Part shown: positions 1-64,000 of the stretch, piece after piece | Numbering within the stretch: the first letter of the stretch is position 1 | Layout: every line of letters begins with the position of its first letter | Assembly (NCBI GenBank): GCA_027486765.1 | Contig: JAIXOO010000063.1 | Span: forward strand, 12,890 to 76,889 | Length of the DNA stretch: 64,000 bases | From: Saprospiraceae bacterium | GTDB lineage: Bacteria > Bacteroidota > Bacteroidia > Chitinophagales > Saprospiraceae | Direction of reading: 5' to 3' | Translations under genes and position numbers: made by a program | Notes under the pieces: model-generated | What the model saw: only the letters and a program-made list of their open reading frames with translations | Databases searched by the model: none | What the model was told of the DNA's origin: nothing

Positions 1-872
1 ATCACAAATGCCCCACAGGTTTCATTCATGCGGTTGCCTAGTAATCCTCCACAATACAAATGCGACTGATTGTCGAGCTGAAGATCAATTTGTTGTGGGA
101 TTGCTGACCCTAAATTAAAATTATGCCACTTGAGCTTGCGGCCATTGTCACGATAAATTAGGGTAGCATATTGTGGATCAACCTTAGCCGCCACTTCACT
201 TTTATCGTGATGGCTGGTCAATACGGTTACTTCTCCCTGATTGTCAACTTCATAATCAATGAGTTGAATGGTATGATCTTCCCAAGGGAATTTGGGCTCA
301 ATGCTCCAAAGTGGCAGCAAATCCTCATCACAAACCAGTAGCCATTTGCGCAACCAATTGCCATTTGCATACGGAAAACGATTGTAGATGAGTAATTTAC
401 TATGATCGGCAGAAACCTTAAAGCCTAGATAATGATCAAAAATTCCTTTTTCCCAATTGATTTCATAGATCTGCCGAGGTGCCCGGTAAACTTGTAAGGA
501 TTGTGGGTTGATTTCTTGGGTAAATACCCGCAGTTTGCCGTTTGCTTCGTCTTCTAAACTCAATAAAAGGTGCAATCGGTCTTTAAGGATGACCGCCTTT
601 TCTAGTTTTAAATACTCGTGCTCAAATTCCAAGCGCAGTGGAACTTGTTTTTCCAATTTTAAATCGGCATTAAACTGTTGTAGGACAGGTGGTAAGACAG
701 CAGGCTCGCGCATATCCGTCAAGAGGGTAAAAATACCCGTCGAGGTTTTGCCAATTACCTGGCTGATGTGCAGGTTTTTATCCGGTTTTTGATGGGGACG
801 ACCCCACTTGACATCCTGGGCAGCAAGGCCCAAATACAAAAGAGTAAAAAAAGTGGCTACTAGGTACTTCAT
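1..872 (-). CDS. Secreted hypothetical protein, 3' end outside the window
   Basis: Hand translation from ATG at 872 gives MKYLVATFFTLLYLGLAAQDVKWGRP..., a signal-peptide-like start. The frame stays open to position 1. It is absent from the ORF track, probably because it runs off the edge. Confidence 0.8.
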   Translation of the reverse strand, partial: MKYLVATFFTLLYLGLAAQDVKWGRPHQKPDKNLHISQVIGKTSTGIFTLLTDMREPAVLPPVLQQFNADLKLEKQVPLRLEFEHEYLKLEKAVILKDRLHLLLSLEDEANGKLRVFTQEINPQSLQVYRAPRQIYEINWEKGIFDHYLGFKVSADHSKLLIYNRFPYANGNWLRKWLLVCDEDLLPLWSIEPKFPWEDHTIQLIDYEVDNQGEVTVLTSHHDKSEVAAKVDPQYATLIYRDNGRKLKWHNFNLGSAIPQQIDLQLDNQSHLYCGGLLGNRMNETCGAFV

Positions 873-913
873 GACAGTTTCTTTTACAGGAAAAATGGCA
901 AAAGTGTGAAGTG

Positions 914-931
914 CCCGGCATGAATGCCGGG
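914..931. repeat. REP-like palindrome CCCGGCATGAATGCCGGG
   Basis: 7-bp inverted arms around a 4-nt loop in an intergenic position; same CCC...GGG design as the palindromes at 14619, 28516 and 30409. Confidence 0.5.
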
Positions 932-1073
932 TAAAATATAGTAGCCGATTGATTATTCTGGTTGGAATGAATAATGGCGAATATAATTGCTTAATGTGAA
1001 AAAGCAAGGTTAAGTTTCACGTATTATTTCTGTTTTTTTATTGATTGCTAGCAAGGGCTAACAGGGTTGTCCA

Positions 1074-1289
1074 TTATTCCTCTTTCTTGGGTGTGGTAGT
1101 TGGGTATCTTGCTTCCAAAGCTTTTAACAAACGAGTTTGAATAAAGGCCATCAATGCAGCAGCGGCAAGCACCAGAAGTGTATGTTTAAGCCTGGATTCG
1201 AGGTCTCTTTCCGGGCCCCTCCATAGGTCAATGAAGATAAAAGTGATGACAAAAACGGACATTCTGGCAATAAAACGGATCGCATTCAT
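1074..1289 (-). CDS. Small two-TM membrane protein, paralog of 1286..1534
   Basis: Two hydrophobic segments; ATGA overlap with the upstream gene; aligns without gaps to its neighbour over 47 aa. Confidence 0.6.
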   Translation of the reverse strand: MNAIRFIARMSVFVITFIFIDLWRGPERDLESRLKHTLLVLAAAALMAFIQTRLLKALEARYPTTTPKKEE

Positions 1290-1534
1290 TCGGTTATTTT
1301 TTCAGCAGTTGTTTCCAAATTGGATTCATTTTTAGGCTTATAGGAAGATTGATAGGGGTATTTCTTTTCAATCCAAGTGCCAAAAAATGCATTGATTATG
1401 GCTACCATGATGAGCAAAATAAGGAAAAAAATCCTTGATTTTGTGCTTTGCTCTGGGTTGCCGTACAAATTCAAAAGAAACAGCGGCACTACAAAAAAAA
1501 CTATCCTCAGTATAAAGTTTTTAATTTTCATCAT
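1286..1534 (-). CDS. Small two-TM membrane protein, paralog of 1074..1289
   Basis: Two hydrophobic segments; shares the FIxR..FV, PE...SR, AF..T and E..YP pattern with its neighbour. Confidence 0.6.
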   Translation of the reverse strand: MMKIKNFILRIVFFVVPLFLLNLYGNPEQSTKSRIFFLILLIMVAIINAFFGTWIEKKYPYQSSYKPKNESNLETTAEKITE

Positions 1535-1677
1535 TGTGATTTTGGATCAAAATACTACTTTGGCCTTTTCCTTGCAAGGCATTGGTAACAACTTTTGACT
1601 AACATCTTTTTTTCTTCGGCCAATGCTTGAATAATTGCCTGGAAAATGTGAAACTTAAGCATCCAAAACCAGCAAGT

Positions 1678-3627
1678 TTGATTTTACCAAGTTCTATCCA
1701 GGAAGTCAACGACGCGGCGAAAATTGAAGAAGTAGTCGGCGATTTTGTGAACCTCAAGCGACGTGGGGCCAACTACAGCGGTCTATGCCCCTTCCACAAC
1801 GAAAAATCTCCTTCCTTCAACGTCAACCCGGCCCGCAACATTTTCAAGTGTTTTGGCTGCGGCAAAGCAGGTGACCCGATCACCTTCGTCATGGAGCACG
1901 AGCAAGTTTCATACCCGGAAGCCGTGCGTTTTTTGGCCAAAAAGTACCGCATTGAGCTAAAAGAAACCGAATCCTCCGACCAGCAGCGCCAGGAACAACA
2001 GGCTATTGATAGCTTGTACCTGATCAATCAGTTTGCCCAGGAATACTTCCAAACCCAATTGTTTGATACCGACAAAGGGCGCAGCGTGGGCCTCTCCTAC
2101 TTCAAACAACGGGGCTTTCGGGAAGAAACGATCAAAAAATTTGGCCTGGGTTTTGCCCAAAACGACATGGATGGGCTGCTGCGCGCAGGGAAGCAAAAAG
2201 GCTACAATACCGACCAGCTGAAAAAACTGGGCTTGGTCACCCAATACGACCGCGATTTTTTCCGCGAGCGGGTCATGTTTTCCATCCACAACCTGACGGG
2301 CAAAGTCATCGCTTTCGCCGGGCGGATCATGGCCAAAGACCCCAAGCAACCCAAGTACATCAACTCGCCGGAAACGGAGATTTATTACAAAAGCAAAGTC
2401 CTCTACGGCATCTTTTTTGCCAAAAAAGCCATCCGCCAGTTTGACGAATGCCTGCTGGTGGAAGGCTATACGGATGTGATTTCCCTGCATCAATCGGGAA
2501 TTGAAAATGTGGTGGCTTCTTCGGGTACCGCCTTGACTCCCGACCAGATTCGCCTGATCAAACGTTTTACCAACAACATCAAAATCATTTACGATGGCGA
2601 TGCGGCGGGCATCAAAGCGGCATTGCGCGGACTTGATCTGGCGCTGGCTGAAGACATGAACGTACGCCTGGTGCTCTTGCCGGATCAGGAAGACCCGGAT
2701 TCGTATATACAGAAGGTAGGCTCGGAGGCCTTTTTGACTTACCTGAAGGAAAAAGGCAAAGACATCGTGCAGTTTGAAACCGAATTGCTCCTAAAAGAAG
2801 CGGGCGACGACCCGACCAGGAGAGCGGGTGTTCTGGGACAAATCGCCAATACGATCTCCAAAATCAAAAATCCCCTGCGCCGCGATGAATACGTGAAGGT
2901 GACCCGGCAGGTGCTCGGTGTCGATGAGGGTCGGATGATTTTTGAGGTAAACAAACTGCTGCGCCGCGACCTGGAAAAGCATCAGGCGCTGGAAGGCGTC
3001 ACGCCGCCGAGTTCGGATGATTCCTTCCCCACTGAAGAGCCTGGGTACGTTTCCAATCCGATAATGGCAGAGGCGGAAATGAGCGTGGGGGACGAATTTC
3101 AGGAGAAACACATCGCCCATATCCTCATCAACGCCGGGGGCGAGTGGTACGATCCAGAGCATAGCACCACCGTAGCCCAATACGTGTGGATCAACATCGA
3201 AGACGTCATCGATTATTTCGACAGCAAGTTGTACAAAAAAGTAGTAGTCGAAATCATGCAACGGGTCAACCAAGGACTCGAAATTTCCGCCCAATACTTC
3301 ATCAACCACCCCGACACGGACGTGCGCCAATTGGCCTCCACCGTACTCACCAGTCCTTACGAATTCAGCGAAAACTGGGAGCTAAAACACGAGGTTTTCC
3401 TCAATCAGCGCAAACCGGAGGACAACTACTTCAAAGACGCAGAAGCAGCAGTCAAACGCCTGAAATTGCGCAAAATCGGCCGGATCATCGCGGACAATCA
3501 CGCCAAGATGAAGGTGATCAATCAGGGTGATGTGGAACAGTTATTGCCGCTGATTAAATTGGACCAGAAGTTGAAGGCAATGCGGAATCAGTTGGCTGGG
3601 GAATTGGGAATGGTGGTGGTGAAATAA
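1678..3627 (+). CDS. dnaG: DNA primase
   Basis: CHC2 zinc finger (CPFHNEK...FKCFGC), KYINSPET, TOPRIM VEGYTDV and YDGD motifs. Probable TTG start at 1678; the ORF track starts at 1627. Confidence 0.97.
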   Translation: MILPSSIQEVNDAAKIEEVVGDFVNLKRRGANYSGLCPFHNEKSPSFNVNPARNIFKCFGCGKAGDPITFVMEHEQVSYPEAVRFLAKKYRIELKETESSDQQRQEQQAIDSLYLINQFAQEYFQTQLFDTDKGRSVGLSYFKQRGFREETIKKFGLGFAQNDMDGLLRAGKQKGYNTDQLKKLGLVTQYDRDFFRERVMFSIHNLTGKVIAFAGRIMAKDPKQPKYINSPETEIYYKSKVLYGIFFAKKAIRQFDECLLVEGYTDVISLHQSGIENVVASSGTALTPDQIRLIKRFTNNIKIIYDGDAAGIKAALRGLDLALAEDMNVRLVLLPDQEDPDSYIQKVGSEAFLTYLKEKGKDIVQFETELLLKEAGDDPTRRAGVLGQIANTISKIKNPLRRDEYVKVTRQVLGVDEGRMIFEVNKLLRRDLEKHQALEGVTPPSSDDSFPTEEPGYVSNPIMAEAEMSVGDEFQEKHIAHILINAGGEWYDPEHSTTVAQYVWINIEDVIDYFDSKLYKKVVVEIMQRVNQGLEISAQYFINHPDTDVRQLASTVLTSPYEFSENWELKHEVFLNQRKPEDNYFKDAEAAVKRLKLRKIGRIIADNHAKMKVINQGDVEQLLPLIKLDQKLKAMRNQLAGELGMVVVK

Positions 3628-3699
3628 TTCTATGTACCAAATCTATTTATAAAATCGACCTTCCTCTGCTTCTTTTCATCAAACTCTTCCCCCCATTAG

Positions 3700-3730
3700 T
3701 TGTTTACCAATCAACAAAGCACTACTTTTG
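3700..3730 (+). promoter_or_regulatory. Bacteroidota-type promoter for fdx-iscX-kdsC
   Basis: TTG at 3700-3702, 20-nt spacer, TACTTTTG at 3723-3730 (TAnnTTTG consensus). Confidence 0.65.
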
Positions 3731-3758
3731 CCCACGTTTTTATAAAACCTACTTTTTA

Positions 3759-4103
3759 ATGGCTACTGTCAAGTTTACGTTTGAAGATAAAAAAATAGCT
3801 CAGCCGATTGTGGTGGAAGGAGTGGCGGAAGGTACCTCGATTTTGGATGTAACCGAAGATCACGATATCCACCTGAATCACAACTGCGGCGGCGTTTGTG
3901 CCTGTAGTACCTGTCATGTATACGTACACAAGGGCGAAGACGACCTGGAAGAAATTTCTGATAAAGAAGAAGACTTCATTGATCGGGCTCACAATCCCCG
4001 CCTCAATTCTCGTTTGGGTTGCCAATGCGTGATCCTCGATGAAGGGGCTTACATTGAAATCGAAATTCCCGATCAGAGCCGCATCATTGGCCACGAACAC
4101 TAA
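3759..4103 (+). CDS. fdx: 2Fe-2S ferredoxin, ISC/adrenodoxin type
   Basis: HNCGGVCACSTCHV and SRLGCQ motifs. Confidence 0.93.
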   Translation: MATVKFTFEDKKIAQPIVVEGVAEGTSILDVTEDHDIHLNHNCGGVCACSTCHVYVHKGEDDLEEISDKEEDFIDRAHNPRLNSRLGCQCVILDEGAYIEIEIPDQSRIIGHEH

Positions 4104-4139
4104 TGACTTATTTTAATCAGCCCTCAAATCCTCATCATA

Positions 4140-4385
4140 ATGGCATTTGACCAATTTGACAACCTCCCCATCAACTGGGCGGATCACGAAGACATCGCAA
4201 TGAAGCTTTACGAGCGTTTCGGCGATGATTTTAGCGAAGGTAAAATTTACCGCATTCGTTTTACCGACCTGATTGAATGGATCCTGGAAATTTCCAATTT
4301 CGAAGGCACCCGTGAAGGCTGTACCGAAGCACATTTGGAGCAAATCCAGGCCAAGTGGGTCTATGAATGGCGCGACAACCAATAA
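4140..4385 (+). CDS. iscX: Fe-S cluster assembly protein IscX
   Basis: W..HEDIAMKL...RFTDLIEWI...LEQIQAKW signature; directly follows fdx. Confidence 0.92.
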   Translation: MAFDQFDNLPINWADHEDIAMKLYERFGDDFSEGKIYRIRFTDLIEWILEISNFEGTREGCTEAHLEQIQAKWVYEWRDNQ

Positions 4386-4391
4386 ACGAGT

Positions 4392-4895
4392 ATGAACCAC
4401 CTGGAAACCTTCAGTTCCATCCATACCTTCATTTTTGATGTGGACGGGGTATTGACCAACAACGAAGTACTCATCACTGAAAATGGGGAGTTGCTGCGCA
4501 AAATGAACGTCCGCGACGGGTTGGCCATTAAAATCGCCATCGACAAGGGCTACAAAATTGCCATCATCACGGGTGGGCGCTCCGAAGGGGTCAAAAAACG
4601 CCTGGAAGCCCTGGGTATCAAGGACATTTATTCGGGCATTAGCGACAAACTAGAAGCTTTCGAGGAGTTTGTAGATACTTATGAATTGGATCCTGTTGGC
4701 ATTCTATACATGGGGGACGACTTGCCCGATTATCCGGTAATGCGCCGGGTGGGCTTGGCTACTTGCCCCAAAAATTCCGCCCCGGAGCTCTTTCCCATTG
4801 CCAATTACGTATCTCCACTGTGCGGCGGCGAAGGCTGCGTGCGGGATGTCATTGAAAAAGTTTTGCGCTTGCAAGGCAAGTGGTCGGAAGATTAA
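4392..4895 (+). CDS. kdsC: KDO 8-phosphate phosphatase, HAD family
   Basis: FDVDGVLT, RDGLAIK, GDDLPD and GEGCVRDVIE motifs. Confidence 0.9.
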   Translation: MNHLETFSSIHTFIFDVDGVLTNNEVLITENGELLRKMNVRDGLAIKIAIDKGYKIAIITGGRSEGVKKRLEALGIKDIYSGISDKLEAFEEFVDTYELDPVGILYMGDDLPDYPVMRRVGLATCPKNSAPELFPIANYVSPLCGGEGCVRDVIEKVLRLQGKWSED

Positions 4896-4952
4896 ACAAG
4901 TCGGGCGCGCAAAATTTGTCAGCCTAATCCATACATATTTTGTGCGCATGTC

Positions 4953-4960
4953 TATATTTG
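4953..4960 (+). promoter_or_regulatory. Putative -7 promoter element TATATTTG
   Basis: Exact TAnnTTTG match 62 nt upstream of the UbiA-family gene; no clear -33 box. Confidence 0.4.
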
Positions 4961-5022
4961 TAGGGACCTGAACTTAAGTAAAGGGATGGTATATCATTGA
5001 TAGTTTCACCTAAACAGTCCTA

Positions 5023-5937
5023 ATGTCCCTATTCCGCTTGCTAAGGCTACCTAATTTGTTGATTGTTGCATTGGTTCAATCTTTGCTCTATTTTCGATTG
5101 TTGCTGCCCGCTTTTGAGCAACAGGGCATTTCCCCACGACTCAATACCCTTGAATTCCTCTTATTGGTTCTGGCTACCCTCTGCACTACCGCCGGAGGGT
5201 ACATCATCAATGATTTGTACGATTACGAGATGGATTTGCTCAACCGTAAAGCAAAGGTTATCGTCAACGTAAAAATCAGCGATCAACTCTGCATGTGGAT
5301 TTATGCCCTATTGTTTTTTTTGGGTTTTTTATTGTCTCTTTACCTCGCTTTCCGCATTGGGCAGGTATACATGATGGGCTTATACATGTTGTCCTTTGTG
5401 TTGTTGTTTTTGTACACCAAAACCCTTAAAAAACGGCCTCTGGTGGGCAATATGCTCGTGGCTTTGTTTTGTGCTGGTGTAGCGGGACTGGTTTGGTTGG
5501 CAGAATTGCCAGCTTGGTGGGCCTTGCAGGATATGGCGCCACAAACAGCTCAATCTTTACAATCCATCATCAATTGGTACTGCGCTTTTGCTTTTCTCAG
5601 CACGATGTTCCGCGAAATAGTCAAAGATTTGGAAGATAAAATTGGGGATGCAGCGGCGGGTTGCCGCACCTTTCCCATTGCGGCGGGCGATCGTTCCGCA
5701 AAGTACTTGGCGATGGCCATTGCGTTATTTACGATGGTATTAATGGGTGTTTTATACCTCAATCAAGTGCCCGGTTTTAGCGACTGGTTTTATCTTGGTG
5801 CATTATTGGGAGTCGTTGCGCCATTGGTTTATGCCATTTACCTTTTACAAAGCGCCCAAACGCCTACTGATTACCACCGCATCAGCAATTTGGCTAAAAT
5901 AGTCATGCTAGCGGGAGTACTTTTACTACTGATTTAA
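5023..5937 (+). CDS. UbiA-family prenyltransferase (geranylgeranylglycerol-phosphate geranylgeranyltransferase-like)
   Basis: Multiple TM helices; Asp-rich motifs NDLYDYEMDLLN and REIVKDLEDKIGD. Confidence 0.88.
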   Translation: MSLFRLLRLPNLLIVALVQSLLYFRLLLPAFEQQGISPRLNTLEFLLLVLATLCTTAGGYIINDLYDYEMDLLNRKAKVIVNVKISDQLCMWIYALLFFLGFLLSLYLAFRIGQVYMMGLYMLSFVLLFLYTKTLKKRPLVGNMLVALFCAGVAGLVWLAELPAWWALQDMAPQTAQSLQSIINWYCAFAFLSTMFREIVKDLEDKIGDAAAGCRTFPIAAGDRSAKYLAMAIALFTMVLMGVLYLNQVPGFSDWFYLGALLGVVAPLVYAIYLLQSAQTPTDYHRISNLAKIVMLAGVLLLLI

Positions 5938-5947
5938 ATATTGCTTA

Positions 5948-6523
5948 ATGAATCCATTGTCCCTAAACATCATCCTGGCTTCTACTTCACCCCGACGTAG
6001 TCAGCTGCTACGCGAAGCCGGTTTTAAATTTGAAATCAAAACCGTAGAGGTGGAAGAAACTTACCCACCCGAAACTCCAATTGATGAGGTAGCGGGGTAT
6101 TTGGCGCGTAAAAAAGCCTATGCTTCCCGCGAGTTTATCCAGCAAGATGAAATCATTCTGGCTGCCGATAGTGTGGTCATTCTGGATGGGGTCATTTATG
6201 GCAAACCGCTTGATGCAGCGGATGCCCGGCAGATGTTGCAAAAATTATCCGGGCAATTGCACCGGGTCATCACTGGGGTTTGTTTGTTGTCAAAAGATCA
6301 AGAAAAAGTATTTTCTGCCGAATCCCGCGTACAATTTGAAACGTTGAGCGATACTGAGATCGATTTTTACGTCGAAAAATACCGTCCTTTTGACAAGGCT
6401 GGCTCCTATGCCATTCAGGAATGGATCGGACTTTGTAAAATCTCTCGAATTGAAGGTACTTTTACCAACATTATGGGCTTGCCAGTAGATCAGGTTTATC
6501 GGGAGTTATTAGACTTTGTATGA
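5948..6523 (+). CDS. maf: Maf-family nucleoside triphosphate pyrophosphatase
   Basis: ILASTSPRR, AADSVV, YGKP and DKAGSYAIQ motifs. Confidence 0.95.
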   Translation: MNPLSLNIILASTSPRRSQLLREAGFKFEIKTVEVEETYPPETPIDEVAGYLARKKAYASREFIQQDEIILAADSVVILDGVIYGKPLDAADARQMLQKLSGQLHRVITGVCLLSKDQEKVFSAESRVQFETLSDTEIDFYVEKYRPFDKAGSYAIQEWIGLCKISRIEGTFTNIMGLPVDQVYRELLDFV

Positions 6524-6629
6524 AGTTGAGGAGTTAAGAAGTTGAGGCTACCGCGAGTGATTTTGACAAGGATCTTGTCTAAGCCTCTCGCGGTAGCCTC
6601 AACTCCTCAACTCCTCAACTCCTCAACTT
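6523..6629. repeat. Composite palindromic repeat, copy A (GGCTACCGC core with 8-mer arms)
   Basis: 53-bp core at 6546..6598 with a nested GACAAG/CTTGTC stem; left arm of three GAGTTGAG-type units, right arm of four CTCAACTC-type units. Confidence 0.9.
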
Positions 6630-6637
6630 TTTTTCTT

Positions 6638-8539
6638 ATGCATCAACCCATTGAGGTGCTCCGCCAATATTGGGGACATGAGCAATTCAGGCCCCAACAA
6701 GAGCACATCATTCAGTCGGTTTTGGAAGGAAGAGACACCCTGGCGCTGTTGCCAACGGGTGGCGGGAAATCCATTTGTTTTCAGGTGCCAGCCCTTTGTC
6801 AGGAGGGCATCTGCATTGTCATTTCGCCATTGATCGCCTTGATGAAAGATCAGGTGCAAAACCTGCAAAAAAAAGGCATCTCCGCTCTCGCCATCTACGC
6901 GGGAATGGCCTACCGAGATATTGACCGTTTGTTGGACAACTGCGTACATGGTGATGTAAAATTCCTCTACCTCTCGCCCGAGCGGCTGGTGAGTGACCTG
7001 GCACGGGAGCGCATCAAACGGATGAATGTCTCCTTTTTTGCCGTAGACGAAGCGCACTGTATTTCGCAATGGGGGTATGATTTTCGGCCACCTTACCTGG
7101 AAATTGCCAAAATACGGGACTTTTTTCCCCAAGCGCCAATTATCGCGTTGACTGCTACAGCCACCCAGGAAGTGGTGCAAGACATTCAGGCCAAGTTGGC
7201 TTTCCGGGATCAGCAGGTTTTTCAATCCAGTTTTGCCCGACCGAATCTGGCGTACATCGTGCGTCCCAGCGAGGCCAAAGAAGAACAACTCGTAGATATT
7301 TTGCAAAAAGTCCCCGGTAGTGGAGTCGTTTATGTGCGCAATCGGCGGCGGACGAAAGAGATTGCTCAATTGCTGCAAAAAAAACGCATCTCCGCCGATT
7401 TTTACCACGCAGGCCTCAGCCCCGACGAACGTTCCGCCAAACAGGACGCCTGGGTCAGCGGGCGCACGCGGGTGATGGTGAGTACCAATGCATTTGGCAT
7501 GGGCATCGACAAGCCGGATGTGCGCACGGTGGTGCACCTTGAATTACCGGATAGCTTGGAAGCTTACTTTCAGGAGGCTGGGCGGGGTGGGCGCGATGGG
7601 CTCAAGTCTTACGCCGTTTTGTTGTACAACCAAAACGACCGCCGCAGCCTGGAATACCAGTATGCGCAGGCTTTCCCCAGCTTGGACGAAGCCCGGCAAG
7701 TTTACCGGGCGCTGGGCAGTAATTTCCAATTGGCATTGGGAGGCGGCCAGGGTGAGAGTTATGATTTTGACATCTCCATTTTTTGTCAAAAATTCCAATT
7801 GGAGCCAGTACGCACTTTTAACTGCCTCAAATTGCTGGAGCAGGAAGGCTGGATTAGTTTGTCCGAAGCGGTTTTTACTCCTTCTACCCTACTGATCAAG
7901 GTGGACAAGGAGCGCTTGTACGATTACCAGATCAAAAACCGGGAGCTGGATAAAGTACTGAAAATCATTTTGCGCAGTTACCAAGGGGTTTTTTCTAGTT
8001 ATGTTGCCTTTAGCGAGAGAAAGTTGGCTGAGTATTGTAAAATTTCGTCTGAGCAACTACAACGGGCTTTGTTGCGCATGCAGGAAGACCACATCATTGA
8101 ATACAACCCACAAAAGGACAAACCGCAACTGAGTTATTTGCGCGAACGGGTGGATGCGGCCTACCTGACTTTTGACACGCAATTGTACAACTTCCGTAAA
8201 ACCCGCCACGCGGAGCGCATCCAAAAGGCGATTGGCTATGCCGAGGATAAAATCTGCCGCAGCCAACAATTATTGCATTATTTTGGTGAAAAAGACGCCC
8301 CGGCTTGTGGCGTTTGTGATGTCTGCCTGGAGCGCAAAAAGCAAAACCTCGATGGGGAAATGTTTGAACGCATTCGCCAAAAAGTTCAACGCCTCTTGGA
8401 GCAGGAAGCTCTGCCCGTCAAGGCGGTCGTCGATTCTTTTGCGCCCAAAACCCAGCAGCAAGTGCTTGAAACCCTCATTTTTATGCAAAACGAAGGCCTC
8501 CTGATTGAAAAAAACGGTAAACTCCAACTCAAAGCATGA
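6638..8539 (+). CDS. recQ: RecQ-family ATP-dependent DNA helicase
   Basis: PTGGGKS, DEAHCISQWGYDFRP, QEAGRGGRDG and a C-terminal Zn site (CRSQQLL...CGVCDVC). ATG at 6638; the ORF-track start at 6542 reads through the repeat. Confidence 0.95.
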   Translation: MHQPIEVLRQYWGHEQFRPQQEHIIQSVLEGRDTLALLPTGGGKSICFQVPALCQEGICIVISPLIALMKDQVQNLQKKGISALAIYAGMAYRDIDRLLDNCVHGDVKFLYLSPERLVSDLARERIKRMNVSFFAVDEAHCISQWGYDFRPPYLEIAKIRDFFPQAPIIALTATATQEVVQDIQAKLAFRDQQVFQSSFARPNLAYIVRPSEAKEEQLVDILQKVPGSGVVYVRNRRRTKEIAQLLQKKRISADFYHAGLSPDERSAKQDAWVSGRTRVMVSTNAFGMGIDKPDVRTVVHLELPDSLEAYFQEAGRGGRDGLKSYAVLLYNQNDRRSLEYQYAQAFPSLDEARQVYRALGSNFQLALGGGQGESYDFDISIFCQKFQLEPVRTFNCLKLLEQEGWISLSEAVFTPSTLLIKVDKERLYDYQIKNRELDKVLKIILRSYQGVFSSYVAFSERKLAEYCKISSEQLQRALLRMQEDHIIEYNPQKDKPQLSYLRERVDAAYLTFDTQLYNFRKTRHAERIQKAIGYAEDKICRSQQLLHYFGEKDAPACGVCDVCLERKKQNLDGEMFERIRQKVQRLLEQEALPVKAVVDSFAPKTQQQVLETLIFMQNEGLLIEKNGKLQLKA

Positions 8540-9633
8540 AACTGGTCTTCACGGTCACCAATGATTTGTGCTACGATCAACGGATGCAGCGCATCTGTAG
8601 CACCCTGAGGGCCGAAGGGCATGAGGTGACCCTGGTGGGGCGATTCCGCAAAACATCCCCTCTCCTACCCGCAGCTGACTATCGGCAAATCCGGCTACTC
8701 TGTTGGTTTGATAAAGGAAAACTGTTTTACCTGGAGTACAATTTCAGGTTGTTTTGGTGGTTGTTGCTGCAAAAAAGTTTTGACATCTACACAGGCATCG
8801 ACCTGGACACGATCATGCCTTGTCTGGGGGTAGCGCGCATGAAAAGAAAAAAGTGCTACTACGATGCGCATGAGTACTTCAGCGAGGTACCGGAGGTAGT
8901 TGATCGGCCTTTGACTAAGCGGATTTGGGAACTGGTCGCCAGAATTTGTATTCCTCGTGTAGATCGGGCCTATACCGTTGGCCCGGCATTGGCACAGATT
9001 TTCCAAGAGCGCTACGGTATTACCTTTCAAGTTGTGCGGAATATGCCATTCCAAAACAGTAGCCCCCTCTCAACTCCTCAACCCCTCAACTCCTCAACTT
9101 CATCCATTATCCTCTACCAAGGCGTACTCAATGCCGGCCGAGGCCTGGAAACGGCCATTGCCGCCATGCAAAAAATCGAAGGTGCTGAACTATGGCTCGC
9201 GGGCGAAGGGGATTTATCGGAGGAACTGCGGCAACTAGCGAAGGATTTGCAGGTGGAAAGCAAGGTGCATTTTTTGGGCTATTTGACACCCAAAGAACTA
9301 CGCTCTATCACCCAACAAGCCAGCATAGGCTTAAATCTGCTGGAAAACCGTGGTCTGAGTTACTATTATTCACTGGCCAATAAGGCTTTTGATTATGTGC
9401 AGGCAGGGGTGCCTTCGATTCAAATGAATTTCCCGGAGTATTTGGCACTGCAAGCAGAACACCGGGTTTTTTATTTGATCAATCGTTTGGAGGTGGAGGT
9501 GCTGGTGCAGGCGATTGAGCATTTGCTGGGGGATAGTGAGTTGTATTTGGCGCTGCAGGAGAATTGTAAAATAGCAGCGAAGGAATGGTGTTGGGAGCTC
9601 GAAAAAGAAAAACTGATTGCAATATATGCTTAA
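8536..9633 (+). CDS. Glycosyltransferase family 4
   Basis: GT-B motifs YDAHE, YQGVLNAGRG and NKAFDYVQAGVP. Confidence 0.9.
   Translation: MKLVFTVTNDLCYDQRMQRICSTLRAEGHEVTLVGRFRKTSPLLPAADYRQIRLLCWFDKGKLFYLEYNFRLFWWLLLQKSFDIYTGIDLDTIMPCLGVARMKRKKCYYDAHEYFSEVPEVVDRPLTKRIWELVARICIPRVDRAYTVGPALAQIFQERYGITFQVVRNMPFQNSSPLSTPQPLNSSTSSIILYQGVLNAGRGLETAIAAMQKIEGAELWLAGEGDLSEELRQLAKDLQVESKVHFLGYLTPKELRSITQQASIGLNLLENRGLSYYYSLANKAFDYVQAGVPSIQMNFPEYLALQAEHRVFYLINRLEVEVLVQAIEHLLGDSELYLALQENCKIAAKEWCWELEKEKLIAIYA
9069..9100 (+). repeat. Four CTCAACTC-type 8-mers inside the GT4 coding sequence
   Basis: ctcaactc-ctcaaccc-ctcaactc-ctcaactt, the same units as the right arm of copy A. Confidence 0.8.
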
Positions 9634-9719
9634 GTGTGCCTTCAGTGCCTTAGGTTTCTTAGGTGGTGAAGAAAAACATTATTCCACTACCTAAGAAACC
9701 TAAGGCACTGTAGGTACAC
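9634..9719. repeat. Long inverted repeat between convergent genes, possible bidirectional terminator
   Basis: Arms of about 36 bp with few mismatches, each built from short repeated units (CTTAGGT, GTGCC). Confidence 0.8.
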
Positions 9720-9727
9720 CTAAGTAG

Positions 9728-10459
9728 TTATTCTCTGCTGACCACATCCCCCGAACCCGAAACCTTCGAATTCATTCGTGGCCGCCCCTTATAATACACA
9801 TCACCGGACCCGCTGATCCGCACATCCAGATTTTCAGTACTGTGGATGGACGTGTTCCCTGAACCAGAAATCTGGATCGTAGCGGCTTCCACCTGCACAC
9901 CAATTGCAGAAATATCCCCGGAACCAGAGACGCTGGAATTCCAGGACTTGGCATTTCCTTTCAAGTTCATGTCACCAGAACCACTGATGCGCACTTCTAC
10001 ATCCGTTGCGTCAAAATCGAGATTCATGTTGCCGGAGCCAGAAATACCCAGTGCCAATGCACCGAGGTTTTTGAATGGAGTTTCCCCTTTAATGTCGCCG
10101 GAGCCGCTGATTTTTACGGCATTCAGTTTAGGCACGGTGATGTACACATTGAATTTGTCGTAACGACCTACGTTTTCGGTGAAGCGGATTTTCCAATGTT
10201 TGTCGACCACTTCTTTGGAGAGCAAACTGATCAGGTTTTCGTGTGATTCCACCTCTATTTTTTGTTCACTGCCCTGGCGCACGTAAACGTTGCCAGAGAA
10301 GGTCAGGCTAAACCCCTCAAAAGAAGAAACGTCTAGCGTTTTGCGTACAATGGCACCTTTGCCTTGTACACCATTGCCCCAACCCCAGGAGTTTTGGGCG
10401 GATAAGGATAGACCAGTCAGTAATAGAGTCAGGGTGAACAATGAGCTTAATGATTTCAT
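9728..10459 (-). CDS. Head GIN domain (DUF2807-like) secreted protein
   Basis: Signal peptide followed by repeated ISGSG(D/N) beta-solenoid turns. Confidence 0.9.
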   Translation of the reverse strand: MKSLSSLFTLTLLLTGLSLSAQNSWGWGNGVQGKGAIVRKTLDVSSFEGFSLTFSGNVYVRQGSEQKIEVESHENLISLLSKEVVDKHWKIRFTENVGRYDKFNVYITVPKLNAVKISGSGDIKGETPFKNLGALALGISGSGNMNLDFDATDVEVRISGSGDMNLKGNAKSWNSSVSGSGDISAIGVQVEAATIQISGSGNTSIHSTENLDVRISGSGDVYYKGRPRMNSKVSGSGDVVSRE

Positions 10460-10704
10460 CGAAGTGTTTTTTAGTATTCTCTTTCTGAGATGCTAAAAAG
10501 GACGAGTGCCCCCCAGCATAGGTTGCTTTTTTTGCCAAAAATCTTTTTAAACCATTTTTTTTGGTTAAAACAATCCTAATTTTCCTTCAAAAAGAGCGGA
10601 TTTTTGGCAGTTATGTTAAAGTAAAGTTACACCCCTCATCACGCTTTAAACTGGAGCTTTTCGAGCCAGTCTAATGGACAAATAACCAAAAAATCCTGTT
10701 TACT

Positions 10705-11103
10705 ATGAAAAAGATGATTGCTCTGCTGGCGCTGATTGTGCCAATGTTCTTGCTCGGAATGGTTGATGCACAAGCACAAGGCCGCTGGGAATTTTTAGGC
10801 AAACGTGCCGTCAATTATGGTTTGGATCGCGATGTGATCCCGGTTACCTGGCGCGATGGCGCTTTTGATGGGCTCAAAATTGAAGTCAAAGGAGGTGCGC
10901 TGAACATGCGCAAATGTGTGGTTCATTTCGAAAATGGCGGCAAACAAGAAATTGACCTGCGCCACAACTTTGACCGTGGCAGTGATTCAAGAGTAGTGGA
11001 TTTGCGTGGCAACAACCGTTTGGTTGAAAAAATCGAATTTTGGTACGACACCAAAAATGCTGCACGCAATAAGGCGGTGGTGTTTGTCTACGGAAGGCAT
11101 TAA
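10705..11103 (+). CDS. Secreted protein, DUF2541-like
   Basis: Signal peptide; WEFLG...DRDVI...V.FENG...SRVVDLRG..R.VEKIEFWY pattern. Confidence 0.75.
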   Translation: MKKMIALLALIVPMFLLGMVDAQAQGRWEFLGKRAVNYGLDRDVIPVTWRDGAFDGLKIEVKGGALNMRKCVVHFENGGKQEIDLRHNFDRGSDSRVVDLRGNNRLVEKIEFWYDTKNAARNKAVVFVYGRH

Positions 11104-11143
11104 CTGCTAAAAATAGACTGCTTTTAAGTCGGGTTTAAATGGC

Positions 11144-11180
11144 GAAGGCAAGTTCAGTACAACTGACTTGCCTTCTTTCG
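11144..11180 (+). terminator. Hairpin terminator between convergent genes
   Basis: GAAGGCAAGT at 11144-11153 pairs with ACTTGCCTTC at 11166-11175, followed by TTT. Confidence 0.6.
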
Positions 11181-11233
11181 TATTACCTCAAATGGTGTAA
11201 ATAAGCGAAAATAATTATTAGCAGTTGATGCGT

Positions 11234-12238
11234 TTAAAATGCGTTCACCCCGTTAACGGTGGTATATTTAAAGCTCAATTTTTTGTCTGGATTCACCCGT
11301 TTAAAGGCCGATTGGCACATCAAGGTAGCTTCGTGGAAACCGCACAAGATCAGTTTCAACTTGCCTTGGTAAGTATTGATGTCACCAATGGCGTACACTC
11401 CCGGGATGTTGGTGCTGTAATCCAAGGTATTTACTTCAATGGCGTTTTTATCCACATTCAAGCCCCAGCTGCCCAAAGGCCCGAGTTCGGGCGACAAGCC
11501 AAAAAGTGGGATAAAATAATCCGTAGGGCGTACCACTTCTCCCTTTTCCTTGGTATCAATCACCACATCGGTCAACACTCCATTGCCACGCAGACCAGTA
11601 GTTTGTGAGTCAGTCAACAAGTCAATGCGGCCACTGTGGGCCAACTCGTGTACTTTTTCTACTGAATCGGGTGCGCCACGGAAGTCCTTACGGCGGTGAA
11701 TCAGCGTCACTTCACTGGCTACTTCGGCCAGGAAAATGGTCCAGTCCAACGCGGAGTCACCTCCACCAGCGATCACTACCCGTTTATTGCGGTATTTTTC
11801 TGGATCCCGGATGATGTAATCGATGCCTTTGTCCTCAAAACGCTCCAGGTTCTCAAGTGGTGGTTTGCGGGGTTCAAAACAACCCAATCCGCCCGCAATG
11901 GCGATCACGGGTGCCTTAATTTGGGTGCCTTTGCTGGTAGTCAGCAGAAAGTGCCCATTTTCGAGTTGTTCAAATTTTTCAGCCCGCTCACCCAGGGTAA
12001 AGCCGGGTTTAAAAGGCTCAATTTGCTCCATCAGGCGATCAACCAAATCACCAGCCAAAATAGAAGGATACCCAGGGATATCGTAAATTGGCTTTTTTGG
12101 ATAAATTTCAGCCAATTGACCACCAGGTACTGGCAGTGAATCCACCAGGTGGCAGCGCATCTTCAACAATCCGGCCTCGAATACTGTGAAGAGCCCTACT
12201 GGCCCTGCTCCTACAATGAGAATGTCTGTCTGGATCAT
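11234..12238 (-). CDS. Thioredoxin-reductase-type ferredoxin-NADP+ reductase
   Basis: GAGPVG FAD site, GGQLAEIYPKKPIYDIPG, GGGDSALDW; no CxxC redox pair. Confidence 0.9.
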   Translation of the reverse strand: MIQTDILIVGAGPVGLFTVFEAGLLKMRCHLVDSLPVPGGQLAEIYPKKPIYDIPGYPSILAGDLVDRLMEQIEPFKPGFTLGERAEKFEQLENGHFLLTTSKGTQIKAPVIAIAGGLGCFEPRKPPLENLERFEDKGIDYIIRDPEKYRNKRVVIAGGGDSALDWTIFLAEVASEVTLIHRRKDFRGAPDSVEKVHELAHSGRIDLLTDSQTTGLRGNGVLTDVVIDTKEKGEVVRPTDYFIPLFGLSPELGPLGSWGLNVDKNAIEVNTLDYSTNIPGVYAIGDINTYQGKLKLILCGFHEATLMCQSAFKRVNPDKKLSFKYTTVNGVNAF

Positions 12239-12284
12239 TTGTTTGGATCAATTTTAACAGAAAAAGTGCACAAATTTACAACGA

Positions 12285-13010
12285 TTATTTGTGTTTGTTG
12301 ACGAAAAAACCGGGATGTAATCCACATTCTGTTTTTCCAGTTCCTGCCCAGCGACCTTCGCGGCCTTTGCCTTTTTGGGTACAATGGGTGCATCCAATTG
12401 AGCCATAGCCCTGACTTTCCAGTGGGTGTTGGGGCAAATTGAACCAGGAAGACCAGTACAAATAATCCCCTTCAGTCAGGTCGATCAATGGATGGAATTT
12501 TATGATGTCGCCCTGCTGCTCAAAAATACGCAGGTGCGAACGGAAATCTGTTTGATACGCCATCAAACCCGAAATCCACACTTTGTGCTCCTCCTTGAGG
12601 GGCTCCAGGGGAACCACTTTGTTGATGGAGCAACACATTTTGGGATGGTCTTTCCACCACTCCTCGTCACGAGTCAGGGCATTTTGGGTTGGGTCGGGAA
12701 GAACATTGATTACATTGAGTCGGTACAACTCGGTGAGTTCTTCTTTGTAGGCAAGGGTTTCGGGAAAATGGTAAGTGGTATCGATGAAATATACCTTCTG
12801 GGCGGGCCGGTGCTCGGAAATTAACCGCAGCAGAAATGCAGCGCTGGCACCAAAGGAAGAAGTCATCAAGACTTCATTGTCATCGAAAATTTCATACAAC
12901 TTCTGAATACGCTCCTCAAAATTCAGTGGCTCAAAAATCTCATTCAGGTACTCTACACTATACTCCTCTACGTCGAGTTCAGGAGTAGGTAAGGCTTGTG
13001 ATGTCGACAT
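12285..13010 (-). CDS. cysH: (Phospho)adenosine phosphosulfate reductase
   Basis: TSSFG, FIDTTYHF, CCSINKV, GYGSIGCTHCT and EGRWAG...TECGLH. The CC and CxxC motifs point to the [4Fe-4S] APS-reductase type. Confidence 0.93.
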   Translation of the reverse strand: MSTSQALPTPELDVEEYSVEYLNEIFEPLNFEERIQKLYEIFDDNEVLMTSSFGASAAFLLRLISEHRPAQKVYFIDTTYHFPETLAYKEELTELYRLNVINVLPDPTQNALTRDEEWWKDHPKMCCSINKVVPLEPLKEEHKVWISGLMAYQTDFRSHLRIFEQQGDIIKFHPLIDLTEGDYLYWSSWFNLPQHPLESQGYGSIGCTHCTQKGKGREGRWAGTGKTECGLHPGFFVNKHK

Positions 13011-13022
13011 GCTATTTGTTGT

Positions 13023-13155
13023 GTTGAGGAGGTTGAGAAGGTTTAGGAGGTTTAGGAAGGTTTAGGCTACCGCGAGCGAATTTGACAAAGTCCTTGTCTA
13101 AGTTGCTTGCGGTAGCCTAAACCTTCCTAAACCTCCCTCAACCTTCTCAACCTTC
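13023..13155. repeat. Composite palindromic repeat, copy B (GGCTACCGC core with 9-10-mer arms)
   Basis: 53-bp core at 13065..13117; left arm GGTTGAGAA/GGTTTAGGA units mirrored by TAAACCTTCC/TCAACCTTC units on the right. Confidence 0.9.
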
Positions 13156-13156
13156 T

Positions 13157-13801
13157 TTATTTTTTCAAAAATTCAATACAATTCCCAGTACAGTTGCCCC
13201 CACATTCACATCCCGCCATGCCCGTTAGCAAGGTTGAGGTAATTTGATTGAGCATCCGCACTTTATGCGCGAAATCGCCACCGAGACGGTCGCGGATTTC
13301 GTTGAGTTTAGGCAGTAGGTCTTCCACTTCTTCCGGCAACGCGGCCTCCAATACCTGGCGGAAACGTTTGGCAAAAGTCGGCGACTGCCCATTCGTTGAA
13401 ATTCCAATTTTCAAAGGCCCGCGGGTCACGATTGATCCGAGGTAAAAATCACAGAGATCAGGTGTATCGGCTACGTTGATCAACTTGCCACTTGCTTTGG
13501 CGGCTTGTTGCACTTCGCGGTTCAATTCCGGGATGTTCGTTGCGGCAATGATCAGATCATGCCCCTGAAGATCCTCGATCTGAAAAGCTTTGTGCTGAAT
13601 TTGTACAAAGTGGGTTCCGATCTGACTCAGCAATTTTTCAATCTCCGGGTTTACCCAAGTGGCTACCATTGTAACCTGGGCTTTGGGGCTGCTTTTGAGG
13701 ATGAACGAGAGTTTTTCGTAACCCACTTCCCCGGCGCCTACTATGAGGGTACGCAGGGTGTGTAGTTTCAAAAAAACCGGATACAACTCGTTTTGCTCCA
13801 T
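13157..13801 (-). CDS. Precorrin-2 dehydrogenase / sirohydrochlorin ferrochelatase (SirC, CysG N-terminal-like)
   Basis: YPVFLKL, IVGAGEVG, NVADTPDLCDFY and ISTNGQSP. Probable ATG at 13801, just after the cobA stop; the ORF track starts at 13855. Confidence 0.9.
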   Translation of the reverse strand: MEQNELYPVFLKLHTLRTLIVGAGEVGYEKLSFILKSSPKAQVTMVATWVNPEIEKLLSQIGTHFVQIQHKAFQIEDLQGHDLIIAATNIPELNREVQQAAKASGKLINVADTPDLCDFYLGSIVTRGPLKIGISTNGQSPTFAKRFRQVLEAALPEEVEDLLPKLNEIRDRLGGDFAHKVRMLNQITSTLLTGMAGCECGGNCTGNCIEFLKK

Positions 13802-13802
13802 C

Positions 13803-14606
13803 TTAGACGCTGATGTGTTCATTGGTAACTTTCCCCTTTTTTGACAAAGCCACATAATTTGGCTCGGCTTGTTTGTATTGAGGGTGCAAAGCTACTACAT
13901 CTCCAATAACTATAATGCCTGGAGAACTCGCATCAGCCATTGCTACACGTTCAGACAGGTTGTGTACACGCCCCAAGACAACTTTTTCCTCGGGCGTAGA
14001 ACCATTTTGAACCACCATAGCTGGAGTATCTTTTTTACCTAGGGCCGTATAAATGTCCATGATGTCACCGAGCTTGCGCATGCCCATCAAGATGACCGCA
14101 GTAGCACTGGACTGAGCCGCCAATTCTACATCTTTGGAGATGCTGCCCGAGCGGGTTGTACCCGTTACCACCCAAAAACTTTCATTGATGCCCCGACAAG
14201 TTACCGGAACACCTTGCAAGCCCGGAACTGCGATGCAGGAAGAAAGCCCTGGAACGATGTCCACTTTGATACCAAACATGGCCGCATGGGCCATTTCTTC
14301 GTAGCCACGACCAAAAACGAAGGGGTCGCCACCTTTCAGACGCACCACATGACCATGATTCATGGCGTATTCTACCAACATCCAGTTGATGTCTTCCTGA
14401 GGGTGGGTGTGTTTGGAGGCGCGTTTGCCAACATCCACCAGGATCGCACCGGGGCGCACCATGTCGAGCACATCGTCGCTTACCAGAGCGTCGTAGAGTA
14501 CGACGTCGGCTTGCTGAAGCGCTTTCCAGGCTTTGATCGTGAGCAGTTCTGGATCACCAGGACCTGCACCAACGAGGGTTATTTTGGGTATGATTGGATT
14601 GGTCAT
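13803..14606 (-). CDS. cobA: Uroporphyrinogen-III C-methyltransferase
   Basis: LVGAGPGDPELLT, VVRLKGGDPFVFGRG and VPGLSS motifs. Confidence 0.95.
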   Translation of the reverse strand: MTNPIIPKITLVGAGPGDPELLTIKAWKALQQADVVLYDALVSDDVLDMVRPGAILVDVGKRASKHTHPQEDINWMLVEYAMNHGHVVRLKGGDPFVFGRGYEEMAHAAMFGIKVDIVPGLSSCIAVPGLQGVPVTCRGINESFWVVTGTTRSGSISKDVELAAQSSATAVILMGMRKLGDIMDIYTALGKKDTPAMVVQNGSTPEEKVVLGRVHNLSERVAMADASSPGIIVIGDVVALHPQYKQAEPNYVALSKKGKVTNEHISV

Positions 14607-14618
14607 GTTTCTTTTTTT

Positions 14619-14708
14619 CCCACGGCTAAAGCCATGGGTTGGTGATCTTGGGATGCTTTACCCACGAATAAATTCATGGGTTGCGTGGGTTAAACGGCTA
14701 AAGCCGTT
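14619..14708. repeat. Cluster of three REP-like palindromes
   Basis: CCCACGGCTAAAGCCATGGG (14619-14638), CCCACGAATAAATTCATGGG (14661-14680), AACGGCTAAAGCCGTT (14693-14708). Confidence 0.85.
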
Positions 14709-14719
14709 GGTTGTCCGGG

Positions 14720-16876
14720 TTACGCGCGATAGTAATCGCCGACTACCTTTTTATCGATGCCGTTGCTTCCTTCCAATTGAACTTCACGCTGTGCGATGAC
14801 CGAGCGTACAAAAGCATCTGCTTGAGCAACGTAGTCGCTGGCGAAGTTTTCTTCTGGTTCGTATTGGTTGATTTGCAAAACGGTTGCAGTAAAATCCTTC
14901 AGCAGGGTATAATCACCCGTCGCTACGTAGTGGGTTTGAAAGTCGTCGATGACACCTTTTTGGGTGTTGCACTTCACGTCTTTGCTCAACAACATCCCCT
15001 TGGCAGCCACCACAAAGGATGCGTAGCTGGAATAAATCGCATCCGACCACAGGCCTTGTTCGAGGGATTCTTTTGCCACGGCAATTTTGTCAATGGCGTC
15101 TTTGAGGATTACCCCAACCATGTCCAGCATGACCCCGGCGCATTCGCCTACCCCGATTTCCTGCTTGTACAGGCGATCCTGGCCCCAGTCAAAATATTCC
15201 TCCTGGGTCATGGTTTTGAGATCAGCCAATGGTTTTAGCAGCGCGTAGAAGTATTTGTCGCCCTGGCGGAGGAAGTAATCGTTGTAGTATTCTCCTTCGC
15301 CACCATTTTTTTCAAAGTCATCCAACACGTATCGCACTACATCGGGGATACGTTTGGTAGGCACTTTGACAATTTTGTCGGCGATGAAGCCGCGCCCATC
15401 AGGGGCAACTCCACCGCCCAAAACGACCTGCATAGCTGGAATAACCAAATCCCCGTGTTTGAATGAACTACCGTGGAAACCCAAATTGGCAGCCATGTGC
15501 TGGCCGCAGGCGTTCATACAACCACTTATTTTTATCTTAAAAAACTTCTCGTCGATCAATTCAGGATACTCTTCCCGAATCAACTCCTCCAAAATCCTGG
15601 ACAATCCGGTGCTGTTCGTTACCCCCAGTGCACAAGTATCGGTGCCTGGACAAGCGGTAATGTCGGCAGTAGAATCGGCACCTGGCAGAGCCAACCCCAG
15701 TTCGTGCAATTTGTTGAACCAAAGTGGCAATGCCTCAGGGCGAACAAATTTCAGCAAAATGCCCTGGTTGATGGTAAAGCGGATGTCATCAGCGGCGTAT
15801 TGTTTGATGACTGCAGCCAAGGCACGTGCCTTGTCGGAAGGTAAGTCGCCCAATACTACGCGCACATACACGCCATAATACCCTTTTTGCTTTTGTTCAA
15901 AAGTGTTGGTACGCTTCCATTCCTGGTACCAGTGTTCGTCTACGGGGGCTAACTCAGCCGGGATGATGCCTTGTCCAATTGGTGCTTCTTCAGGCACCAG
16001 GTTGCGATCAATGGCAACTGTTTTATTTTTCAGCGCTTTCCATTCTTGAGTTACCAGTTCCATCCAAGCTTCAAAACCCAGTTTTTGGATGAGGAACTTC
16101 ATCCGTGCCTTCATGCGTTTTTCCCGCTCGCCGTAGCGGTCGAATACCCGTATGCCAGCTTCCATGAAAGGAATAATTTGGTCTTCGACCAAAAATTCGT
16201 AAGCCACCAAACCTGTAATTGCTTGGGCACCCAAGCCACCACCAACTAGTACTTTAAAGCCACGTTGTTCCTGGCCATCCACTACTTGTACTTTGGGGAT
16301 AAAGCCATAATCATGGAAATACGTGAAAGCAGAATCTTCTTCGCTGGAAGAAAAGGCAATTTTGATTTTGCGACCCATTTCCTGACAGATCGGGTTGCGC
16401 AAGAAGTATTGGAAAGATGCTTCGGCATAAGGAGAAACATCAAATGGTTCTTTTGGGTCGATTCCGGCGGTAGGCGAAGCGGTGAAGTTCCGTACAGTAT
16501 TGCCACAAGCTTCACGCGCCGTAAGGTTCATTTGCGCCAACTCCGTCCATACTTTGGGAGAATTTGCCAGTTTTACATAGTGCAACTGGATGTTTTGACG
16601 GGTTGTGATGTGCAGGTTACCCGTAGCATAACGGTCAGATACATCTGCAATGCGCACCAACTGGTCTGAATTGATGCGACCATAAGGCAATTTGAGACGA
16701 AACATTTGCACCCCTTCCTGGCGCTGGCCATACACACCTCTGGTCAGGCGATACAAGCGGAAACGCTCGGTATCTTCTTTGCCCCGCTGAAAATCATGGA
16801 TGCGGCGCTCCAATTCCTGGATGTCTTTTTGATCTGCTGCACTTACGGTAGAAAAGTCGTGTTCGTAATTGCTCAT
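14720..16876 (-). CDS. Ferredoxin-dependent sulfite/nitrite reductase with a C-terminal HEPN-like domain
   Basis: GVYGQRQ, TTRQNIQLH, EACGNTVRN and siroheme-[4Fe-4S] cysteines (ACPGTDTC, GCMNACG). The operon with cysH and siroheme genes favours sulfite reductase. Confidence 0.92.
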   Translation of the reverse strand: MSNYEHDFSTVSAADQKDIQELERRIHDFQRGKEDTERFRLYRLTRGVYGQRQEGVQMFRLKLPYGRINSDQLVRIADVSDRYATGNLHITTRQNIQLHYVKLANSPKVWTELAQMNLTAREACGNTVRNFTASPTAGIDPKEPFDVSPYAEASFQYFLRNPICQEMGRKIKIAFSSSEEDSAFTYFHDYGFIPKVQVVDGQEQRGFKVLVGGGLGAQAITGLVAYEFLVEDQIIPFMEAGIRVFDRYGEREKRMKARMKFLIQKLGFEAWMELVTQEWKALKNKTVAIDRNLVPEEAPIGQGIIPAELAPVDEHWYQEWKRTNTFEQKQKGYYGVYVRVVLGDLPSDKARALAAVIKQYAADDIRFTINQGILLKFVRPEALPLWFNKLHELGLALPGADSTADITACPGTDTCALGVTNSTGLSRILEELIREEYPELIDEKFFKIKISGCMNACGQHMAANLGFHGSSFKHGDLVIPAMQVVLGGGVAPDGRGFIADKIVKVPTKRIPDVVRYVLDDFEKNGGEGEYYNDYFLRQGDKYFYALLKPLADLKTMTQEEYFDWGQDRLYKQEIGVGECAGVMLDMVGVILKDAIDKIAVAKESLEQGLWSDAIYSSYASFVVAAKGMLLSKDVKCNTQKGVIDDFQTHYVATGDYTLLKDFTATVLQINQYEPEENFASDYVAQADAFVRSVIAQREVQLEGSNGIDKKVVGDYYRA

Positions 16877-16923
16877 GGTTTTTGTGTGTGGCCCACGATT
16901 TGAGTCGCGGTATGTTTTGGATT

Positions 16924-16961
16924 AAAAAAGCCCTGTCAGATAGAATCCGGCAGGGCTTTTT
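16924..16961 (-). terminator. Intrinsic terminator in the 5' leader of the sulfur operon (attenuator)
   Basis: Minus strand reads AAAAAGCCCTGCCGGATTCTATCTGACAGGGCTTTTTT: GC-rich stem plus U6, ending 47 nt before the start codon at 16876. Confidence 0.85.
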
Positions 16962-16992
16962 ATGCTAAAGGACAATATATGTACACATCAAG

Positions 16993-17085
16993 CTATACCC
17001 CTGCCAGTCGGCTGCAACAGCACGCACAACAACAACCCATCGTTGGGTTATTCAGTGTGGACAGTGGCTTGGATGTTGCGAGCAT
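16993..17085 (-). CDS. Cys-rich leader peptide MLATSKPLSTLNNPTMGCCCACCCSRLAGV (predicted attenuator peptide)
   Basis: Hand translation: ATG at 17085, second in-frame ATG at 17040, TGT TGT TGT GCG TGC TGT TGC, TAG at 16993-16995. It lies between a promoter and the terminator. Confidence 0.8.
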   Translation of the reverse strand: MLATSKPLSTLNNPTMGCCCACCCSRLAGV

Positions 17086-17146
17086 ATTTTTGTGTTTTGG
17101 ACCAGTTGCATCGCAATATTGCTTGCACTAGTGTGATTTCACAGTG

Positions 17147-17177
17147 CAAGTATAGGGGCATTTTTTTTTCCGTGCAA
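17147..17177 (-). promoter_or_regulatory. Promoter of the leader peptide and sulfur operon
   Basis: Minus-strand TTG (17175-17177), 20-nt spacer, TATACTTG (17147-17154; one mismatch to TAnnTTTG). Confidence 0.6.
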
Positions 17178-17259
17178 TTATTTTAAGAGAATTTTATCAT
17201 TTTTTTGATGTCAAAATACTTGAACATATATTCATATGTCCCTTTAATCGTGAATTTTG

Positions 17260-17293
17260 TACGTTCAGGGTGCTTAAAAACACCCTGAACGTA
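17260..17293. terminator. Hairpin downstream of the S8 peptidase
   Basis: Perfect 13-bp stem TACGTTCAGGGTG/CACCCTGAACGTA; no strong U-tract. Confidence 0.5.
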
Positions 17294-17311
17294 ACTTATT
17301 TGATTACAAAA

Positions 17312-18826
17312 TCACTTTAATCGTTTCACTACCGCTAGTGGTTGGATGAATTTGCCAGTCAAGCTGGAGTTGCGGGTGTTGATCCCTGTTTCAGTAAGAA
17401 TTTTATGGGCTTGCTCTGTGGTGAGGTCAGGATTGATGCTTTTCATCAAACCCAGCAAACCTGCAACATAAGGTGTGGCCATGGAAGTGCCATTGTAGGT
17501 CTCGTAGCGGTTGTTGGGTATGGTGGAATAAATGCCAACCCCGGGGGCGGCAACCCCAAATGGAATGTCTTGCACAAAATTGGAGAATTCCGCGCGGTTG
17601 AGCTCGTTGTCTACTGCAGAAACTCCAATGACACCTTTGGAATTGACCGGGCTAAACTGCGCGGCATTGCGATTGGAATTTCCGGCAGCAACCACCACGA
17701 TCGCACCTTTATTATTGGCGTACTTCACCGCTTTGTCGTAGGCTTTTTGCCGACTTTGATTGCTCGGGCCGCCGAGTGACAGCGAAATCACATCCGCATT
17801 GGCATCTGCTGCTTTGATGATGCCATCAATGATGGTTTGTTGGGTACCAAATCCTTGATCGCCCAATACCTTTACACTCGTGATGGTGGTGAAGCGGTTG
17901 TCGCGGGAATAAGAGGCCACTCCTACCCCATTGTTGGATACGGCTCCGGCGATGCCAGCACAGTGGGTCCCATGCCCTTTGAGGTCGCGGTTGGATGCGG
18001 CGTCAATGGATTTAAAATTGGCTTTGAGGTCTTCGTGGTTGCCATCCACTCCGGTGTCCAGAATGGCGATTAGCGCTTTACGCACTGGTTGTACCTTATT
18101 TTGATCCAAATAATTGTACAGCTGGTCCATTTGCATGCGCTCAAAGCCCCAAAGATTGGCCACACCGGGGTCGTTGATCCCAAATTTGGACGGCAATTTC
18201 GTGGGGTTTTCAGCTTTGCGCAGCGGCTCTACCTGAATGAGTTCGTTTTCTTCGGTCCATAGCACTGCGCTGGAACGGCTCAATTGTTGCTCAATGCGCA
18301 CCAAGTTGTTGGCTTTGGCATCAGGAATATCGACCACGTAATAGTTATCGAGTTCGGTAGAACTGGCGTCCTTGGGAAAAAAGGCCCGCCGCAGGTTTAG
18401 TCCGTATTTTTTGGAAATTTCATCCAACTCGCGTACCTGATGCCCTTCTTTTAACTCCAACAAAATCTCACCTTGAGCATCTAGTGGAATTTGGCTGTGG
18501 TAAGGAAAAGTGGTACTTACAAATTGGCGGTAAAACCAAAACAGGGCCACTAAAGCCAAAACCACCCCAACCCAAAAGCCTTTGCTCCAACCGGCCATGC
18601 GGCTAAAGATGGCGCCGAATACCCCCAAGAAGAGCATATCCCGAAAAACCGTCTGGAACTTGTACACCATCGGCGCAGCTGCGGTCACCATACTCATGGA
18701 GTACAATATCAGCGCCAAGAACATCAAACGGCTAAAGTATTTTTCAGCCAATTCGCGCTTTAAAGCGAACCAAAGTGCCAATGCCACGAAGGCTACGACA
18801 AAACTGAGACCATATAACGCGATCAT
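17312..18826 (-). CDS. S8 (subtilisin-family) serine peptidase with an N-terminal polytopic membrane region
   Basis: Catalytic triad motifs ILDTG, HGTHCAG and GTSMA; about four hydrophobic helices in the first 100 aa. Confidence 0.92.
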   Translation of the reverse strand: MIALYGLSFVVAFVALALWFALKRELAEKYFSRLMFLALILYSMSMVTAAAPMVYKFQTVFRDMLFLGVFGAIFSRMAGWSKGFWVGVVLALVALFWFYRQFVSTTFPYHSQIPLDAQGEILLELKEGHQVRELDEISKKYGLNLRRAFFPKDASSTELDNYYVVDIPDAKANNLVRIEQQLSRSSAVLWTEENELIQVEPLRKAENPTKLPSKFGINDPGVANLWGFERMQMDQLYNYLDQNKVQPVRKALIAILDTGVDGNHEDLKANFKSIDAASNRDLKGHGTHCAGIAGAVSNNGVGVASYSRDNRFTTITSVKVLGDQGFGTQQTIIDGIIKAADANADVISLSLGGPSNQSRQKAYDKAVKYANNKGAIVVVAAGNSNRNAAQFSPVNSKGVIGVSAVDNELNRAEFSNFVQDIPFGVAAPGVGIYSTIPNNRYETYNGTSMATPYVAGLLGLMKSINPDLTTEQAHKILTETGINTRNSSLTGKFIQPLAVVKRLK

Positions 18827-19089
18827 AGTCAGGATTTAAATTTGGGTGAAATTTAGGCTTTTCCACCTTACCATGCCACTCTATTTTAGAATAATCGCCC
18901 AACGGACATTCTACTGGGATAAAACCTTTCTTTACAACCGATCCTGATCTGAATGTGTTTGTTTCTAACCAGTCTGTGATGAAAATTACAGCCTACATAT
19001 TAATACCTTGATTAAATTTGCGCACAATTCCGCAAAGAGCATGTCTATAAGTTTTTTGTTTTGCTCTAAGGATATAAAAACAGTGAACA

Positions 19090-20034
19090 ATGGCAAACAC
19101 AGCAGAACACCTGCACTGCGTTATCATCGGTTCCGGACCAGCCGGATACACCGCCGCCGTCTATGCGGCCAGAGCCAACATGAACCCCGTACTCTTCACC
19201 GGTAAAGACCCTGGTGGCCAGTTGATGATCACCAACGATGTTGAAAACTATCCTGGATATCCCAGCGGCATCATGGGCCCTGAAATGATGGAAGATTTCC
19301 GCAAACAAGCCGAGCGCTTTGGAACCCAGATCCGTTACGAAATGATCACCAAAGTCGACTTTAGTGGCCCTGTTCACAAAATCTGGACGGAAGGTGAGCA
19401 GGAAATTCATGCCGATGCGGTTATCATTGCTACGGGTGCCAGCGCCAAATGGCTGGGCCTGGAGTCGGAGAAAAAATTCTGGAGCAAAGGGGTATCTGCC
19501 TGCGCTGTGTGTGATGGCTTCTTTTTCCGTGGACAAGAAGTGGCGGTTGTAGGTGGCGGCGATACTGCTGCTGAGGAAGCTACTTATTTGGCCAAACTTT
19601 GCCCCAAAGTACACCTGATCGTACGCCGTGATCAGCTGCGCGCCTCGAAAATTATGCAGGAAAGAGTTTTAAATGCTGAGAATATCGTCATACATTGGAA
19701 CTCCGAAACGTTGGAAGTCCTCGGCGAAAACGAGGTAGAGGGTGTAAAACTCCTCAACAACAAAACGAATGAAACATCCGTGATTCCTGTCAAAGGATTT
19801 TTTGTAGCCATTGGCCACCAACCCAACACCGATATATTTAAAGGTTGGTTGGACATGGATGAAACTGGTTACCTCAAAACCGTACCAGGTCGTACCCTAA
19901 CCAATATAGAAGGAGTTTTCGCCAGTGGCGACGCCCAAGACAACGTATACCGCCAAGCTGTCACAGCTGCTGGAACTGGGTGTATGGCTGCACTGGACGC
20001 AGAGCGTTATTTGGCCGCAAAAGGAGTTATTTAG
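19090..20034 (+). CDS. trxB: Thioredoxin reductase
   Basis: IIGSGPAGYTAA, CAVCDG redox site, GGGDTA; TAAATTTG -7 box at 19013-19020. Confidence 0.97.
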   Translation: MANTAEHLHCVIIGSGPAGYTAAVYAARANMNPVLFTGKDPGGQLMITNDVENYPGYPSGIMGPEMMEDFRKQAERFGTQIRYEMITKVDFSGPVHKIWTEGEQEIHADAVIIATGASAKWLGLESEKKFWSKGVSACAVCDGFFFRGQEVAVVGGGDTAAEEATYLAKLCPKVHLIVRRDQLRASKIMQERVLNAENIVIHWNSETLEVLGENEVEGVKLLNNKTNETSVIPVKGFFVAIGHQPNTDIFKGWLDMDETGYLKTVPGRTLTNIEGVFASGDAQDNVYRQAVTAAGTGCMAALDAERYLAAKGVI

Positions 20035-20115
20035 GGTTCCAAAGTTCCAGGGTTCCTAGGTTCCAAGGTTGGGCTGCCAAACCCTGGAACTTTGGAACCC
20101 AGGAACTTTGGAACC
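20035..20115. repeat. Inverted arrays of GGTTCCAA-type 8-mers
   Basis: Four GGTTCCA(A/G)-type units facing four TGGAAC-type units across a short loop. Confidence 0.85.
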
Positions 20116-20142
20116 TTGTACAAACACACAAACACTTTAACC

Positions 20143-21222
20143 ATGTCAACAGCTACCCGTTTTCGCGCTGGGGTACTCTTTGGAGAAGAAGTAACCGAGT
20201 TGCTGAATTATGCCAATGAAAACAACTTTGCATTGCCAGCCGTCAATGTAATTGGCACCAACTCTGTCAATGCCGTTTTGGAAACTGCTCGTGATGTCAA
20301 CTCACCAGTAATCATTCAGTTCTCCAATGGTGGCGCTTCTTTCTTTGCAGGAAAAGGCGTAAGCAATTCCGGCCAAAAGGCTTCCATTATCGGCGGTATT
20401 TCCGGTGCGATGCACGTTCATCAGGTGGCAGAAGCCTACGGAGTTCCGGTGATTTTACATACCGACCACTGTGCCAAAAACCTGCTACCCTGGGTTGACG
20501 GTTTGCTGGACGCAAGCGAAAAACATTTCGCAGCTCATGGTCAACCATTGTACAGCTCCCACATGCTCGACTTGTCGGAAGAACCACTGCACGAGAACAT
20601 TGAAATCTGCGTGGAGTACTTCAAGCGCATGGCTAAAATGGGCATGACCCTGGAAATTGAATTGGGCGTAACTGGTGGTGAAGAAGACGGTGTAGACAAC
20701 TCAGACGTGGACAACTCCAAACTTTACACCCAGCCAGAAGAAGTTGATTACGCTTACCAACACTTGAAAGCAGTCAGCCCTAACTTCACCATCGCAGCTG
20801 CCTTCGGTAACGTACACGGCGTATACAAACCCGGCAACGTGCAGCTGACCCCCAAAATCCTGAAAAACTCTCAGGATTTCATCAAGGCCAAACACAACCT
20901 GAGTGGTGATACTCCCGTTAACTTTGTATTCCATGGTGGTTCTGGTTCTTCTCGGGCAGAAATCCGCGAGGCGATCGAGTACGGTGCCATCAAAATGAAC
21001 ATCGACACGGATATTCAATGGGCATACTGGGCCGGCGTGAAGGATTATTACGTAAAAAATGAAGGTTATCTTCAAGGCCAAATCGGCAACCCTGAAGGTG
21101 ACGACAAACCGAATAAAAAATTCTACGATCCACGCGTATGGTTGCGGGAAGGGGAAAAAAGCCTCATCTCACGCCTGAAAGTGGCATTTGAGGATTTGAA
21201 TTGTATCAACCGCAACGTTTAA
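20143..21222 (+). CDS. fbaA: Class II fructose-bisphosphate aldolase
   Basis: LHTDHC, HMLDLS, FGNVHGVYKPG, FHGGSG and KMNIDTD. ATG at 20143; the ORF-track start at 20092 lies in the repeat. Confidence 0.97.
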   Translation: MSTATRFRAGVLFGEEVTELLNYANENNFALPAVNVIGTNSVNAVLETARDVNSPVIIQFSNGGASFFAGKGVSNSGQKASIIGGISGAMHVHQVAEAYGVPVILHTDHCAKNLLPWVDGLLDASEKHFAAHGQPLYSSHMLDLSEEPLHENIEICVEYFKRMAKMGMTLEIELGVTGGEEDGVDNSDVDNSKLYTQPEEVDYAYQHLKAVSPNFTIAAAFGNVHGVYKPGNVQLTPKILKNSQDFIKAKHNLSGDTPVNFVFHGGSGSSRAEIREAIEYGAIKMNIDTDIQWAYWAGVKDYYVKNEGYLQGQIGNPEGDDKPNKKFYDPRVWLREGEKSLISRLKVAFEDLNCINRNV

Positions 21223-21230
21223 AAGTGCTG

Positions 21231-21323
21231 AATGATGAGTGATGATTGATGATTTGGATACACCAAAAGTTTTTTAACGTTTGGAATTTGTCTAAATGAT
21301 AACTCATCACTCACCATTCATTG
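21231..21323. repeat. Inverted arrays of TGATGA-type 7-mers around a central spacer
   Basis: AATGATGAGTGATGATTGATGA on the left is mirrored by CTCATCACTCACCATTCATT on the right. Confidence 0.65.
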
Positions 21324-21338
21324 CTCATCATTCAAAAA

Positions 21339-22184
21339 ATGGATCTGAATCTAGAGCGTGATCTTTGTTTTTTCGATATTGAAGCGACTGGCCTCAATGT
21401 AGTACGCGACCGCATCGTACAAATTGCCATCATCAAGTACCTCAAGGATGGTCGGGAGCCGCAGGAACTTTCCCTGATGATCAATCCAGGTATTCCCATT
21501 TCCCTGGAAGCGATGTTGGTACACGGCATTCAGCCCAAAGATGTGGCGAACAAACCTACCTTTCAACAATTGGCGCAAAAAATCTGGGACTTCATTGGCA
21601 ATGCTGATCTGGCGGGGTACAATTCAACCCGTTTCGACATTCCAATGTTGATGGAAGAATTTGCACGGGTAGGAATGGAATTTGACATCAGCAAACGGCG
21701 CTCAATTGACATCCAGCGGATTTTTTACAAAATGGAGCCCCGCACGCTCAAGGCTGCCCTCAAGTTCTACTGCGACAAAGACCATGACGAAGCCCATGAT
21801 GCTATGGCGGATGTGCGTGCCACAATTGATGTGTTTTTCGGTCAATTGGGCAAGTATGAGGGGGTGGACTATCGGGATGAGGATGGCAACATTCTGGAAG
21901 CTCCAGTGAAAAACGATGTACAAACCTTGCACGAATTTACCAACGACAACCGTTTTGTGGATGCCACCCAAAAATTGCGTGCGGATGTGAATGGAGACAT
22001 CGTCTTCAATTTTGGCAAATACATGGGCAAACCCGTCGGCGAAACCTTGTACGAAGACCGCCAGTACTACAACTGGATCCTCAACAAGGAATTCACCTCA
22101 CAGGTCAAACAAATGGTCAAGAAACTGGTTCGCGAGTACGAAAAAGGGCTGAAAGGCAAAGAAGAAAACGGAAACAAGGAATAA
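21339..22184 (+). CDS. DEDDh 3'-5' exonuclease (DnaQ/epsilon-like)
   Basis: FFDIEATG, GYNSTRFD, AHDAMADV; C-terminal FNFGKYMGK. Confidence 0.92.
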   Translation: MDLNLERDLCFFDIEATGLNVVRDRIVQIAIIKYLKDGREPQELSLMINPGIPISLEAMLVHGIQPKDVANKPTFQQLAQKIWDFIGNADLAGYNSTRFDIPMLMEEFARVGMEFDISKRRSIDIQRIFYKMEPRTLKAALKFYCDKDHDEAHDAMADVRATIDVFFGQLGKYEGVDYRDEDGNILEAPVKNDVQTLHEFTNDNRFVDATQKLRADVNGDIVFNFGKYMGKPVGETLYEDRQYYNWILNKEFTSQVKQMVKKLVREYEKGLKGKEENGNKE

Positions 22185-22190
22185 ATTAAA

Positions 22191-23042
22191 ATGAAAAAGG
22201 TGTTGAAGTTATTGCAGTTGGGGGTCCTGTGCGCAATAAGCATCCTTTTGTCCACTTGCGCTACTCGTGAAGAAGGATGCAACGATGCCTTAGCCAATAA
22301 TTTCGACCTGGGTGCCGACAAACCCTGCGACGGTTGCTGTGAATATCCCGGGGTGCGCATCCGTCTTTCCCACAAGTACGGCAACACGCCTATGGCCTAC
22401 AATCAAACCATCTTCACCGATGGAGCAGGCAACACCTTCGGATTCGGCGATCTGCGTTTTTATCTTTCCAACATCCAGTTGCTTTCGGTTGGCAATAAAA
22501 TCATTGACGTCCAGGAACCCCTGGATGTTTACCTTGAAAAAGCGGCTGGCGACACCGTAAAAACCAGTGTTCCCAATAGTTACGGTCTGGCTCGGGGGCT
22601 CGGCCAAGCCGACATGTACATTCAATCTTATCGGGATACCGCCACCATCAACCGCATTCGGTTTACCGTTGGGGTGAGTGGCGAAATGAACCAGGCCAAT
22701 CCGCGGCGTTTGCCCACTGATCACCCTATGCGCAGTAGCGTGTACGATGGTATGTACCTGGGGGCGCAGAATGGCTACGTGTTTGCGCGTAGCTTATACT
22801 ATGCAAAAGATACGGTAGACATTAAAATTAGCGGCAGTACGAACCTGCGCACCGTTGAATTGTCCTTTACACCAACGAAGCTCCAACGTGGGTACAACCT
22901 CAATGTTTTGATGGATGTGGACTATGCCCTTTGGTTTCAAACGGTAAATGTGAACAGTGATACTCCGGCTCAAATCAGTCAAAAAATTATTGAAAAATTG
23001 GCACAGTCTTTTAACATTACGCAGGTTTCTACTAGTTTATAG
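22191..23042 (+). CDS. MbnP-like lipoprotein
   Basis: Lipobox-like LSTC, GCNDALANNFD...CCEYP segment, then LRFYLSNIQL and GYVF typical of the MbnP family. Confidence 0.7.
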   Translation: MKKVLKLLQLGVLCAISILLSTCATREEGCNDALANNFDLGADKPCDGCCEYPGVRIRLSHKYGNTPMAYNQTIFTDGAGNTFGFGDLRFYLSNIQLLSVGNKIIDVQEPLDVYLEKAAGDTVKTSVPNSYGLARGLGQADMYIQSYRDTATINRIRFTVGVSGEMNQANPRRLPTDHPMRSSVYDGMYLGAQNGYVFARSLYYAKDTVDIKISGSTNLRTVELSFTPTKLQRGYNLNVLMDVDYALWFQTVNVNSDTPAQISQKIIEKLAQSFNITQVSTSL

Positions 23043-23077
23043 TTTACATTTGCCAAATTACTTAACCAAATTTCATC

Positions 23078-25612
23078 ATGCAATTCATGACCAGATTAAC
23101 CCTCCTCAGCTTGCTGTTCATGCTCACGGTAAGCCTGTGTTTCGCTCAAGACAAAAAACCAGACGTACCAGCAACTTCAGGAGCTGCTGCGCCAAAAGAA
23201 ACGCCCAAGCCTGGGCCAAAACCTTTCCGTGAAGTCATCACTGACAAAGCCATCAGCAGCAAAGGTTTGGTGAACGTGCACAAAGTAGAAGACAAGTGGT
23301 TCTTCGAAATCCCGGACAGCATCTTTAAACGGGAAATCATGACCGTAACCCGCTACGCTAAAACAGCAGCTGGTGGTGGCATCTTCGGCGGTGAAGAAGT
23401 AAACCGCCAGGTTATCGCCTGGGAACGTGGCCCTGACAACAAGGTGTTCTTGCGCTCCATCACCCAAATCATCGTCAGTCCGGATAGTACCAAGCCTATT
23501 TTTAAGGCGGTCAAAAATTCCAGTGCAGATCCGATCGTGGCCTCTTTTGACATCAAATCGATCCGTAAAGACACTTCGGTGCTGATTGATGTAACCGATT
23601 TTTTCAAAGGGGACAATCAGATTTTTTCGCTCAACCCGATTAGCAAGCAGTTGCTCAAAATTTCTGACTACAAAGCCGATCGCTCCTTTGTTCAGAGCAT
23701 TCGTACTTATCCGATCAATACAGAAATCCGAACGGTTAAAACCTTTGGTTCACAATCACCTACCATCTCGTTGGTCCCAACGCCACAGATTGGAACCTTT
23801 CTCCCAGCTGGTGTTGACGCAGGAGTGGTGACCATGGAGTTCAATACTTCGATGATCATTTTGCCCAAAAAACCGATGCGCGTTCGCCATTTTGATCCCA
23901 GGGTCGGTTACTTTTCCACAGGATATGGCACTTTTGAAGAAGAATCTCAAAAAGCCGACGAAGAACAAATTGCCGTACGCTGGCGCCTGGAACCCAAAAA
24001 CGCAGCAGACGCCCAAAAGCAAAAACGTGGCGAACTCATCGAACCCGCCAAACCCATCATCTATTACATCGATCCAGCCACTCCCATCAAGTGGCGAAAA
24101 TACCTCAAACAAGGGGTAGACGATTGGCAAAAAGCTTTTGAAAAAGCGGGTTGGAAAAATGCCATCCGTGGCGAATACTGGCCCGAGCAAGATACGACCA
24201 TGAGCTTGGAGGACGCACGGTTCTCGGTGATCCGCTACTTTGCCGCCGAAATCCAAAACGCTTACGGCCCCAACGTCAATGACCCACGTTCTGGCGAAAT
24301 CCTGGAAAGCCACATCGGTTGGTACCACAATGTCATGCGATTGCTGCGCAACTGGTACCTGATTCAAACCGCCGCCAGCGATCCAAAGGCGCGCAAAAAA
24401 GATTTTGACGACGAACTGATGGGGCAACTGATTCGTTTTGTGTCTTCTCACGAAGTGGGGCACACCCTGGGTTTGCGCCACAACATGGGTGCAAGTTCAG
24501 CAACACCAGTTGAAAAACTGCGTGACAAAGCCTGGGTAGCTCAAAACGGCCACACTTCTTCCATCATGGACTACGCCCGTTTCAACTATGTAGCCCAGCC
24601 TGAAGATGGGGTAACCGACTTTTTCCCCCGCATTGGCGACTACGACATCTGGGCCATCGAATGGGGCTACAAATACTTCGTTGATGCCAAAAGCGACGAT
24701 GAGGAGAAAAAATTGCTCCACGACCTGACCAAAGAAAAGGTAAAAAATCAACGCCTGGCCTTTGGCACCGAAGTGAGCCCCAACGACCCGCGTTACCAAA
24801 CCGAAGACTTGAGCGACAACTCCATGAAAGCTTCGGAATATGGGGTCAAAAACCTCAAGCGCATCCTGCCCAACCTGCCCGAATGGAGCAAGGAAAATGG
24901 CGAGAGTTATTCTGAATTGGAAGAGCTGTACAACAACGTAGTGGGCCAATTCAACCGCTACCTCGGCCACGTCACCAAAAACGTAGGGGGCATTTATGAT
25001 ACGCCCAAAACTTACGACATGGCCGGAGCGGTGTTTGAGGCAGTGCCCAAAGATCGCCAAAAAGAAGCCATGGCCTTCTTGAGCAGCCATTTGTTTGAGA
25101 CGCCTACCTGGCTCATGGACGGCAATATTTTGAATAAAATCCGTCCGGACGCCGGGGTAGATGCCATCAAAACTTTGCAGGAAAATACCTTGAACAACTT
25201 GCTGTCGGGCAGCCGCATTGCGCGTTTGTTGGAAACAGGCAAGGATGGCAATTACACCCTGGATGAAATGATGACCGACTTGCGCAACAGCATTTGGTCA
25301 GAATTAAAAAGCCAAAAAGCCATCGACATTTACCGCCGTAACCTGCAAAAGGTTTTTGTAGAAAAAGCCATCACCTATTTGGCGCCCAAAGACCCTGCTA
25401 CCATCCAGTATGTACCTGCGGGTGGCGCTTACGGTTCAAATATCCGTCGGGTTGATCTAAAAACCACCGACTTGCCTTCCATCACCCGTGGGCAATTGGA
25501 ATCTTTGTTGTCAGAAATCAAAGCAGCCATTGGTGCTGCGCCAGATAAATTGACGCGTTACCATTTGGAAGATGTGGCGAATCGATTGGATTCGGCTTTG
25601 CATCCCAAGTAG
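23078..25612 (+). CDS. Secreted zinc metalloprotease (DUF5117/DUF4953 type)
   Basis: Signal peptide; HEVGHTLGLRHN zinc motif; SSIMDYARFNY Met-turn. Confidence 0.93.
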   Translation: MQFMTRLTLLSLLFMLTVSLCFAQDKKPDVPATSGAAAPKETPKPGPKPFREVITDKAISSKGLVNVHKVEDKWFFEIPDSIFKREIMTVTRYAKTAAGGGIFGGEEVNRQVIAWERGPDNKVFLRSITQIIVSPDSTKPIFKAVKNSSADPIVASFDIKSIRKDTSVLIDVTDFFKGDNQIFSLNPISKQLLKISDYKADRSFVQSIRTYPINTEIRTVKTFGSQSPTISLVPTPQIGTFLPAGVDAGVVTMEFNTSMIILPKKPMRVRHFDPRVGYFSTGYGTFEEESQKADEEQIAVRWRLEPKNAADAQKQKRGELIEPAKPIIYYIDPATPIKWRKYLKQGVDDWQKAFEKAGWKNAIRGEYWPEQDTTMSLEDARFSVIRYFAAEIQNAYGPNVNDPRSGEILESHIGWYHNVMRLLRNWYLIQTAASDPKARKKDFDDELMGQLIRFVSSHEVGHTLGLRHNMGASSATPVEKLRDKAWVAQNGHTSSIMDYARFNYVAQPEDGVTDFFPRIGDYDIWAIEWGYKYFVDAKSDDEEKKLLHDLTKEKVKNQRLAFGTEVSPNDPRYQTEDLSDNSMKASEYGVKNLKRILPNLPEWSKENGESYSELEELYNNVVGQFNRYLGHVTKNVGGIYDTPKTYDMAGAVFEAVPKDRQKEAMAFLSSHLFETPTWLMDGNILNKIRPDAGVDAIKTLQENTLNNLLSGSRIARLLETGKDGNYTLDEMMTDLRNSIWSELKSQKAIDIYRRNLQKVFVEKAITYLAPKDPATIQYVPAGGAYGSNIRRVDLKTTDLPSITRGQLESLLSEIKAAIGAAPDKLTRYHLEDVANRLDSALHPK

Positions 25613-25630
25613 TTGTATTTCAGGATAATT

Positions 25631-25698
25631 CAAAGGGCACAAAGCGACGTCTACGTCTAACTTTGTGCCCTTTGTGCTGCCTTTGTGTTCTTTGTGCT
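25631..25698 (+). repeat. Hairpin with CTTTGTG tandem units, possible terminator
   Basis: CAAAGGGCACAAAG/CTTTGTGCCCTTTG 14-bp stem; CTTTGTG occurs four times on the right side. Confidence 0.65.
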
Positions 25699-26428
25699 AA
25701 AAAATGTCGCTTTGGCATATTCAATACTTGAAATAAAGATCCCTGTGACACCAACAACCCATCGCTGGAACACCTACGAAATCCTCTGGTTCCTCTTTTT
25801 CACCGCTCTCGCCATCACCCTTTGTTTCCTTTGGAAAAATTCCTTTTTTGACTTCAGTGTCTTTTTATCCGGCGTATTTTGTGTGCTCCTCGCTGCCAAA
25901 GGCAACGTCTGGACCTACAGTTTTGGGATGTACAACTCCCTGGCTTATGCCTATCTGGCTTACCACAATCAATTATTCGGTGAGACTTACCTCAATCTTT
26001 TCTTTTTTGTCCCCACCAATATCCTGGGCTACCTGCTTTGGAAACCTAAATTGGATGGTGCTTACGTGCAAATGCGTGCCCTGGCCTTGAAGTGGGTCAT
26101 CCTGACCTTAATCGTTTGTATGTTGAGCATTGCGGGTATGGGTTATGCTCTGGCTTTGAATCCCCAACAAAACACGCCGTACATTGATGCAACCACCAAT
26201 GTATTGTCTATCGTAGCTACTATTTTGATGATGTACCGCTACCGCGAGCAGTGGCTTTTGTACATTTTACTAAATGTATTCACCGTCTTGATGTGGAGCA
26301 TCCGTGCCGCCAACGGTAGTGCCGAAGGGCCTTTGATGATCGTGATGTGGTCGGCTTATTTGATCAATGCGGGATATGGGTATTGGAATTGGAGTCGTGG
26401 CGCAAAATTAGTTGAGGAGTTGAAGTAA
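25685..26428 (+). CDS. pnuC: Nicotinamide riboside transporter PnuC
   Basis: Multiple TM helices, LAAKGNVW, PYIDATTN, QWLLYILLN. The true start is probably near GTG 25745. Confidence 0.9.
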   Translation: MFFVLKNVALAYSILEIKIPVTPTTHRWNTYEILWFLFFTALAITLCFLWKNSFFDFSVFLSGVFCVLLAAKGNVWTYSFGMYNSLAYAYLAYHNQLFGETYLNLFFFVPTNILGYLLWKPKLDGAYVQMRALALKWVILTLIVCMLSIAGMGYALALNPQQNTPYIDATTNVLSIVATILMMYRYREQWLLYILLNVFTVLMWSIRAANGSAEGPLMIVMWSAYLINAGYGYWNWSRGAKLVEELK

Positions 26429-26490
26429 TTTGGTTATCGAGCGCTTGACATAATATCTATTCATTTTACCCTAAGACTCTTTTGAGATAA

Positions 26491-26638
26491 GAGTTCCGAA
26501 TACATGAGTACATGAGTTTTGAAGTGGGCTACCGCAGCGACTCAGACACAGCCTTGGTCTAAGTCGCTGCGGTAGCCCACTTCAAAACTCTCTCTTCACT
26601 TCAATACTCTAAACTCATGTATTCGGAACTCGGAACTC
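26491..26638. repeat. Composite palindromic repeat, copy C
   Basis: 51-bp core GGCTACCGC...GTCTAAG...GCGGTAGCC at 26527..26577; mirrored GAGTTCCGAATACATGAG and TTTTGAAGTG arms. Confidence 0.88.
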
Positions 26639-26711
26639 AATAAAAACCAAAAAAGCACCAATTTGCTTGAATCCTAATTTCATCAATTGCCTGATTCACC
26701 TCAAGTCTAAT

Positions 26712-27719
26712 ATGAAAACAACAGGTCTTACCCTCGGCAAATACGCCCCTTTTCATCACGGGCACCAATACGTCATCGAAACGGCCCTCACCGAGGTCGA
26801 CGAAATGGTGGTTTTGATTTACGATACCAATGTCAGCACCATTCCGCTGAGTGTACGCGCGAACTGGATTCGTAGCTTATATCCACAAGTAACCGTGCTG
26901 GAGGGTTGGGATGGGCCAGAAGGTTATTCCAGCGAGCGCGCATTTGAAATTTTGCAGGAGCAATACATTATCAAAATGCTCGATGGGCGGCGCATCACCC
27001 ATTTTTACAGCAGTGAATTTTATGGGGATCATGTCAGTAAGGCATTGGGAGCCGTGGATCGGCGCTTGGATGAAGCCCGCCAAACCGTACCCATCTCCGC
27101 CACCATGATTCGGGAAAATCCACTGCAGTACCGCGAATTTATTGCGGACATCGTTTACAAAGACCTGATTACCAAAGTCGTTTTTGTCGGTGCCATGTCC
27201 ACCGGAAAATCGACCCTTGCCGAGGCATTGGCCAAAAAATACCAAACTACATTTGCGCCGGAATACGGTCGCGAATATTGGACCCTGCACCAGGTCAACC
27301 GGCGCATCAGTTTTGAAGCTTTTGATGAGATTGCCATTGGCCATCTGGAACGAGAAGAAATTGCTTTATTGCAGGCCAATCGTTACTTATTTGTGGATAC
27401 CAATGCGATTACCACCTATATGTATGCAAAGGATTATCACGGCAAAGCGCCGCAACTATTGACACAAATGGCCTTGGAGAATGCCCAGCGCTACGACCTC
27501 TTTTTCCTTTGTGACGTGGATATTCCTTACGACGACACTTGGGATCGCAGTGGCGATCAAAAACGCCAGGTTTTCCAAAAACAGATCATCGCGGATTTAC
27601 ACGAGCGTCGTATTCCCTACATTACGCTACGAGGCACCCTGTCCGAACGAATGGATCAGGTAACCACTGTGCTGGCCGATTTTGTGAAATTTAGCAACTA
27701 TTTCGGGAAACAGATTTAA
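26712..27719 (+). CDS. nadR: NadR-like NMN adenylyltransferase / ribosylnicotinamide kinase without an HTH domain
   Basis: GKYAPFHHGH (HxGH), P-loop GAMSTGKS, EYGREY, FVDT; adjacent to pnuC. ATG at 26712. Confidence 0.85.
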   Translation: MKTTGLTLGKYAPFHHGHQYVIETALTEVDEMVVLIYDTNVSTIPLSVRANWIRSLYPQVTVLEGWDGPEGYSSERAFEILQEQYIIKMLDGRRITHFYSSEFYGDHVSKALGAVDRRLDEARQTVPISATMIRENPLQYREFIADIVYKDLITKVVFVGAMSTGKSTLAEALAKKYQTTFAPEYGREYWTLHQVNRRISFEAFDEIAIGHLEREEIALLQANRYLFVDTNAITTYMYAKDYHGKAPQLLTQMALENAQRYDLFFLCDVDIPYDDTWDRSGDQKRQVFQKQIIADLHERRIPYITLRGTLSERMDQVTTVLADFVKFSNYFGKQI

Positions 27720-28444
27720 AATTCTGGTTTATTCAAAAACGCATCCATCCAGGTCTCCGGAATTTCATCGATGCTGTTTTTTAGTTTATTCGCCCACATT
27801 TGGCCAATTTGCGCGGTATCTTTTTCTTCCAGGCGATGTTGTTCCAATTTGTAAGAGTCGCGCGGATAAAGCGCCACATCGATCGGATACCCCACATCGT
27901 TGGCGCTGACGCGGGTGGAGTCGAAGGATAAAAACCCAGTTTTGAAGGCAAAGCGCAGGCTGGACTCATAGGTCAGCGCTCGATTGAGAATGGGTTTGCC
28001 ATAACCTGAATTGCCGATGATCGTAAAGGGAGAGCCCTCCCCTACTTCGATCCAGTTGCCTTCGGGGTAAAGCAGGTAAAGTTTGTGCTCTTTGTCGTTT
28101 TCCAATTGCCCACCTACGATGGCGTACAGATTAAAAAACAAACCCGATTCCGCCAGGGATTTTTTATCTTCCTGCGCTACCCTCCGCAATTGGTCGCCAA
28201 ACATATTGACGGCCTTGTACATTTTATCAAACTTAAATGACTCATCTTCAAATAGTTCCTCGAAGTAGGTCACAGCCTTGTCCCGAATGGAACGCAAGCC
28301 TGAAGTCATCAAAAAAAGGCTGTTGTGCCCGCTCTCGTGGACTGATATTTTTTTGGCGGTTGCAGTTTCAGTACCTGAAGTGATCCGTGTATCGGCAATG
28401 GCCACCAGGCCACTCCGTACTTTAATGCCAAGACAATAGGTCAT
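27716..28444 (-). CDS. Proteasome-type Ntn protease (Anbu-like)
   Basis: N-terminal M-TYCLG...ADTRITSG with the Thr nucleophile; LYLLYPEGNWIE; GYGKPILNR. Confidence 0.9.
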   Translation of the reverse strand: MTYCLGIKVRSGLVAIADTRITSGTETATAKKISVHESGHNSLFLMTSGLRSIRDKAVTYFEELFEDESFKFDKMYKAVNMFGDQLRRVAQEDKKSLAESGLFFNLYAIVGGQLENDKEHKLYLLYPEGNWIEVGEGSPFTIIGNSGYGKPILNRALTYESSLRFAFKTGFLSFDSTRVSANDVGYPIDVALYPRDSYKLEQHRLEEKDTAQIGQMWANKLKNSIDEIPETWMDAFLNKPEF

Positions 28445-28515
28445 TTTTCGTTTTGTTGTGTCCTGTAATCCCGTGGGAGAAGTCCCAGATTACAGAGTTG
28501 TGCTTGTTTTATACA

Positions 28516-28539
28516 CCCACGAATAAATTCGTGGGCTAC
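28516..28539 (-). repeat. GTAG-type REP-like palindrome
   Basis: Minus strand reads GTAG-CCCACGAATTTATTCGTGGG; the TAG is the stop codon of the transglutaminase gene. Confidence 0.8.
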
Positions 28540-29420
28540 TGTTGTTGTTGTTGCTGCTGCAAAAACCAGTTGTAATCCTTGCTGTTGCGCACCGACACTT
28601 CATAAGAAGTTTTGTGATCTCCGTCGGTGACCAGTACCCCTTTGATGGGTTGGCAATCGAGGTAATCTCGTCCATGGGCAATTTTGATGAAGTGGTCGTT
28701 TTCTTGCAGGTTGTTGGTGGGGTCGAAGCCACGCCAACCTAATTTGGGAATAAACACCTCCACCCAGGCGTGTAATTGGGAATCTCGATTGTCGCTCAAA
28801 CTCAGGTAACCGGATACGTAGCGGGTTGGAATGTTTTGTTGCCGCAAAATCCCAATCATGATGTGCGCAAAATCCTGGCAAACCCCGCTGCCTCCTTGCA
28901 ATGCTACTTTTGCGCTGGTGCCTGTATTGGTAGAGCCTTGCACATATCGCAACATGCCGTGAACCGCCGAATTGAGTCGCAACAAATACATCCCTACCGT
29001 TTCTTCCTTTTGGCGCAACAAATCTAGGTAAAAATCACCGGGTTTGAGACTACTCAGGGCAGTACTTTGTAAAAAAGACTGGTGATCCATCTGAAAATCA
29101 ATGTCTTCCAGGATTGAGTTTTCTTCCTCCAGGCTCAAATCAGTAACCACATTCAAGGTCGGCTGATTTTTGGCTACCTGTGCCAGCAAACTCACCGAGA
29201 AAAAATCAAAAGTATCTGCATTGGAATGAAAATGATAAGTGATAAACCCATACTTGTTGCGCGCAGTAAAGGGTTCACGAGGCATAGAATGCAACAATCG
29301 GTGATGTTTGACCATTTGTGATTCATTTTCACAAGGGATAATCAAAAACTCGTAAGCGCCTTGCTTAACGGATTTTTCATATTCGGTCACCGTGCGGTAT
29401 TCAATTACGTAATCGGTCAT
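28536..29420 (-). CDS. Transglutaminase-like protein with a C-terminal Q7 tail
   Basis: GVCQDFAH, LHAWVEV and FDPTN catalytic triad motifs. Confidence 0.92.
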   Translation of the reverse strand: MTDYVIEYRTVTEYEKSVKQGAYEFLIIPCENESQMVKHHRLLHSMPREPFTARNKYGFITYHFHSNADTFDFFSVSLLAQVAKNQPTLNVVTDLSLEEENSILEDIDFQMDHQSFLQSTALSSLKPGDFYLDLLRQKEETVGMYLLRLNSAVHGMLRYVQGSTNTGTSAKVALQGGSGVCQDFAHIMIGILRQQNIPTRYVSGYLSLSDNRDSQLHAWVEVFIPKLGWRGFDPTNNLQENDHFIKIAHGRDYLDCQPIKGVLVTDGDHKTSYEVSVRNSKDYNWFLQQQQQQQ

Positions 29421-29435
29421 AAGTCGGGAATAAGC

Positions 29436-30371
29436 TTACACATGAAAATAATCCTTCTCTAATGTATCGTGTATTTCATAAACACAGTTCAGGGTTTCGG
29501 TAACGAAAGCCCCTACTTCATTTTCAATTTCGGAAAACAACAAGTATTGGTACTTCGCGCAAAGGCGACCGACTTTGAATCCCACACTTTCCGGTGTCTT
29601 TTCATTCAAGCCCAGTTTGCGCAGGAAAAACTGAATCTGACGCAAATTGAACGCCAGGGAGCGTGGAAAATCAGCATTCAGAATCAAAAATTCCAGCGAT
29701 TTTTGCCGATCGGGTGCCGCTTTGTAATGATGCCGATTCATGTCAAAACTTTCCAATAACTTCAGCAGTACGGTGTACTGATAGTTTTCCACGGGCATGT
29801 CTTCCTTGCCATTGGTCAGTGAATAGATGTCGTACAACTTGCAGCTGATGATCCGGGCAATCTGAGCCGTACGCTCCAGGTGTACCCCCAGGCGGATCAG
29901 CGCCCAAACGTCATTGTGGGTCAAAGTACTGTCCACGTAGCCCCGAATGACCGAACAATTCTCGCCGGCGGCCAAGGTAAAGTCGTACAAACCCCGGGTT
30001 TTGAAATAGGCCACAGGATAGTTGTTGACGTAGTGGTAGTACTTGTTGATGACTTCCCAAAGCTCGGTGGATATGACATTGCGCATGCCGCGTGCATTCT
30101 CCCGGGCAAAAGTAATCGTCGAAAGGATCGACATGGGGTTGTTGCTGTCCAGCGCTACATTGAACAATATTTCAGCCTCATCCAGCTCACTGCCTTCTTC
30201 CCAGGGCACCCCGGCCATGTTCACGATGGAGTTGAGTACAAAATGGCGATTTTGACTCATGGGGGCATCCTGGGTGGTGAAGTATTGGACGCGCAGGTAA
30301 CGGGCCAGGTGCTCGGTTCTTTCGAGGTAGCGGCCCATCCAGTATAAGGTGTTGGCGATTCTTGCTAACAT
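29436..30371 (-). CDS. Alpha-E domain protein (DUF403-like)
   Basis: MLARIANTLYWMGRYLERTEH, ARENAR, LERTAQIAR and FPRSL. ATG at 30371; the ORF-track start at 30425 lies in REP sequence. Confidence 0.93.
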   Translation of the reverse strand: MLARIANTLYWMGRYLERTEHLARYLRVQYFTTQDAPMSQNRHFVLNSIVNMAGVPWEEGSELDEAEILFNVALDSNNPMSILSTITFARENARGMRNVISTELWEVINKYYHYVNNYPVAYFKTRGLYDFTLAAGENCSVIRGYVDSTLTHNDVWALIRLGVHLERTAQIARIISCKLYDIYSLTNGKEDMPVENYQYTVLLKLLESFDMNRHHYKAAPDRQKSLEFLILNADFPRSLAFNLRQIQFFLRKLGLNEKTPESVGFKVGRLCAKYQYLLFSEIENEVGAFVTETLNCVYEIHDTLEKDYFHV

Positions 30372-30384
30372 GGTTTTGTGTACA

Positions 30385-30466
30385 CCACGACCCTGCCGTG
30401 GGTTGTCTCCCACGGCTAAAGCCATGGGTTAGTTTTTTATGTCGCTCCCACGGCTAAAGCCATGGG
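30385..30466. repeat. Cluster of three REP-like palindromes
   Basis: CCACGACCCTGCCGTGG (30385-30401) and two identical CCCACGGCTAAAGCCATGGG copies (30409-30428, 30447-30466). Confidence 0.85.
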
Positions 30467-30516
30467 TTGCGGATGCTGCTATTTTGTTTTGAAACCAGAA
30501 GATTTCAGTGTCCCTT

Positions 30517-30580
30517 TTGAACCCTGGAACCTTGGAACCCTGGAACCCTGGAACCCTGGAACTTTGGAACCCTGGAACCC
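30517..30580. repeat. Tandem array of eight TGGAACCC-type 8-mers
   Basis: Units counted directly; same unit as the arrays at 20035..20115. Confidence 0.92.
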
Positions 30581-32041
30581 TTAAACAGTGACCCAAGTAT
30601 CCTTCGATCCTCCCCCTTGAGAAGAGTTGACGATCAGGCTGCCCTCTTTTAAGGCTACCCGTGAAAGTCCTCCCGGCAGTACATACGGCCGTTCTTTGCC
30701 CATCAAGGTAAAGGTGCGCAAGTCGATGTGCCGAGGTTCAAATTCTCCCTTTTTCTCGATGTATGTGGAATGCACCGAGAGCGACATCCGTGGCTGGGCG
30801 ATGTAATTGCGCGGATCGGCTTGAATGTATAACTTCACTTCTTCCAGTTCAGCCTTACTCAAGCGATCACAAATCATTACCCCGTAGCCACCCGACATGT
30901 CGACGGGTTTGATCACCAGTTCCTGAATGTGTTCCAGCACATATTTCAAATCATCCTCTCGCTCACACAGATAAGTAGGCACATTGGGGATGATGGGTTC
31001 TTCATCCAGATAGTATCGAATCATGTCGGGTACATACGAGCAAACTGCTTTGTCGTCGGCCACTCCTGTTCCAGGCGCATTCACAATGGTGATGTTGCCT
31101 GCCCGGTAAGCCCCCATGATACCGGCTACGCCCAGCATGGATTCGGGACGAAAAACCAGCGGATCGAGGAAGGCGTCGTCGATGCGGCGGTAGATTACAT
31201 CCACCCTTTTCGGACCGTGGATCGTACGCATGTAGACGTAATTGTTTTCTACAAAAAGGTCACGTCCTTCTACCAATTCAATACCCATCGTTTGGGCTAA
31301 AAAGGAATGTTCGTAGTAGGCAGAATTGTAGGTACCGGGAGTCAGCAGTGCACAAGTAGGCCGTTCTTCGGTGTTGGGGGCGACCGATTGTAAAGTCGCC
31401 AGCAATTCAGCAGGGTACTCGTTCACTGAGCATACACTGGACCAGCGGAAGGCATTGGACAGCGTGCGTTTCATCGCATCCCGGTTGGAAAGCACATAAC
31501 TCACTCCCGAAGGACTGCGCAGGTTGTCTTCCAAAACATAATAACGGCCATCACTGTGCCGAATCAGATCGGTTCCACTGATGTGACAATAAATGTCATT
31601 TTTAGGCCTGATGCTTTTCATCTCTTCGCTGTAGTGCGGCGAAGAAAAAATAAGTGCCGAAGGAACAATTTTATCCTTCAGAATTTTGCGCTCACCATAA
31701 ACATCTTTAATAAATAGGTTTAGGGCAAGATTGCGTTGAATGAGCCCCTTCTCCAGCATCTCCCAATCCGCAGCTGGAATGACACGAGGAAAGAGATCAA
31801 AGGGAAAAATTTGCTCAGCTCCCTTGTGCCCATCCGAATACACCGCATAAGTGATGCCTTGGTTGAGAAAGGATAGTTTGGCGTACTCGTTCAAACGCTC
31901 AAAATCAGCACTGGTCAATCGGCTAAATTGTCGGTGAATGTCCTCATAATGGGGGTACACCTGTCCATCTTGGCGAAACACTTCATCGAAGAAGGCTGCA
32001 TTGAGTGGATAGTGTTGAAATAAGTTACTCGTTGTGGTCAT
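30581..32041 (-). CDS. Circularly permuted type 2 ATP-grasp protein
   Basis: PFDLFPR, VLEDNLRSPSGVSY, IYRRIDD, IKPVDMSGGYG and VNSSQGGGSKDTW. Confidence 0.95.
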   Translation of the reverse strand: MTTTSNLFQHYPLNAAFFDEVFRQDGQVYPHYEDIHRQFSRLTSADFERLNEYAKLSFLNQGITYAVYSDGHKGAEQIFPFDLFPRVIPAADWEMLEKGLIQRNLALNLFIKDVYGERKILKDKIVPSALIFSSPHYSEEMKSIRPKNDIYCHISGTDLIRHSDGRYYVLEDNLRSPSGVSYVLSNRDAMKRTLSNAFRWSSVCSVNEYPAELLATLQSVAPNTEERPTCALLTPGTYNSAYYEHSFLAQTMGIELVEGRDLFVENNYVYMRTIHGPKRVDVIYRRIDDAFLDPLVFRPESMLGVAGIMGAYRAGNITIVNAPGTGVADDKAVCSYVPDMIRYYLDEEPIIPNVPTYLCEREDDLKYVLEHIQELVIKPVDMSGGYGVMICDRLSKAELEEVKLYIQADPRNYIAQPRMSLSVHSTYIEKKGEFEPRHIDLRTFTLMGKERPYVLPGGLSRVALKEGSLIVNSSQGGGSKDTWVTV

Positions 32042-32091
32042 GAAGCATACGATTTTGACAAGCGCTGTTGTAAATAAAAAATCGTTTCGAC

Positions 32092-32121
32092 CAAAAATAG
32101 CTTATTTTTACAAAAAATCAA
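32092..32121 (-). promoter_or_regulatory. Promoter of the ATP-grasp operon
   Basis: Minus-strand TTG (32119-32121), 19-nt spacer, TATTTTTG (32092-32099). Confidence 0.55.
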
Positions 32122-32359
32122 TAAATTGCCAAAATAATTGCGGAGATCGCAAAATGAGGGCACAAAAATTTGACAATTGTCAACACTGTGCTTATCAAGA
32201 CTTTCCGTATTTTGTACGCTAAAATCTTTTTTTTCCAAATATCCGGGAAAAATTTGAGCAAATGACGCAGCTTTATTTTTAACTCCGGCATTTTCAATGT
32301 TGTTCGCAAGTGTTTGAATTTAATTGCTCGATTTTACCATAGCCCGAAAATTTTTCACC

Positions 32360-35300
32360 ATGGCCATTAAAGTAGCGATCCGCCACAGCACCCATTACGA
32401 GTACGACCGATTGGTTAAACTTTGGCCCCAAACCATCCGCCTGCGCCCTGCGGTACATTCCCGCACCGAAATTGCAGCCTATTCGATGAAAATCAGCCCG
32501 GAGCCGCATTTCGTCAATTGGCAGCAAGATCCCTTCGGCAATTTTATGGCCCGGGTAGTTTTCCCAGATCGGGTCAAGGAGTTTAAAGTCGATGTGGAGG
32601 TGATTGCGGAATTGCGCGCCATCAACCCCTTCGACTTCTTTTTGGAAGAATACGCCGAGAAATTTCCCTTTCAATACGATACCCAACTGCTTAAAGAACT
32701 GGCGCCTTACCTGGAGGTGACTGAACGTGGGCCGCTATTAATGCAGTTCATAGAGGAATGTAAACCCTACCTCAACGACATCACCGTTAATTTTCTGGTC
32801 AACGTCAATCAGCATTTAAACAAACTGGTCAACTATACCATCCGGCTGGAAACGGGGGTGCAGAGTTGTGAAGAAACCCTGAGTAAAGCCCTGGGCTCTT
32901 GCCGCGATTCGGGCTGGGTGCTGGTGCAGGCGTTTCGGCATTTTGGTTTGGCGGCCCGTTTTGTATCCGGTTATCTGGTTCAACTCAAAGCCGATCAAAA
33001 AGCCCTCGATGGCCCCTCCGGCCCCGAGGCAGATTTTACCGACCTCCACGCCTGGGCCGAAGTATTCATCCCTGGTGCGGGTTGGGTTGGGCTGGATGCC
33101 ACCTCGGGCTTGTTGGCTGAGGCGGGCCATATCCCGCTGGCTTGTACGCCTGACCCAGGCAGCGCTGCGCCGATTACGGGAGGTTTGGAACCTTGTCAAA
33201 CCATTTTTCATTACAGCAATACCGTGGAGCGCATCCACGAAGATCCACGGGTCACCAAACCTTACAGTGACGCGGAGTGGGCTCAGGTTATCGCTCTTGG
33301 CCACGCTGTAGATCAGGAGTTGTTGAAAGATGACGTACGCCTGAGTATGGGTGGCGAGCCGACCTTCGTTTCTATTGACGATATGGAATCCGAGCAATGG
33401 AATGGCGCTGCCGATGGCCCACTCAAGCGCAAACTCGGCAACGACCTGGCCCACAAACTCAAAGATATTTTTGGCAAAGGGGGCTTCATCCATTATGGCA
33501 TGGGCAAATGGTACCCGGGTGAACCAATCCCCCGTTGGGCCTACACCTTGTTCTGGCGCAAAGACGGCCAAACCATGTGGCGCAACCCCCAATGGCTGGC
33601 AGACATTACTGGCGAGTACAAATTTGACCATACCCACGCCGAAGCTTTCATCGTCGAAATGGCCAAATACCTGGGCGTAAATCCGGCCAATCGCTGCCCG
33701 GCTTACGAAGACCTTGTTTATTTCCTCTGGGAAGAAGGAAACTTGCCGGACAACGTCGATCCGCTTAAAATCAACATGCGGGACACCATCGAGCGGCGTA
33801 CCCTGATGGAACTGCTCGACCGCGGGCCAAACAACCCTAGTGGATTTGCACTTCCCTTAGCATGGAACCGCGATACCGAACATTGGTGGAGTTGTGCCTG
33901 GAAATTCAGCCGCAAGCACCTGTTTTTGTTGCCGGGTAATTCCCCGATGGGCTTGCGAATTCCCCTCGATCGTTTGCCAGAACTCACCGCTGAACAACAG
34001 GAAGAGCCCATCGAACGCAGCCCATTTGAGGAGGTAGGTACCCTTTTGCAATACCATGATAAAGTGGCGGATCGCTACCATCTCCCCGCAGATGAGCGGA
34101 TACCCGAGCGCATGAGCAATCCCAAGGTATACAAAGCAGAGGAGGTAGATGAAGAGGAAGCCAAGCTCAAAGACCCACTTTACCTCATCAAAAAGAAAAA
34201 GGAGCTGGCCGAAAAAGACGATTATCGTCCCGAAAAATTGATGATCACCATCAAAACGGCCCTGTGTGTGGAAGCTCGGGAAGGGAAAATCTATGTCTTT
34301 ATGCCTCCCTGTGAACTCATCGAGCATTACCTGGAACTGCTAGCGGCAGTGGAGGCAGCGGCGATACGTTTGCAAATTCCGATCATCATTGAGGGTTACG
34401 AGCCGCCCCGCGACAATCGAATTGAAAAACTAGCCGTGACGCCCGACCCTGGCGTAGTAGAAATCAACATCCAGCCCGCCAAGTCCTGGAGTGAGGTGCT
34501 GTTCAATTACGAGCAATTGTTTGAAGCAGCCCGGCAAAGCCGTCTGGGGGCAGAGAAATTTATGCTGGATGGCAAACACACGGGCACTGGGGGTGGAAAT
34601 CACATCACCATTGGAGGCCTTTCACCGGCCGATAGTCCCATTTTGCGGCGTCCTGATTTGCTGCGCAGCTTGATCTGTTTTTGGCAAAACCATCCGGGTT
34701 TGAGCTACCTTTTTTCCACAGCATTTATTGGAGCCACCAGTCAGGCACCCCGGGTGGATGAAGGGCGGGCAGAAATGTTGTACGAACTGGAGATTGCGTT
34801 CAGCCAGATCCCTGAGCCGGGCGAAGACAATCTCCCCTTTTGGTTGACCGACCGCATTTTCCGCAACCTCTTGGTCGACATCACGGGCAATACCCACCGC
34901 GCTGAATTTTGCATCGATAAATTGTATCGCCCCGATTCTTCTTCCGGGCGACTGGGTCTGTTGGAACTCCGCGCTTTTGATATGCCACCGAGTAAGGAAA
35001 TGTGCCTGGTGCAGCTCCTGCTCATCCGCACCTTGATTGCCTGGTTCTGGAAAAAACCTTATCGCCAAAGACTGGTGCGTTGGGGAACCGAACTCCACGA
35101 TAAATACCTCCTGCACCACTACGTGCGCGAGGACTTGCGCGATGTGTGCACCCAAATGCAGGCAGCGGGCTTCCCCTTCAAAATGGAGTGGTTGGAGCCT
35201 TTCTTTGAATTCCGCTTCCCTTTCCTGGGTCGTGTCCAGGTAGGTGATGTACAAATGGTGCTGCGCAGCGGCATCGAGCCCTGGAATGTACTGGGTGAAG

Positions 35301-35830
35301 AGATGAGCAACTCGGGTACCGCCCGCTTTGTAGATTCTTCGGTCGAACGCCTAGAAGTAAAGGTAACGGGTATCAATGCTGAACGGTATTGGTTGTTGTG
35401 CAATGGGGTACGCTTGCCTTTGCGCAGTACGGGCATCAATGGAGAATATGTGTCGGGGATTCGATACAAAGCCTGGGCGCCGCCGAGTGCTTTGCACCCT
35501 ACCGTAGCAGTGGACGTGCCCCTGGTTATCGACGTGTACGACACCTGGAACAAACGCTCCATCGGCGGCTGTACCTACCATGTAGCGCACCCAGGTGGCC
35601 GGGCTTACGAGACTTATCCCGTGAACAGCTTCGAAGCGGAGGGCCGCCGGATCAGCCGTTTCTGGGATTATGGGCATACACAAACCACCTTGACGGTTGC
35701 TCCGCCGAGTGAAGAAACAGAAGTGGTACGGGAAACCAGGGTGTTTGGAGAGCGGGAGGTGGAAATGCCCCTGGAGGTGCCGATGGCGGCAGAGAGTGGT
35801 TGGTGTTTGGATCTGCGCAGAAAACGCTAA
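32360..35830 (+). CDS. Large transglutaminase-like protein with DUF2126 domain
   Basis: QQDPFGN, GSCRDSG, DLHAWAEV, MGGEPTFVS, GTGGGNH and NTHRAEFCIDK. ATG at 32360. Confidence 0.95.
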   Translation: MAIKVAIRHSTHYEYDRLVKLWPQTIRLRPAVHSRTEIAAYSMKISPEPHFVNWQQDPFGNFMARVVFPDRVKEFKVDVEVIAELRAINPFDFFLEEYAEKFPFQYDTQLLKELAPYLEVTERGPLLMQFIEECKPYLNDITVNFLVNVNQHLNKLVNYTIRLETGVQSCEETLSKALGSCRDSGWVLVQAFRHFGLAARFVSGYLVQLKADQKALDGPSGPEADFTDLHAWAEVFIPGAGWVGLDATSGLLAEAGHIPLACTPDPGSAAPITGGLEPCQTIFHYSNTVERIHEDPRVTKPYSDAEWAQVIALGHAVDQELLKDDVRLSMGGEPTFVSIDDMESEQWNGAADGPLKRKLGNDLAHKLKDIFGKGGFIHYGMGKWYPGEPIPRWAYTLFWRKDGQTMWRNPQWLADITGEYKFDHTHAEAFIVEMAKYLGVNPANRCPAYEDLVYFLWEEGNLPDNVDPLKINMRDTIERRTLMELLDRGPNNPSGFALPLAWNRDTEHWWSCAWKFSRKHLFLLPGNSPMGLRIPLDRLPELTAEQQEEPIERSPFEEVGTLLQYHDKVADRYHLPADERIPERMSNPKVYKAEEVDEEEAKLKDPLYLIKKKKELAEKDDYRPEKLMITIKTALCVEAREGKIYVFMPPCELIEHYLELLAAVEAAAIRLQIPIIIEGYEPPRDNRIEKLAVTPDPGVVEINIQPAKSWSEVLFNYEQLFEAARQSRLGAEKFMLDGKHTGTGGGNHITIGGLSPADSPILRRPDLLRSLICFWQNHPGLSYLFSTAFIGATSQAPRVDEGRAEMLYELEIAFSQIPEPGEDNLPFWLTDRIFRNLLVDITGNTHRAEFCIDKLYRPDSSSGRLGLLELRAFDMPPSKEMCLVQLLLIRTLIAWFWKKPYRQRLVRWGTELHDKYLLHHYVREDLRDVCTQMQAAGFPFKMEWLEPFFEFRFPFLGRVQVGDVQMVLRSGIEPWNVLGEEMSNSGTARFVDSSVERLEVKVTGINAERYWLLCNGVRLPLRSTGINGEYVSGIRYKAWAPPSALHPTVAVDVPLVIDVYDTWNKRSIGGCTYHVAHPGGRAYETYPVNSFEAEGRRISRFWDYGHTQTTLTVAPPSEETEVVRETRVFGEREVEMPLEVPMAAESGWCLDLRRKR

Positions 35831-35895
35831 TGTTCGTGGCAGCCCTTGGTGGCTGCTCAATTATTTTTTTAAAATTCGGCTATGGTTTACATAAA

Positions 35896-35959
35896 AATAG
35901 TCCGTGCATTTCAGGAGCTGAGGTCGAAGGCCTTAGCACCTGAAATTCCACGGACTATT
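35896..35959. terminator. Long hairpin between convergent genes
   Basis: AATAGTCCGTG/CACGGACTATT outer stem with an ATTTCAGG/CCTGAAAT inner stem. Confidence 0.65.
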
Positions 35960-35974
35960 GATCTTAAGGAAGAG

Positions 35975-38900
35975 CTAGCTTTTGCTCACCACAAAAGGGA
36001 GTGCCTTACTGAGCAGGCTGCCTGAATGATGAAGGTAGTACATTCCAGCGTACAAATCGGGCAAATTCCATCTTATTGTATTCCAACCAGAGATGGTTTC
36101 TGCCTGGAAAGTTTTGATTTTTCGGCCAAATTGATCAATAATGGTAAAGATGACCGAAGGCTGTCGTGTAAATAACTTGATGGTTAATTCTGCGTTTCCC
36201 CCATTTAGAGGGTTAGGGTAAATTTGCCAGTCGCTAGCATCGCAGTTTGTTTTTTCTTCAAGAATTTCGGAATAGGAAGATTTTCCATCTTTGTAGACGT
36301 ACTTCAACCTATAATAATTCACATTCCCAATTTCAGCATCAAGGAATTGAAAGGATTGTAATCCTGTTTTTCCATTGCCGTTGATTTTTGCAATTGAAGC
36401 GAAAGTAATTCCATCACTACTTTCCTCCAATTCAAAATGGTCAAAACTGCCATTAAGTGTCCATGTCCAATTCAACAGTACCCGGCATTCATCGATGTGA
36501 GAGTTGAAACCTTCTATGCTACCAGAGGAATTGGGAAGGTTTCCCGTTTTTTTCATCAAAACAATAGAGGTATAAGGCTTCAAAACCACTTTGTCGGTAT
36601 AGGTGGTATTTTTTACATCCACGTAACTAGTTGCCAAGAGGATTGTTTTATCAGATGAGGTTGGATTGTATTCGAATCTTATGATTTCATCCTCTTTCAT
36701 TTTAATGGCAGAAGCTTCATACAAACCTACATTATCCAGCCAATAGGAAAAATTCTCATTGAATGCTTGAAAAATCAGGTGAGCTGCCGATACCGAGGTC
36801 GGAAATGAAAATAGTACTTCGTATTCCGTCCTGTTTGGATTGATGTAAATTTTTTTCGAGGTTGACAGTGGACTCCAGGGGGATGTACTATGTCTTAAAA
36901 ACACCTCAATCTGGGTTTCTCTTTCAGCCACCGCACTAAAACGAAGAATGTACTGTTTGGACCGATCTATTGCTCCACAATTTAATGCCACAACCCCCAG
37001 GCTTTTCCCCGAAATTTTTACCGCTCTTTTGTCCAGCACACTGGTTGTTGACCAAGCTGTGGCACAATCGCCTTTAGGTGACCAACAAGACAAGCCCGAA
37101 TTGCTGTTTTCGAACCCAGGAATGCCGTATTTATTGCGGCTGTCATCGACTGAAACTAGATTGTATGGCCGGAATCGCATTGAACCTCCACCGTTATCCA
37201 GGTTTTTCCCATACGGAAGCAGGGGGCTTCTGGTATCGTACATTTTTTGGACATTGCCTACACCCGACTGGTTGTAGTCCGCCATGATGCTTAAGTTTTC
37301 GTCAAAGGGGCGGGCGTAATAATTCCCAGAAAAGCTACCCATCGCAGCAAAGTCATTTGCCTTTGACTTGAAATAAAAAGTGTATTGATCGGTCATTTTT
37401 GAGAAAAAAACATTGCTGGTAAAAACTGCATTCGTAATGGGGTTTCCTAAATCATCATGAACCGTCTTGATTTGTACTTTGTTGTTGAAAAGGGTATTGT
37501 TCTGAACTTTGATGTTTCTGGCATTGTGAACATAGATGCCATTGTTGACACAATTGGCAACGGTATTTCCTATCACATCAACGTTTGTAGCATTGTCATC
37601 CAAATAAATTCCTTCCGCAGCAGCATAATCGGTACGATTGGTCCCCTCAGGTGCGCCTAAACCATTTAGCACAATATTGCCAACAACACTACGATTCAGA
37701 AAAGTCGTATTTGCCTTTCCTGTCCAGGTGTAAATGCCACTTCCATCATCAATAACCAGGCAAAAAGTATCGATGTAGTTATTCTTGATGATATTATTGT
37801 CACCGGCAAATCTAATACCAACATATCCCGTTTTGATGATTTGATTGTATTCTGCTTTAAATCCTTTCGTGTAGCTGATGATTCCGTATGCTTGGTTTTC
37901 GGTAATCATGCCGGGAAAAATGCCCGAATTTCGGATTTTGTTTTTGGTTAACACCGCATCGGTAGCGTTGTATTTCAGGTTAACTGCGATGCTATTTGAA
38001 TTGATTATTTCCGAATTTTCCAAAGTAAAATTAGCACAATTGTATATACGTATGGCATCAATTCCTGAAAACAAAATCTGTGAATTTTTGATCTTCAGGT
38101 TTTTCAAATTCGCAGTATTGGAATAAACACCATATTGATTGGCCCCCTGAATGGAAAGGTTGGCGATCACAATGTCATTGGCTTTTGACTCAATTAAGGT
38201 ATTGGTCGTTGCGATCTGTACGACATAAGCAGCGGGAGATTTGGCACCAAAAAAGACATTGAGTTTTTTAGTAGTTGGATTGTAATACCACTCCCCAAAT
38301 TGATCCAGGGTTTTGATGTGATTCTGAATGAAATAACCATAGCCATCCTCCAAATTGTAATCGGTAGCCTTACTGTAGTTGATTCTGGCTTTAGACGTAG
38401 TGGTAATTGGTACTCTTTCGATGGTCCATCGGGAAGTTCGAACCACCAACTCTGCATTATTCCAGGTAGGGCTTTCGGGAAGTTGATTGTCAGTGAGGTA
38501 CAAGCTTCCGTGTCCTTCAAAGGTTAAAAAACCTTTATTTGTAGCATCTGCATTGGGGTACCTGCCCATGGCGTAACTGGTATTGTTGATGGCCACCATG
38601 TTTACTTTTCCAGGTGTGTTGATCACCGGGCTTTCATATATACCGCCACCAAGCGCGGTCCAGGTTGAAATATTGGAAAATCCACTGATCACGGGAAGTG
38701 CACCTTTTCCATAAGCAGCTATAACAATAGGTAAAGAAGCCGCACCGGACTTAACTATTTGAATACCCCCAGAAAAAACTTCGCCTCGTTTGAACAATAC
38801 GGAATCTCCTGGTTGGAGCTGGGTAAAAAAGGAATTTAACTTGGTTATGGTTTTCCAAGGAGTTTGAGCATTTCGTGCCTGTAACGGGCTTCTGCTGTCA

Positions 38901-38992
38901 TCTCCTGTTGAGGCAGAAAAATAGTAATTGGCTGCAAATGAGTTTAGTGCACTGCCAAGAATCAGCAGTGAGAATAGAGTGAATTGTTTCAT
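35975..38992 (-). CDS. T9SS-secreted right-handed parallel beta-helix protein with a CBM-like domain
   Basis: Signal peptide; PGDSVLFKRG; Asn-ladder repeats (GIYLDD...GNTV...GIYVHN); a jelly-roll-like segment; C-terminal IYPNP...GMYY type A sorting domain. Confidence 0.88.
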   Translation of the reverse strand: MKQFTLFSLLILGSALNSFAANYYFSASTGDDSRSPLQARNAQTPWKTITKLNSFFTQLQPGDSVLFKRGEVFSGGIQIVKSGAASLPIVIAAYGKGALPVISGFSNISTWTALGGGIYESPVINTPGKVNMVAINNTSYAMGRYPNADATNKGFLTFEGHGSLYLTDNQLPESPTWNNAELVVRTSRWTIERVPITTTSKARINYSKATDYNLEDGYGYFIQNHIKTLDQFGEWYYNPTTKKLNVFFGAKSPAAYVVQIATTNTLIESKANDIVIANLSIQGANQYGVYSNTANLKNLKIKNSQILFSGIDAIRIYNCANFTLENSEIINSNSIAVNLKYNATDAVLTKNKIRNSGIFPGMITENQAYGIISYTKGFKAEYNQIIKTGYVGIRFAGDNNIIKNNYIDTFCLVIDDGSGIYTWTGKANTTFLNRSVVGNIVLNGLGAPEGTNRTDYAAAEGIYLDDNATNVDVIGNTVANCVNNGIYVHNARNIKVQNNTLFNNKVQIKTVHDDLGNPITNAVFTSNVFFSKMTDQYTFYFKSKANDFAAMGSFSGNYYARPFDENLSIMADYNQSGVGNVQKMYDTRSPLLPYGKNLDNGGGSMRFRPYNLVSVDDSRNKYGIPGFENSNSGLSCWSPKGDCATAWSTTSVLDKRAVKISGKSLGVVALNCGAIDRSKQYILRFSAVAERETQIEVFLRHSTSPWSPLSTSKKIYINPNRTEYEVLFSFPTSVSAAHLIFQAFNENFSYWLDNVGLYEASAIKMKEDEIIRFEYNPTSSDKTILLATSYVDVKNTTYTDKVVLKPYTSIVLMKKTGNLPNSSGSIEGFNSHIDECRVLLNWTWTLNGSFDHFELEESSDGITFASIAKINGNGKTGLQSFQFLDAEIGNVNYYRLKYVYKDGKSSYSEILEEKTNCDASDWQIYPNPLNGGNAELTIKLFTRQPSVIFTIIDQFGRKIKTFQAETISGWNTIRWNLPDLYAGMYYLHHSGSLLSKALPFVVSKS

Positions 38993-39057
38993 AATCGGTT
39001 TTTTTATATAAGTTACTCGTAAATAGGAACGAAAAGTAACTCCTTCTATTTTCCGAC

Positions 39058-40338
39058 TTATGCTAATAATTTATTTTCTACGAGTAATTTACTGCTTTTA
39101 TACATCAATTTAAATGATATTTTTGATTTTTCCACAATATCTAAAAGAGAGTTGTTCCCATCTGCATAATTCAGCATCCAAAGCATTGCCATTTGTAGGT
39201 CTTTTTGGTCACTGTCACCTCCAATTGCTTCGTACAAGCCCCTTTTTCCCAATTGAGGTTCACATTTTGGATAAAGATTTTGATAATATACGTTCTGTTC
39301 TAAAATCTCAACGATCTCTAAATAAATGTCAAACGAGGCTTGAAGAAAAGCGGGCTGAATCAGCTGAAGGTTGTCGCCAGAGGTATGATATTCAGGGTAA
39401 CTACCAAAAGGTGAACGAGTTAGATTTCCAACAGGCAGATTAAATCCCGGCGAACAAAATTGACGCTCATCATATCCATAAGGGAAAAAATCAATGATTT
39501 CGCAAGGATATCCCGAATTTCTCAATACGTATGCGACCACTTGGTCGATTTCGGAATCGCCTCGTCGGCTTTTTTTAAAAGTGAACCCACCAGCATCCCC
39601 CACCAGAGAAACAACCAGGCCGTGTTTGATGTTTTTTGCTTTGTGTTCATTCAGCGCCAGCCAGGTAATGGAACCGATGGTTCCGGGAATGAATAAAAAT
39701 CGATAGGAATACCTGTTTTTTTGTTCTTGGAGGAACCTGGCCAGAAAGGTCAGTAAACTTATCCCGGAAAGGTTATCATTGGCCAAAGAAGGGTGACAAA
39801 TGTGTGCCGAAAAAAGTACCTCCTCCTCCGAATCACCAGGAATATAAAGCTCACCGTAGGTCAAACTGCCTTCTTCCAACGTTGAATCAATGTAAACCTC
39901 ATAATCCCCATCCGGTAATTCCAGGTATCGGTTGTGGGCCAGGCAAAAACCCCAGTTTTCCTGATAATAGGAAGTCCGGTAAGGAATCAGATCAGGTTTG
40001 TCGGGCAGTGTAAAGAGGTGCTTCTTCAACTCCTCTAATCCCAACACTTTGTGTACAGATGTGCTGTATTGCAGGATATGGAGATTGTGTTCCTTAAAAT
40101 CAATTACTTTTTTCCCGTCAGGACCTACAACCCATGCATCTCGAATGTTCCATTCTTTAGGAACGGTCCAATCGAAAACAGGCGTATTGCTAGGCACTTC
40201 ATGTATTTCTATTGGTATGTATTCCTGCAAGATACGCAGCGATTGCCGTACACCATTCCCGGTGATGCTTCTACAAATGGGAAATAGTCTTTCGGCCAAG
40301 GCATACATACTTGTGCCTATCGAAGTTAAGTTTTCCAT
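39058..40338 (-). CDS. DUF4910-family aminopeptidase-like polysaccharide biosynthesis protein
   Basis: RSITGNGVR, WTVPKEW, HICHPSLANDNLSG, DERQFCSPG and C-terminal EPQLGKRGLY HTH. Confidence 0.9.
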   Translation of the reverse strand: MENLTSIGTSMYALAERLFPICRSITGNGVRQSLRILQEYIPIEIHEVPSNTPVFDWTVPKEWNIRDAWVVGPDGKKVIDFKEHNLHILQYSTSVHKVLGLEELKKHLFTLPDKPDLIPYRTSYYQENWGFCLAHNRYLELPDGDYEVYIDSTLEEGSLTYGELYIPGDSEEEVLFSAHICHPSLANDNLSGISLLTFLARFLQEQKNRYSYRFLFIPGTIGSITWLALNEHKAKNIKHGLVVSLVGDAGGFTFKKSRRGDSEIDQVVAYVLRNSGYPCEIIDFFPYGYDERQFCSPGFNLPVGNLTRSPFGSYPEYHTSGDNLQLIQPAFLQASFDIYLEIVEILEQNVYYQNLYPKCEPQLGKRGLYEAIGGDSDQKDLQMAMLWMLNYADGNNSLLDIVEKSKISFKLMYKSSKLLVENKLLA

Positions 40339-40347
40339 AAATCTAAA

Positions 40348-41682
40348 TTAATGGTTCTTTTCCAACTGGTTCCATTTCCGGTAAACAGGTTGTACTGCTT
40401 CCCCTTCTAAATAATTTTCGACACCTTCATCGATTGCTTTGCGGTAAATCGCAAGCGCTTTATGAAATATACCAACCGTTTGATCAATGTCTTTCTCTTT
40501 GTGCGCATAACTCAATACCAAATTGGGTGCGATAACTCCTCCTTTGATCAATTCTTGCAACAATAAAGTTCGGAATGGTTGGGAGGGGCGGCGCTGTTCG
40601 TCGCGGGTAGAAAAAACCAAACAAACCGGAAAACCGTGTACCCCTACATAATCTTGCAGGCCATGCTCGGCAATGGATTGATTGAGACCCTGCCGAAGCC
40701 TTTCGCCTTGAACTTGCATGTGTCCAATCACGTCTTTTTCCTGGTACTCTTTAACCACTGCAATAAATGCGGCCAAGGCGTGATTTTCGGCACCATGGGT
40801 GGTGGATAGTAAAAAGACCCTTTCCTGATCGTGGTATAAACCGCCCAATTCCATGATTTCTCTTTTTCCCGCCAAAGCCGAAATAGCGAATCCATTGCCC
40901 ATGGCTTTGCCAAAAGTAGAGAGATCAGGGACGATATTGTAAAGGGTTTGTGCCCCACCAATGTGCCAGCGAAAACCCGTAATCATCTCATCCAGAATGA
41001 ATACAGTGCCATTGTCTTTGCACAATTGCTGCACTCCGTGGAGGAATTGTGGATCAAAGGGGTCGTTTTTTTCTACTTCCATGATCAAGCAGGCCAGTTG
41101 ACCTGGGTATTGATCAAATAAGGACTTTACACTTTCTAAGTTATTGAATTGAAAGCTTACGGTCAAGTCACGTACGGACTGGGGTATGCCCGCATTGACT
41201 GTTGTGGTGCCAATGAACCAGTCGTCAACCGAAAAGAAGGGATGATCTGCACAAATGGCCACCATATCCCGCCCGGTGTAAGCCCTTGAAAGTTTGAGTG
41301 CAGCGGTGGTAACATCTGATCCATTTTTAGCAAATTTGACCATATCGGCACCAGGCACTACTTTTAAAAATGCCTCGGCTGCTTCCAGTTCTATGGTAGC
41401 CGGACGGGCGAAATTGATGCCCTTCCACATTTGTTGGCAAGCTGCAGTAATTACTGCGGGATATGCATGTCCCAGCGCTACTGCACGCAACCCCATCCCG
41501 TATTCGATGTACTCATTGCCATCAACGTCCCATACCCGACACCCCTCACCTTTGGTAAGATAAGGGGGATGAAATTCGGGAAACTGGTCGTCGCCTTTTG
41601 CATACGTATGACAGCCACCTGGAATGAGTTGATGAATTTTTTTCTTCAACTCAAGCGATTTTTCGAAGTTTTTGTGTTGCAT
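40348..41682 (-). CDS. Class III PLP aminotransferase (glutamate-1-semialdehyde aminomutase-like)
   Basis: GCRVWDVDGNEY, FAKNGSD, DEMITGFR and STFGKAMGNG. Its context is sugar biosynthesis rather than heme. Confidence 0.88.
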   Translation of the reverse strand: MQHKNFEKSLELKKKIHQLIPGGCHTYAKGDDQFPEFHPPYLTKGEGCRVWDVDGNEYIEYGMGLRAVALGHAYPAVITAACQQMWKGINFARPATIELEAAEAFLKVVPGADMVKFAKNGSDVTTAALKLSRAYTGRDMVAICADHPFFSVDDWFIGTTTVNAGIPQSVRDLTVSFQFNNLESVKSLFDQYPGQLACLIMEVEKNDPFDPQFLHGVQQLCKDNGTVFILDEMITGFRWHIGGAQTLYNIVPDLSTFGKAMGNGFAISALAGKREIMELGGLYHDQERVFLLSTTHGAENHALAAFIAVVKEYQEKDVIGHMQVQGERLRQGLNQSIAEHGLQDYVGVHGFPVCLVFSTRDEQRRPSQPFRTLLLQELIKGGVIAPNLVLSYAHKEKDIDQTVGIFHKALAIYRKAIDEGVENYLEGEAVQPVYRKWNQLEKNH

Positions 41683-41781
41683 TTGTGTGGTGAGTTTTAT
41701 TTTTTACCCTTTCAGATTAGCCTAACATCTTCATCACCCAATGTAAAAGCTCAAGATTGACGCCATAAAATAAGCCCCATT

Positions 41782-43050
41782 TTAATCCAGAACCTGTACC
41801 TCTGGAATAGGAATAACAAATTTTCCTCCCCACTCCTGTACATGTGCCATTTGTTGACTGATTTCTTTCTTAAGGTTCCAGGGAAGGATCAAGACATAAT
41901 CAGGACGGGTTTCCGTGATTTTATCTGGGGAGTAGATTGGAATGTGGGTACCCGGGAGAAAATTCCCCTGTTTGTGGGGGCTTCGGTCAACGGTATAATC
42001 CATAAAATCGGTGCGGATACCGCAGTAATTCAGGAGGGTATTTCCTTTACCCGGTGCGCCGTAGCCAACGACCGTTTTGCCTGCTCGTTTTGCCTCGATC
42101 AAGAAACTGAGGAGTTTACGTTTGGTCTCTTTGACTTTTTCTTCAAAAGTGGCGTAGTACTCCAGGGTTTCCATACCAAGCTGTTGTTCCCTTTGAATAA
42201 GTTCACGCACATTATCGGTGATTGGTTTGGATTCATCGGCAGTATGGCGGCCATAAATGCGCAAGGAGCCCCCATGAGTAGACAATTCCTGAACATCAAA
42301 TAAGGTAATGCCATGATGCGCAAAAACCCGATTGACTGCTACAAAGGAAAAATAGGAGAAATGTTCGTGGTAAATGGTATCGAATTGGTTTTCTTCGATC
42401 AACCTTTGTAAATGAGGAAACTCCATCGTGATTACCCCTCCATCTGCCAACATTTCCTTCATCCCCTGTACAAAGTCATTTAGGTCGGGTACATGAGCTA
42501 ACACGTTGTTTCCCAGCAATAAATCGGCTTTGCCATATTGTCCGGCCAAGTGTTGAGCTGTTTGGGTACCAAAAAACATTCCTTCGGTACGAATGCCTTT
42601 CTCGCGTGCCGCAGCAGCGACATTCCCGGAAGGCTCAACCCCCAAAACAGGGATACCTTTTTGAACAAACCATTGCAAAAGGTATCCATCGTTGCTGGCA
42701 ATTTCCACAACCAATTTATCCGAATTGAGACCGAACCGATCGATCATCAACTCTGTATACAAGCGGGCATGCTCCAGCCAGGAGTCGGAGTAAGAAGAAA
42801 AGTAGCCATATTCCTCGGAAAAAATTTCATCCGGGGTGGCAAACTCTTCCAATTGTACCAACCAGCACTCCTGACAAACATAGGCATGGAGTGGATAAAA
42901 TTTTTCCGCCTCATTGGCTTGTTCTGGTTTAACGTGCTTTTGGCATAAAGGCGACATGCCTAAATCGACTACGCCGACTTCGAGATCACTTGCACAAAAG
43001 CGACATTTGCTGCTACCCGATGAGTTGTTTTTATTGGTTTGTGTTTGCAT
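41782..43050 (-). CDS. NDP-sugar C-methyltransferase
   Basis: Zn site CRFC...CQEC, EIASNDG, HEHFSYF and GYGAPGKGNT. Confidence 0.9.
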   Translation of the reverse strand: MQTQTNKNNSSGSSKCRFCASDLEVGVVDLGMSPLCQKHVKPEQANEAEKFYPLHAYVCQECWLVQLEEFATPDEIFSEEYGYFSSYSDSWLEHARLYTELMIDRFGLNSDKLVVEIASNDGYLLQWFVQKGIPVLGVEPSGNVAAAAREKGIRTEGMFFGTQTAQHLAGQYGKADLLLGNNVLAHVPDLNDFVQGMKEMLADGGVITMEFPHLQRLIEENQFDTIYHEHFSYFSFVAVNRVFAHHGITLFDVQELSTHGGSLRIYGRHTADESKPITDNVRELIQREQQLGMETLEYYATFEEKVKETKRKLLSFLIEAKRAGKTVVGYGAPGKGNTLLNYCGIRTDFMDYTVDRSPHKQGNFLPGTHIPIYSPDKITETRPDYVLILPWNLKKEISQQMAHVQEWGGKFVIPIPEVQVLD

Positions 43051-43082
43051 AATAGTTGAAATGATGAATTCCAATCAAAAGA

Positions 43083-43634
43083 TCACAATACCATCCCTGC
43101 AAAAGCATCTGAGAGCAAGGGAAGGTTTTTGTCTTTTTCAGAAATTGTGGTTAACGTTAAAGGCCAAGCTATGTTGATTTTAGGATCGTCGTATCGAACG
43201 CCTCCATCTGAATCCGGTGTATAGAAGGCCGTGTGGTGGTAAATGAGTTCACTATGATCTTGTAAGGTCTGAAATCCATGCGCAAAACCCTCCGGCACAT
43301 AAATCATCCGCAAATTCTGTTCGGACAATTCGACACCAACATGTTGTAAAAAAGTTGGTGACTGATGCCGCAAGTCAACGATTACATCAAAAACGCTGCC
43401 TTTGATGCAACGGATTAACTTGATCTCAGCATGCGGCGGCCGTTGATAGTGTAAGCCGCGCAAAGTGCCTTTTTGGTTCGAATGAGAGTGATTGAACTGG
43501 ACAAATTCCTTGTGATGACCTATGGCTGCGAATTCCCGCTGACAAAAAGTACGCGCAAACAAGCCTCGTTCGTCACTGAACGGCTCCAGATCTATGATGT
43601 AGGCACCTTCCAAGGCTGTTTTATGAAAAATCAT
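43083..43634 (-). CDS. rfbC: dTDP-4-dehydrorhamnose 3,5-epimerase family
   Basis: DERGLFAR, TLRGLHYQ and PEGFAHGFQT. Confidence 0.92.
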   Translation of the reverse strand: MIFHKTALEGAYIIDLEPFSDERGLFARTFCQREFAAIGHHKEFVQFNHSHSNQKGTLRGLHYQRPPHAEIKLIRCIKGSVFDVIVDLRHQSPTFLQHVGVELSEQNLRMIYVPEGFAHGFQTLQDHSELIYHHTAFYTPDSDGGVRYDDPKINIAWPLTLTTISEKDKNLPLLSDAFAGMVL

Positions 43635-44676
43635 ACACCAGCTTTAGTTGACTATCCATAGTTTGCCGAGCCAATAAATCCTTAATGACGTTTAAGCGAA
43701 TCAGTTCCGACTGATGGTAATTGGCGTCTTGAAAATGAATAGATTCCAGCCCCTGAATCAATCCCTTCACAGTATCCTGAAGCCTATATTGAGGCTGATG
43801 CTGTGGTGCCAAGGATTCAAAAAGATCGAAACTCACCCGATAGGAACGTTTATCTGGTTGTGCGTCTGGGTTGATGGACACGGCAATCCCCGGCAGGATT
43901 TTCTGAATCTCTAAAGCCAAATCTTTGACTTGATAATTCCATTGATTGCTTCCGGTATTGACGGTAATGAAGGTTCCTCCATTGCGATTCTCCCGTTCTG
44001 CCGCCCAACGGATTGCGCGAGCCATATCTAAAACATTAATCAGTGGCCTCCAGGGCGACCCGTCGCTGAGGATAGTAATCTTGCCTGAGGTTATAGCCCC
44101 TGCTACAAAATCATTGAGTACCAAGTCCAGGCGCAAGCGGTCGCTCATTCCGCAGGCAGTGGCAAAACGCAAACAGGTAATTTGAAACCCCTCCGCAGCC
44201 AGTCCTTCCAGTCCTTCTTCAGACAGTACTTTAGACTTGGCATAAGCGGTGAGGGGATCCAGTGTAGAGGATTCAACGCGGGGTGCATCTTCAGCACTCC
44301 CGTATACACTACAGCTGGAAGCAAAAATGAATTTTTTCACCCCTTGCCTTTTGGCCATTTTGGCGATTTCAATATTGGCTTTGTAGTTGATCTCCAGGGT
44401 TGGCTCTTCGAAGCGGTTGCCGATCGGGTCATTGGAAATAGCGGCCAAACTAACCACTACATCGACTCCTTCCAGCAAGTGCTCCGGGAATTGCCGTACA
44501 TCGCCGAAGTACTGCGCATTGAGCAGCGAATCAGGGCTAATCGTGTTGCTGGTTATGTATTTGGCAAAATATCCAATATCATAACCAATCAGGAAAGCAT
44601 CGGGATGAAATTTTCGAAATTCTTTGGCAATCCCTGGGCCAACATAGCCGAGGTTGCCGGTGATGAGTATTTTCAT
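43621..44676 (-). CDS. NAD-dependent NDP-sugar epimerase/dehydratase
   Basis: ITGNLGYVG, ASSCSVYG, YAKSK and LRFATACG. Confidence 0.9.
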   Translation of the reverse strand: MKILITGNLGYVGPGIAKEFRKFHPDAFLIGYDIGYFAKYITSNTISPDSLLNAQYFGDVRQFPEHLLEGVDVVVSLAAISNDPIGNRFEEPTLEINYKANIEIAKMAKRQGVKKFIFASSCSVYGSAEDAPRVESSTLDPLTAYAKSKVLSEEGLEGLAAEGFQITCLRFATACGMSDRLRLDLVLNDFVAGAITSGKITILSDGSPWRPLINVLDMARAIRWAAERENRNGGTFITVNTGSNQWNYQVKDLALEIQKILPGIAVSINPDAQPDKRSYRVSFDLFESLAPQHQPQYRLQDTVKGLIQGLESIHFQDANYHQSELIRLNVIKDLLARQTMDSQLKLVYDFS

Positions 44677-44715
44677 GGTGAAATGAAATGAATTGAGTGT
44701 ATGATAAGGTTCAAT

Positions 44716-45462
44716 CTAGATTGGTTGCATCTTTTTTTTGTAAAGCAAATACAATGAAATACTTGCAATCAGAAAAAGAAATGCACAATTGGTTTCTTTA
44801 AATTCAGCCATTGGATGAACTGCAAATAGTTCCTTTGCTTTAAATAGCGTGTAAATAAGTTGATTCAATACAAAGAATGCGCCAACCCAAAGGGGAACAA
44901 GTGGAAAATAGATTTTGCTGGTGAATTTATTTACCTTCTGAGATAGCGCATTGATAGTAGGAATGAACAAACAGAAGCCAAGCCAAAATAATATTAGAAT
45001 GCCTTCTGGCGACAACCAATGGCTAAGTCCTAATTGTACTTCACCAGTGGTACTTCTATCCTTTGCATAAAGGATCTTTAAATTGTGTAAATTAGTTTCT
45101 CCTTGCAGGTTATGATCCGCAAGCCATTCTGTTGTGGCAATGCCAATGATGCGTTGTCCCCAACTGATTTCTTCACCCGCACAAAAAAAGAAAAGTAATC
45201 CCAAAGCCAGATAAAAATAATTCCTTCTGCCTTCAAGAAGGTAAATTTTCTTGGGAGACCTGGATTTAACAAAGAGCAAAATGCAGACACAACTTGCTGA
45301 AAAATAAAACAAAGCCGATAAATTTTCAACAATCCCGTCTTCTACAGTGAGGTTCTCTATTTGTACTGGTGTTTGAATAAACAATAGCGAATAAGGAAAA
45401 ATCAATAAAAAAAATACAACCATAGGGAGGAGGTAAGTTCGGGTAAAAGTACTTGTTTCCAT
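44716..45462 (-). CDS. Multi-pass membrane protein of unknown function
   Basis: About six TM helices; GEEISWGQR...QGETNLHN loop. Probable ATG at 45462, because the longer ORF overlaps rfbF. Confidence 0.75.
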   Translation of the reverse strand: METSTFTRTYLLPMVVFFLLIFPYSLLFIQTPVQIENLTVEDGIVENLSALFYFSASCVCILLFVKSRSPKKIYLLEGRRNYFYLALGLLFFFCAGEEISWGQRIIGIATTEWLADHNLQGETNLHNLKILYAKDRSTTGEVQLGLSHWLSPEGILILFWLGFCLFIPTINALSQKVNKFTSKIYFPLVPLWVGAFFVLNQLIYTLFKAKELFAVHPMAEFKETNCAFLFLIASISLYLLYKKKMQPI

Positions 45463-45563
45463 TGTGCTAGCTGTTTGATGATTGATGTAATGAAAAGTAC
45501 ACATATGGAAATAGGAGTAGTCGACAAATTTGGGGTAAATCAACAGAAATATGGGTGTCGTGA

Positions 45564-46337
45564 TTATTTCCAAACCTTCCAGGGAGCTTTGCCCGAATCC
45601 CACATTTGTTGGAGGTCATTTTTGTCACGAATGGTATCCATAGGCAGCCAAAAGCCCTCGTGGCGGTAAGCCATCAATTGGCCATCCTCAGCCAGTTTAT
45701 TCAAAGGCTCTTGTTCCCAAACGGTAGGATCGCCCTCAATCCTTTGCAGGACTTTTGGTGACAGTACAAAATAACCACCATTGATCATGGCACCATCGCC
45801 TTTGGGTTTCTCTTTAAAACTATTGACCTGGTCTTCTGAAAGATCCAAGGCGCCAAAACGGCCAGGAATGTAGGTTGCGGTAAGAGTGGCTTCTTTCCCG
45901 TGTTTTAAATGAAAATCAATCAAAGCATTGATATCAACACTGCCTACCCCATCTCCGTAGGTAAAACAAAATGCTTCTTCGTCTTTTACATAAGCTTCGA
46001 CCCGCTTGAGTCGTCCGCCAGTCATGGTATCTTCACCTGTATCAACCAGTGTTATTTTCCAGGGTTCTGCTCTCTTTTCATGAACTTCCATCGTATTGGT
46101 CGCCATATCAAAAGTTATGTCCGACTGATGCAGGAAGTAATTGGCGAAATACTCTTTAATGACATATCCTTTGTACCCGCAGCAGATGATGAATTCATTT
46201 ATTCCGTAGTGGGAATATGTTTTCATGATGTGCCATAAAATGGGTTTCCCACCAATTTCAACCATGGGCTTTGGTTTAAGGACTGTTTCTTCTGATAAGC
46301 GGGTACCAAGGCCGCCAGCTAGAATAATTGCTTTCAT
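45564..46337 (-). CDS. rfbF: Glucose-1-phosphate cytidylyltransferase
   Basis: ILAGGLGTRLSEET, TMTGGRLKR, TYGDG and FWLPMDT. Confidence 0.95.
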   Translation of the reverse strand: MKAIILAGGLGTRLSEETVLKPKPMVEIGGKPILWHIMKTYSHYGINEFIICCGYKGYVIKEYFANYFLHQSDITFDMATNTMEVHEKRAEPWKITLVDTGEDTMTGGRLKRVEAYVKDEEAFCFTYGDGVGSVDINALIDFHLKHGKEATLTATYIPGRFGALDLSEDQVNSFKEKPKGDGAMINGGYFVLSPKVLQRIEGDPTVWEQEPLNKLAEDGQLMAYRHEGFWLPMDTIRDKNDLQQMWDSGKAPWKVWK

Positions 46338-47071
46338 TATGGTTCTGTTTTAATTTTTTCCTTAATCATCCCATAGATAAAGATGGGACCGTAGTAGAGG
46401 TATCGTCTCCACAATCTTTTTGGCTCACTAATCAATCTTCCGAGCCATTCCAATCCCAAATCAATCCACAACTGGCTTGGGCGCTTCATACTTCCCGCAT
46501 AAAAATCAAAGACAGCGCCAATACAGCAGGTTATCCTAACATCCAAAGCTGAGTGAAATTGGTAAGCCCATTTTTCTTGCTTTGGAGCCGTCATCCCCAC
46601 AAACAATACCTCGGGTTGAAAAGCATTCACTGCTTCAATCATCGCATGACTGTCTTCCGCTGTAAAGGAAACTTTATAGGGTGGTGAGCAAAACCCAGCG
46701 CTAACCCGGGGATAATCTTTTTTCAGGCGGTTTTGGATTTTCAACAATACTTCCTCCGAAGACCCCAAATAAAAGCATTTTCCGCCTTTGCTATTCAGGT
46801 ACGACAACAGGTATTCATGCACATCCGCTCCTGCAATCTTCGATACTTTTTCTCCGCTTAACCAGCGGATAGAGGCAGTAATGGCCACCCCGTCAGGAAG
46901 CAATACGTCTGAGCCGATTAGTGCTTTTTTAAATTCTGGATCTTTTTCTGCGATGCAATACGAGTACTGATTGAGCGTACTGACTAGAATTTTCTGACCT
47001 GAAACGAGTTCATCTAGCGATCCCGAAAAAAGCTTGAAATTAAAAAACGAGGTAGAGGTATAGTTCTTCAT
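46337..47071 (-). CDS. WecB/TagA/CpsF glycosyltransferase
   Basis: LLPDG, GADVH, VGMTAPKQEKW and LEWLGRL. ATG at 47071 overlaps the upstream stop. Confidence 0.92.
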   Translation of the reverse strand: MKNYTSTSFFNFKLFSGSLDELVSGQKILVSTLNQYSYCIAEKDPEFKKALIGSDVLLPDGVAITASIRWLSGEKVSKIAGADVHEYLLSYLNSKGGKCFYLGSSEEVLLKIQNRLKKDYPRVSAGFCSPPYKVSFTAEDSHAMIEAVNAFQPEVLFVGMTAPKQEKWAYQFHSALDVRITCCIGAVFDFYAGSMKRPSQLWIDLGLEWLGRLISEPKRLWRRYLYYGPIFIYGMIKEKIKTEP

Positions 47072-48267
47072 TCGTAGCTGTTGTGGTAATCCAATTCGTA
47101 TGCAGTTCTTTTTTTCGCCCCATCGTACACAGACTGTAGGCTTTTTAAATTGCTTTCTGGCGTGTAACAATCTTCATATGTTTCTCTTGATCTTAGTCCG
47201 ATTGCTTCTTTTTCCGTTTCGGGCAGGTTATTCCAGTACTCCAATTTTTGGGCTAAATCAGCTGCATCCCCCGTTCTAAAGTGCAGTCCATTGTGATGGT
47301 CCTTAACCATGGTTGACATGGCCCCAATGTTACTAGCGATAATGGGCGTTCCCGTTGAAAAAGCATGCAATAAAGTTAAAGGCATGCCTTCGTACCAAAT
47401 AGATGGAAAGATTAGTGCGGTGCAGTTCCGCAATTCCTCTGATAATTTTTCATGCGGCAAAGCCCCCTTGTAGGTTATATTGGGGTGCAGCATTGCACTC
47501 GTTTTTACTTTTTGCTCCAAAGGACCATAGCCATAAATCACCAGTTCAAGGTTGTTTTTTGCAAAAGCTTCCAGCAAAACATCTACCCCTTTTTCGGAAA
47601 CCAATCTCCCGATGAATGCAAAATAATTGCCCCTTTTGACCCCCTCATCAAAAGAAGGGTCAGGAATTGAATTGCTTTTGATTACGAATTTGTCTTCAGG
47701 AATGCCCAGCGTCGATTGCAGGAAGGTTTTGACTTCAAACTCTGAATTGACGACATAAGCGCTCACCTTTTGCCAGGTTTTTAATTTTTTATGCAGGTAA
47801 ATGCTAAAAGCCAGCCAGAATGTTTGAATACTTGAGTTTCTGTAGACGCTAAGCAGGACTGCTTTCCAGGGGAATTCTTGCTTAATGCTGTCCAAAAACA
47901 GCTCTCCTTTGTGCAAAAGTGTTGCAGAAGGGCAAATGAGCCTATAGTTGTGCAAAGACAATACTACCGGGACTTTACAATAATGGCATGCTACCACAAC
48001 CGAAGGAGAAGCAGCGAAATGCCAATTGTGTACATGAACAACATCCGGCTGATATTTGCGAATTTTAATGATTGTGGTAATAAATGAATATAGGTTAAAA
48101 GGCAGAAAAAAAACCGGAAAAAGCGCACTAAAAAAATGACTTCGGTTTTTAAATTGCAATAGTTCAACGGTAAATCCGGCCCCTTGCAACAAAGCCATTT
48201 CGTCAAGCACTAAATTGTCTTCTCCGCCTTTGAATCGGTAAAAGGTATGAATGATTAAAATTTTCAT
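47068..48267 (-). CDS. Glycosyltransferase family 4, paralog of 50605..51798
   Basis: GGED, VHVHN, LHNYRLICP and PSIWYEGMP; ATG at 48267. Confidence 0.92.
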   Translation of the reverse strand: MKILIIHTFYRFKGGEDNLVLDEMALLQGAGFTVELLQFKNRSHFFSALFPVFFLPFNLYSFITTIIKIRKYQPDVVHVHNWHFAASPSVVVACHYCKVPVVLSLHNYRLICPSATLLHKGELFLDSIKQEFPWKAVLLSVYRNSSIQTFWLAFSIYLHKKLKTWQKVSAYVVNSEFEVKTFLQSTLGIPEDKFVIKSNSIPDPSFDEGVKRGNYFAFIGRLVSEKGVDVLLEAFAKNNLELVIYGYGPLEQKVKTSAMLHPNITYKGALPHEKLSEELRNCTALIFPSIWYEGMPLTLLHAFSTGTPIIASNIGAMSTMVKDHHNGLHFRTGDAADLAQKLEYWNNLPETEKEAIGLRSRETYEDCYTPESNLKSLQSVYDGAKKRTAYELDYHNSYE

Positions 48268-48271
48268 CTCT

Positions 48272-49417
48272 CTAATTCTTAACGATTGACAATGAATTCT
48301 TAAGGGTCTCGACAACTCGGTTCTGATCCTGTTCAGTTAGTTCAAAAAACAGTGGCAAGCGAAGCAAACAATCAGTATAGCTATCGCTGTTCGGAAGTTC
48401 CCGTTGGTCATGTTTCCCCTTGTAAAAAGAGCTTTTGTGTAAGGATAAATAATGAAACACTGCATGAATGTTTTTTTCCTTGAGCTGCTGAATGAGTGTA
48501 GTACGTTCTTGTACGTTTTTCAAGACGAGGTAAAACATGTGACTATTGTTCGTTGCATATTCCGGAACATAGGGCAGCATGATGTTTTGTTCCATGGCAA
48601 AACCCTTTAAATTTTCGTAATATCTTTCCCAAATTTCCGTCCTTCTTTTTTGAATGAAACTTAGGTTTTCCAACTGGGCATATAAAAAGGCAGCAATAAG
48701 TTCTGAGGGTAAAAAAGAAGATCCAATGTCTACCCAACCATATTTATCAACTTCTCCTCTGAAAAATGCAGAGCGGTTGGTCCCTTTTTCCCAAATGATT
48801 TCTGCACGTTTGATAAAGCGTTCATCGTTAATCACTAATAATCCACCCTCCCCACAAATAATGTTCTTCGTTTCGTGAAAGGAAAAAGCCCCTAAATGAC
48901 CAATTCCCCCCAAAGGCCTGCCCTTGTAATACGCATCGATGGCTTGAGCTGCATCTTCTACTACCCACAATCCATAGCGATTTGCGAGCTCCATTATGGT
49001 GTCCATGTCGCAGGCGACTCCGGCATAATGAACAACTACGATGGCTTTGGTTTTCGGCGTGATTAATGCTTCGATGCTCAGCTCGTCAATACCCGGATGA
49101 TCTGCTCTGGAATCAGCAAATACAATTTTGGCACCTCTCAACAGAAAGGGGTTTGCCGTAGAAACAAAAGTATACGAAGGCACGATGACTTCATCTCCGG
49201 CCTGTATGTCTAGCAGTATGGCCGCTATTTCCAAGGCATCCGTACAGGAGCTTGTCAAAAGACATTTGCGGAAACGGTACTGCGATTCAAAATAGTTCTG
49301 GCATTTTTGTGTAAATGAGCCATTCCCACTAAGGTGTCCTGACTTCATGGCAAGGCCAATATTGTGTTCTTCCTTTCCGGTTAGAAATGGTTTGTTGAAT
49401 GGGATTTTATGTTCCAT
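48272..49417 (-). CDS. rffA: dTDP-4-amino-4,6-dideoxygalactose transaminase (WecE/RffA)
   Basis: SCTDALE, VEDAAQA, SFHETKN and WEKGTNR. Confidence 0.9.
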   Translation of the reverse strand: MEHKIPFNKPFLTGKEEHNIGLAMKSGHLSGNGSFTQKCQNYFESQYRFRKCLLTSSCTDALEIAAILLDIQAGDEVIVPSYTFVSTANPFLLRGAKIVFADSRADHPGIDELSIEALITPKTKAIVVVHYAGVACDMDTIMELANRYGLWVVEDAAQAIDAYYKGRPLGGIGHLGAFSFHETKNIICGEGGLLVINDERFIKRAEIIWEKGTNRSAFFRGEVDKYGWVDIGSSFLPSELIAAFLYAQLENLSFIQKRRTEIWERYYENLKGFAMEQNIMLPYVPEYATNNSHMFYLVLKNVQERTTLIQQLKEKNIHAVFHYLSLHKSSFYKGKHDQRELPNSDSYTDCLLRLPLFFELTEQDQNRVVETLKNSLSIVKN

Positions 49418-49458
49418 TGCTTTCAAATTCGGGTTATACAATACTTTTCGGGAAATAC

Positions 49459-50577
49459 TCATTGCATGGCTTTGAGTATTCCCATCTTAAAGTTTTCCAC
49501 CATGTTTTCAATCGTGTATTTTTCGGCGCTGTACCTGCAATGTTCCAACATCTGCTTGTATTGCGCGCTTAACAAAAGCTGGACAACTGCCTTGCTGTAA
49601 TGGGTGATTGTATTGTCAACAATCAGTCCGTTTTTTCCATCTTCGAGGTACTCGATTTCCGGGCTATGAAATTCATAGCGGGTTGTCACGATGGGTGTTT
49701 CAAGTGCGAAAGCATCCAAAATGCCCAATCCTACCAGTCCTGGCATCAAGAAGAGGGCTGAAATTTTGAAATACTTGACCCTATCTTTTCCGAATTTTGG
49801 TCCGACATAATGTATCCAGGGGTACTGTGCGGCTGCCTGGATTATTTTTGTGGCATCAATACCTGAGCCAATAAAAATCATGTGAAAATCGGGGACTTCC
49901 TGTTTTACCCTTAGGCAACTTTCCAGCAAAAAATCAATCCGCTTTTCCGGATAAATTCCTCCACAAAAGATTCCAACCTGATCACTCTCTATGCCCAATT
50001 CCTTTTTCAATGCTGTTGTTTCGAGGTCAGTAGTTTGGGCGTATTCCTGCTGGATAAATTGCGTATCTATGGCATTTTGCACATTCGTGATTTGTGCTTG
50101 AGGGTAACCTTTTTCAATAAGAAAATCTTTTACCCCACTGGTGTAGGCAAACCACCAATCGCATTGTTTCAAAAAAAGATACTTGAATTGATTGGCGAAG
50201 CTATTCAACGTATCCTGCTTATTTCTGCCATGCCCCCAGAAGCCCAATCTGGTATTTGAAAAACGTCTTTTGATCATTAAAAGGTAGTTCAAAATCAACT
50301 TGTTTGCAGATTCCACTACGATTAAATCCTTGTCTTTCAGCTCGTTCAAACAAGGCTGCCAAACCAGAGTGCTATTGCCAAATTTCAACGTTTTATTGGG
50401 GATGTATTTACTCCAGGCCAATTCTACCGCATCATTTTTCAGCCCTTCATCATTGTTTTGTTTGCCGTAGATCAATGTCAATTCTACCCCTTCTTCAGCA
50501 AGCGCATTTTTCAGCCCTTCAAAGAATTCTCGTCGGTATTGCACCAGGGTTCTTTGGATGATTGCCACTTTTTTCAT
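49459..50577 (-). CDS. Glycosyltransferase family 4
   Basis: GT-B fold features: WGHG, KRIDFL and GLGILDAF...PEIEY. Confidence 0.88.
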   Translation of the reverse strand: MKKVAIIQRTLVQYRREFFEGLKNALAEEGVELTLIYGKQNNDEGLKNDAVELAWSKYIPNKTLKFGNSTLVWQPCLNELKDKDLIVVESANKLILNYLLMIKRRFSNTRLGFWGHGRNKQDTLNSFANQFKYLFLKQCDWWFAYTSGVKDFLIEKGYPQAQITNVQNAIDTQFIQQEYAQTTDLETTALKKELGIESDQVGIFCGGIYPEKRIDFLLESCLRVKQEVPDFHMIFIGSGIDATKIIQAAAQYPWIHYVGPKFGKDRVKYFKISALFLMPGLVGLGILDAFALETPIVTTRYEFHSPEIEYLEDGKNGLIVDNTITHYSKAVVQLLLSAQYKQMLEHCRYSAEKYTIENMVENFKMGILKAMQ

Positions 50578-50604
50578 GCGATGTTCATTTGAAATTAAAT
50601 TAGG

Positions 50605-51798
50605 TTAGTTTTCGATGAGCTGTGGCTTCAATCCGTACTCACTTTTCACATCTGCATATATTGACTCCAGGCGTTGAATGTTGGCTTGCGGGGTGTAATT
50701 TTTTTCATATGCCACTCTTGCTCTTTGCGAATAAAGCTCCTTTTCATTTTCCGAACATGCGCTCCAGTAAGCCAATTTCTGAGCAAGATCGACGGGGTTT
50801 CCAGCTTCAAAATGCAATCCATTGTAGTGATCCTGAATCATTGTTGACATTGCCCCCAGATTACTCGCAATGACCGGAGTACCCGTTGAAAAGGCTTCAA
50901 TTACGGTCAATGGCATACCTTCAAACCAGATCGAAGGAAAAATAAGTGCACTACATTTTCGCAATTCATCGAACAAGTCATCATGAGGCAAAGCACCTTT
51001 GTAGGTAATGTTTTGATGCAGCGCTGCGAAATCCCTAACCTTTTGCTCCAGAGGGCCGTATCCATATATAAGCAGTTGGAAATTTGTGTTGGCAAAAGCA
51101 TCCAACAAGACATCAATCCCTTTTTCAACAACCAATCTGCCTACAAATACAAAATGATTCTTTCTGGCAACGCTCACCCCAAAGGGGGGGTCGGTGATAG
51201 AGTTTTGCTTAATGGTGAACTTATTTGCCGGAATCCCAAAGGTTGATTGTACAAAGATGTCCTTCATGAATTCCGAAAAAACAATGAACCTGCTTACCTT
51301 TTGCCAGGTTTTTAATTTTTTATGCAAATAAACGGTAAAAGCCAGCCAGAAAGTCTGCAGACTTGAGTTTCTATAGGCCCCGATTTTAATGGCAGTCCAG
51401 GGGAATTTCTCCTTCAAACTTTCTAAAAAAAGATCTCCTTTATAAAACAATATTGCCGAGGGGCAAATTAGCCGAAAATTGTGCGCGGTCAATACTATCG
51501 GTATTTTGAAAAAATGCGCTGCAATAATCACCGAAGGCGAAGCAGCAAAATGCCAATTGTGCAAATGAACGATATCCGGTTGGTATTTGCGTATTGTCTT
51601 TATTGTTTTGAAGAACGACGATACATTAAAAACCGCAAAAAATAAAACAACAAGTGCGCTTAATACATGTGAAGGGTTTTGGAAAGCCAACAGCTCCACT
51701 TCAAAGCTGGCATCTTTCAGCAAAGCTATTTTTCCAAGTACCATGTTGTCCTCTCCACCCTTTTCCCGATAAAATGAATGGATGATCAGAATTTTCAT
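50605..51798 (-). CDS. Glycosyltransferase family 4, paralog of 47068..48267
   Basis: GGED, VHLHN, HNFRLICP and PSIWFEGMP. Confidence 0.92.
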   Translation of the reverse strand: MKILIIHSFYREKGGEDNMVLGKIALLKDASFEVELLAFQNPSHVLSALVVLFFAVFNVSSFFKTIKTIRKYQPDIVHLHNWHFAASPSVIIAAHFFKIPIVLTAHNFRLICPSAILFYKGDLFLESLKEKFPWTAIKIGAYRNSSLQTFWLAFTVYLHKKLKTWQKVSRFIVFSEFMKDIFVQSTFGIPANKFTIKQNSITDPPFGVSVARKNHFVFVGRLVVEKGIDVLLDAFANTNFQLLIYGYGPLEQKVRDFAALHQNITYKGALPHDDLFDELRKCSALIFPSIWFEGMPLTVIEAFSTGTPVIASNLGAMSTMIQDHYNGLHFEAGNPVDLAQKLAYWSACSENEKELYSQRARVAYEKNYTPQANIQRLESIYADVKSEYGLKPQLIEN

Positions 51799-51862
51799 CT
51801 AACTTTGTTTAGCCAAGATTGAGAACATCGTATTGTTTTGGGAAGGTCGGAAATGAATGCAT

Positions 51863-52720
51863 TCAAGCTGTTTTTTTAAATACGTCATACACCAGCGGGA
51901 ATAGCGTTTTTAGCCATAATTTCAAAAAAGATGCGGGTAAATTTAAAGGAAAATGTTTTTTTATAAATAGCAAGTATTCTTTGTAGGCCAGCCCCTTTAC
52001 GCTATACAAATACTTCACCCTTTCTGAAAGTTTCACGTCACCAGATTTCCAGTTTTTCTCATGATCATTGGCACAAATTCCAAGAATACCTGGCGCGACA
52101 ATCACCGAAAATCCAGCTTTTTTGGCCCTTAAGGTATAATCGAAATCCGCGATGGCATGCGTGAATTCTTTGGACAAAGTGCCAATTTTAGCCACAATTT
52201 CAGCAGGAACCATCATAATGTTCGAATTTGCCATGTCACATTCGATGCTATGCGCTTGGGGCTCCACGCGGTAACTCTGTGGCTGATACCTGGAATACAA
52301 TTTTCTACCTCCGTAGGTTATTTCCTCAGAATTTGGGTCTTTAGTTGTTCCCACACTGATGGCTTGCTGGCCATGTTTTGCAACATGGTCAGTGCAGCTT
52401 TGCAACATGATTTTTACGGTATCCCTTTGCAGAAAAGTATCATCGTTTAATAACAAGTAATAGTCTGCATTGGCAGAGAGTGCCATCGTCCATGAGTGGA
52501 TCATTCCTCCAGCCCAGAACAAATTACCACTGCCGTGGTAGACATGGGTCTCGGGATATTGTTCCAGAATTGCCTTCGTTGTCCCGTCGGTAGACGCGTC
52601 ATCGGTCAGAAAAACTTCTAAATGCAGGTCATCCGGGATTTCCTGGCCTTTTAGATTGCCCAAACAGGTAAGCGTTTTGACTTTCCTATTGTGTGTTGCC
52701 AACAAAACAGCTATTTTCAT
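51863..52720 (-). CDS. Glycosyltransferase family 2
   Basis: THNR, DDASTDGT, GNLFWAGG and LNDD. Confidence 0.92.
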   Translation of the reverse strand: MKIAVLLATHNRKVKTLTCLGNLKGQEIPDDLHLEVFLTDDASTDGTTKAILEQYPETHVYHGSGNLFWAGGMIHSWTMALSANADYYLLLNDDTFLQRDTVKIMLQSCTDHVAKHGQQAISVGTTKDPNSEEITYGGRKLYSRYQPQSYRVEPQAHSIECDMANSNIMMVPAEIVAKIGTLSKEFTHAIADFDYTLRAKKAGFSVIVAPGILGICANDHEKNWKSGDVKLSERVKYLYSVKGLAYKEYLLFIKKHFPLNLPASFLKLWLKTLFPLVYDVFKKTA

Positions 52721-52734
52721 AAGAGTTATACAGC

Positions 52735-54006
52735 TTAGTTTGCAGAAGAATATTCGATATTTACTTGAACTGGCTTTTTAACCAGTACGTAAATGAGCTC
52801 AGGAAATTTGTAATAAGGGAGGAACAAAAACATCAGTGCTATCGGTGTAGTCAAGATTGGAGAACCAAACCCCAATACAATCATGACCAATACACAGTAG
52901 ACGACGCATTCAAAGTATTTTACATTTTTTTTACAAAATTTTGCATAACAGGACATCAAATATACAAAGCCAACTAAACCATATTTCGCCATAAAATCCA
53001 TAATCCCGTTGGATATGTTGACATTGTATACCTTGTTCATCACTTCATCGTACATGTTACTAACCCCAAAGATTAGTTTGTGCTTAAACATATTGTAAAT
53101 ATAAGCAATGCTTGCGAATCGATTTAAACGCATTTGCATTTCTATATCATCATAATAGTGGGATAAATGCTCAATGTTTTCCAAATTATCCATATCACTA
53201 CTGTATAAGGAGACTATTTTTTCGCCAATAAATGGGGTTTTAATCATGATCAGCACCAAAAGCGGGATCATTAGGATCACTCCAAAATTAACTTTCCGGT
53301 GTTTGTAGCGGTATACCATAAATAGGAGAATCAACAAAGCCAGATAGGCCGTGGTAGAAACAGTTGTAATGACCCCGATGATCAGAATGATTGAGCTGCG
53401 GTCAAAAGTAAATTTGTTGATGAATAAATTCAACATCAGCGAGATGATTAAAAAGCAACCAAAGCCGCCTGGTTCCCAGACAAACCCTGAGTTCCGGTAA
53501 TCGTGTAATTCTTTGGTATAAGTAAAAACCAGGCAATTGGCAAATATTTCGCTGTACGGCTCTTGGGGAGTCAAATGCAACATTTTAATAAAATTGAAAA
53601 AAGCTCCTCCCCCTATCAATTGAAAAGCAAAAAACAAAAAAGAAACCAGGGTTAAATCAGTCATTACTTTGACGATATTTTGACTGGTTTCATGTTTTAA
53701 AATAGCAACAAATAAAAAACTTAAAAAAAGAAACTTAAACAAAAAAAGTACATCACTGACCAAAAACGGCATAGGGAGACTATTGAACAATACGTTCCTA
53801 ATCAGAATGTATGCAAAAAAAGCGATTGAAAAGCCACCAAATATCCTCAATTCTTTCTTGGTTAATGCGTTGTATTTCAGCGCCACAAAGAAAAAAGAGA
53901 GCAGCGTTACAAACCAGAGCAAATTGCTGGATGACAGGATGTTCGACTTTGCGGCCAACAACAAAAAGAGGAAAGTCAATAGATAATTTAGCCTGCTTCG
54001 CTTCAT
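52735..54006 (-). CDS. wzy: Polysaccharide polymerase (Wzy-like)
   Basis: About 10 TM helices; RNSGFVWEPG, TTVSTT and RLNR in loops; located in a Wzx/Wza/Wzc locus. Confidence 0.7.
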   Translation of the reverse strand: MKRSRLNYLLTFLFLLLAAKSNILSSSNLLWFVTLLSFFFVALKYNALTKKELRIFGGFSIAFFAYILIRNVLFNSLPMPFLVSDVLFLFKFLFLSFLFVAILKHETSQNIVKVMTDLTLVSFLFFAFQLIGGGAFFNFIKMLHLTPQEPYSEIFANCLVFTYTKELHDYRNSGFVWEPGGFGCFLIISLMLNLFINKFTFDRSSIILIIGVITTVSTTAYLALLILLFMVYRYKHRKVNFGVILMIPLLVLIMIKTPFIGEKIVSLYSSDMDNLENIEHLSHYYDDIEMQMRLNRFASIAYIYNMFKHKLIFGVSNMYDEVMNKVYNVNISNGIMDFMAKYGLVGFVYLMSCYAKFCKKNVKYFECVVYCVLVMIVLGFGSPILTTPIALMFLFLPYYKFPELIYVLVKKPVQVNIEYSSAN

Positions 54007-54032
54007 TTGTAAACGTTTTTTTGAGCGCACTC

Positions 54033-54995
54033 CTAGCTAGCTTGCGTTTTTTGTTCCTGTGATAAGTTGCTGGTCAATTTTTGGAATTGTCTTTCGTTTG
54101 GGGTCTTGATGCGCAGCATTCTCAAGATTTTTCCTGCCCAGGTTCTAGGTTTAATCACCAATCCATAATGTCCTAAAATCAGCAGACACCCTGCGCATCC
54201 CGCTACTATCCTGATCACTGGGTTGAGATTGTGGTAGACCCGGTTGCTCCAACCAATCTCACTGATGGTATCCTTGGCGGCTTTTAGAATTGGGAAATAG
54301 CCCCAGATCTTTTTTTCGCCTAAGTTCCTGGCATAGCCATGAAAACCTGCCGATACCCCGCCTGCTTCCTTATTGTATCCAACAAAATCAAGTCGTTTTA
54401 CCTTGCCTTGATAGACCAAACTCGCCACAAAATGCCAGGCAGCGCCTAGTGTAGAATAAAAGGGAACTCTTTGGCCTTGTTCCCGGCGCATCAAGCCATG
54501 AAAAATGGACCCCAGGGTTACTTCAGCGTAAAACTTGAGGGTACGTAGAATTGGTATGGGCCCTTCGTAATCGACCGCTAACTCCCGAAAGATTAATTTT
54601 TCCTCATCAACAAGATCAAAATCCCCACTAACCAGCGAATAATCGGGATTGGCTTCCATGAACTCAACATATTTCTCAATGGTCTCCGGTTCAAACGTAT
54701 CATCATCGGCCAGAAAAATAAAATACTTCCCGGTGGCTTTTTCCAGGACATATTCAAAATTACGGGCTAAACCAAAATTTTTTGGCTGGCGATAGTATCG
54801 AATCCGGGTTTCACGTTTCATCAGTGCTCTTACAAAATCTTCTGTTTGATCGGTAGAAGCATTGTCCGAAATCACAATTTCGAGGTTCTGATAAGTTTGT
54901 GCCAAAATAGAATCGATTGCTTTTTCCAGAGACTGGACTCGATTGTAACTTGGAACACCTACACTAACCACAGGAAGATGATTGGTCGATGACAT
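54033..54995 (-). CDS. Glycosyltransferase family 2
   Basis: VPSYNR, ISDNASTD and FLADDD. Confidence 0.92.
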   Translation of the reverse strand: MSSTNHLPVVSVGVPSYNRVQSLEKAIDSILAQTYQNLEIVISDNASTDQTEDFVRALMKRETRIRYYRQPKNFGLARNFEYVLEKATGKYFIFLADDDTFEPETIEKYVEFMEANPDYSLVSGDFDLVDEEKLIFRELAVDYEGPIPILRTLKFYAEVTLGSIFHGLMRREQGQRVPFYSTLGAAWHFVASLVYQGKVKRLDFVGYNKEAGGVSAGFHGYARNLGEKKIWGYFPILKAAKDTISEIGWSNRVYHNLNPVIRIVAGCAGCLLILGHYGLVIKPRTWAGKILRMLRIKTPNERQFQKLTSNLSQEQKTQAS

Positions 54996-55047
54996 AGCAA
55001 AAAATTTAAATTTAAAAATTCAGGCTAGGGCGATAAAAAATAAATGT

Positions 55048-56412
55048 TCATTTTTTGGCCCAAATACCTTTTGCTTTGTTTTCCAGAAGCAAATAACTTT
55101 GAATAGGGTAAATACAAGCGGCAATGATCAGGATTACAATTGCTCCCATGACAATACCACTTAGCCCCATATTTAGCGTTTTTGCAAAAAGAAAACACAA
55201 AGGAATATTGATGATGATACCCACTAGCGCTACCAGTATTTGGGTATACAACACGCTTAGTCCATTCAAAACTTTATTAAAAATATTGTTCCAAAACCAC
55301 AGTACCACATAAAGCCCCATAAACCACTTTAAGGAATCGGGCACGACCACTGTTTCTCCAACCCAAATATTTTTTATGGGTTGAAAAAACACAATGATCC
55401 CTAGAACGAATACGACGTAACCCACAAATACCTTGAGCAAAAACTTCAACTTGTTTTTTATCCAATCCAAATCACCTTTAGAAAAGGCTTCAGTACTGGC
55501 TGACCACAGTGGTTGAACCAGGATACTCGCAAGAATTGTGGCAACCTGAAAGATTTTTTGGGTCACATAATAAGGGGTAACCTCTGCAGCACCATACAAT
55601 TGTGAAATGATCAAACTGTCTGTCGTCAAAACAACCACAACCGATACCTCAAGAATAAAAAAGCGACCGCCTAGGTTGGCGATGCTCCTGATTTTGTCTT
55701 TGCTGAAAAATCGAAAACTTGGAATCAAGCGGGGATTGTATTTAAATGTAAAATAGCTCAGCAGAATTGACCCTGCCATCAATGAAAAACTGTACCACTT
55801 TGCAACGAACAAAAACCTCGACTCTATTGCAACGGTATTTGAAAACAGTAAAAAAACAACGAGCATCAGAAAATTTCCAATGATCAGTCCCAGTGAAATA
55901 AAACTATTTTTCTGGAGCGCATTCAAAATAGCGTTCGTCAAACTCAGCAGGAAATTAAAAATGATGCTTAATACGACCATTAGAACCCCAACTTTCAGTT
56001 GATGCCCATCAATAACAGTCGTGTTAAAAATTGCTGGGAAGTTTAAAAAACCAAACAATGAAATTACCAGGGCTGCAATGGTGATTACAATTGTGCCAAG
56101 AGAAATATAGGCAGTGGACACATACGCTCTTGCAGTATCAAAATCGCCCACCGCCAAAGCTTCGGATAGTTTATTTCTCATGCCGTTTCCAATGCCGATG
56201 TCCATAAATAAAATCCAGTTGGCACTTGCAATAAGTGTAACCCATACGCCGTAACGCTCCTGCCCAAGGAACTGAATATAGAGCGGAACCAGCATCAAAT
56301 TAAGTGCTACGCTGGTTCCTTTTAGAATTAAAGAGATAAAAACCTGTTTGTTGAAATTCCTGTCTCTCGTTCCCGATGTATAACTTTCAGTTTCACCTTT
56401 CATTATCAACAA
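55048..56412 (-). CDS. wzx: Polysaccharide flippase (Wzx/MATE-like)
   Basis: 12 or more TM helices; LG.ERYGVW, DIGIG and TDSLIISQLYG..V..Y. Confidence 0.85.
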   Translation of the reverse strand: MLIMKGETESYTSGTRDRNFNKQVFISLILKGTSVALNLMLVPLYIQFLGQERYGVWVTLIASANWILFMDIGIGNGMRNKLSEALAVGDFDTARAYVSTAYISLGTIVITIAALVISLFGFLNFPAIFNTTVIDGHQLKVGVLMVVLSIIFNFLLSLTNAILNALQKNSFISLGLIIGNFLMLVVFLLFSNTVAIESRFLFVAKWYSFSLMAGSILLSYFTFKYNPRLIPSFRFFSKDKIRSIANLGGRFFILEVSVVVVLTTDSLIISQLYGAAEVTPYYVTQKIFQVATILASILVQPLWSASTEAFSKGDLDWIKNKLKFLLKVFVGYVVFVLGIIVFFQPIKNIWVGETVVVPDSLKWFMGLYVVLWFWNNIFNKVLNGLSVLYTQILVALVGIIINIPLCFLFAKTLNMGLSGIVMGAIVILIIAACIYPIQSYLLLENKAKGIWAKK

Positions 56413-56430
56413 GCACTTGTTTTCCCGGAT

Positions 56431-57897
56431 TCAGAATGCATTTTTCTCTCCCTTCAACATGTTGAAAACAGTCAGGAAAGTACATTTACAGTCGAACCAA
56501 AAACTCCAGTTTTCAATATAATCAACATCAAACTCTACTCTTTTGCCCATTTGATAGAGTTCCTCAGTAGGACCCCGCCAGCCATTGACCTGAGCCCAAC
56601 CCGAAATTCCTGGCTTCACCTCATGGCGAATCATGTATTTGTCGATCAAGTTTGAATAGATCTCCGTGTGCTTGATCATATGTGGTCGCGGGCCTATCAC
56701 TGACATGTCACCTAAAAACACATTAATGAACTGGGGTAATTCATCGATATTGGTTTTCCTTAAAAAAGCCCCTACTTTGGTAATTCGAGCATCATTTTTG
56801 ACTGCCTGCAACTGGTCACTACTCTCATTGACCGCCATCGTTCTAAATTTGATGCAACCAAAAGGTTTGTTCCAGTAACCTGTCCGCTTTTGAATGAAAA
56901 AAACGGGGCCTTTTGATTCAAGTCGAATCAACAACGCAATCAAAGGAAACAATGGTAAAATCACGATAAGCACTACCGTGCTGAATAATAGGTCAAATGT
57001 ACGCTTGAGTACCTTGTTGCGAAGCAGATACAAAGGTTCTTTTTTGCGCCGAAAAATCGGTAGGTGTGCCAGTTGTTCTACGTGAACACCCCGTTCAAAA
57101 AAATCAGCGCCGATCGGTACAATCTCAAAATCGATGTACTGGTTTCGGCAAAGTTGAATAATGCGTTGCACCGACTCTTTGGACAGATCACTGTAGAAAT
57201 AGAATAGTTTTTTGATGTGGTTGTGGTTTCTCAATAGGTATTCTTCTATGTCATTGTAAGTTCCCAAACGTGGAACGTTTGGAAGATCGTCTTGAGCAAA
57301 GCGCCCAATGCAGGATGTGTTGTTGTCTCCATAAATGGAAGAAAGTCCCTTACTCAGGTACCAAAGATTGGTGTTTCCTCCTCCCACAACAGCATAGGTT
57401 ATCTCAATGGCTTTATTTCTACTTTGGTAGCGAGATACATAGCGCGAAATAGTTGACAAAGCCATAAATACAAAAAAGACCTGAACCAAAAAATGCACCT
57501 GGAAAACCGCGAAAAAAAACTGATAGTAGATCAGCGTGATTAAAGCAAAATAAGTCAAAGTATTCCAGAATAAATCCCTGATTTTCAAGTCTACTTTGAT
57601 GCCTTCAAATACTCGGTAAACTTCCGTAAAAGGAATAAATAGTAGCCAGATCGAATTAATGAGCAGAAACAAATAACCAAGGTTACGGTTAAGCTCCTGA
57701 TCAAATAGCTGGTTGTACGGAATTTGAAGCAACAGTAAACCGAATAAAGAAATGTTCAAGATGCCCCAATCCAACAATATTGCTACCGTAAGTTGGCGGA
57801 CAGTTTTTTGTTCAATTCTCCTCCGATCAGCATGCTTAGCATGGTGATTGATTACCTGTTTGCGTAAAACAGGTGTTTGTGTAAGTGTATGATTCAT
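56431..57897 (-). CDS. Initiating undecaprenyl-phosphate sugar phosphotransferase (WcaJ/CpsE-like)
   Basis: KRTFD, KFRTM, DARIT, DELPQFINV, IGPRP and KPGISGWAQ. Confidence 0.95.
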   Translation of the reverse strand: MNHTLTQTPVLRKQVINHHAKHADRRRIEQKTVRQLTVAILLDWGILNISLFGLLLLQIPYNQLFDQELNRNLGYLFLLINSIWLLFIPFTEVYRVFEGIKVDLKIRDLFWNTLTYFALITLIYYQFFFAVFQVHFLVQVFFVFMALSTISRYVSRYQSRNKAIEITYAVVGGGNTNLWYLSKGLSSIYGDNNTSCIGRFAQDDLPNVPRLGTYNDIEEYLLRNHNHIKKLFYFYSDLSKESVQRIIQLCRNQYIDFEIVPIGADFFERGVHVEQLAHLPIFRRKKEPLYLLRNKVLKRTFDLLFSTVVLIVILPLFPLIALLIRLESKGPVFFIQKRTGYWNKPFGCIKFRTMAVNESSDQLQAVKNDARITKVGAFLRKTNIDELPQFINVFLGDMSVIGPRPHMIKHTEIYSNLIDKYMIRHEVKPGISGWAQVNGWRGPTEELYQMGKRVEFDVDYIENWSFWFDCKCTFLTVFNMLKGEKNAF

Positions 57898-57946
57898 GGC
57901 AAAAACAATTAGTTAAAACTGGTTGTTTGTTCAAAATACAGTATAA

Positions 57947-60277
57947 TTACTTGTGTCCATAGTGGCTATAATTGTACCCATAGGCATCGTTTTGTTTTTT
58001 TACACCATTAAAAATGATCGAGGGGTTGACCAATTTATTCTGTTCAAAAAATTCTTTAGCTTTCTCGATCATGAATTTCTTTGTATAGCTGGAACGTATT
58101 ACAAATAGAGACTTGTCCACATATTTATTGAGCAAAATGCTGTCAGCAATGATTCCTATTGGAGAGCTATCGATGATGATCACATCGTATTTTTCCTTCA
58201 AGCGGTCAAACAGTTCTGACAATTGTTCTTCGGCAATCAATTCTAGCAGATTGGTTATCAAGGGGCCCCCAGAAATGAAATGCAGATTGGGAATTTCAGT
58301 TGATATTTGAATGACTTCGTCTAAATCCAATTCCTTCAAGAAGAAATTGCTTAACCCAATTTCTGTATTCCCTGCAAAATATTTGTGTACGGAAGGTCTC
58401 CTGAGGTCAAAGTCGATGACTATCGTATTCCTTCTGCCAAGCGCAAAACTTCTTGCCAGGTTGGTCGAGACGAAAGTCTTCCCCTCATTGCTTGTGCTGG
58501 AGGTAACCAAAATGCATTTCGTTTTTTCCCGATAGTGAAATTGTAGATTCGTCCTTATCGTTCGGAATCGTTCAGTAGCTAAATTTTGTGGATCCCCCAG
58601 CAATAGCTGTTGGCTTTTCTTATTTTGGTGATTGATTACCCCCAGAATTCTATTCTCTGGAAGAATTTGTTTGATGTCTTGTTCCGTCCGAATCGAGCCT
58701 TTAAAAAAGTCTAAGAGCAAAATAAAGAACAAGGGGATCGCCATTCCTCCCAATCCCGCTCCTGCGAAAATCTGAACCTTATTAGGCCCAACTGGATCAA
58801 GTGAACTGTAGGGCGGATCCACAATCATTGAGTTGGCGTAATCACTTACCAAAGCCATGGATACTTCCTCTCTTTTTTGCAATAAATACACATAAAGATT
58901 TTCTTTTATCCCCTGTGTGCGCTCTTTATCGCTTAGTCCTCTTTCTTTAATTGGCACACTGCGTAGTCGATTATTTGACTTATCAAATTGATTCTGTAGT
59001 TTACTCAAATTCAAGCTAATATCACCTTGCATATTGGCAATAGCAGCAACAATTGAATTGCGTAAACTCCTTAATTTTTGATTGGTAGATTGAACTACCG
59101 GATTTGAAGGTTGGCCTGACATCAAAAGCCGTTCTCTTTGCAAGACCAGGTCGTTATAGGGCTGAATCAAGCCAAGCACCTTTCCATCATACAAGGAAGG
59201 ATTAATGGGGATTATCTTGAAGTTATTGCTCGTATCTCTAAGTTCTGAGCTTATTGATTGAAGCATCCCAGACTGCAGCTCCAGATTCCGTTGTTCCCTG
59301 GTCAAGTCTTTCACATCCCCCAAAGTAGTTTCTATATCCGAGGTAGTTGATGAGATGATTTCGTTGTTCAGTTTGTAAGTCTCTAGCGTACTTTCAGCGG
59401 ATGCAAGTTCCTGGCTAATGTCTTGGAGCCGCCCATCCAGCAGTTCAAGTGTTTTTAGGGTGATATCCGTATTTGCCTGGCTTTTTACTTGATCAAATTT
59501 TTCCATTAAACAGGTTAAAACATCAATCCCTCGCTGAGGAACTTCATCCATTAAGGTCAAAACCCTAACTGAGGAATTGTTTTTCTCGCTGCTTAGCTCT
59601 ATGTTTAAATTATCCAGGTATTTTTTTGCAACTTTTTTAGGGTTCAAAAATTCGACGTGCATCGTTTTACCTGCTGCAACAGGAGCAGATTCAACTCTGG
59701 AGATGCGGAAAGTGCCAAATTCGTTAGAAAATAGTTGACCAAAGTTATAGTTCCTTGACTTGGCTCCTTGGGAAAACCTGAAGGTATGTTTGTCGAGCGG
59801 GGTTATTTCAAAAGAAGTATTTTCGATAAGGTTCAGCGAAAAGGTGTCAACAACAATTGGAAAATTCCCATAAGCATCTCGTTCCGATAATTTGTCCTTC
59901 CAGTAGTACCTGGTTCCCAAGCCTAATTTTTCAACAACGGAAGTCATCAGGGAAAAAGAAGTCAATATTTCAATATCGTTGCTTGCTTTATCTGAAGTTG
60001 CAGAAAGGAGCAAGTTGCGTTTGATGAAATCATCATCCGATCCCGAATTTTCCTCACGTTCCCGGATCAATAGTTTACTGGTTATTTGATAAATTGGCTG
60101 CAATTGTTTGTAAAACATATAGGCCAATCCCAGGCTGATGATCCCGCAAACCAAATAGATGTACCATTTGTTGAGAACATAGTTTCTGAACATTCCGAGG
60201 TAATCAATTTGACCCTCAGTAGAATCATTTCCACTATTGTTAAGGAATACAGCCTTTTGATATTCAAATTCATTCAT
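57947..60277 (-). CDS. wzc: Polysaccharide co-polymerase / BY-kinase
   Basis: Two TM helices, Walker A TSSTSNEGKT, DFDLRRP, IIDSSP and a Tyr-rich tail. Confidence 0.93.
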   Translation of the reverse strand: MNEFEYQKAVFLNNSGNDSTEGQIDYLGMFRNYVLNKWYIYLVCGIISLGLAYMFYKQLQPIYQITSKLLIREREENSGSDDDFIKRNLLLSATSDKASNDIEILTSFSLMTSVVEKLGLGTRYYWKDKLSERDAYGNFPIVVDTFSLNLIENTSFEITPLDKHTFRFSQGAKSRNYNFGQLFSNEFGTFRISRVESAPVAAGKTMHVEFLNPKKVAKKYLDNLNIELSSEKNNSSVRVLTLMDEVPQRGIDVLTCLMEKFDQVKSQANTDITLKTLELLDGRLQDISQELASAESTLETYKLNNEIISSTTSDIETTLGDVKDLTREQRNLELQSGMLQSISSELRDTSNNFKIIPINPSLYDGKVLGLIQPYNDLVLQRERLLMSGQPSNPVVQSTNQKLRSLRNSIVAAIANMQGDISLNLSKLQNQFDKSNNRLRSVPIKERGLSDKERTQGIKENLYVYLLQKREEVSMALVSDYANSMIVDPPYSSLDPVGPNKVQIFAGAGLGGMAIPLFFILLLDFFKGSIRTEQDIKQILPENRILGVINHQNKKSQQLLLGDPQNLATERFRTIRTNLQFHYREKTKCILVTSSTSNEGKTFVSTNLARSFALGRRNTIVIDFDLRRPSVHKYFAGNTEIGLSNFFLKELDLDEVIQISTEIPNLHFISGGPLITNLLELIAEEQLSELFDRLKEKYDVIIIDSSPIGIIADSILLNKYVDKSLFVIRSSYTKKFMIEKAKEFFEQNKLVNPSIIFNGVKKQNDAYGYNYSHYGHK

Positions 60278-60295
60278 GGTACAGCTTTACTAGTT

Positions 60296-61075
60296 TTAGT
60301 TCTTAAAAAGAGCAATTAACACTGCGGCTACTGTTGCTGCTGCTGACAAAATGGGTACCGCCTTTGAGCTCTGGTCTTGCACAGCACCTGCTTTGGCCCT
60401 TAAGGGCTTCACATAAATCAAATCATTCTGCTTAAGAAAGTAATACTCTGACTGAAAAAAAGCAGCCGATTGAAGATTGATCCGATTCAAGGATCTCGCG
60501 CCATTACTTTCCCGAACAAGCAATATTTCTTTTCGATCCGCATAATCCGTTAAATCACCAGCCAGGGCTAGTGCATCAAGTACGGAAATGCGTTCATTGA
60601 CAACATTAAACGCACCAGGACTGCGGACTTCCCCTGAAACTGTCACTCTAAAATTCAGCAACCTCACATTTACTACGGGGTCTTTTAGGTGTAATTTCAG
60701 CTTTTCCACTAGTGAATCTTTAACTTCCGTAACGCTTAGCCCCTCCAGTTTCAGCCTTCCTAAAACCGGGAAATCAATCATTCCTTGCTGATTCACCAAA
60801 AAACCAGTCAGCTGAATAGATTCGATATTGACAAAACTCTCACTTTGCTGACTAGAGGTTATGTTAAAAGGGGCAACCAGTTCCATCTCCGTGCCAAATA
60901 CTTTGATAGACAACACATCATTCGGCTGAATTCTAATATCCGGCAACTTGTGAATAAGCAACTGGGGGCTATCTGGAAAATTTTCCTGATAGTTTACAAG
61001 TTGCTTATGAGAAACACAGCTTGTACCCGTAACAAGCAAAATAAAAACCCAAATAGAAATTAAAAAAATGCGCAT
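60296..61075 (-). CDS. wza: Outer-membrane polysaccharide export lipoprotein
   Basis: Lipobox GTSC, IQPND, G.IDFPVLG and GEVRSPG. Confidence 0.93.
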   Translation of the reverse strand: MRIFLISIWVFILLVTGTSCVSHKQLVNYQENFPDSPQLLIHKLPDIRIQPNDVLSIKVFGTEMELVAPFNITSSQQSESFVNIESIQLTGFLVNQQGMIDFPVLGRLKLEGLSVTEVKDSLVEKLKLHLKDPVVNVRLLNFRVTVSGEVRSPGAFNVVNERISVLDALALAGDLTDYADRKEILLVRESNGARSLNRINLQSAAFFQSEYYFLKQNDLIYVKPLRAKAGAVQDQSSKAVPILSAAATVAAVLIALFKN

Positions 61076-61528
61076 TTCAAGTAAATTAACAATGTTTTTC
61101 CAATGAGAAACAAACCAATGTATTGAAGATATGGCTTCGCCATCGATAAGTCGCGTTACTTTCCAGTATACAAACTTAATCTAGCCCTTAAAGCATTTAC
61201 TTTAAAGGAAATCAACTTGTAATCTTTTGAGTTTATAAAGTCATGCCAATGACTTGACACAGTGGTAAGTCTTAGCAGTTTACCATTACTCAACAGATTA
61301 TCATTTTTTTAAAGCCCAAAGGCGATAAAAAGACGTAATAGTTACAGCGTAATAGGAAATACTCAAAAAAAATGAATACAACAAAGGGAATTTTTTGTAC
61401 ACAGGTAGTGTTGAGAGTCAATAATAAAGGTAAATTACTTGGATCTAAGGGGAGTGGGAACAATCACGAAATATTAAAATAAACTTAGTTAGGTAAAATA
61501 TTTTAAATAAAATAAATTTACCATGCTG

Positions 61529-61536
61529 CAAATATA
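61529..61536 (-). promoter_or_regulatory. Putative -7 element of the polysaccharide operon
   Basis: Minus-strand TATATTTG followed by CAGC, about 450 nt upstream of wza; no clear -33 box. Confidence 0.4.
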
Positions 61537-61801
61537 AATGAATTAAATGGAAAAATAAAGTGCCTTTCATTTTTTTTTCAAAATTCAACAACATTTTCTC
61601 ATACCTGCCTTCCTTTCCACAAAGCAAAGGAGTGCTTACCAGAAAGTTAGGCCAACGAATATTTTTTTTAATAAATTTTAATATATAAGCAATTGATCAA
61701 AGGTCGAAATATCCAGTAGCACGCAGCAGCACACTCTTTAATCATTTCCAAGCTGACCAAAAGTCATTGCAACTCCTGCCACATCGAACCAACTTCACCG
61801 C

Positions 61802-63256
61802 ATGAAATCAAAACCAATGCGTGCTGACCTAAACAAACTCGCCATAGAGCTGGAAAAAATCGACGATTTTATGCTGCAATCTGAAAATGATTTCAGCCAG
61901 CTATTGGATCAAGTACATCCTAAGCAACGCGCCAATGCCATCAACTTGATGCATTACCTAGCCCTGCGTAGCCTGGATATTCGCGAGTTGCAAGACGCCT
62001 TGCACGAAGTGGGTTTGTCCTCCATCACTAGTTCGGAAAGCCATGTAAGGGGCCAATTGTTGGCCATCATGCAACACCTGGGTGCAAAAAAAAGTACCGA
62101 CGAAAAAATTTTCACTTATAGCACAGGTAAAAAATCCCTGGCTCAAAAATCGACTGCCCTTTTTGGTCCAAAACAAATTGACTCGGTACCTTATATCATG
62201 CTCACCTTCGACAGCAAGATGGCCGACGATTATGAAAAAGTAAAAAACATGCTGCAATCCGGCATGAACGTTGCCCGTATCAATTGTGCCCACGACGATG
62301 AAGCCACCTGGTTTCGGATGATTGAACACGTAAAAAGGGCAGAAAAAATCACGGGCTTGAGTTGTAAAATCTACATGGATTTGGCAGGACCTAAAATCCG
62401 TACCGTTCTACATAAGAAAAAGAAGCTCGAGGTAGCCGTAGGCCAAACCCTTTTCCTAGTAGACGAGGCCTTGCTGGGAAAGGAAAAACATGCCATTGGT
62501 TGTAGCTTGGCCGGGGTCAGCGAACAATTGAATCCCGGAGAGATTGTGTTGTTTGACGATGGACTGATTGAGGCCCGGGTGGAAAAAAACGAAGCAGGCA
62601 AAACCAAACTACAAATCCTACGCATCTCCAGCAAAAAGCCTTTCATCAAAGCGGAAAAAGGCATCAATTTTCCCGATTCGATCTTGTCTACACCCGCATT
62701 GACCGACTATGATTTAGCCTGTCTGCCTTTTATTCAGCAACACGCCGACATCGTAGGTTATTCCTTTGTGCGCAATACGCAGGACATGGCCCAATTGCAG
62801 CAAGCTTTGGGCACTGAGCACAAGCTGGGATTGGTCATCAAGATTGAGACACCAGAAGCGGTCAAGAATTTGCCTGATCTGTTGTTCAGTGGCCTGAAGG
62901 AAAAAAACGTCGGCGTCATGATTGCCCGTGGCGATCTGGCCGTAGAGATTGGGTTTGAACGCATGAGTGAAATCCAGGAAGAAATCCTCTGGATTTGTGA
63001 AGCCGCCCACGTGCCCGTCATTTGGGCTACCCAAGTGCTGGACACCCTCAATAAGTCGGGCATAGCCACCCGCTCTGAAGTCACCGATGCCGCTCACGCC
63101 GCTTTGGCCGAATGTGTGATGATCAACAAAGGCAACCACATCATCCGCACCATGGAAGCCCTACGCAATATTTTGATCCGCAGCGGCGGCCATCACGTCA
63201 AAAAACGCTATACGTTCCGACCACTATCTATTGCTACCCGCTTTATGACCCGCTAG
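61802..63256 (+). CDS. pyk: Pyruvate kinase, atypical architecture
   Basis: GMNVARINCAH, DLAGPKIRT, IKIET, ARGDLAVE and ATQVLD. Confidence 0.88.
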   Translation: MKSKPMRADLNKLAIELEKIDDFMLQSENDFSQLLDQVHPKQRANAINLMHYLALRSLDIRELQDALHEVGLSSITSSESHVRGQLLAIMQHLGAKKSTDEKIFTYSTGKKSLAQKSTALFGPKQIDSVPYIMLTFDSKMADDYEKVKNMLQSGMNVARINCAHDDEATWFRMIEHVKRAEKITGLSCKIYMDLAGPKIRTVLHKKKKLEVAVGQTLFLVDEALLGKEKHAIGCSLAGVSEQLNPGEIVLFDDGLIEARVEKNEAGKTKLQILRISSKKPFIKAEKGINFPDSILSTPALTDYDLACLPFIQQHADIVGYSFVRNTQDMAQLQQALGTEHKLGLVIKIETPEAVKNLPDLLFSGLKEKNVGVMIARGDLAVEIGFERMSEIQEEILWICEAAHVPVIWATQVLDTLNKSGIATRSEVTDAAHAALAECVMINKGNHIIRTMEALRNILIRSGGHHVKKRYTFRPLSIATRFMTR

Positions 63257-63347
63257 AGTTTTATTGTAAATCGCCCCTCTCTTTCCGGCAAGTTCACCTC
63301 AAGCGTCAAACTTTTGACGAAATTTTAGTTAAAAAATGACAAATTAG

Positions 63348-63378
63348 TTGTATCAACGAAAAATTAGTTGTACGTTTG
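63348..63378 (+). promoter_or_regulatory. blaI-family promoter overlapped by repeated operator-like motifs
   Basis: TTG at 63348-63350, 20-nt spacer, TACGTTTG at 63371-63378; AAATTAGTTGTA repeated at 63341 and 63361. Confidence 0.65.
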
Positions 63379-63382
63379 ATTC

Positions 63383-63748
63383 ATGAAGAAGTTGAACGAA
63401 AAAGAAGAACAGATCATGCAGATCATTTGGCGGATGGAGAAAGCCTTTGTCCGTGAGATTATGGAGGAACTGAACGACCCACAGGTTCCGGTGACCACCA
63501 TTTCTTCACTGGTACGTAAACTGGAAACCGATGGCTGGCTCGATCACGAAGCTTTTGGCAAAACCCATCGCTATTTCCCCCTGATCAGCATGGAAGCGTA
63601 CCGCAAGGCCAGTGTATCCCAGATCAAGGAGCATTACTTTGCTGGTTCCACCGCCCAACTCCTATCCTACTTCCTGCGGGAAGAAAAAACGGATGTTTCG
63701 GAAATTGAACGTTTGTTGGAAGAACTTAGACAATCTGAATCTAAATGA
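63383..63748 (+). CDS. blaI: BlaI/MecI/CopY-family transcriptional repressor
   Basis: E..IMQIIW, TTISSLVRKLE..G.L and ..GKTHRYFPL winged-helix pattern. Confidence 0.92.
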   Translation: MKKLNEKEEQIMQIIWRMEKAFVREIMEELNDPQVPVTTISSLVRKLETDGWLDHEAFGKTHRYFPLISMEAYRKASVSQIKEHYFAGSTAQLLSYFLREEKTDVSEIERLLEELRQSESK

Positions 63749-63853
63749 TTGGTTTGTGTGCCAAATCGGAGCAAAAAGACGCACAGCCGTGCGTCTATAC
63801 ATTCCGGCAGCGCACTCCATCCCGATTTTGTCATTCACTCAAATGATTGTGGA

Positions 63854-64000
63854 ATGAATATCATCGCACCCACTTTTTTCACTTTGTTGTGTGCTGCGCT
63901 TTGCCTGCTTGCCTTTGGGCTGCTGTACGAACGTTGGATGCACCGGGAGTCATTTTACCAGGCCAATCGCGCTTATTTGCTCATCACGCCATTGATTGCC
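63854..64000 (+). CDS. M56/BlaR1-family membrane protein, 5' fragment
   Basis: Hand translation MNIIAPTFF...LLYERWMHRESFYQANRAYLL matches the usual N-terminus of Bacteroidota M56 proteins; it follows blaI. Confidence 0.75.
   Translation, partial: MNIIAPTFFTLLCAALCLLAFGLLYERWMHRESFYQANRAYLLITPLIA

Follow-up and report, generated by a model that had tools for sequence, protein, structure and literature searches.

A probably clade-restricted family of long hairpin repeats with inverted tandem-repeat arms in Haliscomenobacter

Three intergenic palindromes in a Saprospiraceae genome share a short core but carry arms built from different tandem repeats. They lie in one 64-kb stretch of DNA, analysed as a whole and called the window here, which comes from a relative of Haliscomenobacter (Bacteroidota) and not from a cyanobacterium. 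What kind of element are they, how do the two arms of one copy come to match, and how do copies reach or leave a site?

The hairpins of the window

The pattern GGCTACCGC-N25-45-GCGGTAGCC had exactly three exact matches in the window, all on the plus strand (6546-6598, 13065-13117 and 26527-26577), and none in 100 shuffles of it. A covariance model of 81 family members, run with its filters off, recovered these three sites and no others in the 64 kb, so that both searches return the three cores of an earlier note on this DNA. The arms on either side are inverted repeats of 47, 43 and 34+28 nt in copies 1, 2 and 3 respectively (87-97% complementarity), and each whole element folds into a hairpin of 50-70 bp on either strand (-66 to -101 kcal/mol, z -12 to -18). 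The features of the window are as follows.

6523..6545, no strand: copy 1 left arm, three imperfect octamers (AAGTTGAG GAGTTAAG AAGTTGA); inverted-repeat search and Tandem Repeats Finder
6546..6598, plus strand: copy 1 core, 53-nt quasi-palindrome GGCTACCGC GAGTGATTTTGACAAGGATCTTGTCTAAGCCTCTC GCGGTAGCC; pattern and covariance model (68.9 bits)
6599..6629, no strand: copy 1 right arm, TCAACTCC four times without error; inverted-repeat search and Tandem Repeats Finder
9069..9099, plus strand: solo array of an arm-type octamer, CTCAACTC x3.9, coreless
9621..9732, no strand: palindrome of a further family with tandem-repeat arms, CTTAGGTG units around GGTGGTGAA..TTCCACTACC
13023..13064, no strand: copy 2 left arm, GGTTGAG/GGTTTAGGA units of 9-10 nt; inverted-repeat search and Tandem Repeats Finder
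13065..13117, plus strand: copy 2 core, 53 nt; pattern and covariance model
13118..13156, no strand: copy 2 right arm
20035..20118, no strand: related coreless palindrome in the trxB/fba spacer, mirror GGTTCCAA-type arms, centre GGGCTGCC
26480..26526, no strand: copy 3 left arm, fixed subfamily arm TTTTGAG..GAGTTCCGAATACATGAGTACATGAGTTTTGAAGTG
26527..26577, plus strand: copy 3 core, 51 nt; pattern and covariance model
26578..26646, no strand: copy 3 right arm, ending in ACTCAATAAAAA
26682..26711, plus strand: motif ATCAATTGCCTGATTCACCTCAAGTCTAAT, directly 5' of the NadR start codon

Tandem Repeats Finder reported the octamer CCTCAACT x4 at 6597-6628 and a 78% version at 6522-6543 for copy 1, 9-10-mers at 13023-13066 and 13116-13155 for copy 2, and TACATGAG x2.1 at 26501-26517 with TCGGAAC x2.3 at 26623-26638 for copy 3. 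The arms had been described as mirror images. They are inverted repeats throughout, but the mirrors are imperfect in copies 1 and 3: copy 1 has three imperfect units on the left and four perfect ones on the right, and different units are duplicated on the two sides of copy 3. The right arm of copy 3 also holds a one-sided, imperfect 19-nt direct duplication (CACTTCAA[A/T]ACTCT, 26578-26591 and 26597-26610) that is absent from the other members of its subfamily. The arms of copy 3 are conserved and essentially fixed, ~45 nt long and common to at least 11 copies in several genomes; they are non-swappable and hold no free tandem array.

The left arm of copy 1 begins on the final base of the Maf stop codon (TGA, 6521-6523), and its right arm is followed by a T run and then by the RecQ start codon. 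The right arm of copy 2 stops one base short of the stop codon of a minus-strand sirohaem-synthase-like gene (13157-13855), and the core of this copy is identical (53/53) to that of the orthologous copy in Haliscomenobacter bins.171 (L067). The motif next to copy 3 also occurs beside many further members of the fixed-arm subfamily, either on one side or on both, and in L174 it is present at the pnuC-nadR site without a hairpin.

At the boundaries of the coreless trxB|fba palindrome, Haliscomenobacter JTS-AC203 (L045) carries a complete element, core included, whose arms are of the GTTGAG type. Palindromes of the GGTTCC-arm family are also found in L044, L082 and L015, with a different apical module in the last two. 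The palindrome at 9621..9732 sits between convergent genes, and its family recurs in L079, L060, L048 and L086. The solo array, one of only two in ~755 kb, lies in frame within the inter-domain linker of a glycosyltransferase ORF.

Extent of the family and its position relative to genes

A genome scan found at least 92 loci, almost all of them in six MAGs assigned to Haliscomenobacter, Saprospiraceae or Chitinophagales, and the family is present in at least six related genomes. Using a profile HMM of the core alignment, nhmmer found 115 copies in ~755 kb of element-bearing DNA, including ~20 outside the pattern selection, and the cmsearch matches were concordant. Copies occur at roughly one per 20-30 kb, and extrapolation from the 115 copies in ~755 kb indicates that there are probably a few hundred per genome. 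There were no matches in 837 kb of more distant relatives or in viral contigs, and the single Nostoc match in the scan is weak (27 bits) and due to chance. Rfam 15 gave no match in the window at the gathering threshold; only generic long-hairpin (miRNA precursor) models matched, far below it.

The three window elements are genuine members of one long hairpin-forming DNA repeat family, apparently so far undescribed. An element consists of a quasi-palindromic core of 49-53 bp and two inverted arms (median 30 nt each) of 7-10 nt subrepeats, purine-rich on the 5' side, and measures ~85-140 bp as a whole. The distribution makes it probable that these non-autonomous foldback palindromic repeats are restricted to the Haliscomenobacter clade (Bacteroidota, Saprospiraceae). 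The suggestion of a non-autonomous composite family distinct from simple REPs is borne out by copies dispersed over six related genomes, and nothing that the earlier note had named as speaking against it (few copies, identical sites in distant relatives, symmetry lost elsewhere) was found.

Copies occupy short spacers, and none of 76 lies within an ORF of at least 100 aa. Their gene contexts are ++ (27), -- (28), convergent (17) and divergent (4), the last being under-represented against a background of 17.6% (p = 0.0015). The median distance from the arm end is 5 nt to an adjacent stop codon and 37 nt to an adjacent start codon. Copies are scattered among housekeeping genes (e.g. maf, recQ, cysH, trxB and nadR), and the repeats contribute in-frame codons to the C-terminus of PnuC and to the glycosyltransferase linker.

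The GTCTAAG of all three window cores is on the plus strand, as had been pointed out, but this has no meaning. Core orientation relative to genes is unbiased across the family (27:28) and uncorrelated with GC skew (53/94). Moreover, the core inverts in place between orthologous loci: the L010 and L035 cores match at 50/51 positions when one is flipped vs. 37/51 unflipped, and the L080 core matches those of L051 and L070 at 46/51 vs. 38-39/51. The central GACAA-N5-TTGTC (5-nt loop and closing stem) is likewise found in both orientations. Because the core inverts in this way, the agreement in the window is most likely a coincidence.

Tight placement after stop codons, avoidance of divergent spacers and equal use of both orientations would all suit a host-selected RNA element, that is, an orientation-independent hairpin at 3' ends or between cistrons whose repeat nature is secondary. 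An RNase III site, a 3' exonuclease block and a non-canonical terminator are examples of such elements. Conservation of the core above its flanks points the same way, as do the unrelated hairpins found in three genomes at one trxB|fba spacer and ~200 contigs with family members, from wastewater runs labelled RNA-seq, that read through into unique flanks. However, these contigs are assembled and may reflect DNA carry-over, and depth per copy is no higher than that of genes. Furthermore, it is the sequence that is conserved and not the pairing (double changes in 8/23 pairs; 24-30/81 sequences unpaired at four stem positions), the transcript exit lacks a T tract, and one copy has inserted between two genes that in relatives overlap and probably have coupled translation. 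On balance we regard selection as an RNA element as a possible but doubtful account of the family. An intrinsic (Rho-independent) terminator was rejected: the position just 3' of the stop codon agrees with one, but there is no U tract, and T runs of at least 4 occur at 18/93 exit sides vs. 16/69 other sides (background ~10%).

Conservation and change of cores, arms and sites

Core conservation is 90.6% (orientation-corrected) compared to ~79% in arms and flanks. It extends over both half-sites, also in the copies outside the pattern selection, and includes GTAG/CTAC in the outer stem. A conserved asymmetric pair of mismatches, T.G and T.T, makes the hairpin of one strand more stable; in roughly one in three exact 51-nt cores one of the two is gone (C.G at position 15 in 20/57; A.T at position 18 in 13/57), and compensatory variants (GGCTGCC..GGCAGCC) exist. 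The apical part of the core can be replaced by unrelated modules. One of these, CCGG(T)CAC-TGAGCGWAGYCGAA-GTGCCGG, forms the apex of GGTTCC-arm hairpins and is also found inside GGCTACCGC stems with GTTGAG arms. The architecture is therefore modular, with a second apical module under different arm types. In L054 and L062 the flanks of this module are inverted copies of part of it, which looks like fold-back copying.

Strong primary-sequence conservation in both half-sites could also mark a double-stranded DNA site, a 51-bp palindrome bound by a dimeric or tetrameric host protein (nucleoid-associated or chromosome-organising), with the periodic arms adding contacts. The function of such a site would be orientation-independent, and the subrepeat period of 7-10 bp would agree with it. 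Nevertheless, the arm units are wholly different between subfamilies (GTTGAG, GATGARA, GTGAAAA, GAATGAC), the apex is replaceable, and tight placement at stop codons is left unexplained. We know of no candidate protein and consider a protein-binding site very improbable.

The arms had been called swappable, but they are subfamily-specific and inherited with the core, without free swapping: 139/141 GTTGAG-type arrays lie next to a core, intact or degenerate. The symmetry expected in other copies was confirmed. The two arms of one copy pair better with each other than with same-class arms of other copies (19.5 vs. 15.1; higher in 56/77, p = 4e-7), and better than across orthologues. By contrast, in orthologous pairs with recognisably related arms, arms pair as well across orthologues as within a copy, and they differ on one side only, with units gained or lost and no mirrored change (L002/L072, L008/L058 and the L037 set). 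Therefore nothing continuously "writes" both arms, contrary to the proposal that a process writes or homogenises the arms of each copy. A dedicated activity of this kind (e.g. hairpin-primed synthesis or a repeat-adding enzyme) would explain why own arms pair best and why the module flanks of L054 and L062 resemble fold-back copies. Against it stand the one-sided differences, the frankly non-matching arms of some copies (in L073, GATGAAT units on the left face a perfect TCTCTCA array on the right) and the uncorrected mismatches in many stems, and we give it hardly any probability at all. Both arms changed together in 4-5 orthologous pairs (including L051/L070, L056/L078 and L030/L065), which fits whole-element replacement or arm-to-arm conversion equally well.

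Comparison of filled and empty orthologous sites, proposed earlier, revealed that sites are polymorphic between relatives and that a hairpin comes or goes as a whole, core and arms together. Copy 2 (~145 bp) is present in the window and in L067, and 12 nt stand in its place in the cysH|cysG spacer of the syntenic metagenome contig L093. Copy 3 occupies a 283-nt spacer, while in L175, L176 and L178 there is a 4-nt overlap of pnuC and nadR. Most copies are retained across species. No target-site duplication was seen at cysH|cysG (window vs. L093), trxB|fba (L045 vs. window) or pnuC|nadR (window vs. L175), and these three comparisons, in which the empty sites are diverged or rearranged, suggest insertion without one. 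Copies with identical cores in the same genome have arms that are at most 81% alike, and no transposition event or recent duplicate was caught. The stronger conservation of the core and the reuse of the same site by different hairpins (trxB|fba in three genomes; L030/L065) could reflect host selection for the hairpin rather than selfish spread.

Relation to known repeats and proposed upkeep

A further rival is a REP/REPIN-type system, in which a domesticated HUH/Y1 transposase (RAYT/TnpA_REP), with one gene or a few at other places in the genome, would recognise the elements as folded single strands and mobilise them. Like REP/REPIN sequences, the family probably comprises hundreds of lineage-specific, intergenic, imperfect palindromes near gene 3' ends, with conserved GTAG/CTAC and no visible target-site duplication, and the T.G and T.T asymmetry is the kind of feature that strand-specific HUH enzymes read. 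RAYT genes exist in other Saprospiraceae, and TnpA_REP subclasses 2.4 and 2.6 of Bacteroidetes are associated with "double foot" or "atypical" REP structures (PMC6006769). However, the Haliscomenobacter elements are 85-140 bp long vs. 20-40 bp, and their arms are tandem subrepeats. GTAG lies in the 3' half of the outer stem (5'-GGCTACCGC…GCGGTAGCC-3'), so that the order is 5'-CTAC…GTAG-3' and the reverse of the "double foot" 5'-GTAG…CTAC-3' (PMC6006769); it lies inside the stem and is not a REP-type 5' GT[AG]G foot outside it. The mismatches missing from a third of cores and the lack of correlation with GC skew also speak against such an enzyme. The HUH/Y1 transposase that the earlier note had suggested as one option was not found: neither a search for ORFs with an HUH…Y motif nor tblastn with a Saprospiraceae RAYT gave a match in the ~755 kb, and 0/115 copies adjoin a RAYT gene, although REPs of its own normally flank such a gene. 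Those of related genomes flank an unrelated REP (GTTGTTGGCGGGGACGCCAACAAC). Mobilisation of the REP/REPIN type is thus unlikely.

MITE-like elements (Correia/NEMIS of Neisseria, RUP/BOX, ERIC, Rickettsia RPE) resemble the family in their size (~100-150 bp), their non-autonomy, their terminal inverted repeats (here the arms), their insertion close to genes, possible hairpins in transcripts and occasional in-frame codons. They differ in that the Haliscomenobacter element is one continuous palindrome without visible target-site duplication, that no parent IS with matching ends was noticed around its loci, and that its arms vary by subrepeat number instead of being fixed inverted repeats, save in the fixed-arm subfamily. 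Integron attC sites, which have R''/L''…L'/R' boxes with GTTRRRY and form cassette arrays beside an integrase, were rejected: neither GTTGAGG nor GTTTAGG, the arm units, fits GTTRRRY, and copies are dispersed among housekeeping genes.

Foldback (FB) elements of Drosophila and other eukaryotes have long inverted arms of short tandem subrepeats, whose number and order vary by copy, around a central non-repeat segment, and the two arms of one copy are alike. These elements are eukaryotic and kilobase-scale, with coding sequence in some copies, and the likeness is of architecture only: inverted subrepeat arms that vary between copies and a unique centre. The small dispersed repeats (SDR) and tandem heptamer repeats (STRR) of Nostocaceae (Elhai et al. 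2008, Genome Res 18:1484) are reportedly tiny conserved hairpin modules, nested and tied to short intergenic tandem repeats, and the SDRs are said to have no known enzyme and no target-site duplication. Compared by description, they belong to another phylum, have other sequences and are 21-27 nt long, and the Haliscomenobacter tandem repeats are core-tied mirror arms and not pre-existing arrays. The window family is a further variation on the theme of REP, MITE and foldback-type repeats.

Palindromes in general undergo arm-to-arm gene conversion and template switching (quasipalindrome correction in E. coli; Y-chromosome palindromes). This would explain the inverted asymmetric centre, the compensatory double changes and the likeness of arms within a copy; as a general DNA process it defines no element family and leaves the spread to new sites unexplained. 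As a whole, the data are probably best explained by a lineage-restricted foldback repeat family with palindrome-intrinsic upkeep and an enzyme acting in trans. Mirror symmetry would stem from descent as a palindromic unit and would probably be kept by such intrinsic processes. We propose that the arms vary rapidly because subrepeats slip independently in each of them. Strand switching within an element, or conversion between its arms, may invert the core in place and yield compensatory double changes, and may occasionally restore symmetry or replace the element. Small apical stem-loop modules would be nested in varied combinations of arms and outer stems, and the mobilising enzyme would act in trans. 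Any host role would be orientation-independent, most plausibly that of a hairpin in the RNA, either at its 3' end or between cistrons.

A bolder reading, which we think quite unlikely, goes beyond this foldback family. Haliscomenobacter would have a hierarchy of tiny palindromic modules that insert into hairpin apices without target duplication, and the subrepeat arms would be made or re-symmetrised by fold-back (hairpin-primed) DNA synthesis. The modules would include the 51-bp core, the CCGGTCAC-TGAGCGWAGYCGAA-GTGCCGG stem-loop and GT-rich heptamer blocks. If true, this would mean mobility and palindrome growth that use no known transposase family.

Three elements and the anatomy of their core

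Exact matches to GGCTACCGC-N25-45-GCGGTAGCC were found at three sites of the window, all on the + strand, and the same pattern was matched in 0 of 100 shuffled windows.

6546-6598, + strand: core of copy 1, with arms of octamers
13065-13117, + strand: core of copy 2, with arms of 9-10-mers
26527-26577, + strand: core of copy 3, with arms of GAGTTCC/TACATGAG units

R1, a covariance model built from 81 family members, recovered only these three copies across the 64 kb when run with filters off. A putative fourth copy (42015-42066) was rejected; it is coding sequence and was not matched by the covariance model. Sequence reading, Tandem Repeats Finder and an inverted-repeat scan gave the same layout for each copy: a purine-rich repeat arm on the left, the core, and the approximate reverse complement of the arm on the right. 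As the arms are inverted, each strand of an element begins with purine-rich and ends with pyrimidine-rich sequence. Each element was predicted to form a single long hairpin from either strand (-66 to -101 kcal/mol, z -12 to -18). The three elements with a shared core and mirror-image arms described in the earlier note were thus recovered by pattern, repeat, inverted-repeat, folding and covariance searches. Inverted arms are present throughout, but their symmetry is imperfect in two copies: copy 1 has three imperfect units on one side and four perfect units opposite, and copy 3 has different units duplicated on each side, with a 19-nt duplication on one side only.

Cores are 49-53 nt long and almost perfectly palindromic; their consensus is GGCTACCGC(G)AGCGA-TTTTGACAA-N5-TTGTCTAAG-TCGCT(C)GCGGTAGCC. 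The asymmetry noticed earlier consists of two positions only, a T.G and a T.T opposition (ATTTTGAC vs GTCTAAGT). One or other mismatch is lost in about one third of exact 51-nt cores, and fully symmetric variants occur at L055, L069, L075 and L078 (L numbers denote the loci and contigs compared). In the centre, GACAA-N5-TTGTC comprises a 5-nt loop and the stem that closes it; relative to the two mismatches, this segment is found either way round (loops TGTCC and GGACA; AGTCC and GGACT). Compensatory changes (GGCTGCC…GGCAGCC) were seen among copies obtained without pattern selection, as were G.T and A.C intermediates. Covariation was modest (double changes in 8 of 23 pairs; 22 cells vs 10.4 in shuffles) and four stem positions were unpaired in 24-30 of the 81 sequences; therefore, the conservation of the core is mainly one of sequence, not just of pairing.

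Gain, inversion and replacement at orthologous sites

The majority of the checkable copies are common to several genomes. Copy 2 is present in the window and in Haliscomenobacter bins.171 (L067), with 53/53 core positions identical and four differences in the arms, none of them mirrored. In the syntenic, more distant metagenome contig L093 (approximately 77% identity), the same gene ends are separated by just 12 nt. At the site of copy 3, the window has a 283-nt spacer, the pnuC and nadR genes overlap by 4 nt in bins.171 (L175), L176 and L178, and the L174 locus has a short spacer holding only a motif that flanks such elements elsewhere. The unit of gain or loss is the core with its arms.

Sites are also re-used. 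The trxB|fba spacer of the window harbours a palindrome with GGTTCCAA arms that lacks the core. With identical boundaries, JTS-AC203 (L045) contains a complete core element whose arms are of the GTTGAG type, and L093 has a third, unrelated hairpin in this spacer. Different subfamilies occupy one site in L030 and L065, whose flanks are approximately 95% identical. The GGGCTGCC centre of the hairpin at 20035 was considered as an excision remnant of GGCT[ACC…GGTA]GCC, but the agreement is probably a 7-mer coincidence.

The core inverts in place between orthologues.

Table. In-place inversion of the core: identical positions with one core flipped or unflipped
L010 and L035: flipped 50/51; unflipped 37/51
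L080 vs L051 and L070: flipped 46/51; unflipped 38-39/51

Since cores invert in this way, the GTCTAAG on the + strand of all three window copies, which the earlier note had taken as a shared property, is best read as chance (probability 1/4). After correction for orientation, core identity between orthologues was 90.6%, compared to approximately 79% for the arms and for 255-nt flanks; arms change quickly around a conserved core.

Gain or loss of units on one side only was seen in the arms of L002/L072, L008/L058 and the four-genome L037 set. Mean arm identity was 79% between orthologues, hardly above the 76% seen between unrelated copies of one class in a single genome. Arms paired better with their own partner than with same-class arms of other copies (19.5 vs 15.1, p = 4e-7). 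They also paired better with it than with the arms of the orthologue (21.2 vs 16.9, p = 0.015, in pairs that are not independent); this latter excess is due to 4-5 pairs whose two arms had changed jointly, and own pairing equalled cross pairing where the arms were still recognisably the same. No recent duplicates within a genome were found, arms being at most 81% alike even under identical cores. Strand switching within an element and conversion from arm to arm are established behaviours of palindromes. We infer that the elements spread to new sites without target-site duplication, and that one element may occasionally be swapped for another member of the family. Slippage would be the source of arm variation, and symmetry would be maintained by palindromic descent together with intra-element strand switching or arm-to-arm conversion.

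Arm subfamilies, apical modules and related palindromes

The median arm length is 30 nt, and arm subfamilies go with particular core variants.

Table. Subfamilies by arm type
Subfamily a: arm units RRGTTGAG / GGTTTAGGA; outer core ends GGCTACC
Subfamily b: arm units GATGARA (heptamers); outer core ends TGCTACC…GGTAGCA
Subfamily c: fixed arm of approximately 45 nt, a T-run with TTGAGTNACGAGTTCCGAATACATGA…GAGTTTWGAAGTG
Rarer subfamilies: arm units GTTGAAAA, GTGAAAA and GAATGAC

GTTGAG-type arrays adjoin an intact core in 122 cases and a degenerate or variant core in 17, and only two are solo. Arrays of this type are therefore part of the element and not a pre-existing target. The arm of subfamily c, to which copy 3 belongs, is conserved between genomes. 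One or both flanks of its elements carry the motif ATCAATTGCCTGATAATCAAC-N-CCTCAAGTCTAAT (26682-26711 in the window; also L007, L019, L025, L049, L079 and others), often directly before a start codon, and L174 has the motif without a hairpin. This motif may act as a promoter or as a leader that travels with the element.

Arm-like sequence was also observed in coding regions of the window. An arm-type octamer array (CTCAACTC x3.9, 9069-9099) lies in frame in a glycosyltransferase ORF (8536-9633), in the linker joining its two Pfam domains, and encodes roughly ...SPLSTPQPLNSSTS... The terminal codons of PnuC (…VEELK*, 26405-26428) consist of the arm-like sequence AGTTGAGGAGTTGAAGTAA; PnuC of bins.171 (L175) has another C-terminus and a 4-nt overlap with nadR.

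Comparison of orthologues revealed that the inner core is exchangeable while the outer stem and arms are retained. In L062 (approximately 1230-1290) and L037, the inner core is replaced by approximately 45 nt of GT-rich heptamers (GTGTGAG/GTGTGAT/GTGTGGG), where the orthologue L082 (2088-2137) has a standard core. A similar GT-rich heptamer block was observed in L087 (5429-5460). A second module, the alternative apical stem-loop CCGG(T)CAC-TGAGCG(A/T)AG(C/T)CGAA-GTGCCGG, takes the inner-core position in L005, L020, L042 and L072. It was found in 16 copies with several arm types, nearly all of them at a hairpin apex (in L067 not obviously so), and its loci are L005, L015, L020, L037, L042, L050, L054, L056, L062, L072, L073, L082 and L088. 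It also stands directly at the apex of GGTTCC-arm hairpins, some of its variants contain a GCGAAGC mini-hairpin motif, and its flanks in L054 and L062 are inverted copies of a portion of the module. Construction is modular. The term 'composite' used in the earlier note is apt, and its 'swappable' holds for modules over evolutionary time, but not for arms within a subfamily.

Other palindromes and an array of the window are as follows.

9621-9732: long intergenic palindrome with CTTAGGTG tandem-repeat arms; the family recurs in L079, L060, L048 and L086
20035-20118: palindrome with GGTTCC tandem-repeat arms; the family recurs in several genomes
21229-21334: long intergenic inverted repeat, with no match among the loci compared
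30519-30581: one-sided tandem array GAACCCTG x7.9, of the unit type seen in the arms of the 20035-20118 palindrome

Distribution, genomic setting and comparison with known repeats

Approximately 186,000 species genomes were searched with GCTACCGC…TCTAAG…GCGGTAGC, giving at least 92 loci. Nearly all of the matches listed came from six metagenome-assembled genomes (MAGs) of Haliscomenobacter, Saprospiraceae and Chitinophagales, and the lone Nostoc match among those listed is a chance match. Orthologous loci of the six MAGs are mostly 85-93% identical to one another and to the window, and 99% of sampled window words are present in freshwater metagenome runs; the host of the window is therefore a Haliscomenobacter relative within Bacteroidota. 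A cyanobacterial host, which the short tandem repeats (STRR/SDR-like) had suggested, was rejected on these matches. A profile HMM of 81 cores (nhmmer) detected 115 copies in approximately 755 kb, some 20 of them outside the pattern selection, and cmsearch with R1 agreed with this set. The density, one copy per 20-30 kb, equals that of the window and extrapolates to a few hundred copies per genome of 7.5-8.5 Mb, a figure derived from density and not from counting. The core model had no match in 837 kb around trxB homologues in more distant, Saprospiraceae-like metagenome contigs. Carriage by plasmids or phages was rejected; PLSDB plasmids gave no core match and viral contigs no exact pattern match. 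One 1.5-kb contig binned in an 'Alphaproteobacteria' MAG (L027, JANMDF010000196.1) harbours two typical copies with GTTGAG arms, and is probably a mis-binned Haliscomenobacter-like contig. The elements form a dispersed palindromic repeat family confined to one lineage.

Typical housekeeping genes surround the elements (Maf|RecQ, CysH|sirohaem synthase, PnuC|NadR, TrxB|Fba). None of 76 classifiable copies lies inside an ORF of at least 100 amino acids: 27 are between genes co-directional with the GTCTAAG strand, 28 between genes co-directional against it, 17 are in convergent and four in divergent spacers. Divergent spacers are depleted (4/76 copies vs 17.6% of gene junctions in the same DNA, p = 0.0015). 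The outer arm end is a median of 5 nt from the adjacent stop codon (interquartile range 0-13, sometimes overlapping) and 37 nt from the adjacent start codon, and the element occupies approximately 73% of the spacer. Copies are thus located directly after stop codons and are random relative to gene direction. A bias by replication strand was rejected, as core orientation was unrelated to local GC skew (53/94, p = 0.26) and orientations are mixed along a 4.5-Mb contig.

Use of the hairpin by the host as RNA, at 3' ends or between cistrons, would agree with the position beside stop codons, the lack of an orientation preference and the conserved core. The transcript data covered were contigs of distant wastewater runs labelled RNA-seq, which are uninformative on 3' ends. 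A canonical terminator was rejected; T runs 3' of the hairpin were not enriched, either overall or on the transcript-exit side (18/93 vs 16/69). The pairing constraint is weak and a U tract is absent, so that the RNA role stays a rival reading rather than a conclusion. Rfam gave nothing at the gathering threshold, and permissive searches gave generic hairpin matches only. Elsewhere in the window, a conventional bidirectional-terminator-like hairpin (AAAAAGCCCTGTCAGAT…ATCCGGCAGGGCTTTTT, 16925-16961) demonstrates that ordinary A-tract/hairpin/T-tract structures do exist in this genome. The NadR-like protein encoded at 26712-27719 has approximately 72-76% identity to proteins named from Paenibacillus, Clostridium, Lysinibacillus and Limnobaculum; as such identity is unusually high between phyla, horizontal transfer is possible.

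In their behaviour, the elements resemble repeats of the REP, MITE or foldback type, a kind that is already known. Linkage to a RAYT, the domesticated HUH/Y1 transposase tied to REP repeats, was not observed: in the 755 kb bearing 115 copies, a regular-expression search returned no ORF with HUH/Y motifs and tblastn with Saprospiraceae RAYT had no match. RAYT-type Y1 transposase genes (NHIH…YIHWNP) were found in more distant Saprospiraceae contigs (L134, 13091-13618; L173, 3001-3516), bracketed by their own conventional REP GTTGTTGGCGGGGACGCCAACAAC, i.e. GTTGTTGGCG(G/A)GGACGCCAACAAC, which is unlike this family; the L134 gene is also bracketed by a palindrome of approximately 95 nt. TnpA_REP subclasses 2.4 and 2.6 of Bacteroidetes are associated with 'double foot' (5'-GTAG…CTAC-3') or atypical structures (PMC6006769), whereas here the tetranucleotides are reversed and inside the stem. 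Mobilisation by a RAYT in trans is therefore possible but unsupported.

Dispersed palindromic repeats have been studied mainly in Proteobacteria (REP/RAYT, ERIC, Correia) and in cyanobacteria. Full-text literature searched by sequence string and by Haliscomenobacter with palindrome contained no description of this family. As far as searched, the family itself, the conserved core with mirror subrepeat arms, the nested exchangeable apical modules and the occurrence in Bacteroidota are new. The family is abundant and seems not to have been described before; the Bacteroidota lineage that carries it is common in activated sludge and freshwater. Its conserved core, hypervariable subrepeat arms and exchangeable apical modules are an unusual architecture for bacteria. 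Short-read assemblies will be broken at such repeats, and binning can be misled by them, L027 being a probable case. The orthologous series of empty, filled, flipped and replaced sites offers a natural setting in which to follow the origin, inversion and tolerance of long palindromes in bacterial chromosomes, and could also reveal whether mRNA fate is influenced by hairpins placed immediately 3' of stop codons.

Follow-up and report, generated by a model that had tools for sequence, protein, structure and literature searches.

Why a short open reading frame (ORF) crowded with Cys codons should lie, together with an intrinsic terminator, directly in front of genes for sulfur assimilation is the question raised by the minus strand of the window, i.e. 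the whole 64-kb stretch of DNA analysed here. Both features sit in an intergenic gap of 435 bp between the gene of an S8 peptidase (17312-18826), which has its own covarying hairpin at 17293-17260, and that of a sulfite reductase, and they were read in an earlier note on this DNA as a trp/his-type attenuator. The source bacterium is Haliscomenobacter-like; the window sulfite reductase shares 97-98% identity with its counterparts in Haliscomenobacter and Saprospiraceae genome bins, and 57-72% with the homologues of other Saprospiraceae, Chitinophagales and Cytophagales. The genes downstream of the gap are the following.

14720-16876, minus strand: ferredoxin-type sulfite reductase, 718 aa (Pfam NIR_SIR and NIR_SIR_ferr)
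13803-14606, minus strand: cobA-like methyltransferase (Pfam)
13157-13855, minus strand: sirC-like siroheme synthase part (Pfam)
12285-13010, minus strand: cysH-like PAPS/APS reductase (Pfam)
11234-12238, minus strand: FNR-like flavoprotein (Pfam)

The Pfam domains bear out the gene identities proposed in the earlier note (sulfite reductase, cobA, sirC, cysH and an FNR-like protein) and place the genes in the pathway that leads to cysteine as its end product. Sulfite reductase, whose ATG is at 16876 and whose homologues carry the name sulfite reductase (ferredoxin), is the first gene of the predicted regulated cluster. Minus-strand terminators were sought in the gaps between the five genes and none that was convincing was found; the genes from sulfite reductase to the FNR-like flavoprotein probably share one transcript. 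The gap in front of them contains, in the order of transcription, the following elements.

17147-17177, minus strand: promoter-like site, made of TTG (17177-17175), 20 nt and TATACTTG (17154-17147), by consensus match only
17086-17140, minus strand: predicted 5′ untranslated region, with the A-rich AACACAAAAAU before the ATG (folds)
16993-17085, minus strand: leader ORF of 30 codons plus TAG, peptide MLATSKPLSTLNNPTMGCCCACCCSRLAGV (sequence reading and translation)
17014-17034, minus strand: regulatory Cys codons 18, 19, 20, 22, 23 and 24, within UGU UGU UGU GCG UGC UGU UGC
16999-17007, minus strand: candidate antiterminator 5′ strand CUGGCAGGG, leader codons 27-29, which can pair with 16955-16947
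16961-16973, minus strand: invariant spacer block GUCCUUUAGCAUA between stop codon and terminator, kept in eight relatives
16924-16961, minus strand: intrinsic terminator, made of A5, the stem GCCCUGCCGGAU/AUCUGACAGGGC with one C.A mismatch, and U6 (16929-16924)
16893-16910, minus strand: small hairpin CCGCGA-loop-UCGUGG, 17 nt 5′ of the sulfite reductase ATG

The positions that had been put forward for the predicted promoter, the 30-aa ORF, its Cys codons, the U6 terminator, the alternative pairing and the sulfite reductase start all proved correct on rereading. In the small hairpin preceding the sulfite reductase ATG, two pairs are altered on both sides in one relative (L003, CCAUAAC/GUUAUGG).

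In Bacteroidota, the sigma-A consensus is TTTG at -33 and TAnnTTTG at -7, of which the arrangement TTG-20 nt-TATACTTG (17177-17147) is a good match. The -7 box and the bases after it are invariant in eight close relatives, and the promoter-like site is also found in two loci that have no leader (L007 and L008). A conserved palindrome and an A-rich box are present 5′ of the promoter and are retained in the same two leaderless loci. The -7 box ends 62 nt 5′ of the leader ATG, so that a leader of approximately 55 nt is predicted in front of the ORF; its length differs among relatives, and the folds place a hairpin at 17132-17101 within it.

The leader ORF itself runs from the ATG at 17085 to the TAG at 16995-16993 and has six Cys residues in seven codons. 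Between close relatives, UGU and UGC are exchanged synonymously at the Cys codons. Conservation in the clade extends to the first ATG but not to the internal one (codon 16), which is replaced by CTG in L004 and missing from L005. The start context, AACACAAAAAU-AUG, resembles that of sulfite reductase, CACACAAAAACC-AUG. The Cys tract is located about 140 nt 5′ of the sulfite reductase ATG, with the terminator in between, and pairing of the tract with the sulfite reductase start region was absent in the folds.

The simplest alternative would be that a low-complexity TGT/TGC repeat happens to fall in an open frame beside a terminator, and the window does contain further TGY repeats. When all six frames were searched for stop-to-stop segments with at least five Cys in seven codons, only three were found in the 64 kb. 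The run at 28539+ has no in-frame ATG and lies antisense to poly-Gln codons at the C-terminal end of a minus-strand gene, and that at 60322+ is an 8-codon segment, also without an in-frame ATG, in a region that resembles minus-strand coding sequence; therefore, neither is a leader. Metagenomes were scanned with the pattern TGTTGYTGYTGYTGY-N25-55-GCCYTTYC, i.e. (TGY)5 followed by a terminator-like word, and among the 80 loci listed a short ORF with a hairpin was found in 5/80 and a downstream gene in 0/80. Almost all the matches listed are unrelated repeats rather than leaders, which speaks against chance assembly of the arrangement but makes the scan uninformative on other regulated genes. Finally, the same architecture recurs with unrelated sequences in 58 loci, as described below, so that the chance explanation is refuted by the comparative data and retains next to no probability.

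The comparison was based on up to 700 nt 5′ of sulfite reductase orthologues from 80 species-level genomes, each of which contributed one gene. A search for Cys-run ORFs upstream of such orthologues had been suggested as a check on the attenuator reading, and the outcome was positive: including the window, poly-Cys short ORFs with otherwise unrelated peptides precede sulfite reductase in 61/81 loci, which span Saprospiraceae, other Chitinophagales and Cytophagales. In the other loci, a strong hairpin with a U run comes after nearly all of the poly-Cys ORFs. A canonical terminator is found after each Cys-run ORF in 58 of the 81 loci, 35 of them with two units and 23 with one, while in three further loci (L020, from Flavilitoribacter nigricans DSM 23189, L025 and L026) a strong GC hairpin comes after the ORF but its U run is poor. 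Among the carriers are Lewinellaceae bacterium SD302 (L076), which, like Haliscomenobacter strains, can be cultivated, and the complete genome OZ252053.1. The leader is absent from 19 loci, including L007 and L008, and one locus has too little upstream sequence. The unit always immediately precedes sulfite reductase on its strand and is often in tandem. The window itself has one unit only, the tandem pairs being those of the 35 relatives. Where there are two units, a median of 25 nt separates the first terminator from the second leader ATG; a separate promoter would hardly fit in between, and the two units are most simply regarded as standing in series on one transcript, as is the case for two regulatory units in tandem riboswitches and T-boxes.

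The peptides (e.g. MNFNTHIANSINNITCCCCCCCIRIL, MTAMMCCCCCCCCCCQHTISGVEPG and MIKMNTCCCCCNFRR) cannot be aligned outside the Cys run, and what they have in common is the run, the reading frame and the layout. In the longest-ATG reading they are 15 to 58 residues long. In the 92 distinct leaders, the number of Cys codons per run has a median of 6 (range 3-10), the last Cys codon precedes the stop by a median of 7 codons (range 1-16) and the stop precedes the terminator stem by a median of 29 nt (range 15-53). The association with sulfite reductase is strong: 94 Cys runs (at least four Cys in seven codons) were counted in 53.8 kb of sense sequence 5′ of sulfite reductase versus 46, none above four of seven, in 1.37 Mb elsewhere in the same loci on both strands.

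These data bear on the possibility that the ORF encodes a functional Cys-rich micropeptide, e.g. a metal- or redox-binding one, produced from its own small terminated transcript with no role as a sensor. A short ORF with its own promoter-like site and terminator is what such a gene would look like, and six to ten neighbouring Cys residues might bind a metal. However, no part of the peptide is conserved beyond the Cys run, its length varies from 15 to 58 residues, and the constant position of the unit in front of sulfite reductase, often in duplicate, would be unexpected; nor would a free-standing peptide gene need the complement of the terminator arm that is found at a set place relative to the stop codon (see below). 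We consider this explanation highly improbable.

Whether the run is read as codons at all was addressed by a frame control on 92 distinct leaders. An ATG-initiated ORF that takes in the run and stops ahead of the terminator was found in the Cys frame in 85/92 leaders, versus 2/92 and 18/92 in the other two frames. The 18 nt before the leader ATGs are richer in A (0.40 versus 0.30) and poorer in G (0.12 versus 0.20) than the equivalent stretches at the remaining ATGs of these regions. Translation initiation in Bacteroidota mostly proceeds without Shine-Dalgarno pairing, and the A-rich, G-poor context fits such a mode of initiation. If the UGY repeat were instead an untranslated RNA element, i.e. 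a target of a protein or small RNA, or part of a structure, with the Cys reading incidental, its nature as a (UGU)n simple repeat that folds onto upstream ACC/AAC-rich sequence (17052-17044 with 17039-17031) would be accounted for, but the preference for one frame, the third-position U/C exchanges between close relatives and the A-rich start context would not, and no Rfam family matches it. This alternative is, thus, very unlikely.

The leader ORF is separated by a 31-nt spacer from the A5 tract and the terminator, AAAAAGCCCUGCCGG...CUGACAGGGC followed by U6 (16961-16924), whose core hairpin has a stability of -15 to -17 kcal/mol. Its C.A mismatch and long loop explain why it was missed by a simple terminator scanner. 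The end of the leader ORF, CUGGCAGGG (17007-16999), can form eight Watson-Crick pairs and one G-U pair with CCCUGCCGG (16955-16947), which is the 5′ arm of the terminator. In duplexfold, the pairing reaches -19.9 kcal/mol, with z = -3.5 against 200 dinucleotide shuffles. The stretch GGCAGGGG of the antiterminator strand is invariant in the clade and is retained in L009 despite a different peptide, and the terminator stem is unchanged across eight relatives. Since both stems are invariant in the Haliscomenobacter clade, covariation is uninformative there. The spacer block at 16961-16973 is itself invariant in eight relatives although the spacer around it varies. In the folds, this block pairs with AGGGG of the antiterminator strand once the terminator has formed, and its AGCAUA is able to pair with UAUGCU in the leader start region; it may have a role in the switch.

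How the position of a ribosome would affect the choice between the two structures was modelled by folding only the RNA 3′ of the ribosome, with a footprint that extends 12 nt beyond the first A-site base, alongside co-transcriptional snapshots. These replaced an initial approach, in which whole leaders were folded at equilibrium with a 28-nt ribosome mask: the terminator won in most leaders regardless of the mask and, in the window, the outcome flipped with the choice of the 5′ and 3′ ends, making the masked folds uninformative. Before the 3′ arm of the terminator exists, the antiterminator helix is the minimum-energy structure of the window leader with the A site at any position from Cys18 to Cys23, and it is gone with the A site at Cys24 or at the stop codon. 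The logic previously proposed for the ribosome is, thus, reproduced by the folds, with the footprint at Cys codons 1 to 5 leaving the antiterminator strand free and that at Cys codon 6 or the stop covering it. The modelled probability of the terminator in the window is 0.45-0.50 for stalls at the first or middle Cys codons versus 0.97 at the stop codon. The corresponding figures in L001-L006 are 0.00-0.36 and 0.94-0.99; in L006 the value is low, within 0.00-0.36, also at the last Cys codon.

At equilibrium the two structures are finely balanced. As isolated helices, the antiterminator (17007-16999/16955-16947) and the terminator have energies of -16.2 and -15.0 kcal/mol, respectively, and, when the 3′ arm has been made, the terminator plus a small AGGGG/GUCCUUU spacer hairpin roughly equals the antiterminator in stability. 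Such near equality implies that the decision must be kinetic, as in the classical systems. When the whole leader is free to fold, or the A/U extension of the terminator is included, equilibrium favours the terminator at any ribosome position, so that the switch would rely on kinetic trapping of the antiterminator. The same tendency is seen across the family in the equilibrium model, in which the probability of the terminator falls below 0.5 on stalling in 16-18/91 leaders and, at the stop codon, in 0/91. Metatranscriptome contigs from a relative of about 91% identity are assembled sequences with a flat depth over the whole region, and carry no information on transcript starts or ends, or on attenuation.

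The dominance of the terminator at equilibrium in most family members could also be taken to indicate that the hairpin and the U run terminate constitutively, serve as an insulator or form the 3′ terminus of a small RNA, with control being exerted through the upstream palindrome and a transcription factor, and the persistence of the palindrome and the A-rich box in the leaderless loci would agree with it. However, a constitutive terminator placed between the promoter and the only operon downstream would silence that operon, and no insulator seems called for after the S8 peptidase gene, which already has the hairpin mentioned above. Neither the Cys run nor the enrichment of antiterminator complements would be explained. 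Moreover, a transcription factor site and an attenuator may exist side by side, as they do in the E. coli trp operon. This explanation is unlikely.

That the alternative pairing is a property of the family as well as of the window is suggested by a search for complements of the terminator 5′ arm in the stretch from the first Cys codon to the terminator. With 200 dinucleotide shuffles as a control, 48% of 93 leaders contain a complement at p≤0.05. When only the 71 distinct terminator 5′ arms are considered, 33 (46%) have an upstream complement at this level (binomial p = 3e-24), and in 57/71 the pairing is better with the true arm than with a reversed copy of it. From a start approximately 5-20 nt past the last Cys codon, the partner extends to around the stop codon, a position that would be hidden by a ribosome at the stop and left exposed by an early stall in the run. 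The earlier note had looked to compensatory changes in the two stems as a further test. They are not found in the close clade, where both stems are invariant, but in distant loci the stem sequences differ while complementarity is retained. Examples are CUCCGGAAGGG with CCUUUCCGGAA in L013, CAGGAGGGCUU with AAGCCUUCCU in L015 and UCACCAGG with CCUGGUGG in L063. A complement that is significant against the shuffles is missing in about half of the leaders and, therefore, the antiterminator is well supported in the window and its clade, and only statistically in the family.

As far as the sequence can tell, the trp/his-type geometry that had been proposed is complete in the window: a Cys-run ORF, a terminator before the first gene and an antiterminator that depends on the position of the ribosome are all present, and the Cys codons persist from one orthologous leader to another as the remainder of the peptide changes. 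The unit is probably a cysteine-sensing leader-peptide transcription attenuator, responding to the charging of tRNA-Cys, on the sulfite reductase and siroheme/(P)APS-reductase cluster. Transcription would start about 55 nt 5′ of the 30-codon ORF, which a ribosome would translate behind the moving RNA polymerase. With Cys-tRNA scarce, the ribosome would stall with its A site at one of the first five Cys codons, leaving CUGGCAGGG free to pair with the emerging CCCUGCCGG; the 5′ arm of the terminator being sequestered, the polymerase would cross the U6 tract and transcribe the operon. With Cys-tRNA in ample supply, the ribosome would reach the last Cys codon or the UAG and mask the antiterminator strand, the terminator hairpin would form and the transcript would end at 16924. 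Most likely, the predicted attenuator thus turns the sulfur-assimilation genes on when cysteine is short. The transcription start, the translation of the ORF, the kinetic trapping and the response to cysteine are parts of this scheme that we infer from the features described.

How this element relates to known systems was evaluated in Rfam and in the literature. Rfam includes leader and riboswitch families such as the Trp, His, Leu, Thr and Phe leaders and SAM. The region 16000-18000 gave only chance-level Rfam matches (E at least 0.25), and no gathering-level match was found in the window or on the leaders of 14 other loci. Likewise, no Rfam family was found 5′ of sulfite reductase in 14 leaderless loci. 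A published poly-Cys attenuator in Bacteroidota, or 5′ of sulfite reductase, was not found in full-text searches of the openly available literature, and the earlier remark that no characterised example was known from Bacteroidota agrees with what both sources gave. Within the phylum, leader-peptide attenuation has been reported in Flavobacterium for the ilv, his and trp operons and not for cysteine (PMC9723704 and its supplement), the leaders of Flavobacterium psychrophilum being predictions (PMC9723704).

With these Flavobacterium leaders and those of the E. coli trp and his operons, the window element shares a short ORF with a run of codons for the amino acid that is the end product. As in these classical leaders, an intrinsic terminator precedes the first structural gene, it competes with a mutually exclusive, ribosome-gated antiterminator, and a site for a regulator at the promoter may act in parallel. 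The differences are that the amino acid is cysteine and the target a sulfite reductase/siroheme/(P)APS-reductase cluster, that the host belongs to a phylum in which initiation mostly occurs without Shine-Dalgarno pairing, that the competitor of the antiterminator appears from the folds to be 16973-16967 rather than the regulatory codons, and that 35 related genomes have two complete units in series.

Precedents for Cys runs come from other phyla. Cys-run leader peptides of cys genes, without terminators, have been described in Actinobacteria (PMC1262725), and the polycysteine leaderless short ORFs of mycobacteria (Ms5788A and relatives) act on translation (10.1101/834739). By the account of that 2020 study, uORF-mediated attenuation had not previously been described for cysteine (10.1101/834739). 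The mycobacterial precedent invoked in the earlier note holds, therefore, as far as poly-Cys leaders are concerned, but not for the mechanism, which there acts on translation and not on termination (10.1101/834739). Common to all of them and the window are a short ORF with consecutive Cys codons 5′ of cysteine or sulfur genes and sensing, predicted in the case of the window, through the progress of the ribosome over these codons. The mycobacterial ORFs, however, start with the transcript itself, lack an intrinsic terminator and free the Shine-Dalgarno region of the next gene, whereas the window has a predicted leader of some 55 nt, a Cys tract at about 140 nt from the next start and a canonical terminator/antiterminator pair. 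The window leader is, thus, analogous to the mycobacterial polycysteine class, and not a member of it.

The uORFC-8-2 motif of Rhodobacterales, found 5′ of cysS, comprises a two-Cys uORF and a terminal U run and is known from prediction only (PMC8632094). Like the present element, it is predicted to attenuate through a ribosome that reads Cys codons ahead of a U run, but it has two such codons versus six to ten, controls a cysteinyl-tRNA synthetase and not sulfate assimilation, and belongs to Alphaproteobacteria, with no sequence or structural similarity to the window element. The Salmonella mgtCBR leader carries tandem attenuators that sense different signals (PMC3641672); two units are likewise found serially on one leader in the 35 relatives, but here both are of the Cys-run type. 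With no match in Rfam or in the literature, and with the features of the trp/his type, the element is filed as a new member of classical leader-peptide attenuation.

Beyond the window, there is perhaps an even chance that the leaders represent an undescribed, widespread class of cysteine-sensing attenuators, with 3 to 10 Cys codons and often two units in series, on the sulfite reductase operons of Saprospiraceae, other Chitinophagales and Cytophagales. Cysteine has been the long-missing case among the amino acids sensed through leader peptides and, if the reading is correct, this would be the first case of classical transcription attenuation by cysteine of an operon for sulfur assimilation, the trp/his logic having been independently recruited for sulfur. 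It would also be a classical attenuator operating in a phylum where initiation is not led by Shine-Dalgarno pairing, thus offering a handle on the coupling of transcription and translation where the initiation signals differ from those of model organisms. The tandem form would allow for a sharper response with two checkpoints, and would provide a natural test of how doubling an attenuator sharpens a response. In practical terms, a Cys run followed by a terminator would be a simple signature with which to annotate the sulfur regulon of poorly studied Bacteroidota, in this case those of activated sludge, fresh water and the sea.

In 35 related genomes, the region upstream of sulfite reductase contains two complete units in series, each consisting of a poly-Cys leader ORF followed by an intrinsic terminator; the window contains one. 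These two-unit arrangements, with a median of 25 nt between the first terminator and the ATG of the second leader, were located upstream of position ~4001 of each locus (among the 80 compared sulfite reductase loci, L001-L080: L010, L012-L015, L017, L019, L021-L024, L029-L031, L037, L038, L041-L043, L045, L047-L049, L051-L053, L057, L059, L062, L066, L068, L070-L072 and L077).

At three loci (L020, L025 and L026), the hairpin that follows the poly-Cys ORF, ~120 nt before the sulfite reductase gene, is long and rich in GC but has a weak U run, GGCCTTCTGACGTTTAC from Flavilitoribacter nigricans being an example; such hairpins may be a variant terminator or may serve a different read-out. In a Cyclobacteriaceae bin (L063, 2347-2600), a 22-codon ORF with CCCC at its end (MKKHTTPNSSKFFQSAGICCCC) directly follows the aptamer of a SAM riboswitch (66 bits for Rfam RF00162); after this ORF come, in this order, the gene of a Cys/Met-metabolism PLP enzyme, the poly-Cys leader and sulfite reductase. 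A Cys-run upstream ORF may, in this one case, stand in a second type of gene context.

Two elements were found in the window between the leader ORF and sulfite reductase:

16961-16973, minus strand: spacer block GUCCUUUAGCAUA, without any change in 8 relatives, the adjoining sequence being variable

16893-16910, minus strand: hairpin CCGCGA-loop-UCGUGG, its 3' end 17 nt upstream of the sulfite reductase ATG

In predicted folds, the alternative partners of the spacer block would be AGGGG of the antiterminator strand (the stretch able to pair with the 5' arm of the terminator) or UAUGCU of the leader start region, and a simple two-hairpin model leaves this block unexplained. The hairpin is conserved among relatives, being changed on both sides in L003 (CCAUAAC/GUUAUGG) and by G-U changes in some others, and might have a role in mRNA stabilization or translation.

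Three further features of the window concern neighbouring genes and a leader look-alike:

17260-17293: 13-bp hairpin 3' of the S8 peptidase gene

14723-15292, minus strand: C-terminal extension of sulfite reductase, ~190 aa past the NIR_SIR domains

28536-29420, minus strand: gene with seven terminal Gln codons

The first is perfect in every close relative despite a different sequence in each, and no clear U run was found for it on the strand of the S8 peptidase gene. With 22.4 bits, the C-terminal extension scores barely above the cut-off of 22 for HEPN, a borderline match, and several homologues bear the label 'HEPN domain-containing'. As for 28536-28560, the seven plus-strand Cys codons are the antisense of the seven Gln codons, and this candidate poly-Cys leader was rejected as mimicry.

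No Cys-run ORF was found in 17 loci, including Lewinella, Neolewinella and Roseivirga, with 166-1000 nt of non-coding sequence upstream of sulfite reductase (L032-L035, L039, L040, L046, L050, L058, L060, L061, L067, L069, L073, L074, L078 and L080), and an Rfam scan of 14 of these 17 found no family.

Directly 5' of the window's predicted promoter lies a further conserved region:

17192-17239, minus strand: conserved block, made of a palindrome and a second box

17239-17224, minus strand: palindrome ACATATGAATATATGT

17206-17192, minus strand: second box AAAAAAATGATAAAA

In the locus comparison, the second box was found in the window, L001-L006, L009 and L018; L007 and L008 keep both this box and the promoter, with neither leader nor terminator. 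The block looks like a candidate transcription factor operator, which would act in parallel to the predicted cysteine-sensing attenuator.
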